A model generated the notes under the pieces. The model did no database searches and was not told the DNA's origin. It worked only from the letters and a program-made list of their open reading frames with translations. Source: Raja brachyura (taxonomy: Eukaryota). From it: a DNA stretch of 64,000 nt. Positions 1-64,000 of the stretch are shown here, piece by piece. The translations under genes were made by a program, and so were the position numbers. The stretch's first letter is position 1. The number at the start of each line of letters is the position of its first letter. The DNA lies in the NCBI GenBank assembly GCA_963514005.1, contig OY740816.1, positions 17,794,001 through 17,858,000 of the forward strand, read 5' to 3'.

Positions 1-458
1 TTTCACACTTAAATTTGCTAAGTTCTATGAATTGTCAAAAGCTAAGAAAGGTAATGGCAAGACTAGAAGCGAGGAATGGGAAATCATAATTAAGGCATTT
101 TTAAATATTAAATATTCCAGCAGTATTTCTAACCTTTGAGTCTCTAATTCTTTGACACTATCCATTCTAAAAGAAACTTGAGGGATAAAACCCAGTAAAC
201 ATTTTAATTCATGCAAGTAAAAGGTTACAAAAAAAAGTACAAAAACTAATATTGCAAGGAAATCTGCACTAAAAAGCTATTTAATTTAGTGCACGTTCTC
301 AAGTAAGATAAATAGTGATATAAGCAGGAAGGATAAAAGTTTTGACCCAAGAATACATAAAGGTGCCAAAAATGCATCATTCAAAATTTAAATCCATAAA
401 AATATTTAAGTTCATAATTGAAGGTAAGCTAACCTCTACTTTTGTAGTCAGAGACTCT

Positions 459-898
459 TCAAGTTCAAGTGAGTTTATTATCATGTGTCCCTGATAGGAC
501 AATGAAATTCTTGCTTTGCATCAGCACACAGAACATAGAAGGCATTTACTACAAAACAGATCAATGTGTCCATATACCATATATGAATATATACACACAT
601 GAATAAATAAACTAATAAAGTGCAAATAACAGATAATGGGTTATTAGTTATCAGAGTTTTGTCCGAGCCAGATTGAATAGCCTGATGGCTGTGGGGAAGT
701 AGCTATTCCTGAACCTGGTCGTTGCAGTCTTCAGGCTCCTGTACCTTCTACCTGAAGGTAGCAGGAAGATGAGTATGTGGCCAGGATGGTGTGGGTCTTT
801 GATGATACTGCCAGCTTTTTTGAGGCAGCGACTGCGGTAAATCCCCTCGATGGAAGGAAGGTCAGAGCCGATGATGGACTAGGCAGTGCTTACTACTT
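459..898 (-). mobile_element. 3' end fragment of a Rex1/Babar-like LINE
   Basis: Begins with a (TCAAGT)n-like tail and GAGTTTATTATCATGTGTCCCTGATAGGACAATGAAATTCTTGC; the following sequence is homologous to the 3' part of the RT-bearing copy at 52108-53335. Confidence 0.7.
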
Positions 899-1213
899 TT
901 TCATTTTGATTTGATGGAAGTTCTAACATCTATAACTTGGTCAGCAGCATGGCCACAAATATTTATGATGTGCAAGATTTATTTCCTTGAAGATTGGAGG
1001 ACTGCATGCTAGTTGCTGATGATCGCAGATGCTCCAAAGATTTCTTTAGTGTTATGCATTTTTCTTGATTGCATGACTGTTTCAACAACACTGCATTTTA
1101 TAACTCTATTAGTTTCTGCACTGAAGCTGTAATTAACCACGTCTCTGCAACCTGGAATTATCTCCAGCAAATTAATTTAAAACCCATACTTGAGATGAGT
1201 ATCCTCATATCAA

Positions 1214-4200
1214 CTTATAACATATAACCATATAACAATCACAGCACGGAAACAGGCTTTCTCGATCCTTCCAGTTCGTGCCGACCATTTATTTTCCCCT
1301 ACTCCCATCTACCTGCACTCAGACCATTCCCTTCCCGTCCATATACCTATCCACTTTACTTTTAAATGCTAAAATCGATCCTGCCTCCACCACTTCTGCT
1401 GGAAGATCATTCCGCACAGCCACCACTCTCTGAGTAAAGAAGTTCCCCCTCATGTTACCCCTAAACTTCTGTCCCTTAATTCTCATGTCATGCCCTCTTG
1501 TTTGAATCTTCCCTACCCTCAATGGGAAAAGCTTATCCACGTCAACTCTGTCTATCCCTTTCATAATTTTACAGACCTCAATCAAGTCCCCCCTCAACCT
1601 TCTGCGCTCCAAAGAATAAAGACCTAACTTGTTCAACCTTTCTCTGTAACTTAGTTGCTGGAACCCAGGCAACATTCCAGTAAATCTCCTCTGTACTCTC
1701 TCTATTTTGTTGACATCCTTTCTATAATTAGGCGACCAAAATTGTACACCATACTCCAGAATTGGTCTCATCAATGCCTTGTACAATTTTAATATTACTT
1801 CCCTACTCCTATATTCAATGCTCTGATTTATAAAGGCCAGCACACCAAAAGCTTTCTTTACCACCCTATCTACATGCGATTCCACCTTCAGGGAACTGTG
1901 CACAGTTATTCCTAGATCCCTCTGTTCCACAGCATTCCTCAATTCCCTACCATTTACCATGTACGTCCTATTTTGATTTGTCCTGCCAAGATGTAGCACC
2001 TCACACTTATCAGCATTAAACTCCATCTGCCATCTTTCATCCCACTCTTCCAAATGGCCCAAATCTCTCTGTAGACTTTGAAAATCTACTTCATTATGCA
2101 CAGCACCACCTATCTTAGTATCATCTGCATACTTATCCAATTTTCCACCCCATCATCTAGATCATTGATGTACATGAGAAACAACAGTGGACCCAACACA
2201 GATCCCTGAGCACCCCACTGGTCACCGGCTTCCAACCTGACAAACAGCCATCCACCATTACTCTCTGGCATCTCCCATTCAGCCACTGTTGAATCCATCT
2301 TGCTACTCCGCCATTAACACCCAAAGATTGAACCTTCTTAACCAACCTTCCATGGGGAACCTTGTCAAAGGCCTTACTGAAATCCATATAGACAACATCC
2401 ACTGCTTTACCCTCATCAATTTCCCTAGTAACCTCTTCAAAACATTCAAGAAAGTTTGTCAAACATGATCTTCCAGGCACAAATCCATGTTGACAGTTCT
2501 TGATCAGGCCCTGTTTATCCAGATGCTTATATATATTATCTCTAAGTATCCTTTCCATTAATTTGCCCGCCACTGACGTCAAACTAACAGGTCTACAATT
2601 GCTAGGTTTATTCTTTGAACCCTTTTTAAACAATGGAACAACATGCGAAGTACGCCAATCCTCCGGCACTATTCCCGTTTCTAATGACATTTGAAATATT
2701 TCTGTCATAGCCCCTGCTATTTCTACACTAACTTCCCTCAATGTCCATGGGAATATCCTGTCAGGACCTGGAGACTTATCCACTTTTATATTTTTCAAAA
2801 GTGTCAGTACTTCCTCCTCTTTGAATCTCATAGTTTCCATAGCTACTCTACTTTTTTCCCTTACCTCACAGAGTTCAATATCCTTCTTGGTGAATACCGA
2901 AGAAAAGAAATTGTTCAATATCTCCCCCATCTCTTTTGGCTCAGCAGATAGCTGTCCATTCTGGCTCTCTAATGGTCCAATTTTATCCCTCGTTATCCTT
3001 TTGCTATTAATATAGCTGTAGAAACCCTTTGGATTTACTTTCACCTTTCTTGCCAAAGCAACCTCATATCTTTTAGCTTTTCTTATTTCTTTCTTAAGAT
3101 TCTTTTTACATTCTTTATACTCATCTAGCACCTCATTTACTCCATGCCTCCTATAATTGTTGTAGAAGTCTCTCTTTTTTCGAACCACGTGTCCAATTTC
3201 CCTTGAAAACCATGGCTCTTTCCGATTTTTACTATTTCCTTTCTACCGAACAGGGACATAAAGATTCTGTACTCTTACAATTTCCCCTTTAAATGTCCTC
3301 CATTTCTCTTCTACATCCTTCCCAAAAAACAAAATGTCCCAATTCACTCCTTTTAAATCATTACGCATTCTGAGGGAAAGTTAGCCTTTCTCCAATCAAA
3401 TGTCTCAACCCTAGGTCCAGTTCTGACTCTCTCCATAATTATATTGAAACTAATGGTATTGTGATCACTGGTCCTGAAGTGCACACCAACGCATACCTCC
3501 ATCACCTGACCTGCCTCATTTCCTAACAGGAGGTCCAGCACTGCCCCTTCTCTGGTCGATACCTCCATGTATTGCTGCAAAAAACTATCCTGCACACATT
3601 TAACAAACTCCAAACCATTCAGCCAATTTACCGAATGCGTTTCCCAGTCTATTTTTGGAAAATTGAAATCTCCCACAATCGCTTCCTTGTGCTTACTACT
3701 AATATCTGCTATCTCCTTTCATATTAGCTCTTCCAATTCTCGCTCCCCATTTGGCGGTCTATAATACACCGCTAAAAGTGTTGCTACACCGTTCCCACTT
3801 CTCAGTTCCACCCAAATAGCCTCCCTAGACGAGCCCTCTCATCTATCCTGCCAAAGCACTGCTGTAATATCTTCTCTGACAAGCAATGCAACCCCTCCAC
3901 CTCTGGTCCCTCCAATTCTATCACACCTGAAGCAACGAAATCCTGGAATATTTAGTTTCCAATCACAACTCTCCCGCAACCATGTTTCACTGATTGCCAC
4001 AACATCATATTTCCAGGTGTCAATCCAGGCTCTAAATTCATCCAACTTTCTTTAAATGCTCCTAGCATTAAAATATACACATTTTAGAAACCCACCATCC
4101 CTTATTCTCTGTTTATTATCTTTTTCCTCTTTCTCGCCTACATTTTGGGTCCGAGTGCTTCCCTTCTCTGCCTCTTGCCCCTCACCTTGTCCCCTAGCCC

Positions 4201-4294
4201 CCTCTACCCGAGTCCCTCCCCCCAGCCTTTCTAGTTTAAAGTCTCCTTTGCAAATCTCCCCGCCAGGATATTGGTTCCCCTCGGGTTCAAGTGC
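1214..4294 (-). mobile_element. CR1-clade LINE, 5'-truncated, ORF2 (APE endonuclease + RT) broken by frameshifts
   Basis: Minus-strand ORF fragments: FLKCVYFNARSI, YDVVAISETWL, MGDFNFPKIDW, SDHNTI (endonuclease); KSPGPDRI, YMDFSKAFDKVPH, QGSVLGPLLF, KYADDTK, ERRRLRGDLIE (RT and C-terminus); short-repeat tail (CATATAAC)n near 1215-1240. Confidence 0.95.
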
Positions 4295-4714
4295 ATGAAA
4301 GAAGCTGAAATGTAGAGTTTTGTTTCCCTTCATTTTGCTTTGGGTAAACCTAATTATGTCTAATTCATGTTTAGTACTTGGATTTCTTCCTTCAGAAGAT
4401 AGACTAGTGCAACTTAGCTTTGTTGCAAATAACAAAGAATTTCTAAGATCTAGCGGCTCATTTTTTGTTTTATTTGGCATTGTAATAAAGTTGCCAAATT
4501 TTATCTTGGAGTTTTGCCTTCACAAAAACACTTTTTTATTGCAGATGTTGGTGCATATGTTGCTTCATAATTTGAATCCTAATGGATTAAGACAATAATT
4601 GAGAAGTTTATGAAAGGAAATGCTCTTGTTAGAAGCCATTGTTTTAAGACCAAACTCTGTTCGCAAGGCATTGACTCCATTTTACTTCCTGGCAATAAGC
4701 GAAGGCCGAATCAG

Positions 4715-4935
4715 AGTTTACACAGCCTTGGTGTTGTACTTGAGCCTGAAATAAGCTTCTACCGCTGGTCAGACCTTTATTCTACTTTGAACTCTATAAC
4801 TTTACCTGCATCACCCCTGCTGTACTTTTCATCCACCCCATTTTTACATCTAGACACTTCTAAACTATTTTTGTTGTCGTCATTCTCCCATATCCTGCTA
4901 CACTTGTCTCAACTTGCCCTAGGGCCCACTGCTCG
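4715..4935 (+). mobile_element. Old L2-like LINE fragment
   Basis: Translation SLGVVLEPEISF resembles the L2 RT motif NLGVIFDxxLSF; highly decayed. Confidence 0.4.
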
Positions 4936-5582
4936 TTTGGCCATTCTGTCAATGTTGTTGATTTTTAGTTACATCCTTATTTCAGGGGCAAATAGGAATG
5001 GACGGTCAATGCTGGTGACGCCAGTGACATCCAACCTACTAATAAGTTTTTTTTTAAATGGGTCATAATATAACAAGACAAAGACTTAAAAGTTTGTGCC
5101 ATGTTTTAAATCAGTCCACGTCCTTGTCTCACCCTCTTGCTTTAATTGCCTTTACTTCTAAAACTATGATGCCTGTACTTAAAGAAATTATATCCTTGTC
5201 TGTAATCTAGATTTCATCACTTGGAATTCTCTTTCTATATAATTCAATTTCTCTCTCCTCCTGCAAGATGTTTTAAAACTTACCTTTGCCCAAATTTTGG
5301 TCTTCTGCCATAATATTTCTTTAATTTGATGTCCAATCTTGAATCGTAATGTTCCTGTGATTTCTTTACTTCATAATATTTGAATGCATATATTGTCCTC
5401 AAATTTAAAAAATAATTACGGAATTGTTGTCTTTATGGCACAATATTTAAGTGATTACTCAGTACGTTGATAGACTAATTGCAAGTAGAACATTTTAAAG
5501 CAAAATCATATAAATGCTGTGAATTTGAAATAGAAACATAAAATACTAGGGTTACTCAGAATATAACAAGACAAAGACTTAA

Positions 5583-6105
5583 AGGGGCTGTCCCACTTGG
5601 GCGACCTAATTGGCAAATTTAGAATAGTTTGAAAAAATGCCATGTTAAAGACCTCCTTGGACTATGTAGAAGACCTCCTTCGACCTCCTTCAACAATGTT
5701 GAAGACTAGCTTCGATTAGCTACGACTAACTTCGGGAAAATTGGACACCGAATAGTGGAGAGTGAAGTCGACCTCCCTTCGACTATGATGAAGACTATCT
5801 ACGACTACCTTAGACTACCCTCGATTACCTACCACTAACATGCCGACCTACTACGACGTACTATGACTAAAACTAAGAGTAAAAAAAAGTAGCGATCATT
5901 TTCCATGGAGACCTTTTTTTACTCGCGGGCATTTTTTAACATATTGAAAAAATGCCGTGACTTAGCTGAGGCCTCGAGTACGCGGAGACCACTCTCGAGC
6001 ATGAAGGAGAGTTACGAAGACCTCCTACGACCCTGTGTCGACCATGCTGCGAGTATGAATCGAGGGCGAACTCGCGGATTAGGTTGCCCAAGTGGGACGG
6101 GCCCT
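5583..6105. mobile_element. Non-autonomous DNA transposon (MITE) with about 27-bp TIRs, TTAA (or TA) target duplication
   Basis: AGGGGCTGTCCCACTTGGGCGACCTAAT ... ATTAGGTTGCCCAAGTGGGACGGGCCCT; TTAA on both flanks (5579-5582, 6106-6109); internal GACTA/GACCT-type micro-repeats. Confidence 0.9.
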
Positions 6106-6649
6106 TTAAAAGTTTATGCCCTTGTTTTAAAATCATCCATGTACTTGTCTCGCCCTCTTTCTTTCATTGATTTAATAATAAAACTATGTCGCATCTGTGG
6201 AGAGAAGAAGAGTTAATGCTTCCCTTATGGTTGGCAACCTTCACCTTACTGACTTCTAATGTTTCCCCCTCCGGCTATTTAAATAATTTCTAGTTTCAAA
6301 CAGAAAATTCCAAGCGATGAAGTTCAGAGTTTGGAAGTGGGTGGAATTTATTAAAACTGCAATGACCTTTATTAATATAAAGTATGTGAATAGTATTTGC
6401 AGTAATGCAGTGATTTCTTAGTAGCTTGTCAGCCAGTTGTTAGCAGTTCATAGGTGGAAGTGCAGAGTTGCTATCCTGACCAGTAGTTTCAGCTAGTCAA
6501 CAAGATGATTTCTGACATAATACAAATGAGATTGCTTCTCTCTGATCACAAGTCCAGACACTGTGGCTCAAGTTACCGTTTATTAGTGCCACCGGATACT
6601 TGCTCACACTTTCCGATTCAGTCTGCTGCATTTCCCTGTGGATCCATTA

Positions 6650-6940
6650 AGACCTGATGGAAGTATGTAAAATTATGATAGGGTAGGCGAAAATGACACA
6701 GCCTAGAGGACATAGATTTAAGTCCAGAAGGACAAAGTTTAAAAGTGTGCAGGGGCTAGTTATTCTTAAACAGAGGAGGAGGTAGATACACAAGTGGCGT
6801 TTAAGAGGTTTTTAGATAGGGACATGGATATGGAGGGATGTGAATCACGTGCAAGCAGAGATTAGTTTAACTTGGTATCATGATCAGCATGGGCTTTATT
6901 GGTTAAATGGCTTGTTCCTGTGAGATACTGCTCTACGTGC
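6650..6940 (+). mobile_element. CR1 LINE 3' end fragment
   Basis: Decayed homolog of the 3' end of the CR1 at 1214-1600 (GACCTGATGGAAGTATGTAAAATTATGA ... TTAGATAGGGACATGGAT ... GTTCCTGTG). Confidence 0.65.
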
Positions 6941-8117
6941 TATATGTTTAGGAATTCGCCATTGAGGAAATGATTCATTCTTGTTTCAGGTGAACTGTTT
7001 CGAATGCAATTTCTCACCCAGAAAATAAGCTGTTGCCTTCTGCACTAAACATTCGGTCATCCTCCTCTTTGCTACTTACTTGTAATTGTTCATTACTCAT
7101 GCTGCTTTCTTAAGTTTGTTTGTTTAAAATATCTTCATACCCTGCTACCAAAATTAATATTACCTGTTCAAAAACATTCTTACTGGAACTGTTTGGATAA
7201 GAGTGGCATGGAGTAATTATTTTAATGTTTTAACAAATTTTCTACAACATTTGAGTTAGCAGCAATACTTTGTGTAAGCCCTCCCCACAAAATACAGCAA
7301 AACCGATCCATTTATAACCTGTGGTCCTGGTTGTGAGCTGCAGCTTTGCTTGTCTATCAGTGGATTAGCTTTTGACTTTTTAATTGTGTCATAGAATTGA
7401 CAGTCCCATCGCTGAGAAAAATTTCCTCGGCAGATGCCTGAATTTGAACTGCACGGGATAGAGGTGAGAGGAGGGAACTTAGTGTATTCCAAAATACCTT
7501 TCAATATTTTAGTTAATGCCTCCTATGATTTTAAATGAGCGAAAATTTGAAGCTGAAATTTGCTTTTAATCTGTGCATTAGAAAAGCTGGGAACTGCCAC
7601 AGAAGTTTAGTCTGTTTAAGCCAATGCTACGAGGAAACATGATATCTCTTTAAATATTGAAACGAAGTAGATATTGAGTTGAGGCAGTGCATCATAGCTG
7701 TGTTTATTCATGGCTTGCAAGGTTTTGCTCTGACATATCTATCACAATGGGTGTTGCTTTTAAAATGGCTTGTATCGCATGTCAAGCACTGATCTTGAGA
7801 TCTCCTTACCACAAACTGAATGTAGTCACTGGTTGTGATTTCAGTCGAGGTCTGAGATTTCATTGAACCGCAGAATGTTCTGGTTGGGGTTTTTAAACTG
7901 GCCAAGAACGTAGCCCAAATGTTGGAGTTGAGAATCTGATTGGCTTCCAGATTGTTGTTGTGAATGCACAAAGGGGATGTACTAGACTTTAGTGGGCTAC
8001 TATAGGGAAGGAGCTGCACTTTGGTAACAGTAAAAAGTCAGGGTGAAGAGCTGCACTGTGGTTCAGGTATGTGTCTAATCATACTAATGTCATTCAGAGA
8101 ACCACAATTAATGCAGA

Positions 8118-8295
8118 ACACAAAGTGCTGGAGTAACTCAGACAGCTTCTCTGGAGAGTATGGATAGATAATGTTTCTGGTCGGGAGCCTTCTTCAGACC
8201 CAACTCAATGTTGCCGATCTACCTCCTTCAGAAATGCTGCCTGAACCACTGAGTTACTCTTTGTGCTTAACGCAAGACTCCAGCCTTTGCAGTTT
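8118..8295. repeat. Palindromic pair of Penelope-pLTR-derived short repeats
   Basis: TGCTGGAGTAACTCAG...GCTTCTCTGGAGA left arm; CTTCAGAAATGCTGCCTGAACCACTGAGTTACTC right arm; hammerhead-like core on the minus strand at 8171-8200. Confidence 0.75.
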
Positions 8296-8589
8296 CTTGG
8301 GTTTCCAACCACCAGTGATAGCTTCCCTTCCCATTATGGGCAATGCTGCCTTTGGTGTCCTCAATGTCTTTTGCCACCAATCCCATATTATTTGTACATT
8401 ACCCTTTGGTGATATCATCGAAAATCACAGTTTTAATTTTCAATTGGAAACACATGGCCCAAGTGTTTTCTGCCCGGCACCGTTTTACTGTTTCTAAGCT
8501 ATCAGAGTTTGTCAGAATCCATGGCTGGGTAAGCAGAATCTTTTTTCAAGTAAATATTGGGAAGATTAAAGCCATGCTTCCGTTTCTTA

Positions 8590-8930
8590 GCTGTTGACTC
8601 CTTCCCTCTCCTGGACATTCATCTGAAAGTGAACACGGCCATTTGCCACTTTGGTTTATTACATGACCCACAGTCGTGTTTCAAGCCATGTGCTGCCATT
8701 CCAGTACTTATATTTCAACTCTGGTAATGTTGCTGTGCGCTGCTATAGTCTTATGCATCTGAAGTCTTATGACTTTGTTATCTCCAGACTCAACAATTCC
8801 AGTGCATGCTTGGCCCCTCTTTTTCAACTCGGCCCAAGCTTAAGGTGTCTGTAACCTTCTTCACATAATTCCATTGAACTTGCTTACCCACTTGGCTCCC
8901 GTTTTTTAAAATCCCTTCCAGGGCTTGACA
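8590..8930 (+). mobile_element. Old L2-like LINE fragment
   Basis: SYDFVISRLNNSSACLA resembles the L2 motif HAFVTSRLDYSNALL. Confidence 0.45.
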
Positions 8931-8936
8931 AATCCT

Positions 8937-9033
8937 GGGGAAACTGCAAAATGCTGAAGTGACTCAGTGGGTCGGGCAGCATCCTGAAGAACATCGCCAG
9001 GTGATGTTTTGGGTCAGGACCGGTCTTCAGACT
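8937..9033 (-). mobile_element. Short Penelope-pLTR-derived insertion with 13-bp direct repeats
   Basis: CTTGACAAATCCT at 8924-8936 and 9034-9046 brackets a unit ACTCAGTGGGTCGGGCAGCATC...GGTGATGTTTTGGGTCAGGACCGGTCTTCAGACT. Confidence 0.75.
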
Positions 9034-9405
9034 CTTGACAAATCCTAACATTCCGATGGCCCTTTAGCACCATATAGTCTTGGATCATTCAAGTGGAAAA
9101 AGGAGATCACAGATTTGTCTCGCGTCTTTATACGACCATCTCACCTCTTTCAGTCCAGATGAGTGGTCTCAACCTGAAATGCCACCATTCTATTTCCCTC
9201 CACCAATGCTGCCTGACTCGCTGAGTTCCTCCAGCAGCCCATTTTCTGCTGCGTTCCTCTTTATTCCCAAATATAATTGCTGCACGATTTAAAGCTACAC
9301 CGTCAAAGCTGAGGCCCTAACTTCTGGATTTCCAAATCATTCAACTTTGCTTCAGAATCTTGCCTACCATTTGGATTGACTTTTGGCTGCTGTCCTTTTC
9401 TTCTT

Positions 9406-9574
9406 GTGTAGGAAGGAACTGCAGATGCTGGAGTAACTTATCAGGTCAGGCAGCATCTCTGGTGAAAAGGAGTAGGTGATGTTTCGGGTCGGAACCCTTC
9501 TTCAGACTCCTTCACCTACTCCTTCTCTCCAGAGATTCTGCCTGACCCGCTGAGTTACTCCAGCATTTTGTGTC
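9406..9574. repeat. Palindromic pair of Penelope-pLTR-derived repeats with hammerhead-like core
   Basis: Arms GCTGGAGTAACTTATCAGGTCAGGCAGCATCTCTGGTGAAAAGGAGTAGGTGA / TCACCTACTCCTTCTCTCCAGAGATTCTGCCTGACCCGCTGAGTTACTCCAGCA; minus strand 9475-9507 reads CTGAAGAAGGGTTCCGACCCGAAACATCACC. Confidence 0.8.
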
Positions 9575-9892
9575 CTTTCTCCTTACTTGGCTTGGTATCA
9601 TTTATGTATTTGGCAACTCTCCTGTAAAATGCTTACGGATGTCTTTGCAACGTTAGATGCGCTATGTATGTTCAGGTCAATCCATTATGGAAATTCTGGG
9701 GGTAAAATGAGAATGTAATGGGACTTTCTGGTTGGGGCAGGACCAAAAGGTGCTGCACTAAGGTGGGCCATCTGTGGACAGGGTAGGGGGACTACTCTAT
9801 GTGTTGCCAAACTTGGGTGGGCGGGAGCTGTATGCAGTATTAGCTCATTCCAGCAGGGTGAATGGGATTGTATTGTAGCTGAGAAACAATAC

Positions 9893-9983
9893 TATTCCTT
9901 CTCTCCAGAGATGCTGCCTGTCCCGCTGAGTTCATCATTTTGTGTCTATCTTCGATTTAAACCAGCATCTGCAGTTCTTTTCA
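9893..9983 (+). mobile_element. Short Penelope-pLTR-derived insertion with 9-bp direct repeats
   Basis: AAACAATAC at 9884-9892 and 9984-9992 flanks TATTCCTTCTCTCCAGAGATGCTGCCTGTCCCGCTGAG...AGCATCTGCAGTTC. Confidence 0.7.
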
Positions 9984-10404
9984 AAACAATACAAATTAAC
10001 AGATATAGGCCCGTGTGCTAAATGATTGTAAAATATCCATGCATGCTGACATTATTAATCCTCTCTCCAGTTACGGGGTCTTTTCAATTTTCAAACCTTT
10101 CAGAATCCAACACTTCTATTGGTTTGAATCTATTAATTTCTCAAATAATAAGACAAAGACTGGATCAAAATATTTGAATGTTAACCTTGTGTCCAGATTT
10201 AATCTAGCAGTTATTTAAAACAAAAAACAGTGCATTGAAGAACATTGACAAGTTGGAAGGAAATAATTGTTCAATAGAAAATGCTGATCGTTGAGTGGAC
10301 TAAATGCTGATGGTTGAATGGGCTCTGGGGCTTCCTTTACTTTGCATCTTTTTCCCATTCCAAATATCTGGCATGATGCACGGATGAGGAATGAATGTGC
10401 GAGA

Positions 10405-10426
10405 GTGTGTGTGTGTGTGTGTGTGT
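10405..10426. repeat. (GT)11 microsatellite
   Basis: Read directly from the sequence. Confidence 0.95.
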
Positions 10427-12217
10427 GAGAGAGATGCGAGTGAAAGTGAAGCATTTTTCTGCTTTGCAGTCGTTGAGAGCTCCCTAGTCAGAGAGGGTCT
10501 CGCCCGTGATGCAGAGCGCCCACTAGCTCTCTCTCCTTGCCTGCGTTCCCCCAGGTGTCAACCATCTTAACTCCCAAGAGCAGCCCCAAGTGGTATGTGT
10601 TAATTTCTATTTCCATTTCACACACCATCCGCTAAAAGAAATCTGTAGACAATCATTGCTAAATTAATGAGCCTTTGAAGTGCTGTGGGCTCTTGTCCAC
10701 TAGGAACTAGGCTGAGACCTGCCAGAACCTCAAATTAAATTAGGAATTAAACTGTGGAAGGCAGGGTGGTAACTGAATCTTAATTTCATTTTGGACAACA
10801 GAGCACCCAGTCAAGTTAGGAACCTGTGAGTATTGTGGAGTGACACTAACCACGGGTGTAGGCCTCTCCAACCATATGCGTGGCCATCTGAAATCTGGAT
10901 TGAAAAGGAAGTTACCGAGTCTGTCTCAGTTTGAGGAACTCCACGAAAAGGCTGAACCTGCACTCACCGACACATGTGAGACCCTTTGGCTTTGTATAAC
11001 TTAACCAAAAAGAAACTAAATGTGAACTTTGACAGTGCCGAAGAGAAAGCTTTTTAAATTGCAATTGCACTGTGAAAGGAAACTGTGTGTGATGATACAT
11101 GCTGTAATCCAGACACGAAGTTGGTCCCCACTAATGAAGTTAAGCGTCTATTCCATGACGTGCTTGAGAATGCAAAGCCTAACCCTAGAAGTTCAGGGAC
11201 TAGATGCAGCTTTTGCTTGCTTATGTATGTAAGTTTTTGTTTTAATTTGCACGTGAGTGGATTGTATTTATTGTGCCTTTTGTTCTTGCACTCTTTTTCT
11301 GTATAGAAACGGAGCCAAGGTGCTTAATTCATTGTAATGTGTAAGTAAGTTAATCCGGTATAAGATTGAAATCAAGCCCCGTTTGCATGCGGTTTGGTGA
11401 CTCACCTCACAAGCGCAATTTTCAGATTCCAACGAATTCAGAGAAAGGTTGGTTAACAGTTAGGAGAGTAGAAGAAATGGATTGTACTGACTCCCTCTGT
11501 CCTTTTAAAGAGTGTAACTTTAAAGAATTCATTTGGCACTAAATCTGAACGTGTGTTGTGGGAACACTTTTCTGATAAATGGCATTACTGTTGTACCTGC
11601 TTGATTCCTGGCACATGTGGAGTAATTGTCGGTCCTGTCCAGTAGAAGCAGTTAAACCCTCTAAATTACCACTTGCATTAACCAAAGTTTTATGTTTTTT
11701 TTAAAAAAAAGTAAATATTCAAATAATGTTACTTTTTTCCCCCCATCCAAAACTCTGCAATAGATACGACCATTCAGTATAGCTGAAATCTAATAACTTG
11801 ATATGTTTCTGCACAATTAGATTGAATATAGCTTGCATTGGAATTGTAGTTGGATTACTGTTCTAGTTAAACAATTTCCCCCCTGCACAAAAGTCCCCAC
11901 AGATGCTCGAATAATTTTGTCTCTTTTCATTTGGCCAGTGGTATGGGATCAGATATTTGTCACCATACTGTTCTTAATTAGAACTTCTTTCAAATTGCCT
12001 AAGTGCCTTTCATACTGGCAAATATTTAACTCTATAAACCACGGCATGGGAGTAATGTAGTGCTCGTTAAGCAGTGATCTTTGGAGGGTTTAAGTGCACA
12101 GGCAGGTTTACCATATCTGAAATTATTTTTGAAACTGTCTTCCCCATGAGGTTTAATGGATATAATGTTTATGTATTCAATAAGATGATAAGCTAACGGT
12201 TTATCTTTCGTGTTCAG

Positions 12218-12422
12218 ACAATGAGCGTAAGCAACAAAAGCCAGCGGTATACACAGAGAACTTGTCACCGAAACGAGAGGAGGGGAAGGAGGCAAAGACA
12301 TTCAGGTCAAAGTCAGAGGAACCCAAACCTCTCCGAGTCAGGCCTGTGATCTTTCCAGTCCTGAAACCTGAGCCGCTCTCACTGGTGAAGTTTATAGGAA
12401 ACATCTATACTCTGAAATGCAG
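12218..12422 (+). CDS. WIZ: WIZ zinc finger protein, penultimate coding exon
   Basis: TTCAG acceptor, AG|GTGAGT donor; encodes NERKQQKP...RVRPVIFPVLKPEPLSLVKFIGNIYTLKC(R), matching the recalled WIZ C-terminus (RVRPVPSLVPRPPQTSLVKFVGNIYTLKCR). Confidence 0.92.
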
Positions 12423-12714
12423 GTGAGTGCGCCGCCTTCACAGTGAAATGGGTTTAACCATTGGTCCGTGAAATTTGGGCATGGGTGAGTTTTGTTTTTT
12501 GCTCATCTCTAACTCTCAGAACATCCTTGAACCTAATGGTGTTACGGCAGGATATTGAACTGGTGACACCTTTCTGCTGTGGTAATAGTGTTGCAGAACA
12601 GCGCTTTAGGGTGTGGGTGGGTTTAGATGCAGTGGCTGGATGGGATGGTGTGATAACATTTCAGGCAAGTCGTGAATTGATTAGATTAACAGTGGCATCT
12701 TTCCTTCCCAAAAG

Positions 12715-12859
12715 GTTTTGTGATGTGGAGTTCCATGGGCCTCTCTCAATTCAGGAAGAATGGGTGAGACACCTTCAGCGACACATCCTGGACGTGAACT
12801 TCCCGAAGGTGGAGGCTGTTCGTGAAGAGATCTCCACATCTGCTGAGCCTGAGAAATAG
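12715..12859 (+). CDS. WIZ: WIZ zinc finger protein, last coding exon (C-terminal C2H2-type finger)
   Basis: Polypyrimidine tract plus AAAG acceptor, phase compatible with the previous exon; [31 protein letters not shown]...EK-stop, near-identical to recalled WIZ [29 protein letters not shown]; sits next to AKAP8-family genes as in mammals. Confidence 0.93.
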
Positions 12860-15800
12860 GTTGAATCTGCTGCCTGTGTAGAAACCTGGGTAGATGGGGT
12901 CAGATCGACAAGCGCAGTCTCTCTCCAAGGCACATGCCATTATTTTTTATGTTCTAGTTTAGTGAAGTTTGGAAAGGTTCTTCTTTGCCTTTGAACGTTT
13001 AAGTCCCTGTGTAGTAATGAAAGTATCTGCCTTACGTGGGTTTCCTTATAGAGTAATTCTGCATTCACCTCATACAATTAGAATGTCGCGCAGAACAGCT
13101 TAGCCTTGATTAATGTTGTATAGTCTAGAAGCAGTCACGTGCCACAGTCCTGTCGAGGAGAGCCGCAGTGCCAAGAGGGCGCTGAAGTATGTGGCACTAA
13201 TGTAGCCGGGGCCACAGCTTGCTCCAGATCCATTTGGCTGCCTGCCGTCAAACCCCCAGGCAAGGAATCCTGCATTAATTTGTGCCTTGGGAAAGACGGA
13301 AGGCAACACGAGGCAGATGGATGACAGTAACTTAGCCCATTTTTAATAACATACCACTTGTTAACTTGTTGTGAGTGAAGCTTAAATTTGACGTGTCGCA
13401 GTTAAAGATAAACAAAAGGACTCCTCTGCAGGCTGCCCTCTTCCTGCTTGTTGCATTGAGGCAGATACAGGAAGCTGTGAAGCAGAGGTGTGGACGTGGC
13501 CATTGCTGTGGTGAGTGAAAGGGGGCTGTGGATACAAGGCACAGGTCACCTGGTCCTGCCTGGCATGATGTCCAAGGCTGAGGCGCGTCCACTGGCATAT
13601 CTGGCCCATAGCCCGGAGGGGGGGTGGTTCACTTGCATTGCTGCCAGCCTCCAGTCCAAAAGTGGGCAGTGGGTTCTCCAGCAGAGTGAACAGCAACTCC
13701 GTCCGGATCTGAAAGGGTGATGTGTTACAATGGGCTCTTCAGATGGCAGAGTGCAGACAGCTATGTATACATCAGTCCCTGCTCAAAGGCAATACAGAGT
13801 ACTTCAGTTTCACAGTCTGCCTGGTTTAACTGAAACGTTGCTATGTCCGCATGCAGGAAACCTGCTTTCTGCTTCCATTGGGCCGGAAAGCCTTTGAAAC
13901 AGAATCCCTCCTCCCACAGTTGTGTATTTTGCCTCACTCCTGCCACGTGTGGATCGAGTCACACAATTCTGTTTCTCGACTAACAGGCATGTGGCTGTGA
14001 GGGTTGGTGGGGTGTGGGGGCAACTCGAGTCCAAAAGAGGGATGTTTATTCCTCGTAGTCCAAGCCACTAATTTCGCATTTTGGTCATAGATGTTTCAGA
14101 ATTTAGTTGCAATTTTAATATTTAGCGAAGGGGCTATTTGCTTTTAATGTGTTTAGGTCACCAAGTGGCAGTGCATTTGCGCAGAAAGATGTAGGTATAC
14201 TTGATAGTTGTACTGTACAGATGCCTTATTTTTCCTTTTGTCGTCTTGTACGTGTGCTGGATGATGGTTGATTTTAGCGAAGTGTAAAGCAGGTCCTTGA
14301 ATCTCTTGTGGTCCCTTTCACGTCCGTGGACCCCTTGTCACCTTGTGTCTGACGAGCAGATAGATGCAAGCTTCCTCCACAGGAACCAGCCCAGCCACTG
14401 CTGCCTGCCTGCCTGCCTGCCAGCAGGGACACCTGCCTGCTCCATCGGTTGTGCATCGAAGAGATCTCCCTGCTACTGGGGTGATCCACCATCCACTGGT
14501 CCTTTAGCAAGCCAGGTAATGATGCTGTGGGGAGGATGAGGAGGAAGTTCTCTCAAGGCTGCTCATTAGAAAGATATTCGTCAAATTCAAATCTCTCTTT
14601 CCTCTCTCCACCAAAACAAAAAAAATCTGTCTCAGAACCACCACTTCTGATTTGTAAGTGGACTACAAATGGTTGATTTGTTTTTATTGACTGTTTGAAT
14701 TAAAACCTATTGTTTGTGATCACTATCTATTTTCAGTGTTGTGATGTGGGTCTATGCATCTAATGCAGTTGGACTCTGTGACCAAAAAAAAATATCTTGT
14801 TACCTGTTTGTTCCTGTGACTGTGTATTGTAACTTGGAGTGTACTGAAATATACCTTCATAACCAAAGGTGCTATGAAATTGGTTGTTGGGTATCACAGA
14901 AAAAGATTTTGTTTTCCAGAATGGACTGTGTCTCAACACATTTACACAACCCTTCATTGAACCAGTGGAAATTCATTGTAGGTAAATCCCCTTCCGATGG
15001 TCATTTGGGTAGTTTATTGTTGTGGGGTTTTTTAGTGTATTGGTAACAAAATATATATTTTGAATATTTCATTTTAGTATTGTGTGGAACCTCTTAATTT
15101 TAGTTCTGAACTTCCCATCTTCACTGCCAAACTGTCACTGCCACTCCTTCACCTTGGGTTTGGTACTTGCAAGATGGAGGCAAGACTCTTCACTGCGCTC
15201 CACCGCTGACAAACTTCTCACACTTCCTCAGATCCTGAGCCGCACGGATTCACGGTTATTGTTTCTACATGCCCGCTATTAAGTTTGGCTGAACCCACAA
15301 CCACCTGTGTAAATCCTGCGATTTTGGTTGCTCTTGTTCTCTGGGAGGCACCTTGGTCTTTCCCTCGTAATCCCAGCCTACTCCCAGAACAACCCAGGGA
15401 GTAAATAAAAAAATCCAGCGCCGTTTGTGTATTTTCAATCTGGGTTTGTGTGGAGTATTTTAAATGGAGCATATCTAGATTATATTTCAAATGAGTCTTC
15501 CTGAACTGGGAACTCTTATGGTATTAATACCAATTTGTCACCGGGGGGTCTTGCTGCCTGTGGAGATGTTACTTGGAGTTGCCTCTTTTCTGAAGTTTGC
15601 TTGCTGTGCAATTTGATTGTTAGCAGCCCACGAGATTGTTCTTTTGGCTTTTGAGATTTCTAGTCTTGTTGATGGTCTGATCACATTTAGTGGCAGTGTG
15701 AAATAAATCTTTATCTGCTTCAACAATAACTCTTCCCGTCAAATTCAAAGGCATGGGAGTTGATTCAACAGTCACGTGGTTTTTAGGAGAGCAGCATGTT

Positions 15801-18800
15801 AAGAGAGCAATGTTTGGACCTGGTGCTGAGGCTTTGAAAGAGTTAAGTCAATCAATCCCACTTCACTGTTCGTTATGAATAGAATTAATTATTTTCCTCC
15901 ATCTATTCCTGTTAGTTTTGATGATCAATCTTTGTAGGATTGAGTGGTTTATCTTTTACTTGAAACTTTAAAGGAATCTCTTGGGTAGTTGGCGGTGTCT
16001 GTTTGTCCTGGTTGTTGCGTTTGAAGATTGTTCCAGGAGGTAAACTCTGTGACTAAATCAGTGAAGAGGTGGAGGAAGGAATCATCTATTGAATCTGAAT
16101 GTGGTTGCTATTGCCTTCCAAGAATCTGAAATGTATTTGAGAATAATTTTTTGGTAGTGCAAATATTTAATTACTTAGGGTTGTGACATCAATGATTTCT
16201 CTGGTGGTGGTTACTATAATGAGATTTTGCTTTTTGTTTTATTGATGTAGTTGTAACTTCATAAAAAATGCTTTTTATTCTGTACCCCCAACTTGTTCTT
16301 GCATGTGCTGTTGAATATTACTGATTCTCAACCCTTTGTATTTTAACCCACTCCTTTTTTAACAAACGTATTACAGCTACCACAATAAAAGTGAATTTGA
16401 ATTTTGCGCAGCTTGCAGCTTCACAGCTTTAATTTCCCTTTTAATACATGGAGTGTTGAGGATATGGAGTAAAACCATCATCGGTTTTACCTTTTTGTTC
16501 ACCATCTTCTGGCAGAAACATACTGCACGATCGGTCTGTGCAGATGAATGTTTCCGAAGCAGAGTAATATTTCAGAAGTTTTGTTTCAAACAATGCTTCT
16601 ACTCCTCTCGCCTCGTAGCAGAAATGTGATTTGAGTTTGTGAATCATACTGAGTTATAGCCAGTGAGATGGGCAGCCTTGGGTTTTGTGTTAATTTCCAG
16701 ATTACAATAGGCAGTCCCATTAATTGTTTTTCTTTTTGTTAAACTTTGATACTGTATGCTGGAAATGTATTTTTTAAGGTGAACACATGGGAATTTTAAC
16801 ATAAAACCAATCAGTAATGAGTTCAACAGCCATGTGTATAATGTTTAAATCACATGGAATGAGGCCCAAAACATTCTCAGATGTAAATGTTAGGAGTGTT
16901 TTTGAAGGTAGGTGTAGAGTGGCTTACAGTTTCCAGCAATTAGGTTACCAGGCAATTGGTGAAGCAATGGTGGTTGGGATTTGGAATTATCTTGATCATT
17001 TCACTGTTTTGTCCCCTTTCAAAATGTGAATTGTCTTATTCAAAATGTACTCCGGAGAATCTGTGGTTCTGCATAGCTGCTCCACTTTGAATGCCATAAG
17101 GATAGCCACATAAGGAATGTTGATATGTACCCAACAATCCACGGCAGTCCTGAGTGAATGTTTATAATCTGGTTGTAGTTCTGATTATTTTTCAGTCTGA
17201 TTTTTGATCATGTAAAATTGTATGCAGATCCCGCATCCTTTTCAGCTGCCTTTGTTGTGTAGTGCTTACTCTGGACTGGAAGTTCAGATTTATCGATTTC
17301 TCCAATCTCTGTAGACTGTTGGTCAGGCTCTGTAAGCTTGTTAGGGTTTCATATTTAATAGTTAACCCCTGGGAGACTTAATCATGGGCTTCTTGCTGAT
17401 GCTCACTTTGGCTTTGTTTCCTATGGCTCACTAACTTGCTGACATCCTCTGACCAGATCCAAGTAATGTATGAGAAACTCATCTCCAGCAAAACAAAATA
17501 CTTTAGGTTGTCTCAGGACATCAGATAGTAAGGAGATATATTAGGAACCAATACGATGTTCCTGCAACCACATGGAGGTCACTGGTTTTGCCATTTAATC
17601 AGTTGGGCTAGCCAGTTAGATTATGAGTGGATAGCTGCTTAGAGTTATTGGGCATGGCCTCATATGACCTGCTTTACCTCAACATGACTAAGTGAAATGT
17701 TCTGCACTGTAAATAGGGCTAGGACATCTGCGGCAATAGTAAATATATTGTCTAGGGCATCTGTCTGCTATGAATCTTTCCATGAAGTGAGGAAATATTC
17801 ATGATTTTTGAGCTATCCAAATGCACAGGTGTGAATCTGAACAATTGCCCGTGTAAATTTCTGAAATGTTGCTTGGAGTGATGCCGTCCCACTTTTCCCA
17901 GTTCCCCTGCTGATTTTGCTTTTAGATTCTGAAGAGAAACGCGACTCCATTAGGCCTCATATTCTGTGGAAAATCAATGGAGGGCTTGGGTTGTTTAGTT
18001 TGGAGATCCTTGCAAACTGTTACAACTTGTGGAAGTGTGGGTTTTTGTGTTCCGTTGATCTGCATGTTGTACCCGAGACAGGTGCGTGCAGTAAAGTCCA
18101 CATGCTGTGTGAGGTCAGTAGTTCTGGGACTAGACATATAATGTTAAACTACATTGCCATCCAGTTTCTACCAGTAAAATGCTGCTTATCTGGGGACTAT
18201 ACCTGAATGCTAAAATTATGGTAAAAGTACCCAGGATGATTAATCTACATGTTGAGCAGTTGTTTCATGACTGAAATTGCAGTACAAGAGTTCCGTTTTT
18301 GTAGCTATCACTGTTATACAGATTGGAACTATGTTTTTTTTAATTAAAAAGAACACTATAATAGAAAACATGCTCTGAATATTGTTGCTGCCCAAAACAT
18401 CTGGTTCCTAAATTCCAGAACAATTTTTCACTCTCAACAGGAGTAGCTAGAATAAGAAGTGTATGCAATCGTCATATGGACCATCACAGTTTATATAAAT
18501 TGTATCTTAGTGAACTTGCAGCATTAAAAAAAAATCCTGAGTGATCACAAGGTCAACTCTTGAAATTCTGAGGTGGGGTTGGGCATGTAGGGGGAAGATG
18601 CATTAACTGTGACTTGAGCTATCTTTCTGTGCTTATTTTCTTTGAGGCAGGTATATGTTGGAAGGAAACTAACAGATGTTGGAAATGTGAAAAAGTACAA
18701 CCTTGAAGTGCACAAAGCAACAGTTCAGTTGCAGATGCTGTTTTTCAAATCTTTTAATCTCTTAAATATCAATGTAGCACACTGTGGTTAATTTATTTAT

Positions 18801-20260
18801 TTTTCCTGATTAGAAACTCTGGATTGAAAGCTTCCCTGAAGGTGTGATGATACTCAGTCCATTCCTTTGATTGTCCCTCTCCTCTCCCCATGCACAGTAC
18901 TGTTAAGGTTGTCATTCTGCTTTTGTATAATGTATTTTGTAGGTTTAAAAAGTCACTTTTACACTTGGAATTTTAATTCATGGTCTTAAGGTGTTTCACT
19001 GATGCCAGCCACAGGATGATAAAGTATTGGACAAGCTCCTTTATATGGAAGCCAGGATCACTACAGACACATTTTTTGAAAAAATTGTCAACACATTAGC
19101 CTGATATTCATGTTGAGATATTGTAAAAAGAAATTGTTGCGTGGTGTAAAATAGTTTGAGTTCCTGTAGTCAGCTGCAGTTCTTGACCTAGTTTGTACCA
19201 AGATGTGGTGAATAAAATAGTAAAGGGTAGTTAGGCTTGATATAATATAGGTGTAACCCTACAAAGAGTGGAGCAGATCTAAGGTATGCCCTATGGAATC
19301 CTTGTGGCATGGCTTTAATATGCTCCTCATTAGTATCTAAATAGGTGTTAATGTTTTAGCCTCTTAATCATGTGGTCACTGTCATAAACAAGCGAGTACT
19401 GCTTGGATTATTTTCCTTGCATTGGGTAGTATTCCAGGTAGACATCCAGGGAGGTTGATTCTTTTTAATGGGAAGAGGTCAAACTATAGCTACATTCAAG
19501 CTAGAAGCTTCCCTTTACCAAAGTGAAATAAGGTACAGGACTAGCATTAATGTTCAAGGCTGAGTTTTCATTCAGTATTACCCTGCATATTAAGATGCAA
19601 GATTTCTATAGATATTTGACAACACTCGTTAGCTGGATGAGGGATTAAACCGAAAAGCTCAATATATAGATATTACTGCAGGGCATGATCCTAACTGCCA
19701 TTTTCTCTTGGTACATAATGAGGACCAGTAGAGATTAATCATTGTATAATGAATACTGTTGTCCATGGTTTTAAAATACTATCGTAAGCTACAATTCGGT
19801 AGCTATGGTGAAATTTCCTGTGCTCAGGTTTGATGCGTGAAATATTTGAAATTCAACCTTTAGTCTCTACTGCTGCTTATTCGTATCCTGCACCGTTCCT
19901 GTTCTGTTGCTGGGGTCAGTGGAACACATTTGTAATTAGGTAGACACTGCATTTTATAATTTTTTTTAAATATGTAAACTTGATTGCGCACACAGCTGTA
20001 TAGGGCTGTATTTACTGATTTGTAATGGAGTCATTTATAAATTTAGTATATGGTAAAGCTTCTAAGGAAGATGTGTACAACACATGTTAACTCAACTTTC
20101 CACACTAACTTCTGTTCTTAAACTGTTGAAGGTTAAACAAACCAAACTGGAAGCTGGTGCCTCAGAGGTATAAACTGTTACTGCTGTACATGTTACTGAA
20201 GGTTGTGTATCATTTACTCCAAATAAACAAAACCCAAAATAAAAATGTTCAGACTGGTAA
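12860..20260 (+). other. WIZ: Putative long WIZ 3' UTR
   Basis: No recognisable SINE, LINE or MITE over about 7.4 kb; U-rich, UGUA-rich segments; AATAAA at 16384, 19211, 20222 and 20238. Confidence 0.55.
20222..20243 (+). terminator. Candidate distal polyadenylation signals of WIZ
   Basis: Tandem AATAAA (20222-20227, 20238-20243) preceded by TGTA motifs, at the end of the repeat-free block. Confidence 0.5.
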
Positions 20261-20993
20261 ATTTAGTATGTTAGACCTTGAAAACAGTACCCCGCTTAAG
20301 TGAAAATTTGTAAGGATGTGTATTGTACTTGCAATTTTAGATTGCTCCACTGATGATGATGCCATCATCCAAAACAGAGGTTATGTTGCAGTTTCTAACC
20401 TTCTCACCTCTGAATGATTAGGAAATGGCTTCCCAATTATACTATAACTCTCTCCTGAACTTTACGTTTGTTTAGTCTTTTACAAGTGAAGTTGGGAAAG
20501 CTTTTACTAAAAATATTAGACAAGATCTTTAACTCTTATTTGTGGCAGTTCCATGTTCAAATTGTGTACACAGGTGATACAAAGTGACTAGTTGCCCTAG
20601 AAAGATTGCTTTTGCCATACAATGTCACTTAAGCTAAATCAGGAACCCTGCCATCCTGTGATTCAGTTATGATCCAATATTCCTTTCCAGTACAAAGACC
20701 ATATTCATTCTCTGAAAGAGCCTTCACTCCCACATGGAGTTATCTCAGTGTTATTAATGTCCTTAAATTAGCCAACTATTAGCCAAGCTTTTGGTCCATG
20801 TAAATATGATAGCATTAAGCTATTCAAAACAAAACATAGCAAGTGCAAATCAAGGAACCAGTTAAATAGGCATCTAGAATACTATTTTCCCACTACAAAT
20901 GCAAAATCTCACTCATGTAATGGTCTGACAGAAGCAGATCAATTATTAGGAAAATATATTTAAAAGCCAAGACACTGAGGATACATTGGAAGT

Positions 20994-21759
20994 TTTAATT
21001 GACAGTGCTACAAACTGATTTACAGTTGTGTATAAAATTGAAAACAAAAGTTCAAGTACATATAAGTAGCCTAAATAAAGCTATAGCATAGAAAAGCAAG
21101 GGCAGAATAAATCAGGGAGGGGGGGAAATAATGCTGCTACTTTTTGCAGATTACACAATGCTAAACTACACATTCCAACTGAGCGAAGCCATATCTGCTT
21201 TTAATTTAACATTGTTCAATACTCAAATGTACTTGAATCACCTAGCACTACAGTTCATAGGCAAGTGGATCTGCATTTGGTTTGAAAACAGGTGCAAATT
21301 CAATAAAGTCAAGCCAGGCTTAGATTCACCAGGAAAGGTTACTGTTATGAGGAAGCCCATACCCTGTGGGAATGTAGTATTTAGGCTCCCAAACCAATCC
21401 AATGAATTTAAATGATGGCATTTATAGATCTAAAGCAAAGCAACATGCTCAAAAGTGCCACCCACCTTCATGCAGAAGCTAATTAATATAACAAAATAAA
21501 CCAGTTACCTGCTGCATATTTACAATTCACCTGTACACAAACCAAATGAGAAATTAAAACCAGTATCTTAGTTAAGCAACTGTTCTAATGGACCAAATGG
21601 TAATAATTCTTCGTTGCGTGGCTTGGAATCAAGACACCAGATCGTACAAGTTACAGATCACTTAAGCGTAGGTTACTGCAAACAAACTTCATGCCAGTCC
21701 TCAACTTTGTAGGGTCAATTGAATACCACATTAATCACATTACAGAAACCAAATTTATT
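20994..21759 (-). terminator. Candidate polyadenylation signals of the AKAP8L-like gene
   Basis: Minus-strand AATAAA at 21754-21759 (about 200 nt past the stop) and ATTAAA at 20994-20999 preceded by UGUA/U-rich sequence. Confidence 0.45.
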
Positions 21760-21956
21760 TTTAAAAATTCACATTAAATGTGAGAAGATGAGAGAAAAAT
21801 TGACTTCTCAGCCACATGGGATGAAACTGAAATACAGCAAGTGAACACAAATCTACTGGCAAGTTAAAAACACTGAAATTCTTAAACTAGTATAAACCTC
21901 AATAATTGGTATGGGATAGAATTATACCTGCATGTTTGCAGAAATCAGCCTAAAAT

Positions 21957-22460
21957 TTACTCCAATTGCTCCTCTTCTCCCTTCAGCATCTCATCTTCCT
22001 CTTCAGCTGTCAATTCCACCTCCCTCTCTTCTGCTGCTGCCACACCCTCTGTTTCCCCAAGAGCCCTTTCTGCTGCGTGCACCGTCTCTCCCTCAGCATC
22101 TCTCTTCCCTTCCACTTCTGTCTCACTTCCAGGTCCTTTCTCTTCTGTCTCCGTTTCAGGCCCTTTCTCTTCTGTCTCCACCCTGTCAGTCCCTGATGCT
22201 GCCTCACCCTCCTCCCCTGAACCCCGTCCCAATGCTTCCGCCCCAGCTCCCTCCCCAGTCTCCTCTTTCCTCATCTCCCCAATGTTTTCTTCTAATGGGT
22301 CATCCACTTCTTCCTTTATTCTAACTGTGCTGTCATTATCTTCATTCTCCCCTTCTTTGGCCTCAACATCCATGGAGGCATCTTTCAAAGCCTCGCTCTC
22401 AGCAGTCTCATCGCCAGCATCTTCTTCGTCTTTGTCCTCATCAGTGAATGGGTTCTCACC
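21957..22460 (-). CDS. AKAP8L: AKAP8L-like (AKAP95 family), coding exon 13 (last; acidic tail)
   Basis: CTTTTCCAG acceptor; GENPFTDEDKDEED...EEEQLE-stop; GENPFTD matches the recalled AKAP8L motif after zinc finger 2. Confidence 0.85.
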   Translation of the reverse strand, partial: GENPFTDEDKDEEDAGDETAESEALKDASMDVEAKEGENEDNDSTVRIKEEVDDPLEENIGEMRKEETGEGAGAEALGRGSGEEGEAASGTDRVETEEKGPETETEEKGPGSETEVEGKRDAEGETVHAAERALGETEGVAAAEEREVELTAEEEDEMLKGEEEQLE

Positions 22461-23264
22461 CTGGAAAAGGAGGGTGTTTTAATTAGAATAAATTAGACTC
22501 CACAGGATAGCTGTTCAAATGCTCCATTATGACCAGAAACAGAAAAATGCTTTTTCACACCATAATCACAAAATTTAAAACTCAAAAGATGCACACATTT
22601 CTGAAAATGTTAAGATGTTTCCCCAAAAAATAAATCTGGATTAAGCTAAAATCAGAGCCTCTCATCTAGACAAAAAGTAGAATTCACTCAAACTACTCTA
22701 TTGCATTCCTTCTTGTATGAAGATCAGAACTTGAAGATTTGAGGAAAGGGGTTTCAGACAGCACCCAGAAAAGTAACAAAGCTCTTAAAAAGCTAAAAAC
22801 AAAATAAAACCTAAAGCAGAGGGAACAAAACATATAATCATATGGATTGAGGTAAATATACCCTCCACAATCTGTAAACCATCTCTATTTTTAACATTCA
22901 CACCTTTGAACCCATATTTCTGGCACACGTTGGCTGTGCAACATGCTAGGGCAGAAAATGGAAATGGCACAGAGCAAGATACATACAAAACAAAATCAAA
23001 GTGTCTATTAGAATGCATGTAGTATTTTCAATAAGATAGACGGCAGCATAGATAACAAGAGTATGATCTGATAGCCATTATGGGAATATAGAACGGGAGA
23101 ATGAAGATAATGACAGCACAGTTAGAATGGGAATATAGTTGCAGGGTGACCAAGACTGGGTATTCAATATTCCAAGTGATACCAAAAGGGAGAGGAGGAA
23201 GGGCTTGATGGCTGATCAAATTATCAGAGTGGTGTTGAGTCCTGATACAGAGGCAGTGGATAGT

Positions 23265-23530
23265 TTAGAGATAAAGCATAGAAACAGGCCCTTCAGCCCA
23301 CTGAATCCATGTCGACCATCCACACTAGTTCCATGTTATCCCACTCCCTACACACTAGCGAGCAATTTACAGACCCCAATTAACTTATAAACCTGCACAT
23401 CTTTGGGATGTGGGAGGAAATCCACAAGGTCACAAGGATAACGAGTAAACTCCACACACACAGCACCCAAGGTCAGGGTCAAGCCCAGGTCGCTGTGGGA
23501 CAGCAGCTGTACCAGCAGCACAACTGTGTC
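23265..23530 (-). mobile_element. HE1/V-SINE-like tRNA-derived SINE
   Basis: Central domain GGTGCTGTGTGTGTGGAGTTT...TTCCTCCCACATCCCAAAGATGTGCAGGTTT and CR1-derived 3' tail GGGCCTGTTTCTATGCTTTATCTCTAAAC. Confidence 0.8.
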
Positions 23531-23559
23531 ATCTATAGTAATAGATAAAGTCAGGGAAA

Positions 23560-25030
23560 GATGATGGGAATAGTCTGTAGAACCCCAATATCTCCACTGA
23601 ATGGAGCACAAATGGGAAGATATCTAGGGCATGTTTGAAGGGAACTACAATTGCAATGGGAGATTTCTACTTATTGATTAGACAAACCAAACCGGGAAGG
23701 GTTTTGCAGAACAATAATTTGTGAGTGTCAGGAATGGCTTCTTGGAACAGCAGGTTATAGAACGAACCAATTTTGGATTTACTCATGAGGAACGAGGAAG
23801 CACCAGAGATCTTGTGGTCAAATATTCCTTCGTAGGTCGTGACCACAATACGATAGAATTCCAGATGTAGTTTAAGGGTGAATACCACAAGACCAAAACT
23901 ACCGACTTCAACTTAAATTGGGGCAATTATGGCATGAGGGTGGAATTGTTCCAGGTGAACTGGTAGCAGGAGCCAAGAGGCAGGTCAGTAGATGAATAGT
24001 GACAGCTGGTTTATGACAATCAATAGAAAATTTATTCCTAATTGGGGTAAACTCATGAGAAAGGCACACAAACTGTGGTTAACAAAAGGTCAAGTATTAT
24101 GTTGAATTGAAGAGTGGTGACAAAGTGGCACGGGCTGATTACAGGACGGAGGACTGGGAATTTAATGATCCAGCAGCCTAAAGCTCCAAGACAGAAACTG
24201 ATTTTGATTTTTAAAAAATTGCAGGTAATATCAAAAACACAGTTTCTGCCATATATAAATAGGAAGGCAGCAACTAAAATAGGCGAGGTATCGCTCGGGA
24301 GAACGAGGCTGGTGAATTAACAACAGAAAACAGAACTGGTGGCTATGCAGAATCAATTGCTGGGACTCAACAGCCTGCATCAAAGAAAACAGCTGCAGAG
24401 GCAAGGACCATTGGTCGAAATATTTCAAAACAGGTAATGTCTCCCTTGTTCAATAAGAGAAAAAAAAATCAGCAAACTCCAGGCTAGTTAATTTGACACC
24501 CACTATTGGCAAGATGCTCAAGTCAGTAATCAAGGATGAAATAAACTATTTAGGAAATATGAATATAATCAAACATAGTCAACATGGTTTTATGAAAGTT
24601 TGGGAAATCTGCTAAAATTTTGGGTCTGAGATTTGGTCCGAAAGAGATTCCCGAGAGGAGGGCTTTCCTTGTCAAGAGAAGCCGGACAGTTTTGGTCCGT
24701 CTTCCTGGGAATTCGAAATGAATGACAAGTCCCCTTATTCAAACATACAAGATCCTGAGGGGGTTTGATAAGATTGACATTTGAGATGTGTTTACTAGTG
24801 GGAGAATCACGAAAAGGCAGAGTTATGTAATGGGGCAGATCAATTAAAATTGAGCATAAAAAATATTTGAGAGCTGTGATTATCTGGAATTCTCTGTCTT
24901 AATGGATGCCTGATATCAAGATACATGTAAAATGGAGGAATTGAAGGTTTTGGGGAACAGGTACAGAAGAGGAGTTGATGCCGGCATGGAACATCAAGAT
25001 CAAGGCATGGTCGAGGCCTGGTCATGAGAT
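23560..25030 (+). mobile_element. Decayed CR1 LINE fragments
   Basis: Pieces resembling endonuclease (ATGGGAGATTTC, TTCTTGGAACAG, GTGACCACAATACGATAGAATT), RT (CAACATGGTTTTATGAAAG) and 3' end (CAAACATACAAGATCCTGAGGGGGTTTGATAAG). Confidence 0.65.
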
Positions 25031-25182
25031 CAACTGGATACAAACCTACAATATTCTCCACAAGCTTCAAAAGTAGAAGACACAACCTGTTTCCCCAAGA
25101 GTTCCTTCTATCAGTACATATGTTACTTTTTATCTAAGCAATAAAAAATACGCAGCCAAATTACACTTGACCAGCTCTGTAC

Positions 25183-25278
25183 CTTTTTATACTTTTCTAG
25201 CATTGCTGCAATGTTGCGGTTGTTCAGGACACTCCGAGCGACAACTAGGCTGCCCTTCTTGGCTTTCTCCAACATTAT
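25183..25278 (-). CDS. AKAP8L: AKAP8L-like, coding exon 12
   Basis: 96 nt, phase 0-0, CCTCACCAG/GTACAG; IMLEKAKKGSLVVARSVLNNRNIAAMLEKYKK (AKAP95-family helix SL-VA-S-LNN); not in the ORF track. Confidence 0.9.
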
Positions 25279-25934
25279 CTGGTGAGGAAGCAAAGAACGG
25301 TAAACGAGAAGCCAAGAACAAAGACGGCTACTTTATAATTAGATTTCTGTGTTAATATTGTTTTGAATCTTGTAATTAGTAGATACAAAGTATTCAATTT
25401 CTTTACACATCAAGAAAAGGACCAACCCCAATACTATTTAAAATCACATTATAGAATTGGCCATATTGGAATCTTAGGTGTAGAAATGCTGGACAATATC
25501 TTTAACTACGCCACTCCCAGTTGAGGGCTTTGAGGTACTTGATTCCATTTAGGAGAATAAAATGTACCTTCCATTCTAAAATTAAATTTGTAACCTCTCG
25601 ACAGGTAAACTCGGGCCCAATTTCAGAAACCCATAGAAAGCAAATTCAAGGAAGTACTACATAAATGGAAAAAAAATGTATTTCAGTAATAAATAATTGT
25701 AAACCAGATAAGAATGATTTCCGAGATAAGTGAAGGGGCCTAACTGATGCCAATGTACTTAGAGAGCATTATTTGAAAATCAGGTTCCATGAAAATGCAG
25801 TATTGTTCAAGACCTGAGCACATTAAATCAGCAGCAACAGAGAAAAATAATTGGTTTTCATGGACTTCCTATGTACCTCAAAAGTTACACCAGCCATATA
25901 ACAATCCTGTGCACCACAGAACACCACGTAAAAG

Positions 25935-26118
25935 TGGAGTAACTCAACGGGTTAGGCAGCACCTCTGGAGGTGACAATTTGGGTTGGGTCTACTTCCGGT
26001 CCCAAGACGGGTGCCAATCTGAAATGTCACCAAATCCTCCAGAGATGTTGCCTGACCCCCTGGGTTACTTGAGCACTGTTTTAGGCAAGATTCCAGCATC
26101 TGGAGTTCATTGTGTCTA
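25935..26118. repeat. Palindromic pair of Penelope-pLTR-derived repeats (decayed)
   Basis: GGAGTAACTCAACGGGTTAGGCAGCACCTCTGGAGG / CCTCCAGAGATGTTGCCTGACCCCCTGGGTTACT. Confidence 0.7.
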
Positions 26119-26565
26119 AATTCTGTGAATTAAACAAATCCCTCAAGCAGAATTGAAGATTAACTTAGTATAAAATGATTACACAAATTTGTTGCAATAA
26201 TTTAAACCTACAAACTGTCAAAATACAGTGGAAACAATTTTTGAATCTATTTTAAGGCAGAGGGATAGATAAGTTTGCAAAGAGGATGAAGTTACAGCAA
26301 GTAACTCCAAGTCGAGAACATGGTTGCAATCAAATGATTATCTTATCGAATGGCAGAGATGATTTCAAGGGTCAAGTGGCCTAATCAGTTGCTAATTAGC
26401 TTAATTGCTTATAATCAATTTATGTGTTTAGGCTTATGAAAATAACATCACAATAAAACATTTTTCCATGTTACTTTCCCCATGTTACTTTGTAAACATT
26501 AACCCAATTTGGATTTCTACATCCATGATATTCAAATCCACCCCCCATCTCTCTGTACCACTTAC

Positions 26566-26696
26566 CTTGCGGTTCCAGCCATGGTCACCAGTTTTCAGGT
26601 GACGCGCAAGGAGAGCATTCTGCATTGGTATAAAAAGGTCACAGGCCACACAATGCGCTGCCTCTATCTTCTTCATGAAGTGGTCCAAGCCAACAT
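26566..26696 (-). CDS. AKAP8L: AKAP8L-like, coding exon 11 (AKAP95-type zinc finger 2)
   Basis: 131 nt, phase 1-0, AG/GTAAGT; VGLDHFMKKIEAAHCVACDLFIPMQNALLARHLKTGDHGWNRK. Confidence 0.95.
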
Positions 26697-26734
26697 CTAC
26701 AATAGAAATTATGAATGATTAGATGCAGCCAAGA

Positions 26735-27092
26735 AGCTACCTGTGGAGCAGCATGTGATGCTGCTGCCTCAAAGTTCTTGCACGCTGATCTCCTGGAGTT
26801 TGCACATTCCCTGTGGCCATGTGGGTTTCCAGGGTGCTCTGTCTTCTTCCCTAAACCTTGTTGGTGGGTTAACTGACCTTGTGAAGTTGATGGACAGGTT
26901 AGAAAGAGGGAATATAAATGCTCAAAGACATTTAGACGTGTACATGGATGGGAAAGGTTTAGTGGCATACGAGCCAAATGCAAGCAAATGGGACTAGTTT
27001 ACTAGTTTAGAGACGCAGATTAGCTTAGATGGGGCATCTTGGTCGGAATGAACGAGTTGAGCTGAAGGCAGTTTCCGTGCAGTGTGACTATG
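26735..27092 (+). mobile_element. SINE fragment followed by CR1 3' end
   Basis: GGAGTTTGCACATTCCCTGTGGCCATGTGGGTTTCC (SINE body); AGACATTTAGACGTGTACATGGATGGGAAAGG... (CR1 tail, as at 1319-1350). Confidence 0.65.
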
Positions 27093-27203
27093 AATAACAC
27101 AGTTCGCTAATCCTCAAGAAACTGCCTACATTCGGATGGAGAGGACCAACAGGTTGAAGGAACCAATCTATGTTAGCTATAAAACCAATGTTCTACAACT
27201 TAC

Positions 27204-27309
27204 CCTGCAACAAATCTTGCTGCTGCATTAGCTGCTTCTTCAGAATTGTTTTATCTCCAATTTGCTCTCGACGCTTCTGCGTTTTCTGAATCTTGTTCAA
27301 GATGTATTC
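27204..27309 (-). CDS. AKAP8L: AKAP8L-like, coding exon 10
   Basis: 106 nt, phase 0-1, TTTCAG/GTAAGT; EYILNKIQKTQKRREQIGDKTILKKQLMQQQDLLQ. Confidence 0.9.
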
Positions 27310-27517
27310 CTGAAACAGATTCAGATATTATGTACACAGGATATTGCTGCTGCATTTATTAGAAAAATTATACGGTATAGACTTTGCCTCTACTATTCAA
27401 TTAACATTTGCACATTGATTATTCATACACAAGCATAATTAGAAATATTTAGACATCACATTATTTTTCTGTAGCACAGCTGCTTTTAGCAAAGATGAAA
27501 AGAACCACAATACATAC

Positions 27518-27659
27518 ATGCAAAAAGTCAGCTGTCTGCTGGTCTAGTTTAGACGCAATGAATTTGAAAGTTTCACTGTGGTATTTACTGTCCACGTGGG
27601 TAGTAATATCCTCATCTTCAAAAGTACGAAACTTGCAAACAGAGCAAGCATACATTATC
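27518..27659 (-). CDS. AKAP8L: AKAP8L-like, coding exon 9 (AKAP95-type zinc finger 1)
   Basis: 142 nt, phase 2-0, TTGCAG/GTATGT; IMYACSVCKFRTFEDEDITTHVDSKYHSETFKFIASKLDQQTADFLH. Confidence 0.95.
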
Positions 27660-27752
27660 CTGCAACAGAAAGATATGCATGTCAAGGCAAGGACTGCACG
27701 GTGTGAATAACTCAAGAGTCGAGGAATTTCTTCCTACACCGTTGACAATCAC

Positions 27753-27819
27753 CTTTCTGCAAGACGGTCCCGATTTTTTTTTGGTTTGTTTGCCTTCTTC
27801 TTTTCTTGCATTGTGGGAA
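27753..27819 (-). CDS. AKAP8L: AKAP8L-like, coding exon 8 (basic, NLS-like)
   Basis: 67 nt, phase 1-2; PTMQEKKKANKPKKNRDRLAE(R). Confidence 0.85.
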
Positions 27820-28935
27820 CTGATTAAAACAAACCACAAAATTCAGCACGGAAACATCAACAAATACGTACACAGCTCCCCTACACTCATCTTCACACAT
27901 CAGTTAGTAGTTTGACTGGCCAATACAACACTAAATCCACATCCATATCACTTGACATAGCTCTCCTTCTCTAATGCTCCTGAAGATACAACCATTTCCA
28001 ACTAGGTAGTGATCAATTTTAAACAAAGCTGAATAAATTATCACCATTCCAGCGATGACTAATAACGAGAATCTGATATTCCCACCCTGGTAGAGTAAAG
28101 CAAAGTACCTAGTCTGCTGAATTTTAGGGTTCACCTGATGTTAACCAAGCTGTGTATCCCCCAACAACCACCTGCCTAAGGACTTCAGCCATTATGAATC
28201 AACCTTTAAATTACTATCCAATTCCCCCGCCTCTCCAACGTCTAGATTCATTTCTGACTGTGTGCCTGTGAAAGCGACCAATTTTTAAGCTTTGTTGATT
28301 TGCTCAAGTGCAAGGTTTTTTTTTATACCTCACACAGTGATTACTGCTTTGCATTTGACTGTCACATATTTTAAAACTGTTAAAATTATGTGTGTGTGTT
28401 TTAATAACTTGCCATTTCTACACTGTAACCCACTTATACAGATTGTCCACAAAACAATTGGATTGTTTACAAAACAAAATTAAGATACAGCATGAAAACA
28501 AGCCCACCGAGTCTACGCTGACCATCGATCACCCTTTCACACTAGCTTTATGTTCACTCCCTACACACTCAGGCAATTCACATATATGCCAGTTAACCTA
28601 CTGAACCACATCTTTGTGATGCGAGCGGATCTCTCTGAACCAGAAGTTTTATCCACCTTCATACACCTTAAGATGTCTACAACATCCTCAAATGCAATGC
28701 TAGTTCTAAGCACCTCAATTCTCGCCTCAACTGCAATACTCAAAGTCTTCAAGATAACTCTATTTCCTGTCATAATTTCTAATTCCTAATCATTTATTCA
28801 ATAAAAAATAAAAAAAACCCAGAATACTTATATGCCACTCGTCCCAGATGGAACATTGAACAAAAAAAAACCCCTTTGGTTTAAGGAAGGAAAACTGTTT
28901 TTGAGAATGTCACATTTAAAACAAGTTGATCTTAC

Positions 28936-28978
28936 AGCGCTTTGGTTTCTTGTCCTCAGAATCCTTACCATCGCCAGT
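28936..28978 (-). CDS. AKAP8L: AKAP8L-like, coding exon 7 (micro-exon)
   Basis: 43 nt, phase 0-1, TTCCAG/GTAAGA; TGDGKDSEDKKPKR; needed to restore phase between its neighbours. Confidence 0.8.
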
Positions 28979-29891
28979 CTGGAATTAAAAGAGATAATTT
29001 TAAAAACTATCCGTGCTCCCATGCTTTAACTAACAATATTAGAAACGTATTCTACATTTAACCATTTAAAAATTGCGAAGCCTGTAAATGTAGAGTTTCT
29101 CCAAACCTCCCCACTGTGGTGGTGGTATGGTGCAAAGATTGACAGCCAAACTACCTCCACAATCAATTCCGTACCAGGTTCAGAGCAATTTAAAAAAGTA
29201 ATAACGCTGAATTCAAAGGAAAAGCAAGGACTGCTGCAGGTCTACTGAGCACAACACAACTAAGTATTCAGGTCGACCGAGTATTCAGGTCACCCACATT
29301 AAGATGGAATCATAGGAGATCTATCCAGTGGTTCATTGGCCCATCATATCTGACAGCTCTCCTGCCTGGTCTCAGCATAAACTCCACAGTTGTGCAGATC
29401 AGGGTGTTCAAAGCATTGTTCAAATGCGATTCGTTTTTTGTCTCCTCCACTCTTTACCACACTTTGAACAAATAACTATCATCCTCAAATTTAATCCTAT
29501 CAATCACAAAATGAAGGTTTATCCCAAAATGGATTCCCATACTTTTCCCTTCTTTCAAGGGAAACTAATTATTTGGTTTACCTCTATCTCCCTTTTAAAA
29601 GATGAGCATTAAAAACCAACCCTCTGGCACATTCAGACGTTGTCCAATACATTAGATATTAATTACTGGTGGTTCCAAGAATTGTCTCACTTCTTCTTCT
29701 CCACCACAAGATGGCAGAAGCAAGCTTGTGAACTGTTCAAACTCTTTTGTACTAACTACAGTTTGGTACATTTTTCAAAACCATGCACAGCTTAACTCAA
29801 ATTGTACGAAATGGGCCAATTTCTTCATCATACTGCAGCCATGTTGTGCTTTTAAGGTAATACAAAATAATAGCATCTAGATATTACTTAC

Positions 29892-29926
29892 GCCGCCATC
29901 CCCAGATTCAGCACCATCATCTTCCG
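29892..29926 (-). CDS. AKAP8L: AKAP8L-like, coding exon 6 (micro-exon)
   Basis: 35 nt, phase 1-0, TTTTGTTTCAG/GTAAGT; EDDGAESGDGG. Confidence 0.8.
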
Positions 29927-30927
29927 CTGAAACAAAACACAGGACAATTGTATACAAAACTAAAAATAAGGCTCATGAATTTCATGGGATAGTCTATTAA
30001 AATTGAACAATAATTGCAATCAAATATTTAAGAGCCTTTAAAAAAAGTAAATCTGTAACAAATCTGTGAGAGTAACGTATATTACAATGCAAATCAGGCA
30101 AGCTAAATGTATCATTTGTTGTCTAGCTGCAGGCTGCAGCAAAATCTTACACAAGTTAGCAATTCCCATAGCTATTTAAACAGTTTAGTGATAAAGACAA
30201 ATTTATAATAGACTGTTGGTCTGTACACAACTCTACCCCAGCATCATTATGAACTTCCAAAAGCCACTCTATTTTAATAAATGAAGGAACACAACAATTT
30301 TCCCCCTCCTACCGGGGTGTTGCAGTCAACTGTACTATCTTCCTTCTCTATTCAGACCAGTTAAAACAAAAGAAAACACAGTCAAACCTACTTAATGGAC
30401 AACAATACAATGACATTTCTAGTCCACAACTGCACCAAATCTCTGATCACCGCTTGCAGTCGCACACCAAATTGGGGGGAAAAACAGCAATTTCACATTT
30501 CTTTGGAATAGATGCATATGACTCACTCGTACAGTACCGAATTAAGAAGAGGGCATCAGTGAAAAAAAAATGTAAAAGCAAGGAACTAAAGTGTGAAATT
30601 GGCCTGAATGTACAATCCGTACTTAAAACACAGATGAATATCAGAGGATTGAGAGGAAACCCTACACACTTTATACACAAATACTGGCCACCCTTTGAAC
30701 GTGGAGAGGGGAAATACATAAGACTTTACAAGAAAACCTCTCGACTGCCATTTTGTTAACCTTATTAGAAAAGTCCACGTGAAAACAACATGATGGAATT
30801 GGGCTAAATATGGTGCTACATGCATTTAAATATTTTGCCCGCCATACCTAGGAAAGTCAATGATTTCAAGGTTCCAGAAGAGAGAAGTGAAGAGAGAGAG
30901 GTTGGTTGAGGTGGGATGCAAGCATAC

Positions 30928-31048
30928 CTGCATCGGACCCATCTTCAGTTTTCGCCTGTTTGTTCTCTGGCTCCTCGGCACTATCCGTAGACATTTTCCT
31001 CTTCCTCACAAATCCCGCATCTCTTTTCTTCATCTGTTGAAAATCAGA
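30928..31048 (-). CDS. AKAP8L: AKAP8L-like, coding exon 5 (NLS-like)
   Basis: 121 nt, phase 0-1, ACAG/GTATGC; SDFQQMKKRDAGFVRKRKMSTDSAEEPENKQAKTEDGSDA, resembling the family RKRK...DEPDxK motif. Confidence 0.9.
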
Positions 31049-31494
31049 CTGTTTAATTTCCACAAATTAGGCATGCACCGTTTTTAAAAAGCATTCAAGC
31101 AAAAAGTATGGCAAACAAAACCTCTCATGTTGCTTGTATATATTTTTTCAAACCATCGTCCAGTTTTAAGTTTTAGTGACGTGACTAAAGTGAGCACAAA
31201 ACAAATGCAATTACCGTTTATAATTCAATTAGAGCTTCTGACCCCGAGGTAGCTTATTCCTCAATAGCACGTCTACAGTAATTGGCAATTGAAGTTTACC
31301 ATAATTTGCACTTCTAATATGTTTCACAAATATGCCAAGGCCAAGTCACTGCCGAAAAACAATTTTAAGGGCACTACTTGAAACAGTGAATGCTGTGGTT
31401 AAAGGAAGCTCTAAACCATTACTCTTTTGGACTAGCTACAGAAGATGTGCTGTAGTTCTATAATACTTTTACTGCATCAGTAATGTCAGACATT

Positions 31495-31738
31495 CATAGA
31501 GTCATACAGCATAGAAACAGGCAATTTGGCCCAACTTGCCCATGCCAACCAAGGTGCCCCATCTTCACCAGTTCCATCTCCCTCTAGCCTTTTAAACCTT
31601 TCCTATCCATGTACCTGTCCAAATGCCTCATACATGTTATGGTACCTGCCTCAACTACCCCCACTGGCAGCTTGTTCTATATTCCCACCACCCTCTGAAA
31701 AAGTTGCCCCTCGGGTTCCTGTTTAACATTTCTCTTAA
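31495..31738 (-). mobile_element. CR1 LINE 3' end fragment
   Basis: CATAGAGTCATACAGCATAGAAACAGGC tail followed by homology to 1240-1470. Confidence 0.7.
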
Positions 31739-33216
31739 AAAAGTATTTGAAAGTGCTGCAGTATTGTTCTTATTGCCATTCAGCATTCTGGACCTGATTA
31801 TGTTTATGATGAACTATATTGATGAACAAACAGCTTATGTTTGTGATGAACTATATCCGTCACCATTTTGAAACATCCCATAAAAAATGTTTCTCCCAGT
31901 TTTTAAGATAACATGGCATATACAAATGAATACCCACACATGACCTAGAAACATAACTCAAATCATTATCCACTTACTGCTTAAAAAGTTAGTTGGCACA
32001 AATATGGAGTGAATTCACGAGACGTTAAAAGATCAAATATCTATAATTATTATATGACTCAGTAATGCAGAAACCTGTTACTCTCTTCAGTCAAATGCTG
32101 GAAATGATAGTTGTCAGAGTAGAAAATACATTGAATTGTCCAAACAAAATGAAATGTACTTTAACTATTTTTAAATAAGTGTTATATTTGATTAATACGT
32201 TCACTCATAAAGTATCCAGTATATTTTACACTGAATTCAAGTAAGCAGCCTAACATGTGACTGACTGTTTGATCACAAGTCAAGAAAGTAGCATTTCTTT
32301 TGGTACTATACACGATTTCACTAATTCATAGGCTGTCAACATACTTTGAACTATGCCCACAAGCCGAGAAAATAAATCATATTTTTTTAAACTTTCAATT
32401 ATGCACAATTCCTGCAAATTAGATGGCAAAGTATTGCAGTTCAATTATTTTCAATTTAACTAATCATATTAATTACAAAAGAAGCATCAAACTTAAGAGC
32501 AAGCAATGAGTGGGGCTGACCACAGAATATAACAGGGAGGCAGCAAGACAGGAGATTGCAGGATAGACTTCAGTTATATTCCCAAAAGAAAGAATTACAA
32601 AATTGAATATGAACATAGATTAAATAAACCAAAATCATGAGGTGGAACATTGTAGAGGCGATTTAAGCTGAAGGCAGCAATTATTTTTTGTTTTATCTCA
32701 TGATCTTGAAAGAACAGATTCAATTGCAGAGCAGATGGATATTTCTCCCTAAAGTCCACTGCAACCCGGTCAAATTTGAATGGATTGAAAAACAGCAAAC
32801 ATGACATCCATCTTCAAAGCTAGAAAAGGCACAGGTCAAATGTTAACTTTATAAGAGTTTGATGTGCTTGAAAACATCAAGCAGTTCCGTGTGGAGCACG
32901 CATCAACATTGCTTTTAAGAATGGGAAGTTATTGACATTAATGGTTCATATATTCCTTCGTGCATCTGGCCAAAAAGTGGAGAGTGTCAAGTCAGCTCAG
33001 AAGCCATTTGATGTGAACTATAATCACTAGAGACGTGCCGTGGGAAATTTTATAAAATAAATTACACAAATGACTTGCAAGAAAGCACCATAGGTATTGA
33101 TGTCAAATATGCTGATGATAAACATAGGTAGAAAGTAAGTTGAGCAGAGGACATTGTAGGCTACAAAGAGATATATACTGGTTAAGTAAAAAGGGGAAAA
33201 GGTTGGTAATGAAGTG

Positions 33217-33685
33217 CAGGGAAGTCTTATTCCCAGGTTACAGAATGCATGACTTACGAATGTCCAACTTTACGTAATTTCGCCCAGACTCTGCTCTTGG
33301 AATGGTACTCAAATCACTTCACCATAAAACATTGTAGATATGACAGAGAGAAAAAGCCAATGTCTTCTCCAAACTCTCCTTCATGCAAGATTAACCGTTA
33401 AGGACCTTGAGCCACTTCTCGGTAGTGTAACTTTCTTAGCGTTATTAAACTGCTGATTGTTTTCTCATTGACCTTCGGATCAGCTTCTCCTCCCGTTCCT
33501 CCACCATTTAGACAAAATGGCATGTATCTGTTCACAGTGATAATAATGCCACCCATGCTGGTCTTCACCAATCTACTCTTTGTAATTCTGTCCCCAAGGG
33601 TCTTCGAGCCTAAAGATTTCACATTGCAAGTTTGGGAGAAATTGTCCATTTCACACTTACTTAAAATTCAGTATATGGAATGATA
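33217..33685. mobile_element. Possible ancient Tigger/pogo-like DNA transposon remnant
   Basis: Terminal-like CAGGGAAGTC...CAGGTTACAGAATGCATGACTTACGAATG; weak transposase-like peptide DFTLQVWEKLSI; recognition from memory only. Confidence 0.3.
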
Positions 33686-33819
33686 TTTGTAATAGGTGTG
33701 GTCTTATGAGGAAAGGTAGTATAGACAAGGAGTATGCTTTGCAGGACTGTGATTGAATTCTGCTTGAAAGACTATGTGGAGAGGATATACTGTGCGAGAA
33801 TCTTGAACTAAAGGTGACT

Positions 33820-34086
33820 GACAATAGACAATAGGTGCAGTAGGCCATTTGGCCCTTCGAACCAGCACCGCCATTCAATGTGATCATGGCCGATCATCCC
33901 CAATCAGTACCCCGTTCCTGCCTTCTCTCCATATCCACTTAAGAGCCCTATCTAGCTCTCTTGAAAGTATCCAGAAAACCAGCCTCCACCACCCTCTGAG
34001 GCAGAGAATTCCACAGACTCACAACTCTCTGTGAGAAAAAGTGTTTCTTCATCTCCGTTCTAAATGGCTTATCCCTTATTCTTAAA
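33820..34086 (-). mobile_element. CR1 LINE 3' end (second subfamily)
   Basis: ACAATAGACAATAGGTGCAG...CCCTTCGAACCAGCACCGCCATTCAATGTGATCATGGC; same family as 57010-57440. Confidence 0.75.
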
Positions 34087-36596
34087 TATATAAATAAAAT
34101 TTAAGACAAACGAGGCAAAATGCATTTTCTCAGAAGCTCATGAGTCTTTGGACTCTTCCTCAAATGAAGCCTAATGTCTCAACGATATGGCTTAAATAGA
34201 TAAATTGCCAATAAGTGAATGGGGACTGTAGGTGAATGGGTGAATGTAGGCAGAAATGCAAAGACAACATTACAATCTGATTGGGCACGATCTCTATTAA
34301 AAGGCCGACCAGGCTCAAAGAGCCAAATGACATACCCCTGAGCCAAGGAGCTTACTATGGGAATATTATACAAAGACTAACCCATTCGATAGAAAGCAAT
34401 GTATTAAACTAGATTGATAAATGATCGGTCTGCAGATTGCCTAGTATCTGTCTGGGACATGAATAATAGCATACATTCCAGCCAGTTCCACCATTTAATT
34501 TGATCATGGGTGATCTGTAATCCAAATCCATTCACTACCTATGTTCCAATAATATTTTGCAGCCTTGCCACTGAGCCTGGCCTCCAGATCAGAGCCCAAC
34601 TATGCATATGTTATGGAACATTTTCTGATAGAACAGCCTAGATCCATACTTTACTCAATTCTGGATGAATTATTGAGCCCTCCCTTATTTCTTTCTCGAT
34701 GAATAATAATACGCGTGCAGCACAGCTAGCATTTTCTCACTCCACTTTTGGTACTTAGGCTCTGGTCTGAATTGGCAAAGGCTGGGTCAGAGTTTCATTT
34801 TACTCTCAATCAAACCTTTATCTTGCATGACAATCTGTTACCAAATACACGATGGAGTACCACAAGATTTAACATACGATCTAGTGTCATTTATAACTGG
34901 TTTCATAAATAAAAAAATTATGTTCAAATTTACACGTTATATCAAATTTTAAGCAGTTGATGACGAAAAGATGCAATTTAATAAAATTGAAATTTGTAAT
35001 GAAATTTGAAAGAAAGGAGATCTGAACAAATTAAGAAACAAATTACGACAAGACATGAAGCATATTAGAAAGCAAGATCGTGGGGTTTCAGTGGACAAAG
35101 TTAATAATAAAACACAAGCCTTCTAAGCCTTTAACCACAAAGTAGAGATGCACAGCCACACAAGAGCAATTTCTAGATTCAAAAAGATAATCCAGCATCA
35201 GATAGATCTATATCTGAAGGATACCATTTCTAGATCTGGAGTATTACATATAGTTCTGACCTAATGATACAGTTGATGGAAGTACAAAAACAGTTATAAC
35301 GCTGATCACATAACTCAAATGAGCAGTATGTGGAAGAAGATAGACATCTGAATCTCAAAAAAAATTTAAAACCACGAAAGGCCTGGACATATTTGTTCCC
35401 GATAGCATTTTGTTATATACAAAATGAAACTCTGGACAAACTCAAATTTGAAAAAGAGGATTTACGTTAACAAAACAAAGGATAAAAACAAGATCATGTC
35501 AATTAATGAGATTGAAGACAATGGAAATGCATCAATAGAAAACTGAAATGTGCAAGATGGATCAACGAGGCATCCATCCCGACAATATATTTTCATCAGC
35601 GAAAGCAGGCCACTATCAGCAGAAATCAGGGCTTACCCTGATACCACTGCCATGCACCCAAAAGCCAATACAGCTATTTTTATAATTTTTATAACAGGTT
35701 ACCAGGTTGAGAAAGGAATTCATATTTCTGAAATTGGTTTCAAATTTGAAACTTGACGAATAAATATTAAGGCCTCCCAAATAGCTAACAGAATGGCTGT
35801 AGAGCGTATTCTATAATCTTATTCAAACAGTCAACATTTAGAAAACTGTTTAAAAAGGTATGACACCCTTACATTTTAAGCTAACATTACACATACTCTA
35901 CAAGTAGACCTTCAGTTCAATAAGGGAAATAGCACTACACTGTTAATTACTGAATATGACAATTGAAATATAATTTGCTGAAGATTAAAGGCAAAAGATC
36001 AGAAAAACACTTTACAACCTTGTTTTGTATCATCAATCTGTGGAAACGCTAGCAATTTAGCTGTGGAAATTCAGCTATTTAATTTGTGCTCAGTATGTTG
36101 TATGAAACGCTGAAATTCTGAATCTTATATTATGAATACAAGAAAAGGATATGCTCAGTTTTTTTTAAATTGGAAACAAAACCACAATGTCTGTTTTACA
36201 AATTGTCCTTTAAGTGCAAAGAATGTCTACGTGCTCGTACCCTGGGTTTAATAGCAAATCTTAGTTGATATATTCCTAAATTAAGGTTGTGGAAATTAAT
36301 ATTGCTCAGTTTTATCAACACTTCACAAATTAATAACCATGTATTGATTCAAGAGCACTGAAGATTTCTGCCTTTCCACAAAGGAATTTGAGACAGATAA
36401 AAACGCTGCACTGAGATGCAAAGCATTTGTACAAAATCACATTGGCTCACCTCAACATAAAAATAAAATTCCTATCCTATTTCCAAAAAAAAGGACAACC
36501 TGCCTGGTATAAGAAAACAATAAAAAAATTCATTCCCTCATTTTCCCTATTCATTACTGCTTAAAATAAAAAGTATTAAAAATAAAAGGTACTTAC

Positions 36597-37077
36597 GCCT
36601 CTGATTCGAATCCTGTCTCTCCTTCGCTGTCTGCCACCTCCTAACGATCTTCCATATCCCTGAACTCTGAACAGGTCCATGGGGATAATGTTTGGGGAGA
36701 AGAGCGAAGGGAGGTTCCTTGCGGAGGAGGCGGTGGCGGCGTTGTGGCCCCTGCCTCCCATCGACAGCTCATTCCAGCGTGCAGACATTCGCCCGGAACT
36801 TGCAGGTGACATGTAGGGGTCGTTCCGATTGGGTCTGTTATATTGAGGACGGTCTCTAGACCAGTTCTGGCCCCACTGGTTAGTAGGGCCGTATGAGTCA
36901 CGTGCTCTGTTCTGGAACTGATCTTTGCGGGTCCCGTAGGAGCTGTCGTAGTGGTCATAGCGACCTCCATAGAAATCGTTATAATCAGGCCCATATTCAC
37001 TGTAACCGTAGCCAGATCTGTACAGATCACGGTCATTCAGTGAAGACCCGGAGTCGTAGGACTCGTAAGGTGTAAAC
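36597..37077 (-). CDS. AKAP8L: AKAP8L-like, coding exon 4 (Tyr/Gly/Arg-rich low-complexity region)
   Basis: 481 nt, phase 2-0, TTTCAG/GTAAGT; FTPYESYDSGSSLNDRDLYRSGYGYSE...RNLPSLFSPNIIP...RIRIRG; RDLYRSGY-YSE and LPSLFS-NIIP match recalled AKAP8L. Confidence 0.92.
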
Positions 37078-39285
37078 CTGAAAGAGTCGCACAGTAAGCA
37101 AGGAATCTGGTCAGTAGGTGGAAAGCATGATGGTACAAGTCTGCCAAGTTGTTGCAGCAGACTAAAAACTAAACAACAGTTTCAGCTAATCACAGAACAT
37201 ATGTGATTTGCAATAAATAGTACTGGCTGAAATGGCCAGCCTCTAACAAACACTTCTAATGCAATTACTAAACTAGAGCAAATGGGACTCTGAAAAGTTT
37301 AACTGACAAACTTCAAAATTCCTTTTTATGGTGCAGGTTCTACAGTTTTGTTTAGGCAGTGCAGTCAGAAGTGTATACACTGCTACATTAGAATGTTGCA
37401 ATACAGTTAACAGCAGAATGGAAAAATCCACCATTCTTTGGATTTTAGCCATTTTAAAGTTATATGCCATGGGGAGGTGATGGCCAGGGAGGTGAAGGAT
37501 GGAAGTGGGTTGTGAGGAATAGAGTGGAGGAAGGTATTACAGAAGCTATGAACTCAATGGCAACCTTAAAATGACAGAACAAAATTTTGACTTCAATATT
37601 ATTACATCATCGAGCAGGTCCATGGGGATATTAATGAAACAGGTCTCACCTTTGCAGCCAACAGAAACAATGGGATTTTTCCACCATGCTACACATTTTA
37701 TGCCAAGTACAAATATCTCTTTAAATATTCCACTAAAGCCCCAATTACATTGCCAATTTCACATCCTGTCTCACACCCCTATTTTAATTGCATCTCCTAA
37801 ATTGATTGCGTATGTTATAATGGATCCAAAACGGCAGAGAAAAGATGTTCAGAGCACAAGCAAGGCCAGACTTGCACCAGTAACTGATCTGATTGTGAAG
37901 CGGGATTGAAACTACGCCAGGGTCTTTGAGCACATGCAGTCCAAGTAACTTGTGGTGTGCACAGCATAGAAACCTTTCAACATTTAGGTCCAACTACACT
38001 ATATACCAATAGTGCAAGTTCCAATTTCAAATTTCAGTCAAATGCACAACAGATAATGAGAAGCCAAATGTGTACTAAAATGTGGAGAAACTGTCACCTT
38101 GCCTCTAACTATCAATGATACAAAATAAAATGTTGAATTTAAATATCTTCATAAATTTATGTTTTCCAACTCTGCAAGACAACAAACCAACAAATACTGA
38201 AGAGTTCCTTAAGACAATTCAGCCTTGTTTGGTAAAGTTTCAATATTTCTTCCAAAATTCATTTAAGTATTTCGCTGAAACGTATTAAAGATTTATAGCC
38301 ATGAAGCATGTTGCAACTGGTTTACAATGTACCAGCTAGAATGCTAAAAATAACTAGCCTACTTCAGTCCCAATACATGAACTGAAGTAAGTTAGTTTTC
38401 CCCATCAAGCTATTCAATTAGATAGTCACACATCTGCATCATATCTTCATCTATCTGCCTTTGTTTCATTGCCCTCAACATACTTGCCTAAGATAACCAT
38501 TGCTATTTAAAAACAGAACGAACCCATCCTATTTTCCTGATGCTCAGAATCTTCTGAATTTCAACTTATTAGTTGATTTCACTCAACTAATTTCTCATCA
38601 GTTTATTCATTTCAGCTGGCATATAACAAGTCCTTACCATGCATTTCAAAAATTGTAAACAAAACTGATGTTCGTGCAATTATTGCAGAAACTAGCAACC
38701 CGTAATTAAAATTTATAGAATACATAATTCAATAAAAATCTGGTTATTCATTTTGAAATAAATTGAAAGCAATTTACTAGTTCAACCGAGAAATTAATCA
38801 GTTTGGTAAAAATATTGATTTTATATATATGGAAATACCAACACAACTTTAATTCTACTGATTCAAAATATAAGATTTGAAATGTTTATGTAATGACCAA
38901 ACAACCAACTGAAACTTATTTAAGTCAAACAACATCAACCCTAAAGGAATTGTAATCCTGTATTTTTTCCAAGCAATTAATTTCTTAATGCTTCCAATAT
39001 TCTTCTACATCATATGACTCGCATGACACACTGAAAATATTACCATTGAAGAGGCAATGAATACATTAACTGTAGATATTAAACACAGCAAGTGTCATAG
39101 TCACAAAAATTGGTTATTTTTCCAGCATTTAAAAGTTTGCCATTAAAACTTCTTTAAGCAACGAAAACTCTCCAAACAAAAATACACTAAGGCAGGGGAA
39201 ATGCCTTCTCGTGAGTGTGATGCCTTTAAAAATAACTTGCGTATTACATTACTCTTCCTGTTTGCTCCAACATTCCAGCAAATAC

Positions 39286-39490
39286 CTGTTGTCCTGGTAT
39301 GAATCCTGCACCTGATTATCAGTCTCTAATTGAGAAAGCAGATCCAGGCGCTTGTTGATCTTAGCAATGATGGTGTCCGTAGCTGTATTTTTGGGAACTT
39401 CCCAAGACTTGTTGCCAGCATTGTAGCCGTAATTTGTTGCAGTACTGGGTATGGTATCTTGGGTATAACTGTAATCATAGCCATCATACT
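39286..39490 (-). CDS. AKAP8L: AKAP8L-like, coding exon 3
   Basis: 205 nt, phase 1-2; YDGYDYSY...NKSWEVPK...DTIIAKINKRLDLLSQLETD (family motif IAKINQRLD). Confidence 0.92.
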
Positions 39491-40519
39491 CTGAAATTAA
39501 AATATATATTTTTTGGTTAGAAATACAATCTATAGACTTTAGAACACTCTCCAGTACCTGCACATTTTTCCTAAAGCATCGGATCCAAATTTATAAGCAT
39601 ATGTTCACTTCCCATAATGATGCCGAATTATCATTCAAATAACTTGACATTTACTAGATATATTGTAATAACTTAATGTTTCCAACGTGAAACCACTAAT
39701 GGTTCTTTAAGAATAAAATGGAAAACATTGGACTCTCTTAACACAATGACAAATTTAAAACATTGACATGGTCAGCACAAGAACACTAATAAATAGTTCA
39801 TTCAGGTGCCCTGCTTGTTACACTATGCTGACCTGTTAAATCAACAGCACATCTCCTCAAAGCCAACAAATGTATCATTTTTGAGTACGCGAAGCTATGG
39901 CTGCAGAATTCAAAAGAATCATTCTCCTCCGAAAAAAGAAATGTAATCTCTCAGTTCTAACAGCTAACTTTGAGACTGTGATCACTCATTGCAGGCAGCG
40001 TATCAGGGACAACTTAATACCAATGTCATACCCAAATTCACTTTGGCAAAACCCCACCCAAGAGTTTTGTATACTTCAGCAAGATCATCACTTATTTTTC
40101 CAAAACTCAGGAGAACATAGGCACAGTTTGCTTAAACTGAGTTCATAGAACCCCAAGACCCACCACCCCATCAGTCATTCTGGTGCTCATTGCACTCCCG
40201 TTATAGTGTATAGTACATCACGTACAGTCTCGACAGACCCTATACAATTCCAGTAAAATGGTCTTGTTCGCAAACCTTCTTGAAATAAAGGTCAATAGAT
40301 GGTACCTTCCGAACTCCTTGCCGCAATTTCATTTTAATTGTGTACTTAATGTACAAGGACATCTACATCCTTCTAAACACAAATACTAATACTTGTATTC
40401 TCTTATGTTGTAACAAATCACTGTTTAAAATCACCATTTGAACTTTCTACCCATGAAAACCATCTCACATTTTCCCCATATTATAATTCTAGATAAGTAC
40501 AACACGTAAAAGTTTGAAG

Positions 40520-41165
40520 ACGACCAGAAACTTCACCCATTCTTTCTCTCCAGAGATGCTGCCTGTCCCATTGAGTTACTCCAACATTTTGTGTCTATCC
40601 ACAGAAAAAGGCCATTTAGCTCAGCGAGTTCACTGCAACTATCAACAACTCATTTTTACACTAATCTTTTATTGCCCCCACATTCCCATCTGTTCCTCCC
40701 CAAATTGTACTGCTCACCAAATTCTACTGCCTACAGTAGCAGCAATTTATATTAGCCAATTAATCTGCCAACCCATATTTTAGGATGTGGGAGGAAACTG
40801 GAGCACCCACAGAAAACCCACGTTGTTATAATGAGAATGTGCAAACTCCATTTAGATAGCGCCATAAATCAAGATTGAACCTAGGTCTCTGGATAGGCAA
40901 GTCATCAGCTTTACCACATGCACCATGCTGCCACCTTTAGACTTTAGAGATATAGCACGGACACAGGTTGTTCGGCACACCGAGTCTGCAACGACCAGTG
41001 CATCACACTGTACACTAGAACTATCCTACACACTAGGGATAATTTACAATTTTTACCAAAGTCTACAAACCTGTACCTCATTGGAGTGAGGGAGAAAAGC
41101 AGGGCTCCTGGAGGAAACCCACCCAGGCACAATGAGAATGTACAAACTCTGTACAGACAGCACAG
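40520..41165 (-). mobile_element. Cluster: pLTR-derived repeat plus two HE1/V-SINE-like SINEs
   Basis: CTCTCCAGAGATGCTGCCTGTCCCATTGAGTTACTCC at about 40546-40582; SINE bodies GGATGTGGGAGGAAACTGGAGCACC (about 40783) and GAGAATGTACAAACTCTGTACAGACAGCAC (about 41134-41163). Confidence 0.75.
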
Positions 41166-41929
41166 TCTGACATTTTCTCAGCTAAAAAAAAAGCCCTTGT
41201 GTATTCTTGTCATGAACACCCTACTTTGCAGCACCAGCTTGCTTGAATTGTTCGAGGTTCCATCATCCACATTCAGTTTACTACCCCAAATAGAAATGCA
41301 GCATATGCACCGAATGCAACCTCTATTTATTCTGCAAAGAACCCTCAACAGATTCATCAAGCATGGAGTTCCCTTTCATAAATCTACCATGCCTGCACAA
41401 ATCAATCTGGTGAGTTTTCAACCCACTCCCTCTGTCACACTATAATCATTCCTTAAAAAAGAAAGACCAGGATGGCACACAGTATGCCAGACAATCTCAC
41501 AAGAACCCTAAATACTTTAAAAAAACAAAAACTTTAATAGACAATATTTTCTATAATTTAGACTTATCCCTACTATTAATGGCAAGTTACGGCAAACCTA
41601 ATACTTTGGTTAACCTAATAATGTTTAAGAGAGAACTGCAATGTCCAATTCTCCATGGGGTTAGAATACTTCCACAGCCACATAAACTTGTTCTTCCATG
41701 CAATAAATTCAGGACTAATCCAATCTCGGACTCACCACCATCATCCTAGTTACATCCTCATGCCCCTTGACTCCCATGTGGATTAAGTATCTGTTAAACT
41801 CCAGATTGAATTTATTCAATCACCCCACCTCCAGGAAACAGAATTCCAAAGATTCACAACACTCAAAAGGAAAATAAATAAAGACAACCCTTATTTTGAA
41901 ATTATGTGCAGATACTCTTCTTCTTCTCT

Positions 41930-41952
41930 CCCCCCCCCCCCCCCCCCCCCCC
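41930..41952. repeat. Poly-C tract (about 23 nt)
   Basis: Read directly; a similar tract lies at 57659-57681. Confidence 0.9.
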
Positions 41953-42331
41953 GAGCAATTATCCTTTTTTCAAGGACCCATAGGGGTGGAAGACTGCAAC
42001 CTTCCTGTTTCGGCGAATGCAGTTAACCCGGTGTGCAGAATCAAATAGAACCAGTTATCCTACAACTTTAGGTTGTGCACGCCATACGCAAGAAGAAGAA
42101 GAAGAAGCACCCATAGAATCTTGTACTTTTCTCGATCATCTCTTCGGAATGATCATGAAAGATCTTTCATCTCAACAATTATCCTAGTTATTTCTCCCCC
42201 ACAATGTAAACATATTGTTCCTTAAATATGGCGATGAACTGTACACCGTATGTCAGAAGCTTCTAAACTCCAATCTCTTGCAAATACAACATTCTGGTAG
42301 ACTTCCTAATTAATTTTAGTTTAGTTTAGAG

Positions 42332-42554
42332 CAGGGGTTCCCAACCTTTTACATCCCGTTTACCCCTGACAACTTTAATAGCACATAACAATGTTATTTC
42401 ACATATTTATGAACTAATGATGAACAAATACCAGAACCAAACACAGTCAGTCAATGAGAAAAAAAATGTACAAACCCGGAATCATCAAATGTACCCCCTG
42501 GGTTGGTGAAATTTATCCCCCGGGGGTAAATTTATCCCAGGTTGGGAACCCTTG
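42332..42554. mobile_element. hAT-type (Charlie/Buster-like) MITE
   Basis: TIRs CAGGGGTTCCCAACC ... GGTTGGGAACCCTTG; 8-bp flanks GTTTAGAG / TTTTAGAG (7 of 8 match, central TA). Confidence 0.85.
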
Positions 42555-42730
42555 TTTTAGAGATACAGCATTGAAACAGGCCCTTCGGCCCACAAGTCCA
42601 CACCAACCAGCGATCACATTAGATCTATGTTATTCAACTTTCTCATCCACGTTACACATTAGGGACAATTTACAGCGGCTAATTAACCTATAAACGTAGG
42701 TGTCTCTGGGATGTGGGAGGAAACCCTCCA
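42555..42730 (-). mobile_element. HE1/V-SINE-like SINE (3' part)
   Basis: TTTAGAGATACAGCATTGAAACAGGCCCTTCGGCCCAC tail; GGGATGTGGGAGGAAACC body. Confidence 0.75.
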
Positions 42731-43029
42731 GTCCTGGCCACATCCTCATAAAACACTGTATACAAAAGACATATACAATGTCTGCTTCCCAATAAGTATG
42801 TTAATACATGGATGCACACCTAGCTTCTGTAGTTTAAGCTACATTTTAACTACTCCTGTGTTCAAAACATCTAACATGCAGATCAGTTACTCGCATAGTT
42901 AACAGTCAGTAGCACGAGCAAGAACTTGCAGCATAACATGCATGCATGAGTCAATTGGAAGTTCTCAACATTCTATTTAACCAGTATCAAAGGACACCCA
43001 TTTTAGGACATAACCAAGGCCTATCTTAC

Positions 43030-43077
43030 CTTGTGAATTAGTGGCTCCAGTGTTCCAAGAATCACCAGTTCCGTAGC
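43030..43077 (-). CDS. AKAP8L: AKAP8L-like, coding exon 2
   Basis: 48 nt, phase 1-1, TTACAG/GTAAGA; YGTGDSWNTGATNSQ; same length as paralog exon 61484-61531. Confidence 0.88.
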
Positions 43078-43619
43078 CTGTAATGAAATACATCCAAGAA
43101 CATTTAAATAACAAATCAATATTATGGTTTGCAAGTAGTGGATAATTTATGATTCATGCAAGTTGATGAAATTTTAATTCAATACAGATCTTGATTTCCA
43201 TCCTAACTGAATTGTTAACTATACACTGAACCCGTCTCAATTACTGCTACAACCCAAGTCAGCTAATTGGATCTTTGAATTATGAAACAGGCACACAGGT
43301 CAGACCATCAAGCCCTTGGCCTTAGCTCTGGTATCCTATCATGTACTCAGATTCCACAAGAGTGCAAATTACTGATCTCAAGTTTGAATACATTCAATGA
43401 CTGAGCATCCACTGAAAGAAAATCTACAGGTATTAAAAGAGATTTGGTATAATCTCAAACTTAATTAATTTGTAGCGCTCTTAGAACCTAAACACACGTG
43501 TAAATGGCAAAAAAAAAAATTCTAGAATAGCAATAAGAATATTCTCCCACTGTACTAAATTTTTTGAGTAAAAGGTTTACCAAATTTTCTTTTGATATGA
43601 TTTTACCACTTTCTTAGCC

Positions 43620-44290
43620 ATTGCATTCCAGATTCAGCAGGGAAGTGTAACATCAGGTAGAGCCATGGTGGTAAGTGACTCTAGATAGGGGTGTAGACAG
43701 GAGATCCTATGGCAGCAGTCGAGACTCCAGGATGGTGTGCTAGCGGGCTGGTGCCAGGGTCTAGGATGACTTGGAGCAACTGCATGACATTCTCAAGGGG
43801 GGCTTCCCGTGCCACCAAGGGTAAGATCAGAAAGATTGGGGGAGATGAATGGGCTGTTGAGGAGTTGACGCATGGATTTTGATTTCTGGTCCATTGGGAT
43901 CTCTACAAGAGAGATGGGTTGGACCTTAATCAGAGGGGAACCTGGCAGGCAGGTTCACTAGTTCAACATGGTTAATATTAACACGGTTCAATAATGACCG
44001 GGAATACATTCAAAATGCTGGAGTAACTCAGCGGGACTGGCAGCATCTCTTGAGGGAAAGAAAAGGTGATGTTTCAGGTCGAGACCCTTCTTCGGACTTT
44101 ACTTTACTGGGAATTTGAGTATAAACGATTTAGACAAGGTAGAATTTGTCAAACGGGTTCAGGAAAGTCTCCTCAGGCAATGTGTAGAGGTCAACGCTTG
44201 ACGAAACGTAGGAAACTTAGGAGAGGGGCAAGTGAACATGTGGACAAAGTGTTTATGGATGAGCATTTGAGGACAATGCCCTGTATTTAA
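43620..44290 (+). mobile_element. Decayed CR1 5' region (ORF1 esterase-like) interrupted by a pLTR-derived repeat
   Basis: GCCATGGTGGTAAGTGACTCT (GDS-like) and TACAAGAGAGATGGGTTGGACCTTAAT (DGLHLN-like); pLTR repeat at 44013-44098. Confidence 0.5.
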
Positions 44291-44774
44291 TACCCAAACT
44301 ATAAGGTCTCAAATGATTCAATCATACACACTCACTGATGGTGAGCAGTGAGCTGATAGTGAGGTCAAGGATAACTAAATGGCCAAGGAACAGTGTGCAA
44401 GAGATAGTGAAAATACATGCCAATTTCACCCGCATTGCTATTTACATTTAGGTCGCAGTCTTCAGAAAGTCAAGTGAGGATTCAAACATGACTGGGTGGT
44501 GCTTAACCCAGGCGACTATGTGTGCTCGTCCCAGAAGCGGATCTACAATCACTCCACATTTTTAAATCTCTACACCTACAGCAACATTTCTTAAGCTATG
44601 ATCTCCTCCCAGATCAGTCCATTCTCCAGTTATCAGACAACTGAACAATCCTACCACAATTAGAGAGCAGCCCTGATCAACTATCCATCTCATTGGGAGA
44701 CCCTTTAATTGGACTTTATTGGCTTTATCTTGCGATAAACGTTATTCCCATATACACTGTGAATGTTTCGATTG

Positions 44775-45035
44775 TTTAAGTTTAGAAATGCAGTGTGGAA
44801 ACAGGCCCCTCTGCCCACCGTCCAGCAATCCCCATGTACATTAACACTATTCTACACATACAGTCGGGGCAATTTACAATTTTACCGAAGCCAATTAACC
44901 TACAAATCTGTTTGTTTTTGTAGTGTGGGAAGAAACCGGAATGTGCGGTAAAAAACCCACGCGTTTATGGGGAGAACATGCAAACTCCCGACATAGAACC
45001 CGGATCTCTGGCGCTGTGAGGGTATACCGTTGAGC
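44775..45035 (-). mobile_element. HE1/V-SINE-like SINE
   Basis: TTTAGAAATGCAGTGTGGAAACAGGCCC tail; GCCAATTAACCTACAAA; GGGGAGAACATGCAAACTCC. Confidence 0.75.
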
Positions 45036-45096
45036 CATTATAAACATGTGTTGCCTTTCTGTTGACTGGTTAGCACACAACAAAAGCTTTCCACTG

Positions 45097-45259
45097 AAGA
45101 TAGACAAAAAAAAACTGCATAATTCAGTGGGGTCAGACAGCATCTCCGGAGAAAAGGAATAGGTGATCTTCTCCGAAGATGTTGCCTGACCCACTGAGAT
45201 ACTTCAACATTTTGTTTCTATCTCCAAATTAAACCCGCAATCTGCAGTTCCTTCCTACA
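45097..45259. mobile_element. Palindromic pLTR-derived insertion with 16-bp direct repeats
   Basis: CAAAAGCTTTCCACTG (45081-45096) / CAAAAGCTTTTCACTG (45260-45275); arms TCAGTGGGGTCAGACAGCATCTCCGGAGA / TCTCCGAAGATGTTGCCTGACCCACTGA. Confidence 0.75.
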
Positions 45260-45286
45260 CAAAAGCTTTTCACTGTACCTCGGTAA

Positions 45287-45865
45287 AGGGCCTGTCCCAC
45301 TTTCACGAGGTAATTCATGAATTCTCCCGAGTTTTCCCCACGATTCAAATTTACAGAATGTTCATAACGAGAGCTCCAAAAAGACTACAAAAAGTAGTAA
45401 ACACTTCCCAGTCCATCATCGGCTCTGACCTCCCTACCATCGAGGGGATCTATCGCAGTCGCTGCCTCAAAAAGGCTGATATACCTACTATATTCTGTTG
45501 TGCTGAAACAAAGCAAGAATTTCATTGTCCTATCTGGGACACATGACAATAAACTCTCTTGAATCTTGAAGAGTTTGTAGATATATCCTAGTCGTAGGTT
45601 CTCATGGCATCAGGTAAGTTGGGACGTTTTTTCCAGCCCGATAAAAAAAGTAAATGAATAAAAAAAAAGGTTGGGATTAAAGAAATTGCAAATTTTTACT
45701 CGTAAGGAGGGCATTAAAATAGTAGTGTGAATTCATAGACATACTCGTAGGAGTTCGTGAACATAGTCGTGGAAGGTCGTAGATTACCACGATCTTGATC
45801 TATTTTTTAGGTCCTTTAAACTCGGCAGACGTTTTGAATTAAGTCGTGAAAGTGGGACAGGCCCT
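45287..45865. mobile_element. MITE of the same TIR family as 5583-6105, with a nested Rex-like LINE 3' fragment (about 45372-45570)
   Basis: AGGGCCTGTCCCACTTTCACGA ... TCGTGAAAGTGGGACAGGCCCT; internal GAATTTCATTGTCCTATCTGGGACACATGACAATAAACTCTCTTGAATCTTGAA. Confidence 0.85.
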
Positions 45866-46012
45866 TAAACCAGTGAATCCCAACCAAGCGGGCTCGCGTC
45901 GGAGCCGGGCCCGCGCACACGCCAGGCGTCGGCGGCGCGCACGTCCAGCATAGGCGGCGCGCACGGGCGGGAGCCGGGGGCGCGCGACCCGAACAATCCA
46001 CGCTGATCAGCT

Positions 46013-46030
46013 GCCGCCATTTTGTGGCGT
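46013..46030 (-). promoter_or_regulatory. YY1-type motif in CpG-rich intron 1 of the minus-strand gene
   Basis: Minus strand ACGCCACAAAATGGCGGC contains the YY1 consensus AANATGGCGGC; identical copy at 49395-49412. Confidence 0.7.
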
Positions 46031-46648
46031 CCCGAACCGTTTCAAACAAATATCCTCTCCTAACACTCACAACGCACATCGCTCACAATGTGTGCGTGGA
46101 ACCGGCGGCGGGACTCCGCCTTCAACACAAGGCACCGAAAATCGTACACACAGCCGGGAAAAAAAGGCAGCAATTTGTAGAATCAATCACCAAAATCAAC
46201 ATGACGACTGATAACAACCGATTTAGCTCGAGAAGGAGTATGTGTAATGCTTTAAAAACGTAGTAAATTATAACATTTATGATTAATGGGTTTCTGAAGC
46301 TCTTAATTAAGAAATCTGTTTAAAGATACGACACAAGTTCCGGTAAACCTAACGCAGTGGTTTGATTGCCAGGCGGATTAACCAATGGTACGTCGGCATT
46401 CAGGCGACCTGCAGCCTCCTGGCCAATGAGATTAGAGGGGGTGGGATATCCGGTGCCGCCAAGTTAGGTTGGTCTCACGTTAAAGCGAAGCGTCCCGGGC
46501 GGAAATTAAGGACAATTATTTAATCATCCCTCCCCTCCACGGTCGCCAAACAACAGTATCTAATAGTAGCGCAATTTAAACAGAAATTAGGCTCAAAAGC
46601 TGAACGAGGATCTTTTGAAAAGTTAAACAAAAGCGCTCCATAGTTTAC

Positions 46649-46667
46649 CTGAGTACCAAGAATCCAT
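46649..46667 (-). CDS. AKAP8L: AKAP8L-like, coding exon 1 (MDSWYS)
   Basis: AAAATGGATTCTTGGTACTCAG|GTAAAC; good Kozak context; 19 nt, phase 1, same length as paralog exon 1; completes a 1998-nt open frame. Confidence 0.85.
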
Positions 46668-46699
46668 TTTGATTTCGTTAAATTCAAAAAGGCTCTCGC

Positions 46700-46800
46700 C
46701 CGCTCCCGGAGACTGGCCTCGCAGCGGAAGTGCCGCACATTGGGCCGCCCTTTGTGCGATGCGCCCGATCTTTTGTTTCTGATTGGCCGCTTCAACCATC
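46700..46800 (-). promoter_or_regulatory. CpG-rich promoter of the minus-strand gene
   Basis: ETS/GABP-type GCGGAAGTG at 46723-46731 and NF-Y box CTGATTGGCCG (GGCCAATCAG on minus) at about 46779-46789, just upstream of the ATG. Confidence 0.6.
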
Positions 46801-46985
46801 GTTCAAGATGCGTTGCAGCGTCTAATCTGCATAATGGCATCATTGTATCAAGAAAGGATACAAAGCGCTGTAGGAACTCAGTGGGTCAGGCAGCATCTTT
46901 GGTCTGGAGATAGACTTGGTTCTTGGTCCTCCAAAATATTATAACTGGAGGTGGTGAAGGGAAGGGGTTTAGCCAGAGAGGGTTA

Positions 46986-47290
46986 TTAGGAAGAAAGTGC
47001 CACTTTAAATTTAGTTGCATCTGGCTGGGCAACCGTGGCTTGGTGGAGATTATTCCATGCTTTAATAGTGCGTGGAAGTAACAAATTGCTGTACGCATCT
47101 GTCTTTGAGGCTGGGACCACAAATTGGATCGAATGCACTCGTCTGCTCCTAATTGGTTTGGGGCTGGTGTAGGTCTTGTGATCTATGTCTAGATGACCAT
47201 TTAACATTTTGTAAAAACAGGTCAAACTGTGAGCTTCACGTCTGTCTTGGAGAGGGTTCCACTGTAGAGAATTCAGAGGTTTGGTGACAC
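46986..47290 (-). mobile_element. 3' end of a CR1/L2-group LINE distinct from the dominant CR1 families
   Basis: SVTKPLNSLQWNPLQDRR...LTCFYKMLNG...YSNLLLPRTIKAWNNL is a typical post-RT C-terminal segment. Confidence 0.7.
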
Positions 47291-47292
47291 TC

Positions 47293-47648
47293 AACTCAGA
47301 GGGTCAGGCAGCATCTCTAAGGTTGAATCCAACGGGTCAGGCAGCATCTCTAAGGTTGGACTCAGTGTGTCAGGCAGCATCTCAGGAGATGGATTCAGTG
47401 GGTCAAGCAGCATCACTGGAGATGGACTCTCAGCGGGTCTGGCAGCATCTCTGGAGCAGGATCGTACCAGAGATGCTGCCTGTTACTCCTGTGTTTTTGT
47501 GTCGAGCATCTATGGAGAAAGATATTAAGCACTGGAGTAACTCAGCGTGTCAGGCAACCTCTCTGGACAAAGACACAAAGCGCTGCAGTAACTCAGCGAG
47601 TTGGGCAACATCTCTGGATATGGACATAAAATGCTGGAGTAACTCAGA
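47293..47648 (+). repeat. Tandem array of pLTR-derived units (five of about 33 bp, then about 54-bp units)
   Basis: ACTCAG(A/T)GGGTCAGGCAGCATCTCT(AA/GG).. repeated five times at 47293-47457, then GCATCT...GGA...AAG..CTGGAGTAACTCAG units to 47648. Confidence 0.85.
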
Positions 47649-48114
47649 GGTTCACCCAATAATTAAACACAACACTTTATTGAGCGCTTCAGTCTGTGGC
47701 ACCATCCTTGCCTGGTGTACTCTGTTATCATTCATTCCGCTCTCCACTTTTGAGGCAGAACCTTCTATAGATTCATTTAATGGAGGTGATTGCCAATACC
47801 CACGATGGACCGTTTGGAGTCCACTACTTTTGTAATCTCTAATTGAAACAACATTCATTTACGTTGCATCCTTATTGCAAAAATGCGCCATTGTACTATG
47901 CACATTCTTACAGCGTATAAACTTGACAGGAATGTTTTAAGAACATAATAATGCAAGCTGGGTTAGCCTTGCTCTCTTCTGTACCTCAGATTTACTTTTC
48001 CATTTTATCCTTGTAACTCCAAGTGTTTAGAAAGAAAATTCCAAAGGTTTACCTTTCATATGAAGAATTTTCTCTCAACTTTAAATGAGACAACTATTAT
48101 TTTTAAGCTAAATA

Positions 48115-48480
48115 TAGATACAAAAAGCTGGACCAACTCAGCAGGTCAGGTAGCATCTCTGGTGAAAATGGGTAAGTGACGTTTTGGATCAGGACCCTTC
48201 TTCAGATTGTTTGTGGTAGGGAGAGTGGGGCAAAAAATTGGAAGTGAGGGGGAAACAGGACAAATCAGGGCCAGCAACAGATGACCCCAACAAGGAGGTT
48301 CCTGATGCACTGACTGTTGGCTGGAGATAGGTGTGAGCCCAAGGGGGATACATAGTTGTGAACTGACTTTAATGGAGGAAGGGGGAGAGGGAAGGGTTTG
48401 TCGAAGTGACCTAAAGTTAGAGAAATCTGTATATTCATACCCCCACTGGGCTATAAACTGCCCAAGCGAAATATGATTAA
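48115..48480 (-). mobile_element. Penelope-like element 3'/pLTR fragment
   Basis: pLTR repeat at 48115-48207, then ACCTAAAGTTAGAGAAATC..TATTCATAC..CTGGGCTATAAACTGCCCAAGCGAAATATGA homologous to 50507-50569. Confidence 0.7.
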
Positions 48481-48609
48481 CAATATATTTAGCTCAAGAC
48501 CATTTTCCGACCATGAGAAGAATTTACACAACTTTATGACTGTCAGCCACCAATTGTGGACTTTTCGACCTTGTGGGGAAAGAGTGCAATAGCCATCTTT
48601 GGTAGACAG

Positions 48610-48765
48610 TGAAGCTCGCGTGATCACAGCGCTGATTGCGGCCACGTGACAACTCGACGGTGGCGACGACTCACGTGACCCGTTCGGCCCCAACATGCGT
48701 CTGACGTAACCACGCTTGTGTGACGTCGCCGAGGCCCGAGTGTTCCTGGCTGAAGCGGGATCACA
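48610..48765 (+). promoter_or_regulatory. CpG-rich promoter of the plus-strand gene with clustered E-box and CRE motifs
   Basis: GCCACGTGAC (48641), TCACGTGAC (48671), TGACGTAA (48702), TGACGTCG (48721) within 125 nt of the ATG. Confidence 0.65.
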
Positions 48766-48784
48766 ATGGACGGTCGCTACGGAG
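48766..48784 (+). CDS. AKAP8: AKAP8-like (AKAP95 family) paralog, coding exon 1 (MDGRYG)
   Basis: ACAATGGACGGTCGCTACGGAG|GTTAGT; 19 nt, phase 1; resembles the recalled AKAP8 start MDQGYG; the AKAP8 versus AKAP8L assignment is tentative. Confidence 0.8.
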
Positions 48785-49394
48785 GTTAGTCTGATCGGGA
48801 TTCTCCTGGAATTGTTCTTTAATGCGCTCATAAAGCTCGCAGTGGTGCAATCGCCAACTATTCGCCAGTATTGTTTTCGATGTCGCACCCACTCCGTGCG
48901 CTGCAAATCCTTTTTTTTTTAAATTTTGCCAGGTTCGCCTGAGTTACAGGCGGGCCTTTCCCCATGTCGCCCGCGGACTGGGTTGAGTTGCCACCAGCGC
49001 CTCATGCGTTAGGCTGCTGCCGCTGTCAATCTACTCGATAGCCAGGCCTACTCTTGGGTGAACGCCTATTCTCTTTTACTCCTGTCGTGTAAAAAGCAAA
49101 CACTAAAATACATGGAAATTTCACCGTCAAGAGAAAGCCGAGTTCCTTTTCATTAAAGGAACCCACCCCCACCCTACTCGTGTTATAATGTGTGTGGCGC
49201 GCGCTTTCCACGTGCGAAATAAATCACTTTCCAGTTTAAATAGCGTGTATAAAAACTTTTTTTTCTGTTCGGGTTCTAGGCCAGATTTGCGTGTGTTAAT
49301 ATCTGTTTTTCAGTGGGTTTGCGAGCGAGCGAGCGGGTGGGCGGTGGGTGGAAAGGGCCCGCGCCCACCTCCCTCCAGCAACCCGCTCGCTTCA

Positions 49395-49412
49395 ACGCCA
49401 CAAAATGGCGGC
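49395..49412 (+). promoter_or_regulatory. YY1-type motif in CpG-rich intron 1 of the plus-strand gene
   Basis: ACGCCACAAAATGGCGGC, identical to the minus-strand copy at 46013-46030. Confidence 0.7.
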
Positions 49413-49584
49413 GCCTCCTTCCCTCCCCCGTCCTGGGCGCGGCCCCGCGCACTCATGCACGCGCGCGGGCACAAGGGGAGGGGGGCGGTGTTACGCGTAG
49501 CGCGCCTTTTTGAAGCGGCCCTGCGGCAATCTCTTTCATTCCGTCTCCTTCTCACACATGGAGGTACAAGCGGAGCTCGTACAA

Positions 49585-49950
49585 GCAAAATGCTGTGGTA
49601 ACTCGGGAGAGAAGGAATGGGCGACATTTCGGGTCGACACTTCTTCAGACAAAGGGGATAGGGAGACTAGGTATATGGAAGGGCAAGGTGAAAACGACAC
49701 GAGTATACACGCGGAACTGCAGATGCTGGGGGGCATGACGAGGCGACGTTTCGGGTAGGGACCTCCAGAGAAGGGTTCAGTGCCCGAAACGTCGCCTATC
49801 CATGTCCTCCGCAGATCTAGACACAAGGAACTGCAGAGACTGTTTTTTAAGTGGATAACAAAGCCAGAAGGGTCCCGACCCGAAACATTGCCTATTCATG
49901 TTCTTCAGAGATGCTGCCTGACCTGCCGAGTTTCTCCAGTACTGTGTATT
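49585..49950. repeat. Cluster of pLTR-derived repeats in inverted orientation
   Basis: Hammerhead-like cores at about 49620-49649 (-), 49741-49760 (-), 49770-49797 (+), 49865-49893 (+); perfect 15-bp inverted repeat at 49741-49755 / 49783-49797. Confidence 0.75.
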
Positions 49951-50310
49951 CTGCAATAATAGGTCCAATATCCAGCAAGGTTTGGACTCCTACACAAAAC
50001 TAACCTCAACTGTGGACTGTCTTTGGGTGCACTGAATACTTTGTTTTTGTTTGCACTAGCATTGGGGATATTAATTTATTACATTTTGGTTTTATATATG
50101 TGGTTACCCGTTTGCTGTTGCACTTGAGGCCACTGCGGAGGCTACAAATCTTGAGTAAAAGTGCTGTAGTAACACAACAGGTCAGGCAGCATCTATGGAA
50201 GGAATAGAAGTTTTGGATCAGGACCCCGCTTACAATTTTTGTCCTGCCTCCCAGCTCTATTTTCCAGCATTCTTTCACCCTATTACAATCAGTGCCTTGA
50301 CCTGAAATGT

Positions 50311-52105
50311 TTAAGAAAGACTGCAGATGCTGGTAAAATCGAAGGTAGACACAAAATGCTGGAGAAACTTGGCGGGTGAGGCAGCATCAATGGAGAGAAG
50401 AAATTGGTGATGTTTCAGGTCGAGACCCTTCTTCAGACTGATGTCAGGGGAGGGGATAGGACAAAGAAAGAATGTATGTGGAGAATGAAGAGAGAGAGCA
50501 ATGACCACCTGAAGTTAGAGAAGTCAATATTCATGCCGCTGGGGTGTAAACTACCCAAGTGAAATATGAGAGCTGATCAGCGAAACGATCGCTGAGCCTG
50601 CGCTTGGTCTCGCCGATGTAGAGACTTTGACACCTGGAACAACGGGTGCAGTAGATGAGGTTGGAGGAGGTGCAAATGAACCTCTACCCCACCTGGAAAG
50701 ACTGTTTGGGTCCTTGTATGGACTCGAGGGGGGAGGTAAAGGAAAGGTGTTCCATCTCCTGTGGTTGCAGGGGAAAGTGCCTGTGGAGGGGTTGGTTTGG
50801 GTGGGAAGAGATGAGTTGACCAGGGAGTTACGGAGTGAATGGCCTCTGTGGAAAGCAGAACGGGGTGGAGATGGGAAGATATGGCCAGTAGCGGGATCCC
50901 TTTGGAGGTGGCGTATTATATGTTGGGGGATTATATGTTGTATACGATGGCTAATGGGGTGGAAGTTGAGGACAGGCGGGACATGCTCCTTGTTACGAGA
51001 GGGGGAGTGAGAGCGGAGCTGCGCGATTTTGAGGAGACCCTAGTGAGAACCCTCATCTATAATGGAAGAGGGGAACCCCCGCTCCCTAAAGAATGCTGGC
51101 TCGAACGGCCTACTCCTGCACCTATTGACTAATGAGGACACCTCCAATGCCGTGGTATGAAAAACTTCATCTTGGGCGCAAATGCGGTGTCGACTGAGGA
51201 ATTGGGAGTATGGTATAGAGTCTTTACAAGAAGAAGGGTGGGAAGAATTGTCGTCAAGATAGCTATGGGTGTCAGGTTTGTAGTAGATGTCGGTCAATAG
51301 TTTGTTTTCCTGTGCTGGAGACGGTGAGATCTAGAAACGGTAGGGAGATGTCGGAGAGGGTCCATGTGAATAAGAGTGCATGATGGGAATTAGTGGTGAA
51401 GTTGATGAAGTCAGTGAGTTTTGCATGGGCCCAGGAGACAGCACTGATGCAGTTGTCTATGAAGCGGAGGTAGAGTTTGGGGATAGGGCCAGTGTACGCC
51501 TGGAACAGGGATTGTTTGACGTACCCTGCAAAGAGGCAGGCATAGCTAGGGCCCATGTGAGTGCCCTTAGCTACGCCTTGGATCTGGAGGAAATGGGAGC
51601 AGTTGAAGGAGAAGTTGTTGTGGGTAACAACCAGCTCCGCTGGGCGGAGGAGAGTATTAGTGGACGGAAATTGGCTGGTTCTGCAGTCGAGGAAGAAATG
51701 GACAGCTTTCAGACCCTCCTGGTGGGGGATGGAGGTATAGATTGACTGGATATCCATATTAAAGATGGGAGAGTGGGGGGCTTGAAAACAGAAGTAATTA
51801 AAGAGACGAAGAGCGTGTGATGCGGCTTGGACGTAGGGAGGGATTGGACCGGGGGGGATAGGATGGCGTAGAGGAATGTGGAAATTAATTTGGTAGGGCA
51901 TGAACACGCAGAAACAATGGGTCTGTGAGGACAGTTCCGCTTGTGGACTTTGGGGAGACAATAAAATTGGGCCGTGCGGGACTGGGGAACGATAAGGTTG
52001 GAGGCTTTAGGGGGCAGAGAACGGGAAGTGATGGAGTCGGTAATAGTGTGATATTAACGCCTGGTGCTTGTCTGTGGGGTCATGGTCCAAGGATAAGTAG
52101 GAGGG
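50311..52105 (-). mobile_element. Penelope-like retroelement (RT + GIY-YIG endonuclease + pLTR), decayed
   Basis: MDIQSIYTSIPHQEGL, QIQGVAKGTHMGPSYACLF, YLRFIDNC, LPFLDL, TDIYYKP..HSYLD..S.HP..CKDSIPYSQF; YIGETKRRLSDRFA at about 50580-50621; terminal repeat with hammerhead-like core at 50406-50440. Confidence 0.9.
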
Positions 52106-52107
52106 GG

Positions 52108-53335
52108 TCAAGTCAAAAGAGTTTATTGTCATGTGTCCCAGATAGGACAATGAAATTCTTGCTTGTTGCAGCACAACAGAATATTGTAAGCAGAAATACA
52201 GAACAGTTCAGGTCAATATACACATAAATGAGCAGATAACGTGCAACAGGCTGTTACAGTTCGGAGTCTGTTGGCGAGTTTAATTGTCTGATGGCTGTGG
52301 GGAAGAAGCTGTTCCTGAACCTGGATGTAACAGATTTCAGGCTCCTGTACCTTCTGCCCGATGGTGGTGGAGAGATGAGTGCGTGGCCAGGATGGTGGGG
52401 AGGTCAGAGCCGATGATGGTCTGGGTACTGGTTACAACTTTTGCATCCTTTTCCACTCCTGGACGCTCAAGTTGCCGGACCAAGCGACGATGCAACCAGT
52501 CAGCATACTCTACTGTGCACCGAGAGCTCCAAGAGAGTGTTCTTTGACATACTGACTCTCCGTAGTCGTCTCAGGAAGTAGATGTGCTAATGTGCTTTCT
52601 TTATAATTGTATCCGTGTGCTGGGACCAGGAAAGCTCTTCGGAAATATGCACGCCCAGGAATTTGAAGTTCTTGACTCTTTCCACCATTGTCCCGTTAAT
52701 GTAAACAGGATTATAGGTTCCTATCCTACCCCTTCCAAAGTCCACAATCAGTTCCTTGGTTTTGCTGGTGTTGAGAGCCAGGTTATTGTGTCGGCACCAT
52801 TTGGTCAATCGGTCGATCTCACTTCTATACTCTGATTCGTCCCACGACAGTGGTGTCGTCGGCAAACTTGATGATGGAGTGCGACTATGTCTGGCTATGC
52901 AGTCATGAATATAGAGTGAGTAAAGCAGAGGGCTGACCACGCAGCCTTGAGGTACTCACGAGGCTGTCCTTGAGGTGCTATCGAGGATGCCACATTTCCA
53001 CCAATACGGACAGACTGGACTGTGGATGAGAAAGTCAAGAATCCAATTGCAGAGGGATGTGCAGATATCTAGATCTCAGAGCTTGGTAACCAGCTTGGAG
53101 GGGATGATTGTATTAAATGCCGAGCTGTAGTCAATGAATAACAGCCTGACATATGAGTTTTTGTTGTCCAAGTGTTCCAAAACGGAGTGGAGAGCCAGTG
53201 AGATCGCATCCACCGTTGATCTGTTATGGCGGTAAGCGAACTGCAGTGGGTCGAGGTAGGAGTTGATATGCGCCATAATCAATCTCTCAAACCACTTCCT
53301 TCACCACAGACGTTAGTGCCACTGGTCGATAACCA
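52108..53335 (-). mobile_element. Rex1/Babar-clade LINE, 5'-truncated, decayed RT
   Basis: [18 protein letters not shown]...[25 protein letters not shown]; SPLLYSLYIHDC; WCRHNNLALNTSKTKELIVDF; FKFLGVHISEELSWS. Confidence 0.9.
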
Positions 53336-53849
53336 TTGTCTGGGAGTTGTTATCTGGCCTCGGGTCAGCTCGCCAGACTACCACGACACCTCCACTGTCG
53401 GCGGGTTTGATGACCAAGTCGGGGTTGCTGCAGAGTGAGCGTAGGGCTGTACGTTCAGGGTGGGGGGAGGTTGGAGTAGGTAAGGGGAGTGGAAAATTTG
53501 AGGTGGCTGATGTCCCAGCGGCAGTTGGATCTGATGTTGCTTGTCCATTCCCTCCTCAAATGTCTGACTGGCGGACTTGCTCACATTTTGTGTTTTGTTG
53601 TTTATTAGTTAGTTCATACCCACAAGATTGTTGCTTTTGACCATTCCCTTAGCATTGCTAAAGCCTCTTGAAGCTTTCCTGAAACATTGGTTTCTGATGT
53701 GAAGATCAATCAAACATTAATGCTCAGCTACTCGGGCACCATATATCGTTTAGTAAACAAGGTGTTGAACGTACTAACATACCCACAGCACACAATGTCA
53801 TGAAGTTCTTGGCAGAATGGTCTCATCACGCTGGAAAGTATTCACGGAT

Positions 53850-54450
53850 ATCCACCAGCTTTCTTTTATGATTATTTTGGCAATTACTTGCACCAAGGGT
53901 CAATTTGCAGCAACCAGTCATCTTTTGAATCTGGGAGGAATTTTGAGCACCTGAAGTAAATCTGTATAGTGACAGGCGAACATGCAAGTTCCGCACAGCA
54001 AGCATCCGAGGTCCGGGTCTCTGGAGCAGTGTTGCCACTCTGATGTCCTTAATTGTTGAGTGTTTTATATATTTTTTAATTATTTGAGATTTATTGGATC
54101 TGTAATTTTAATTTTGCTCTTTCTGCACCTGCTCCTGAACATGCTTGTTCAGTAATGTGGGATCAGGTACTCTCAGGGGAGCCAGGCAGCACAATGGCGC
54201 AGCTGGTAGACTCCGTGCCAGAGACGGGGTTAATTCTGACTGTGTGGAAATGACAGGTTTTCCCTTTGACCGTGGGTTTTCTGCCGGCTGCTCCGGTTTT
54301 CTCTCGCGTTCCAAAGATGTGCTGGGTTGTAAGTTAATTGGCCTTAGTAAGTTGCCTGGTGTGTAGGGAGTGGACTTGAAAGCTGGATGACCAATAGCCA
54401 GCGTGAACGTGGTCGGTCAAAGGGCCTGTTTCCATTCTGTATCTTTTAAT
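53850..54450. mobile_element. Two HE1/V-SINE-like SINEs (decayed minus copy about 53850-54040; plus copy about 54180-54450)
   Basis: GGCAGCACAATGGCGCAGCTGGTAGA (A-box-like head), GCTCCGGTTTTCTCTCGCGTTCCAAAGATGTGC, GGGCCTGTTTCCATTCTGTATCT tail. Confidence 0.7.
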
Positions 54451-54914
54451 CAATTAATCAAAACTGAGGTTAGGAGGGCCGTGAGGAGGATTGACAGCAG
54501 GAGAAACAGATGTGCTCATAAATGTCTGATCAATTTAGTAATCTTGGCTTTTTAATATGCTTTTTGGAAGTTCATTGTTATCTAAATATTTATCTAATTG
54601 ATTTCTGGGCTGAAATTCATCTTTTATCACCTGTTGAAACAGATGTATGGGTAAATACCATACCGTCTCCACTGCATATGTCCTTCATATAAAAAGGGAA
54701 ACCACATGGGTAATGCAAAATGAATCTATCCCTGTTCTGTGATTTGAATGTTTTGAATTATGACATAGGTGAGGAGAATTGTTCTTAATTCTATGCAATG
54801 AAAAAACGTGGTTGATTTTGGTGATAGACTTGTGCGCTAGAATGCTTTTGCGGTTTTGTTGATTTGAAATTGATCCAGTTTAATAAACGTTGTACTTGTG
54901 TAGCTGGTGTGAAC

Positions 54915-57010
54915 TATGACCAAGTGGCACCCGTTGGGTCCCGTTCCCACAACGCAATATTCCACCACTCACCCATAGCCCCCCAACTGCGAAGGGGCGG
55001 CTGAGTTCCCGTTGTGACGCGAGTCATGGAAACCCTCCCTCAACTGCGCCTCGCCATACTTCTTCCTACCCCTATCCTCTATTCCCTCTCATCCCCCAGC
55101 TCCCCACCCCCCTCTTCATCCTCCCTATTCTTTCCCCTGTCCTACCTTCCCCCACTCCCTCCCTCGCCTCTCCTTTCTCCTACCCTCAGTCACCCCCTCC
55201 CTCCATAACCCTTCTCCCCTCTCTACCCCCCTCCTCTCCCTCTATCCCTCACCTTCCCCACTTCCCTCAACCTACCTATCACCTCCTCTCCCTTAATTCC
55301 CCACACACTCCCCCCTCACCTCCATAAAGGAAAGAAAGTACAACACTCCAGTTGCGCTTTTCAGAGGGACTTCTGTGGGGGGTGGGTTGGAGAGCCGACA
55401 AATTCAGCAAATAATTATTTTAAGTCTCAAACACATTTTTTTGAAGCATTGGGTTGAAAAGCCTTCATCGGGCCTATGTCATATCTGAATATTAAATATG
55501 AATTGTGTAACATTTACATTTTCCATTTTAACATCTTTCATCATTAATTTATAGAGCTCCTGAGATGTCTCCAACTTTATGTAACTGTAGTACTGCCACT
55601 TGTAAGTTTATTTTCATTGGTAGAATTCCAAGGCTTGTTTACTGTCCATAAACTAAATTTTCTTAATTTATAGTCCTTGCCATTGTAATTTTGTTCTTTT
55701 TGCGTGAAATCCAGCGTCCAGCTATCTCCCAATTTAAGGCTGTCTTTAAGTCTGTTGTCTGCTTTGTCTTGAAATTCATAAGAGGAGTATTCTTACTTGC
55801 TGCAACTTTACAGGCACATCAACACAGCATACTAACATGGTTGATGGCAAGAAGCAGGAGGTTATGATTCTCAAACTCTTGGGACCTGTGGTGGAGTATT
55901 GCGTTCGGGGACCAGCCCTCCCCTGTGACGCTGTGTGCCACCGCGTTGGGGAACGGGTCCCACTTGATCTAGTATGTGTATATATATATATGCTCCCGGG
56001 GCTCCCTCCCCCTTCTGTTCAGCCTCACTGTACCCCTCCCCCTTCTGTCAGGCATGAGATTTCCCCGTGGATTTTGAAATTCGTTAAGTCCAAATCTCTA
56101 TAAATCTATAAATGATTTTCTGCGAGTCTGCTGATCGAGGGCACCGAATGGACGAGAGGGACGTTGGTCGCAGGCAGTGGGGGGGCAGGACATGATGATT
56201 CAGCGTGATGTTTGGAGGAGGGTGGCGTCGGTCAGAGATGGAATTGGGGGTGCGGGATTGAGAATAGAGAGCGGTGATTGGCGGAGGGAGGTGACCGAGG
56301 TCGGGGCGAGGCCTGGCGGAGCGAATGGTGTAATTGCAGGGTACAATTATCAAACGGGAACACTGCCCGCCTTTTACCCCGCCGGGGCATTGCCCCTTGG
56401 AATCCCCATCTCTTTTTTCATTTTTTTCCTGTCTCATGCCTGTCCTGTTCAGCTTCACTCTGCCAGGACTAAGTGTTCTATGATTGCAACATTGTTGCAA
56501 ATGAGATCCCACTGTGACATCATAACTAACTGCCAGCAGCTGGCACAGCACGGTTATTGGTCTCGAAGTGGGAATTTGTAAGGCTAAAAATGTTAATAAC
56601 TTGTAAAATATAACATCAATCTGAACTAAACTTGTTCATTTTAGTGCTAGTGTGTACCGTTTTGGTGTAATTTCAGGATCATACAAACGGACAACCAAGC
56701 AAGATGAGAGTTTCAGTTATTTTTTTATATATATTATATTCACACATACACACGCGGCCACCACACGGGAGGTCTGGTCCCACAACGCAACCCATTCAAC
56801 GCAATAATTCCACCACTCACCCATAGCCCCCCACTGCGCAGGGCCTACTTATTTCGCCTTATTCACTCTCCCTCATTTTAAACTTAAAAAAATCAGTGTA
56901 CTGTGACTTTAAGAAAAATGCATTTGCACCTGTTAGGGCTTGCAGTTGGATAACAAGAATGTAGCGAGCAGGTCTACAATCTCAATAACTTGTGAAATAT
57001 AACATTAATA
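54915..57010. mobile_element. Composite of non-autonomous Helitron/Helentron(HINE)-like repeats
   Basis: Subterminal inverted repeats CAAGTGGCACCCGTT (about 54922) / AACGGGTCCCACTTG followed by CTAG (about 55952-55972); internal CCCACAACGCA...TTCCACCACTCACCCATAGCCCCC repeated at about 54946 and 56778; AATAACTTGT(A/G)AAATATAACAT at about 56595 and 56984; pyrimidine-rich tract 55055-55325. Confidence 0.5.
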
Positions 57011-57440
57011 GAAACCTAGAAAATAGGTGCAGGAGGAGGCCCTTCGAGCCAGCACCGCCATTCATTGTGAACATGGCTGATCGTCCGCTGTCAATAACCT
57101 GTGCCTGCCTTCTCCCCATATCCCTTGCTCCACTAGCCCCTGGAGCTCTATCCAACTCTCTCTAAAATCCATCCAGTGATTTGGCCTCCACTGCCCTCTG
57201 TGGCAGGGAATTCCATAAATTCACAAATCTCTGGGTAAAAAGGTTTTTTCTCGGCTCAGTCTTAAATGACCTCTCCTTTATTCTAAGACAGTGGTCCCTG
57301 GTTCTGGACTCGCCCAACATTGGGAACATTTTACCTGCATCTAGCTTGTCCAGTCCTTTTATAATTTTATGTTTCTATAAGATTTCCCCTCATCCTTCTA
57401 AACTCCAGTGAATACAAGTCTAGTCTGTTCAATCTACAAG
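57010..57440 (-). mobile_element. CR1 LINE 3' end
   Basis: AGAAACCTAGAAAATAGGTGCAGGAG tail; same family as 33820-34086. Confidence 0.8.
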
Positions 57441-57804
57441 CCTAGTATTTTCAATCTTCAATTATAATAAATATTTATGTACAATATGAATTGGAACACC
57501 GAATATGGGAGGGAGAGAGCAAGAGGATGAGAGAGAGAGGGGGGGTGGGCAGAGAGAGAGAAAGAAGAATTGTAATTTTGAAGGAACAACTAACTGTTAA
57601 ACTGCGCCCCCGAATTTCCTTTAAGTGGATGATTAGCCCATTTAACCACAGTTTTACACCCCCCCCCCCCCCCCCCCCCCCGCAAATCTCATGCCATCCT
57701 CCAGCCATTTCAACGGTAAAGTTATCTGCACTACGAATATATATTTATGTATCAGATGAAAAAAAGGCAACATTTAACATTCCGTTCCTGTGGGTTGGAG
57801 AGTA

Positions 57805-59020
57805 GCTAATGTTATCCCACTTTTTAAGAAATGCGGGTGAGAGAAAACGGAATTATAGACCAGTTAGCCTGACATCGGTGGTGGGGAAGATGCAGGAGTC
57901 AATTATAAAATATGAAATAGCCGCACATTTGGATAGCAGTAACGGGATCGGTCCAAGTCAGCATTGAATTTGCGAAGGGAAAATCATGCTTGACTAATCT
58001 TCTGGGATTTTTTGAGGATGTAACCAGGAAAATGGACATGGGAGAGCCAGTGGATGTAGTGTATCTGGACTTTCAGAAAGCATTTGATAAGGTCCCACAT
58101 AGGAGATTAGTGGGAAAAATTAGGGCACGTGGTATTGGGGGTGGAGTGCTGACATGGGTAGAAAATTGATTGGCAGACAGGTAACAAAGAGTATGGATTA
58201 ATGGGTCCCTTGCAGAATGGCAGGCAGTGACTGGTGGGGTACCGCAAGGCCCGGTGCTGGGACCGCAGCTATTTGTAATATACATCAATGATTTGGATGA
58301 AGGGCTTCAAAGTAACATAAGCAAATTTGCAGATGACACAAAGATGGCTGGCAGTGTGAACTGAGGAGGATTTTACGAGAATGCAGGGTGACTTTGACAG
58401 GTTGGGGTGTGGGCAGATGCATGGCAGATGAAGTTTAATGTGGAAAAATGTGAGGTTATTCACCTTGGTATCAAAAACAGGAAGGCAGATTGCTATCCAA
58501 ATGACTTCAAGTTGGGACAAGGGGAAGTACAATGGGATCTGGGGGGGTCCTTGTTCATCAGTCTATGTAAGGAAGCATGCAGGTACAGCAGGTAGTGAAG
58601 AAAGCGAATGGTATGTTGGCCCTTATAACAAGAGGAGTCGAATATAGGAGCAAAGACGTCCTGCAGTTGTACAGGGCTCTAGTGAGACCACACCTGGAGT
58701 ATTTTGTGCAGTTTTGGTCCCCCAAATTTGAGGAAGGACATTCTTGCTATTGAGGGAGTTTATCTTGGTTTACAAGATTACTTCCCGGGATGGCGGGACT
58801 GTCATATGCTGAGAGAATGGAGCGGCTGGGCTTGTACACTCGTTTAGAAGGATGAGAGGGGATCTTATTGAAACATATAAGATTGTAAGGCATGTAGGTG
58901 CAGCAGCAAGTGAAGAAAGCAAATGGTATGTTAGCATTAATAGCAAAAGGATTTGAGTATAGGAGCAGGGAGGTTCCACTGCAGTTGTACATGGTTTTGG
59001 TGAGACCACACCTGGAGTAT
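57805..59020 (+). mobile_element. CR1 LINE RT fragment with stops and frameshifts, followed by a short re-duplicated segment
   Basis: [69 protein letters not shown] (present twice: about 58680 and 58998). Confidence 0.9.
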
Positions 59021-61483
59021 GGCCTACACCTGCACCTATTTTCTATGTTTGATGATATTTGCATGCAGGAACTGGAAGCTCATGACCATCTCAATTCCAT
59101 CACCATTGATATAAGCATCCACTAGACCCCACTTCCTGAAGTTGATGACCAATTATTTTGTTTTGCTGATAAGACATATATTCATTCTATATCCCTCCTG
59201 TACTCTCTTGGCGTTGAGGTCTTTCTGCCCAGGTGACTGCCATTCTGATAGTCCATAAAAATGCAGCATCTGTGTTTCATGCATTTGCATTTTGTTTTTA
59301 AATGTAGGTTTAATTGTATTTCTAACTTACAACAAGCACTTTTTATGTTACAGAAAATAATCTCATTCTATTGCACAATCTTTAGGTCACTTTACATTTT
59401 TCACTTGATTATATATAATTATTTTTCTCTGGGTGATAATACTTTACAGATTCAATATGTTATTTCATTGTGTTTTGTATGGAACAATAGTTAAAACACA
59501 TTTCATTGTGTTTTACCTATTGCTTGTCCTTTGGGGGATAGGGTGGGGTGAATAGGATTATATGTCTAATTCAATTGCCAACCCATGCAACTACATCATT
59601 TGGCCAGTGAAAAGAAAAGCTTTGAATTTTTATATAGTTGCCATAAATTGTGATAAGAACGCTGGAGTTCATTGTTAATGAATACATTTCCTCAGTATTT
59701 TTGGCTTCTTCATATGTACAGTTAAATGTGGAAAACAAGGAGTTACAAGAATTTCCTTGCTTTATCAGGTTCTTGTATCTAAGAGTATCTTGCCAGGGAA
59801 CATAAGATTCAGAAGCATTAATGTTGATGCTTCAGTACTAGTATATCATATCCAAAAGGCTTGAAATTGTCAATTCAAAAATACATGGGATTGTCATACC
59901 ATGCTGATTCTTAAGTAGCCTTTACCAATTCTTTGCGACATGGTCTTTGAAAAATGTAAGAAATTGAGGATTTTTTAAGACTATTCTCTTGCACTTTGCT
60001 TTAGACTCTCAGTAAGGATGCCTTGCATGAAGGGACCCACAGTTGCTTGTTCTACTTATTTAATGGTACAGATCCACTCTGGAGAGTGCCATACTGTTTT
60101 GACTTATTATGAAAGATCAGAACAGAAACTTGCAGACTTTTTGTGGCAAGAATTGTCGTACCACGTTTGGCATACTACGTTATCCTGACCATGAAGTTTA
60201 AATGTATGTTCCCATGAACTAACTTGCCATCTATTAGAACTGAAATGCCCATTCCATTATTTAATCACAGTCGAGACATTCTCATAATTGATCTTATAAC
60301 TTGTCTCTGTCCCCTTTCCCCCTCTCTTGCTTTACTCCCATTCTTGCCCCCCTTTGACACTAGTGGAAATTATTTTTGTTGGCAGTCCACCAAGCAATCA
60401 TTCACTGTTTTACTGACCTGTGTAATTGCTGTCCTTTGCCCTCTGACTCGAAACAAGAGCTTGTGTCTATTTTCTATTATGTTTATATGCGGGGTCTCTG
60501 GCACGTCTGAGGGTTGAAAATCATCAGAATGGTGTTTTTTGAAATATCTGGCGTCAGTTTGCTTCTTCTAACTTCAACAGATTTAAATGGAAAATCTTCA
60601 AAGTATCTCTGTTCATGTATTCTCTACTATGCCAATGCAGTTGTGTGAACATGTTTTAATTGTGTGTGGGTAACTTTTGCAGTCATTGCTGCAGGCAGAT
60701 CTACTTACCGGAGAGAAAAACGTGTGTCTCTTCCTGTATATTCATACATGGTATTTTCCCTCTTGTCACATTCTGCTCCCCAATTTATAGATTTATATCA
60801 TTTATTGGGGTCAGTTTTTATCGGGTCTGCAATAGCAGCTTACCATTCATATTCGATATTCAATATAAAGTTCTATATTTAACTTTCTTGAAATTGCTCC
60901 TGTAATTTATTTTTCGCTGCTATGTGGTTATCTTCAATATATTTGAATTGTTCTAGTAATAAAGTATCTAATTTGTGATTTCTTATGAAGGTAAAGGCTT
61001 GTCACCCCTTACCACCCCCTACTTTTTTAATCTTATGTCCCAGTGTACTACTTATCAGACATACAGGACCACCCTAAAGGTTTAAATAACATTGATGTGA
61101 TAAACACCACAGATCAAGATAACCATCCAGTTAATTATGTTCACCTCATCACAAAATGCATTGCAAAAGGCACAAAACTATCTGGATGAGTAGGTGCTGG
61201 GAATTTTGTGGCCACCATATCTATTATATAGATATACGAGTTGTGTAATTAAATTGAAGATCATCATGAATTTACCAGTGGTTTTCACTGGTTCTGTTTT
61301 TAAAAAAATGTTATTTGACGACCGCCTCCAAGTGTTCATTGGCTAGACTTGCATGAACAGTGCTCATCTGAAGAAACAGTTGTACCCTGGAATTGTATCC
61401 TAATGTGGAGGAACATAAGTTGCTTTTTTATGTCATTAGTTGATCTAACCAACACAATTATTGTCTGATTCCGTTTCTTTTAG

Positions 61484-61531
61484 AGTACGGAGAGGATGAT
61501 TCTTGGAACGCAGGCGGAGACGATGGTCAAG
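61484..61531 (+). CDS. AKAP8: AKAP8-like paralog, coding exon 2
   Basis: 48 nt, phase 1-1, TTTCTTTTAG/GTGAAT; YGEDDSWNAGGDDGQ, homologous to 43030-43077. Confidence 0.85.
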
Positions 61532-61734
61532 GTGAATATCTTTTGCATTTTTATTAATAAGATCTAGCATGTGGGCTTAATGGGGTCAGAATTGTTCTCT
61601 TTAAAATATTTTACCTGCATAATACATTATGTATTGCATTTGAAGCAATATGATGTGAATGTAAAGTATTTTGTACAGCTCTTAATTCAGTCAACCGAGC
61701 TAATGAAGATATTCAAATTTGTAATGAAAGAGGC

Positions 61735-61910
61735 AAAGTGGTAAGCAGGTCAGTCATCATCTCTGGAGAACATGGATAGGTGATGTTTTGGTTTGGGGAC
61801 CAACCAGATGTGCCTGACAGAATGAAGAAGGATCATGACTGAAAAAGTTGCCTATTCATGTTCTCCAGAGATGCTGCCTGACCTGCTGAGATACCCAGCA
61901 CTTTGTGTGT
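61735..61910. repeat. Palindromic pair of pLTR-derived repeats (decayed)
   Basis: AGCAGGTCAGTCATCATCTCTGGAGAACATGGATAGG / CCTATTCATGTTCTCCAGAGATGCTGCCTGACCTGCT. Confidence 0.75.
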
Positions 61911-62053
61911 TTCGTTATGATCTCAATATTGGGTAAAGAGCAGAACCATCATGATCTGTTTAAATTGTGGGATAATTGATGGGTCTGTTTCTATTGTTGA
62001 GTTTGTGTTTTTATATTCTGAATATCTGATTGTGTGTATTTTATTCCTGTTAG

Positions 62054-62267
62054 GGTATGATGACTATGATTACAATTACAACCAAGATAATTCAGGAGAT
62101 TATTCAGGAAATTATGGCTATAACTCTGGCAATAAGGGTTGGGATGCTCCTAAAAACCCCAACACAGATTCCATCGTCGCTAAGATCAACCAACGCCTGG
62201 ATATGCTCACTCATCTAGAGTGTGATAACACACCAGGCTCTTCTCGGTCTTCAGGCCAATTCAACAG
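62054..62267 (+). CDS. AKAP8: AKAP8-like paralog, coding exon 3
   Basis: 214 nt, phase 1-2; YDDYDYNY...NTDSIVAKINQRLDMLTHLE. Confidence 0.9.
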
Positions 62268-63129
62268 GTATCTTCTGGAGAGTCACTAGATGGTAAAATA
62301 AATGTACGGAATAAGTTGACAAATTGGAAACGGGATTGATGTGGCACTTTAAATATAAATAGGCTAGTACCCTGTTGACTCTTCCACCGCCCAACCCCAA
62401 AGAAAAACTGGTGTTTGCCTCCAGTATGGTGAGAAAACACTGGTTTGTTAATTTTATATTTTAATACTGCCATATTTAACATGAACATTGTTTAAGCATG
62501 GATTCAACGTAGATTTAACCAACATTGTATAAATCTAAATTAACTCCGCTTATGTCTCACTTGGTATTTTGTGCCAGACATTCGAATCATTTTGAGACCA
62601 CCAGGATTGTCGGCATAATTGACCCTAGGTTTGGTTAATTGTTTTAACAGCGTGAATGGGTCTCCAAGGATTTTCATCTGCAATGCAACCTGTGCTTGGT
62701 AATGTGAAGAGTATAGTTTGTAGTAACTTGTTATAAAATGCACATTTTCCAATAATTAGGTGAGATTTACAGCAAATTAACATATGTAATTGGGACTGCA
62801 GTGAATGTTGGATAGTTGGATCATTTGTCTTTTTAAAAGTGGCCAAAGTTTGTGTATTTACCCATTCCCATACAGAACAATTTTAACATTAAACATCTAG
62901 AGGCTGTTTGCTCCATTACTGATATATTTGATGTATTGGTTGCTCAGCCCTCACTAGTTACTGCAGTTAGTAATTTAGACAATGTTACAGACAACATAAA
63001 ACCTCAAGCACCATGATTACCTGAAATATCCTGTTTAGTCTTTAGTCTGCTTTCACTGATTGGCAGGCTTGTGCCATCGTCCTTTCCAGCTACTGATTAG
63101 CTTCCTTGCTTGCTCTGCAACTCTTTCAG

Positions 63130-63592
63130 GTTTACACCTTATGAGTCCTATGACTCCAGGTCTTCAATGAATGACCATGATCCGTACAGATCTGGCTACG
63201 GCTATGGTTACGGTGATTCTGGACCTAATTATAACGATTCCTATGGAGGTCACTATGACCACTACGACAACTCCTACGGGACTCGCAGAGATCAGTACCA
63301 CAACAGAGCATATGGTAGCCAACGGGGTCAGAACTGGTCTAGAGACTGGGCTCCAAATAGGAGAGCAAACTGGAATGACCCCTACATGCAGCCTGGAAGT
63401 TCCAGGCGGATGTCTGCACATTGGAATGAGATGCCAATGGGAGGCAGAGGCTACAATGCTGCCCCCTCCACCAGAAACCTCCCTTCGCTCTTCTCCCCAA
63501 ACATTATCCCAATGGACCTGTTCCGAGCTCAAGGCTCGGCAAGAGCGTTTGGTGGCAGACAGCGAAGGAGAGACAAGATTCGAACCAGAGGC
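63130..63592 (+). CDS. AKAP8: AKAP8-like paralog, coding exon 4 (gene continues beyond the window)
   Basis: 463 nt, phase 2-0, TTTCAG/GTAAGT; FTPYESYDSRSSMNDHDPYRSGYGYGY...HWNEMPMGGRG...LPSLFSPNIIP; ESYDSR and H-PYR-Y-Y-Y resemble recalled AKAP8. Confidence 0.9.
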
Positions 63593-64000
63593 GTAAGTAC
63601 CTTTCTTAAAAACAAAAGCGTTTTTATTTTACTCAGTGGCCAGTGGGTATAATTAGTGAAAGATCAAAAAAAGCCAAGTTGAAAATGCAGTGCCCATCAA
63701 CCTTTTTTAATATTAAATCAGGTTCTCATTCTGCTAACGTGCTTGACTATAAATATAATTTTCAGGGATTTTTCTGATCTGTGGAAGAATTTGTAGCTGC
63801 ATTTAGAATTTGAGTAAACGTTCAGATTTTAAGATGATTTAATTGTTTTCAAGCTTTGTGCGACCACCTTCAAAGTAATTCATTGCGTGCAGCATTTCAG
63901 TGTTTTAATTTGTTGCAACAATATAAAAGATTTGTTTTTCCTCTCTACTCTTACTTGCTCCATCCCTCAAAGCAATACCTGTTGTCCTTGGACTTTGCAG

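Follow-up and report, generated by a model that had tools for sequence, protein, structure and literature searches.

Minimal hammerheads in the ends of metazoan Penelope-like elements (PLEs), the pseudo-LTRs or pLTRs, were described in 2014 (Cervera and De la Pena 2014, PMC4209133). They combine a type I core with an additional unpaired nucleotide separating positions 9 and 10.1, a G10.1-C11.1 pair and a palindromic 15.2-16.2, and they lack a helix III loop; most are single and scattered, probably deriving from truncated PLEs, with some opposite-strand pairs. For EN+ PLE insertions (Craig et al. 2021, PMC8557442; the 2013 Adineta Penelope paper, PMC3846280), inverted 5'-truncated copies, set head-to-head at the 5' end, and an optional tail of 30-40 bp on one end are standard features, and some target-site duplications and solo pLTRs occur as well. 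In Poseidon PAc of Anolis (Frangieh et al. 2024, PMC11167929), the pLTR hammerhead is followed by two RT start sites whose end points bound the tail; both strands are extended, cleavage needs protein and activity was shown in vitro. Non-LTR retrozymes are short, non-coding and related to pLTRs and carry a type I hammerhead; their definition requires units in head-to-tail arrays, with hammerheads of the canonical type and circular RNAs (PMC7229834; bioRxiv 10.64898/2026.07.22.740005). A canonical type I with helix III belongs to the 2020 definition (PMC7229834), whereas the 2026 preprint accepts minimal hammerheads too.

The window analysed here, a 64-kb stretch of the Raja brachyura genome, contains a dispersed repeat of this known kind. 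It is probable that the repeats are decayed hammerhead-bearing pLTRs of Penelope-like retrotransposons and that the scattered copies are short insertion products of the elements' own enzymes, predicted to be inactive. The repeat shares all of the above features with the minimal hammerheads of PMC4209133, except that its helix I has 2 contiguous bp as against 4-5 bp in their Schistosoma families; it is a cartilaginous-fish example of the published pattern, and no shark or skate term occurs in the two supplement files of that study that were searched. The features listed for EN+ PLE insertions recur as well, but in the window the shortest products prevail, many of them beginning at the hammerhead's initial bases. 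As in PAc, a pLTR hammerhead is followed by two end points bounding a tail; in PAc the ORF begins within stem II. The retrozyme-like label, under which the first-pass annotation had placed the repeat, is not supported: its copies are short, non-coding and pLTR-related with a type I hammerhead, like retrozymes, but they are single or head-to-head and bear a minimal core.

Searching the window with an iterated profile that was seeded from the end of the element gave 31 matches at E<1e-3 and 34 at E<0.1, and no match at E<0.1 in six control sequences (the reversed window and five shuffles). Every place at which the repeat had been reported carries a profile match (13/13). The 24 dispersed matches cover 2061 bases (3.2% of the window); outside these are a weak match at 6191 and nine sub-fragments of a minus-strand tandem patch of 33- and 51-bp repeats at 47293..47654, which is devoid of the hammerhead core. 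The repeat has no long ORF, and no match was found in viral contigs. Short copies grade in length up to ORF-bearing copies within the window. Other copies in the window are two solo copies on the plus strand, one decayed (9157..9237) and one with stem II deleted (40512..40606), a 3' half alone at 46848..46902 (minus strand) and a cluster of five decayed copies at 49580..50232, including a head-to-head pair at 49726-49816.

Assignment of the repeat to a Penelope pLTR, as originally proposed, holds: it terminates ORF-bearing copies on the same strand, twice. The larger of these is a broken, 5'-truncated element on the minus strand (about 50306..53529), in which a single ORF encodes a PLE-type RT followed by GIY-YIG and is interrupted by frameshifts and stops. 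Elasmobranch proteins match it by tblastn at 52108-51130 (E 2.7e-84), 53526-53364 (E 2.5e-11) and 50683-50570 (E 1.1e-8); the Pfam matches to RVT_1 (E 0.0016) and GIY-YIG (E 0.042) are both below cut-off. The element had been placed at 50311-52105, and its repeat end is correct, but it does not stop at 52105: an unrelated non-LTR RT fragment, another LINE, is inserted on the minus strand at 52109..53336 (RVT_1 E 4.3e-7), and the Penelope reading frame resumes across it at 53337-53529. The linker mark of Neptune, CX2-5CxxC before GIY-YIG, is present in the frame translations in degenerate form alone. The terminal repeat with its tail lies at 50306..50439 on the minus strand, and its hammerhead core (50409-50436) has changes at two CpG sites (11.1 and 16.2). 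At the 5' truncation point a weak inverted copy of the repeat, likely an inverted pLTR, is found on the plus strand (53535..53595, E 0.035); no target-site duplication was found for the whole unit including this copy. The second 5'-truncated copy (48105..48476, minus strand) joins the end of the ORF to a 3' UTR of its own, about 200 nt long, and then to the repeat with G12 changed; between its 48476-48409 segment and 50569-50507 the identity is 79% (E 6.5e-10).

The minimal type I core CUGANGA ... GAAA ... UH is kept by the majority of the family in the window, and the loopless palindromic stem III (ACGU) is present, both as claimed beforehand. In majority-letter counts, which include one misaligned row, the 5' part of the core is represented by C3 in 9/13, U4 in 8/14, G5 in 10/14, A6 in 12/14, G8 in 12/14 and A9 in 13/14 rows, and the 3' part by G12 in 12/19, A13 in 18/20, A14 in 20/20, A15.1 in 19/20, U16.1 in 17/21 and H17 in 19/21. 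Of 20 copies, nine have G at position 16.2, another nine have A and two have T; all four public contig sets have G as the majority there (51-68% of summed depth, window position 50411). The palindrome at 15.2-16.2 reads CG in 3, TG in 5 and CA in 8 of 20 copies, variants that are CpG decay of CG. Helix II is 4 bp long in the majority sequence and likewise in 7 of 14 rows, C11.1 occurs in 11 of 18, and both the unpaired base between 9 and 10.1 and the G10.1-C11.1 pair are present. No copy is fully intact (0 of 14 spanning the core), in agreement with the earlier caveat; all 11 invariant letters occur in 3 of the 14, each with a C-A mismatch in the palindrome. Three strings had been quoted as examples of the core, and that at 9478-9505 is exact while the other two are one base off (correctly 50409-50436 and 48178-48205). 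The statement that most deviations are of CpG type fails, with just 32 of 94 changes at positions 4-31 being so (22 of 23 rows, the misaligned row at 49580 being excluded), although changes are more frequent at CpG columns (32 of CpG type in 105 letters versus 52 changes in 327). Selection on the copies was considered and rejected: identity at non-CpG letters is 128/144 in the core versus 309/363 at positions 50-66, a difference too small to be read so.

Stem I pairing, a further expectation, is weak, 2 bp at most: two of the three helix I pairs form in 8 of 14 rows and never all three. A younger subfamily may have a longer helix I, or the helix may extend distally by pairing with the conserved CTGAG downstream; few window copies carry upstream sequence. 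When a double hammerhead is imposed, its energy is 19.2 kcal/mol higher than that of the minimum-energy fold, in a calculation that ignores tertiary and protein effects. The Rfam search gave six matches at E<=5, all under thresholds and none of them a hammerhead.

The same core is found in metagenomes from other organisms, where a PLE protein match is present at 14 of 120 loci, in 14/14 upstream and on the same strand, and where the loci with two matches are head-to-head in 6/6 cases; these loci represent a few families rather than independent samples, and the search pattern presupposes the core. Helix I reaches at least 3 bp in 98 of the 126 metagenome matches. Past the core, none of the 120 loci is similar to the repeat of the window, and no intact elasmobranch copy is among them.

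Adjacent copies in the window are arranged head-to-head in 6/6 pairs and never in tandem; among 20000 random placements, which ignore clustering, none reached six head-to-head pairs and the maximum was three. By reading of the alignments, 4 of the 6 pairs carry the tail on one arm but not on the other, for example on the plus arm of the pair at 8106..8308 and on the minus arm of that at 9404..9577, which includes the best-kept core (9478-9505, the palindrome alone broken). The 3' ends fall into two classes, at model positions 84-104 in 14 of 24 copies and 113-117 in 8 of 24. These classes coincide with peaks at 50353 and 50320 in all four runs of the public contig sets, among the loose ends listed (24 of 3739; the listings also gave 40 substitution rows out of 90 and 15 joints out of 473, and include neither position 11.1 at 50417 nor the cut site at 50408); each run has 73,729-97,602 aligned contigs, which are not copy counts, and the greater depth of the terminal repeat over the ORF is likewise not a copy number. 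At the 5' side, 13 of 24 matches begin at model 1-6, where three extend into UTR and the model edge favours such starts, and 11 of 24 begin further inside, at model 8-47. Among the loose ends listed, an accumulation at 50439 is seen in three of the four runs (566-694 contigs, agreement 0.31).

Target-site duplications clearly above chance flank 2 of 15 units and exceed all 300 null pairs. One is an exact 13-bp duplication (8924-8936 = 9034-9046) around the 97-bp minus-strand solo copy at 8937..9033, which starts exactly at the hammerhead 5' end; the other, of 17 bp with one mismatch (45080-45096 / 45259-45275), flanks the head-to-head pair at 45097..45258, which lacks the 5' half of the core. 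In 11 of the 15 units the score was at most 7 or nothing, within the null. The 8-bp flanking repeat of the 9404..9577 pair does not stand out clearly from chance; for the 9-bp repeat around the coreless, tailed solo copy at 9893..9983 (plus strand), 5 of 300 null pairs match the score. Insertion by Penelope proteins, as the first-pass annotation had suggested, is likely in view of the two duplications.

From published work on these elements, we propose that the endonuclease would nick the DNA and that the RT would begin either about 95 or about 130 nt beyond the start of the hammerhead, so that the ends lack or include the tail. Copying would usually halt early, generating short copies, and extension of both nicked strands, or fold-back, may give the head-to-head pairs. 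In a parent that is still active, hammerhead cleavage after GUC would take place in a tandem dimer only, probably with protein help; single and inverted copies would have no same-strand partner for such a dimer. Against this explanation are the few clear duplications (2/15), with none for the full unit, and the weakness of the inverted copy at 53535 (E 0.035).

The clustering of 5' ends at the hammerhead start is not predicted by pure random truncation and could reflect a short run-off or SINE-like RNA. If the 5'-end pile-up marked a transcription start in the pLTR, every transcript would carry a short run-off template, since the RT start lies downstream of the transcript 5' end; internal RT initiation at about 95-130 nt would give run-off copies of 97-135 bp, and solo copies that keep the start site and the RT sites could be amplified anew, as a SINE-like family dependent on polymerase II and on Penelope. 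We regard this extended reading as improbable, at about one chance among several; no publication stating it was found in a literature search at the level of listings or in the cited papers. If true, it would explain the flood of very short, duplication-flanked, head-to-head copies in elasmobranch genomes, and the short copies would document internal RT initiation and both-strand priming in the genome, which bears on the transposition cycle of Penelope. Somewhat less probable still is that the short copies as such constitute a Penelope-dependent SINE-like family, transcribed from the hammerhead 5' end, carrying the RT start sites and recopied in trans. The sharp 5' boundary fits this, with the 8937-9033 insertion beginning there and its duplication abutting, as do the loose-end peak at 50439 and at least two sequence variants downstream of the core. 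TCAGT at this boundary resembles an initiator. Penelope promoters have been located in the pLTR (PMC2377424), and pLTRs suffice for mobilisation in trans (PMC3846280). However, the same sharp start is also expected at the point where an autonomous transcript begins, 11 of 24 matches start internally, ORF-linked copies bear the same repeat, and the variants may belong to distinct autonomous subfamilies; the copy at 48.2 kb has a UTR of its own.

Much less plausible is a non-LTR retrozyme, whose tandem hammerhead units would self-cleave, circularise and reinsert as arrays, with the window copies as monomer offspring. Retrozymes do derive from pLTRs and were found in the one chondrichthyan genome sampled (bioRxiv 10.64898/2026.07.22.740005), and rare head-to-tail joints of a 102-nt unit are seen in 3-8 contigs per run among the joints listed. 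But there is no tandem hammerhead unit among the 24 dispersed copies, the sole tandem patch being coreless, and the absence of a head-to-tail hammerhead array in the window places the repeat outside the definition of non-LTR retrozymes. Furthermore, the core is minimal and not canonical, with a loopless helix III and no Rfam hammerhead match; its 2-bp stem I and the energy cost of the double hammerhead argue the same way, and the unit of 97-134 nt falls below the 150-450 bp given for retrozyme repeats (PMC7229834). The least credible alternative, that the pairs are MITE-like DNA elements or that solo copies arose by pLTR-pLTR recombination, with no retrotransposition of short pieces, draws on the long hairpins into which the pairs fold (z -3.4 to -11.5) and on the recombination suggested for some rotifer solo pLTRs (PMC3846280), but is largely refuted by arm lengths and junctions that differ in every pair, so that the pairs are not copies of one palindromic master, and is further opposed by the duplications of 13-17 bp and by the lack, in most copies, of the upstream UTR that partial-tandem recombination would retain.

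Matches of this type should be annotated as Penelope ends, and not as retrozymes or as working intronic ribozymes. Head-to-head pairs lie in an intron of a minus-strand AKAP8-like gene (25911..26118) and in an intron of a plus-strand AKAP8-like gene (61722..61917), and an intronic solo copy on the minus strand (43997..44098) is in the sense of its host gene and has U4 changed. Cleavage of host pre-mRNA by the sense intronic copies was considered and rejected, because those copies are either changed in the core or coreless.

An iterated profile search seeded on the element end, with the reversed window and five shuffles as controls, gave 31 matches in the 64-kb window at E<1e-3, rising to 34 at E<0.1, and none in the reversed window or in any of the five shuffles. 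All 13 sites at which the first-pass annotation had placed the repeat are profile matches; the three core strings it quoted are likewise found in the window, two of them displaced by one base. Twenty-four matches are dispersed, and a further nine lie within a minisatellite-like tandem patch (47293-47654), whose 33- and 51-bp units are sub-fragments of the middle part of the Penelope end and lack the hammerhead core. One inverted piece occurs within that patch (47467-47510). The column majority of the repeat reads CUGAAGA, then one additional A, a helix II of 4 bp, GAAA, the ACGU palindrome and a C at the cut site (numbering as in PMC4209133). A G lost at 50411 in the element's own copy is restored by the majority in four public contig sets (51-68% of depth). 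The statement that no copy is intact is borne out by the 14 core-spanning rows of the window, three of which retain all 11 invariant letters yet carry a C-A mismatch in the palindrome. CpG-type changes, said to be most of the deviations, are enriched but account for only 32 of 94, a tally that leaves out one misaligned row. An Rfam search of the window reported no hammerhead, as expected because the minimal form lacks helix III.

The window repeat belongs to an already described kind, the minimal hammerhead in the end of Penelope-like elements (PLEs); PMC4209133 described such hammerheads in 2014 as widespread single motifs, probably from truncated elements. Among the 15 of 22 papers listed by a literature search on hammerhead ribozymes and sharks, no title was on shark elements; PMC6155905 mentions sharks once, in connection with the name, and the available part of PMC12602865 adds nothing on shark elements. 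Two supplement files of PMC4209133, with one further file outside that search, contain no shark term, and the exact window family may therefore be unreported, although supplements of a 2026 preprint (bioRxiv 2026.07.22.740005) may list it.

Searches with elasmobranch proteins (tblastn) located a broken reverse transcriptase (RT) at 52108-51130, a GIY-YIG piece at 50683-50570 and a continuation of the Penelope ORF at 53526-53364, past a non-LTR RT fragment (LINE, about 52109-53336) inserted cleanly into it. The earlier description of an element at 50311-52105 ending in the repeat thus stands in its link to RT and GIY-YIG, but not in its stop at 52105. The Neptune-type linker ahead of GIY-YIG is degenerate, and a weak inverted repeat copy (53535-53595; E 0.035) lies exactly at the Penelope 5' break. 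In a second ORF-linked copy (48105-48476) the ORF end is 79% identical (E 6.5e-10) and the UTR differs. Copy lengths thus range from about 55 bp through 97 bp and 370 bp up to about 2 kb. Ends related to the inserted LINE occur near 465-900 and 45389-45563; a short piece of another repeat lies in the Penelope ORF at about 51100-51130 (window 51100-51140) and also at 33822-33936 and 57022-57123.

The short copies have the features described for PLE insertions. All six adjacent pairs (gap <=25) are head-to-head, whereas none of 20000 random placements reached six, in a comparison that takes no account of clustering; the junctions differ in every pair, and by our reading the tail is confined to one arm in four of the six. 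The 3' ends fall at model positions 84-104 in 14 of 24 copies and at 113-117 in eight, and loose-end peaks at 50353 and 50320 agree with these two classes in all four runs (among the 24 of 3739 rows listed). Exact 13-bp and once-mismatched 17-bp target-site duplications flank 8937-9033 and 45097-45258, each above all 300 null pairs; of the 15 units tested, two more have borderline duplications (9 and 8 bp) and 11, the full element among them, show none. In published accounts, PLE insertions carry a 5'-truncated copy in inverted orientation and, at one of their ends, a tail of 30-40 bp (PMC8557442; PMC8969392); head-to-head palindromes and solo pLTRs are reported as well (PMC3846280). The repeat sits at the ORF end, its copies have either of two 3' ends, form head-to-head pairs, are in some cases flanked by duplications and have decayed; from this we infer that the PLE endonuclease and RT produced these insertions. 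In an anole element (PMC11167929), the tail is delimited by two internal RT start sites, cutting and extension take place on both strands of the DNA, and the hammerhead, which needs protein in order to cleave, is dispensable for insertion. A pair of RT start sites would likewise account for the two classes of 3' end, and the head-to-head pairs would follow from fold-back or from extension on both strands. In PMC4209133, minimal hammerheads showed no cleavage as single units and weak cleavage as dimers, so we predict that the solo and inverted copies of the window, mutated as they are, have no activity.

The clustering of 5' ends is not what random truncation would give, and it counts against this account of the insertions: 13 of 24 matches start at model 1-6, although the model edge favours such starts, and three run on into a UTR. 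At 50439, in three of four runs, between 566 and 694 contigs per run pass into dissimilar, AT-rich sequence (among the 24 of 3739 rows listed). This 5' boundary, at the hammerhead start, resembles an initiator. Penelope promoters reside in the pLTR (PMC2377424), and the short copies may thus be run-off products from transcript 5' ends, the transcripts possibly coming from the solo copies themselves. The repeat would then be the non-autonomous family of the first-pass annotation in a SINE-like form, which we regard as unlikely.

Its designation as retrozyme-like is not supported, as no head-to-tail array of hammerhead units exists in the 64-kb window and, of the joints listed, those that link copies of the 102-nt unit head to tail come from no more than 3-8 contigs per run. 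PMC7229834 describes non-LTR retrozymes as repeats of 150-450 bp arranged head-to-tail, which carry canonical hammerheads and give circRNAs; the preprint (bioRxiv 2026.07.22.740005) requires two consecutive units, traces retrozymes back to pLTRs and reports some in the sole chondrichthyan sampled. Hammerhead-only head-to-tail duplications of 37-38 nt (frame 50406-50443) appear in 1-3 contigs per run among the joints listed, and would be natural minimal dimers.

A core-pattern scan of metagenome loci gave at least 126 matches in at least 120 loci, none of those listed resembling the window repeat downstream of the core. A PLE protein match is present in 14 of 120 loci listed, always on the same strand and upstream of the core, and all six two-match loci are head-to-head among the matches listed; motif and geometry are therefore general. 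Helix I has at least three contiguous pairs in 98 of the 126 matches listed, with pair types varying between families; it is shorter in the window repeat, where 8 of 14 rows have two pairs and no row has three. Folding of the repeat majority gave probabilities of 0.16-0.19 for helix II and 0.0 for helix I, and a forced double hammerhead lay 19.2 kcal/mol above the energy minimum. The calculation took its upstream bases from one decayed copy and ignored tertiary contacts; with that proviso, its values make activity of a parent less likely.

The 64-kb sequence comes from an elasmobranch: AKAP8-like proteins of rays and sharks match an exon at 36579-37100 at 92-95%. Two AKAP8-like paralogues are divergently oriented; the minus-strand gene spans 21960-46667, with exons located from 43081 down to 21960, and the plus-strand gene 61483-63607, with exons from 61483 onward. 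Introns of both house several repeat copies, and the GC-rich sequence around 49300-49560 is a possible promoter for the gene on the minus strand. Another LINE with RT (1319-3718, minus strand; RVT_1 E 9.9e-16) is broken into several frames, with related fragments near 58245-59020. Inverted arms of 56 nt, spaced 483 nt (45279-45873), are possibly a MITE, and a second dispersed short repeat family, SINE-like and on both strands, occurs at 23262-23430, 31495, 40941, 42554, 44779 and 54260-54440.
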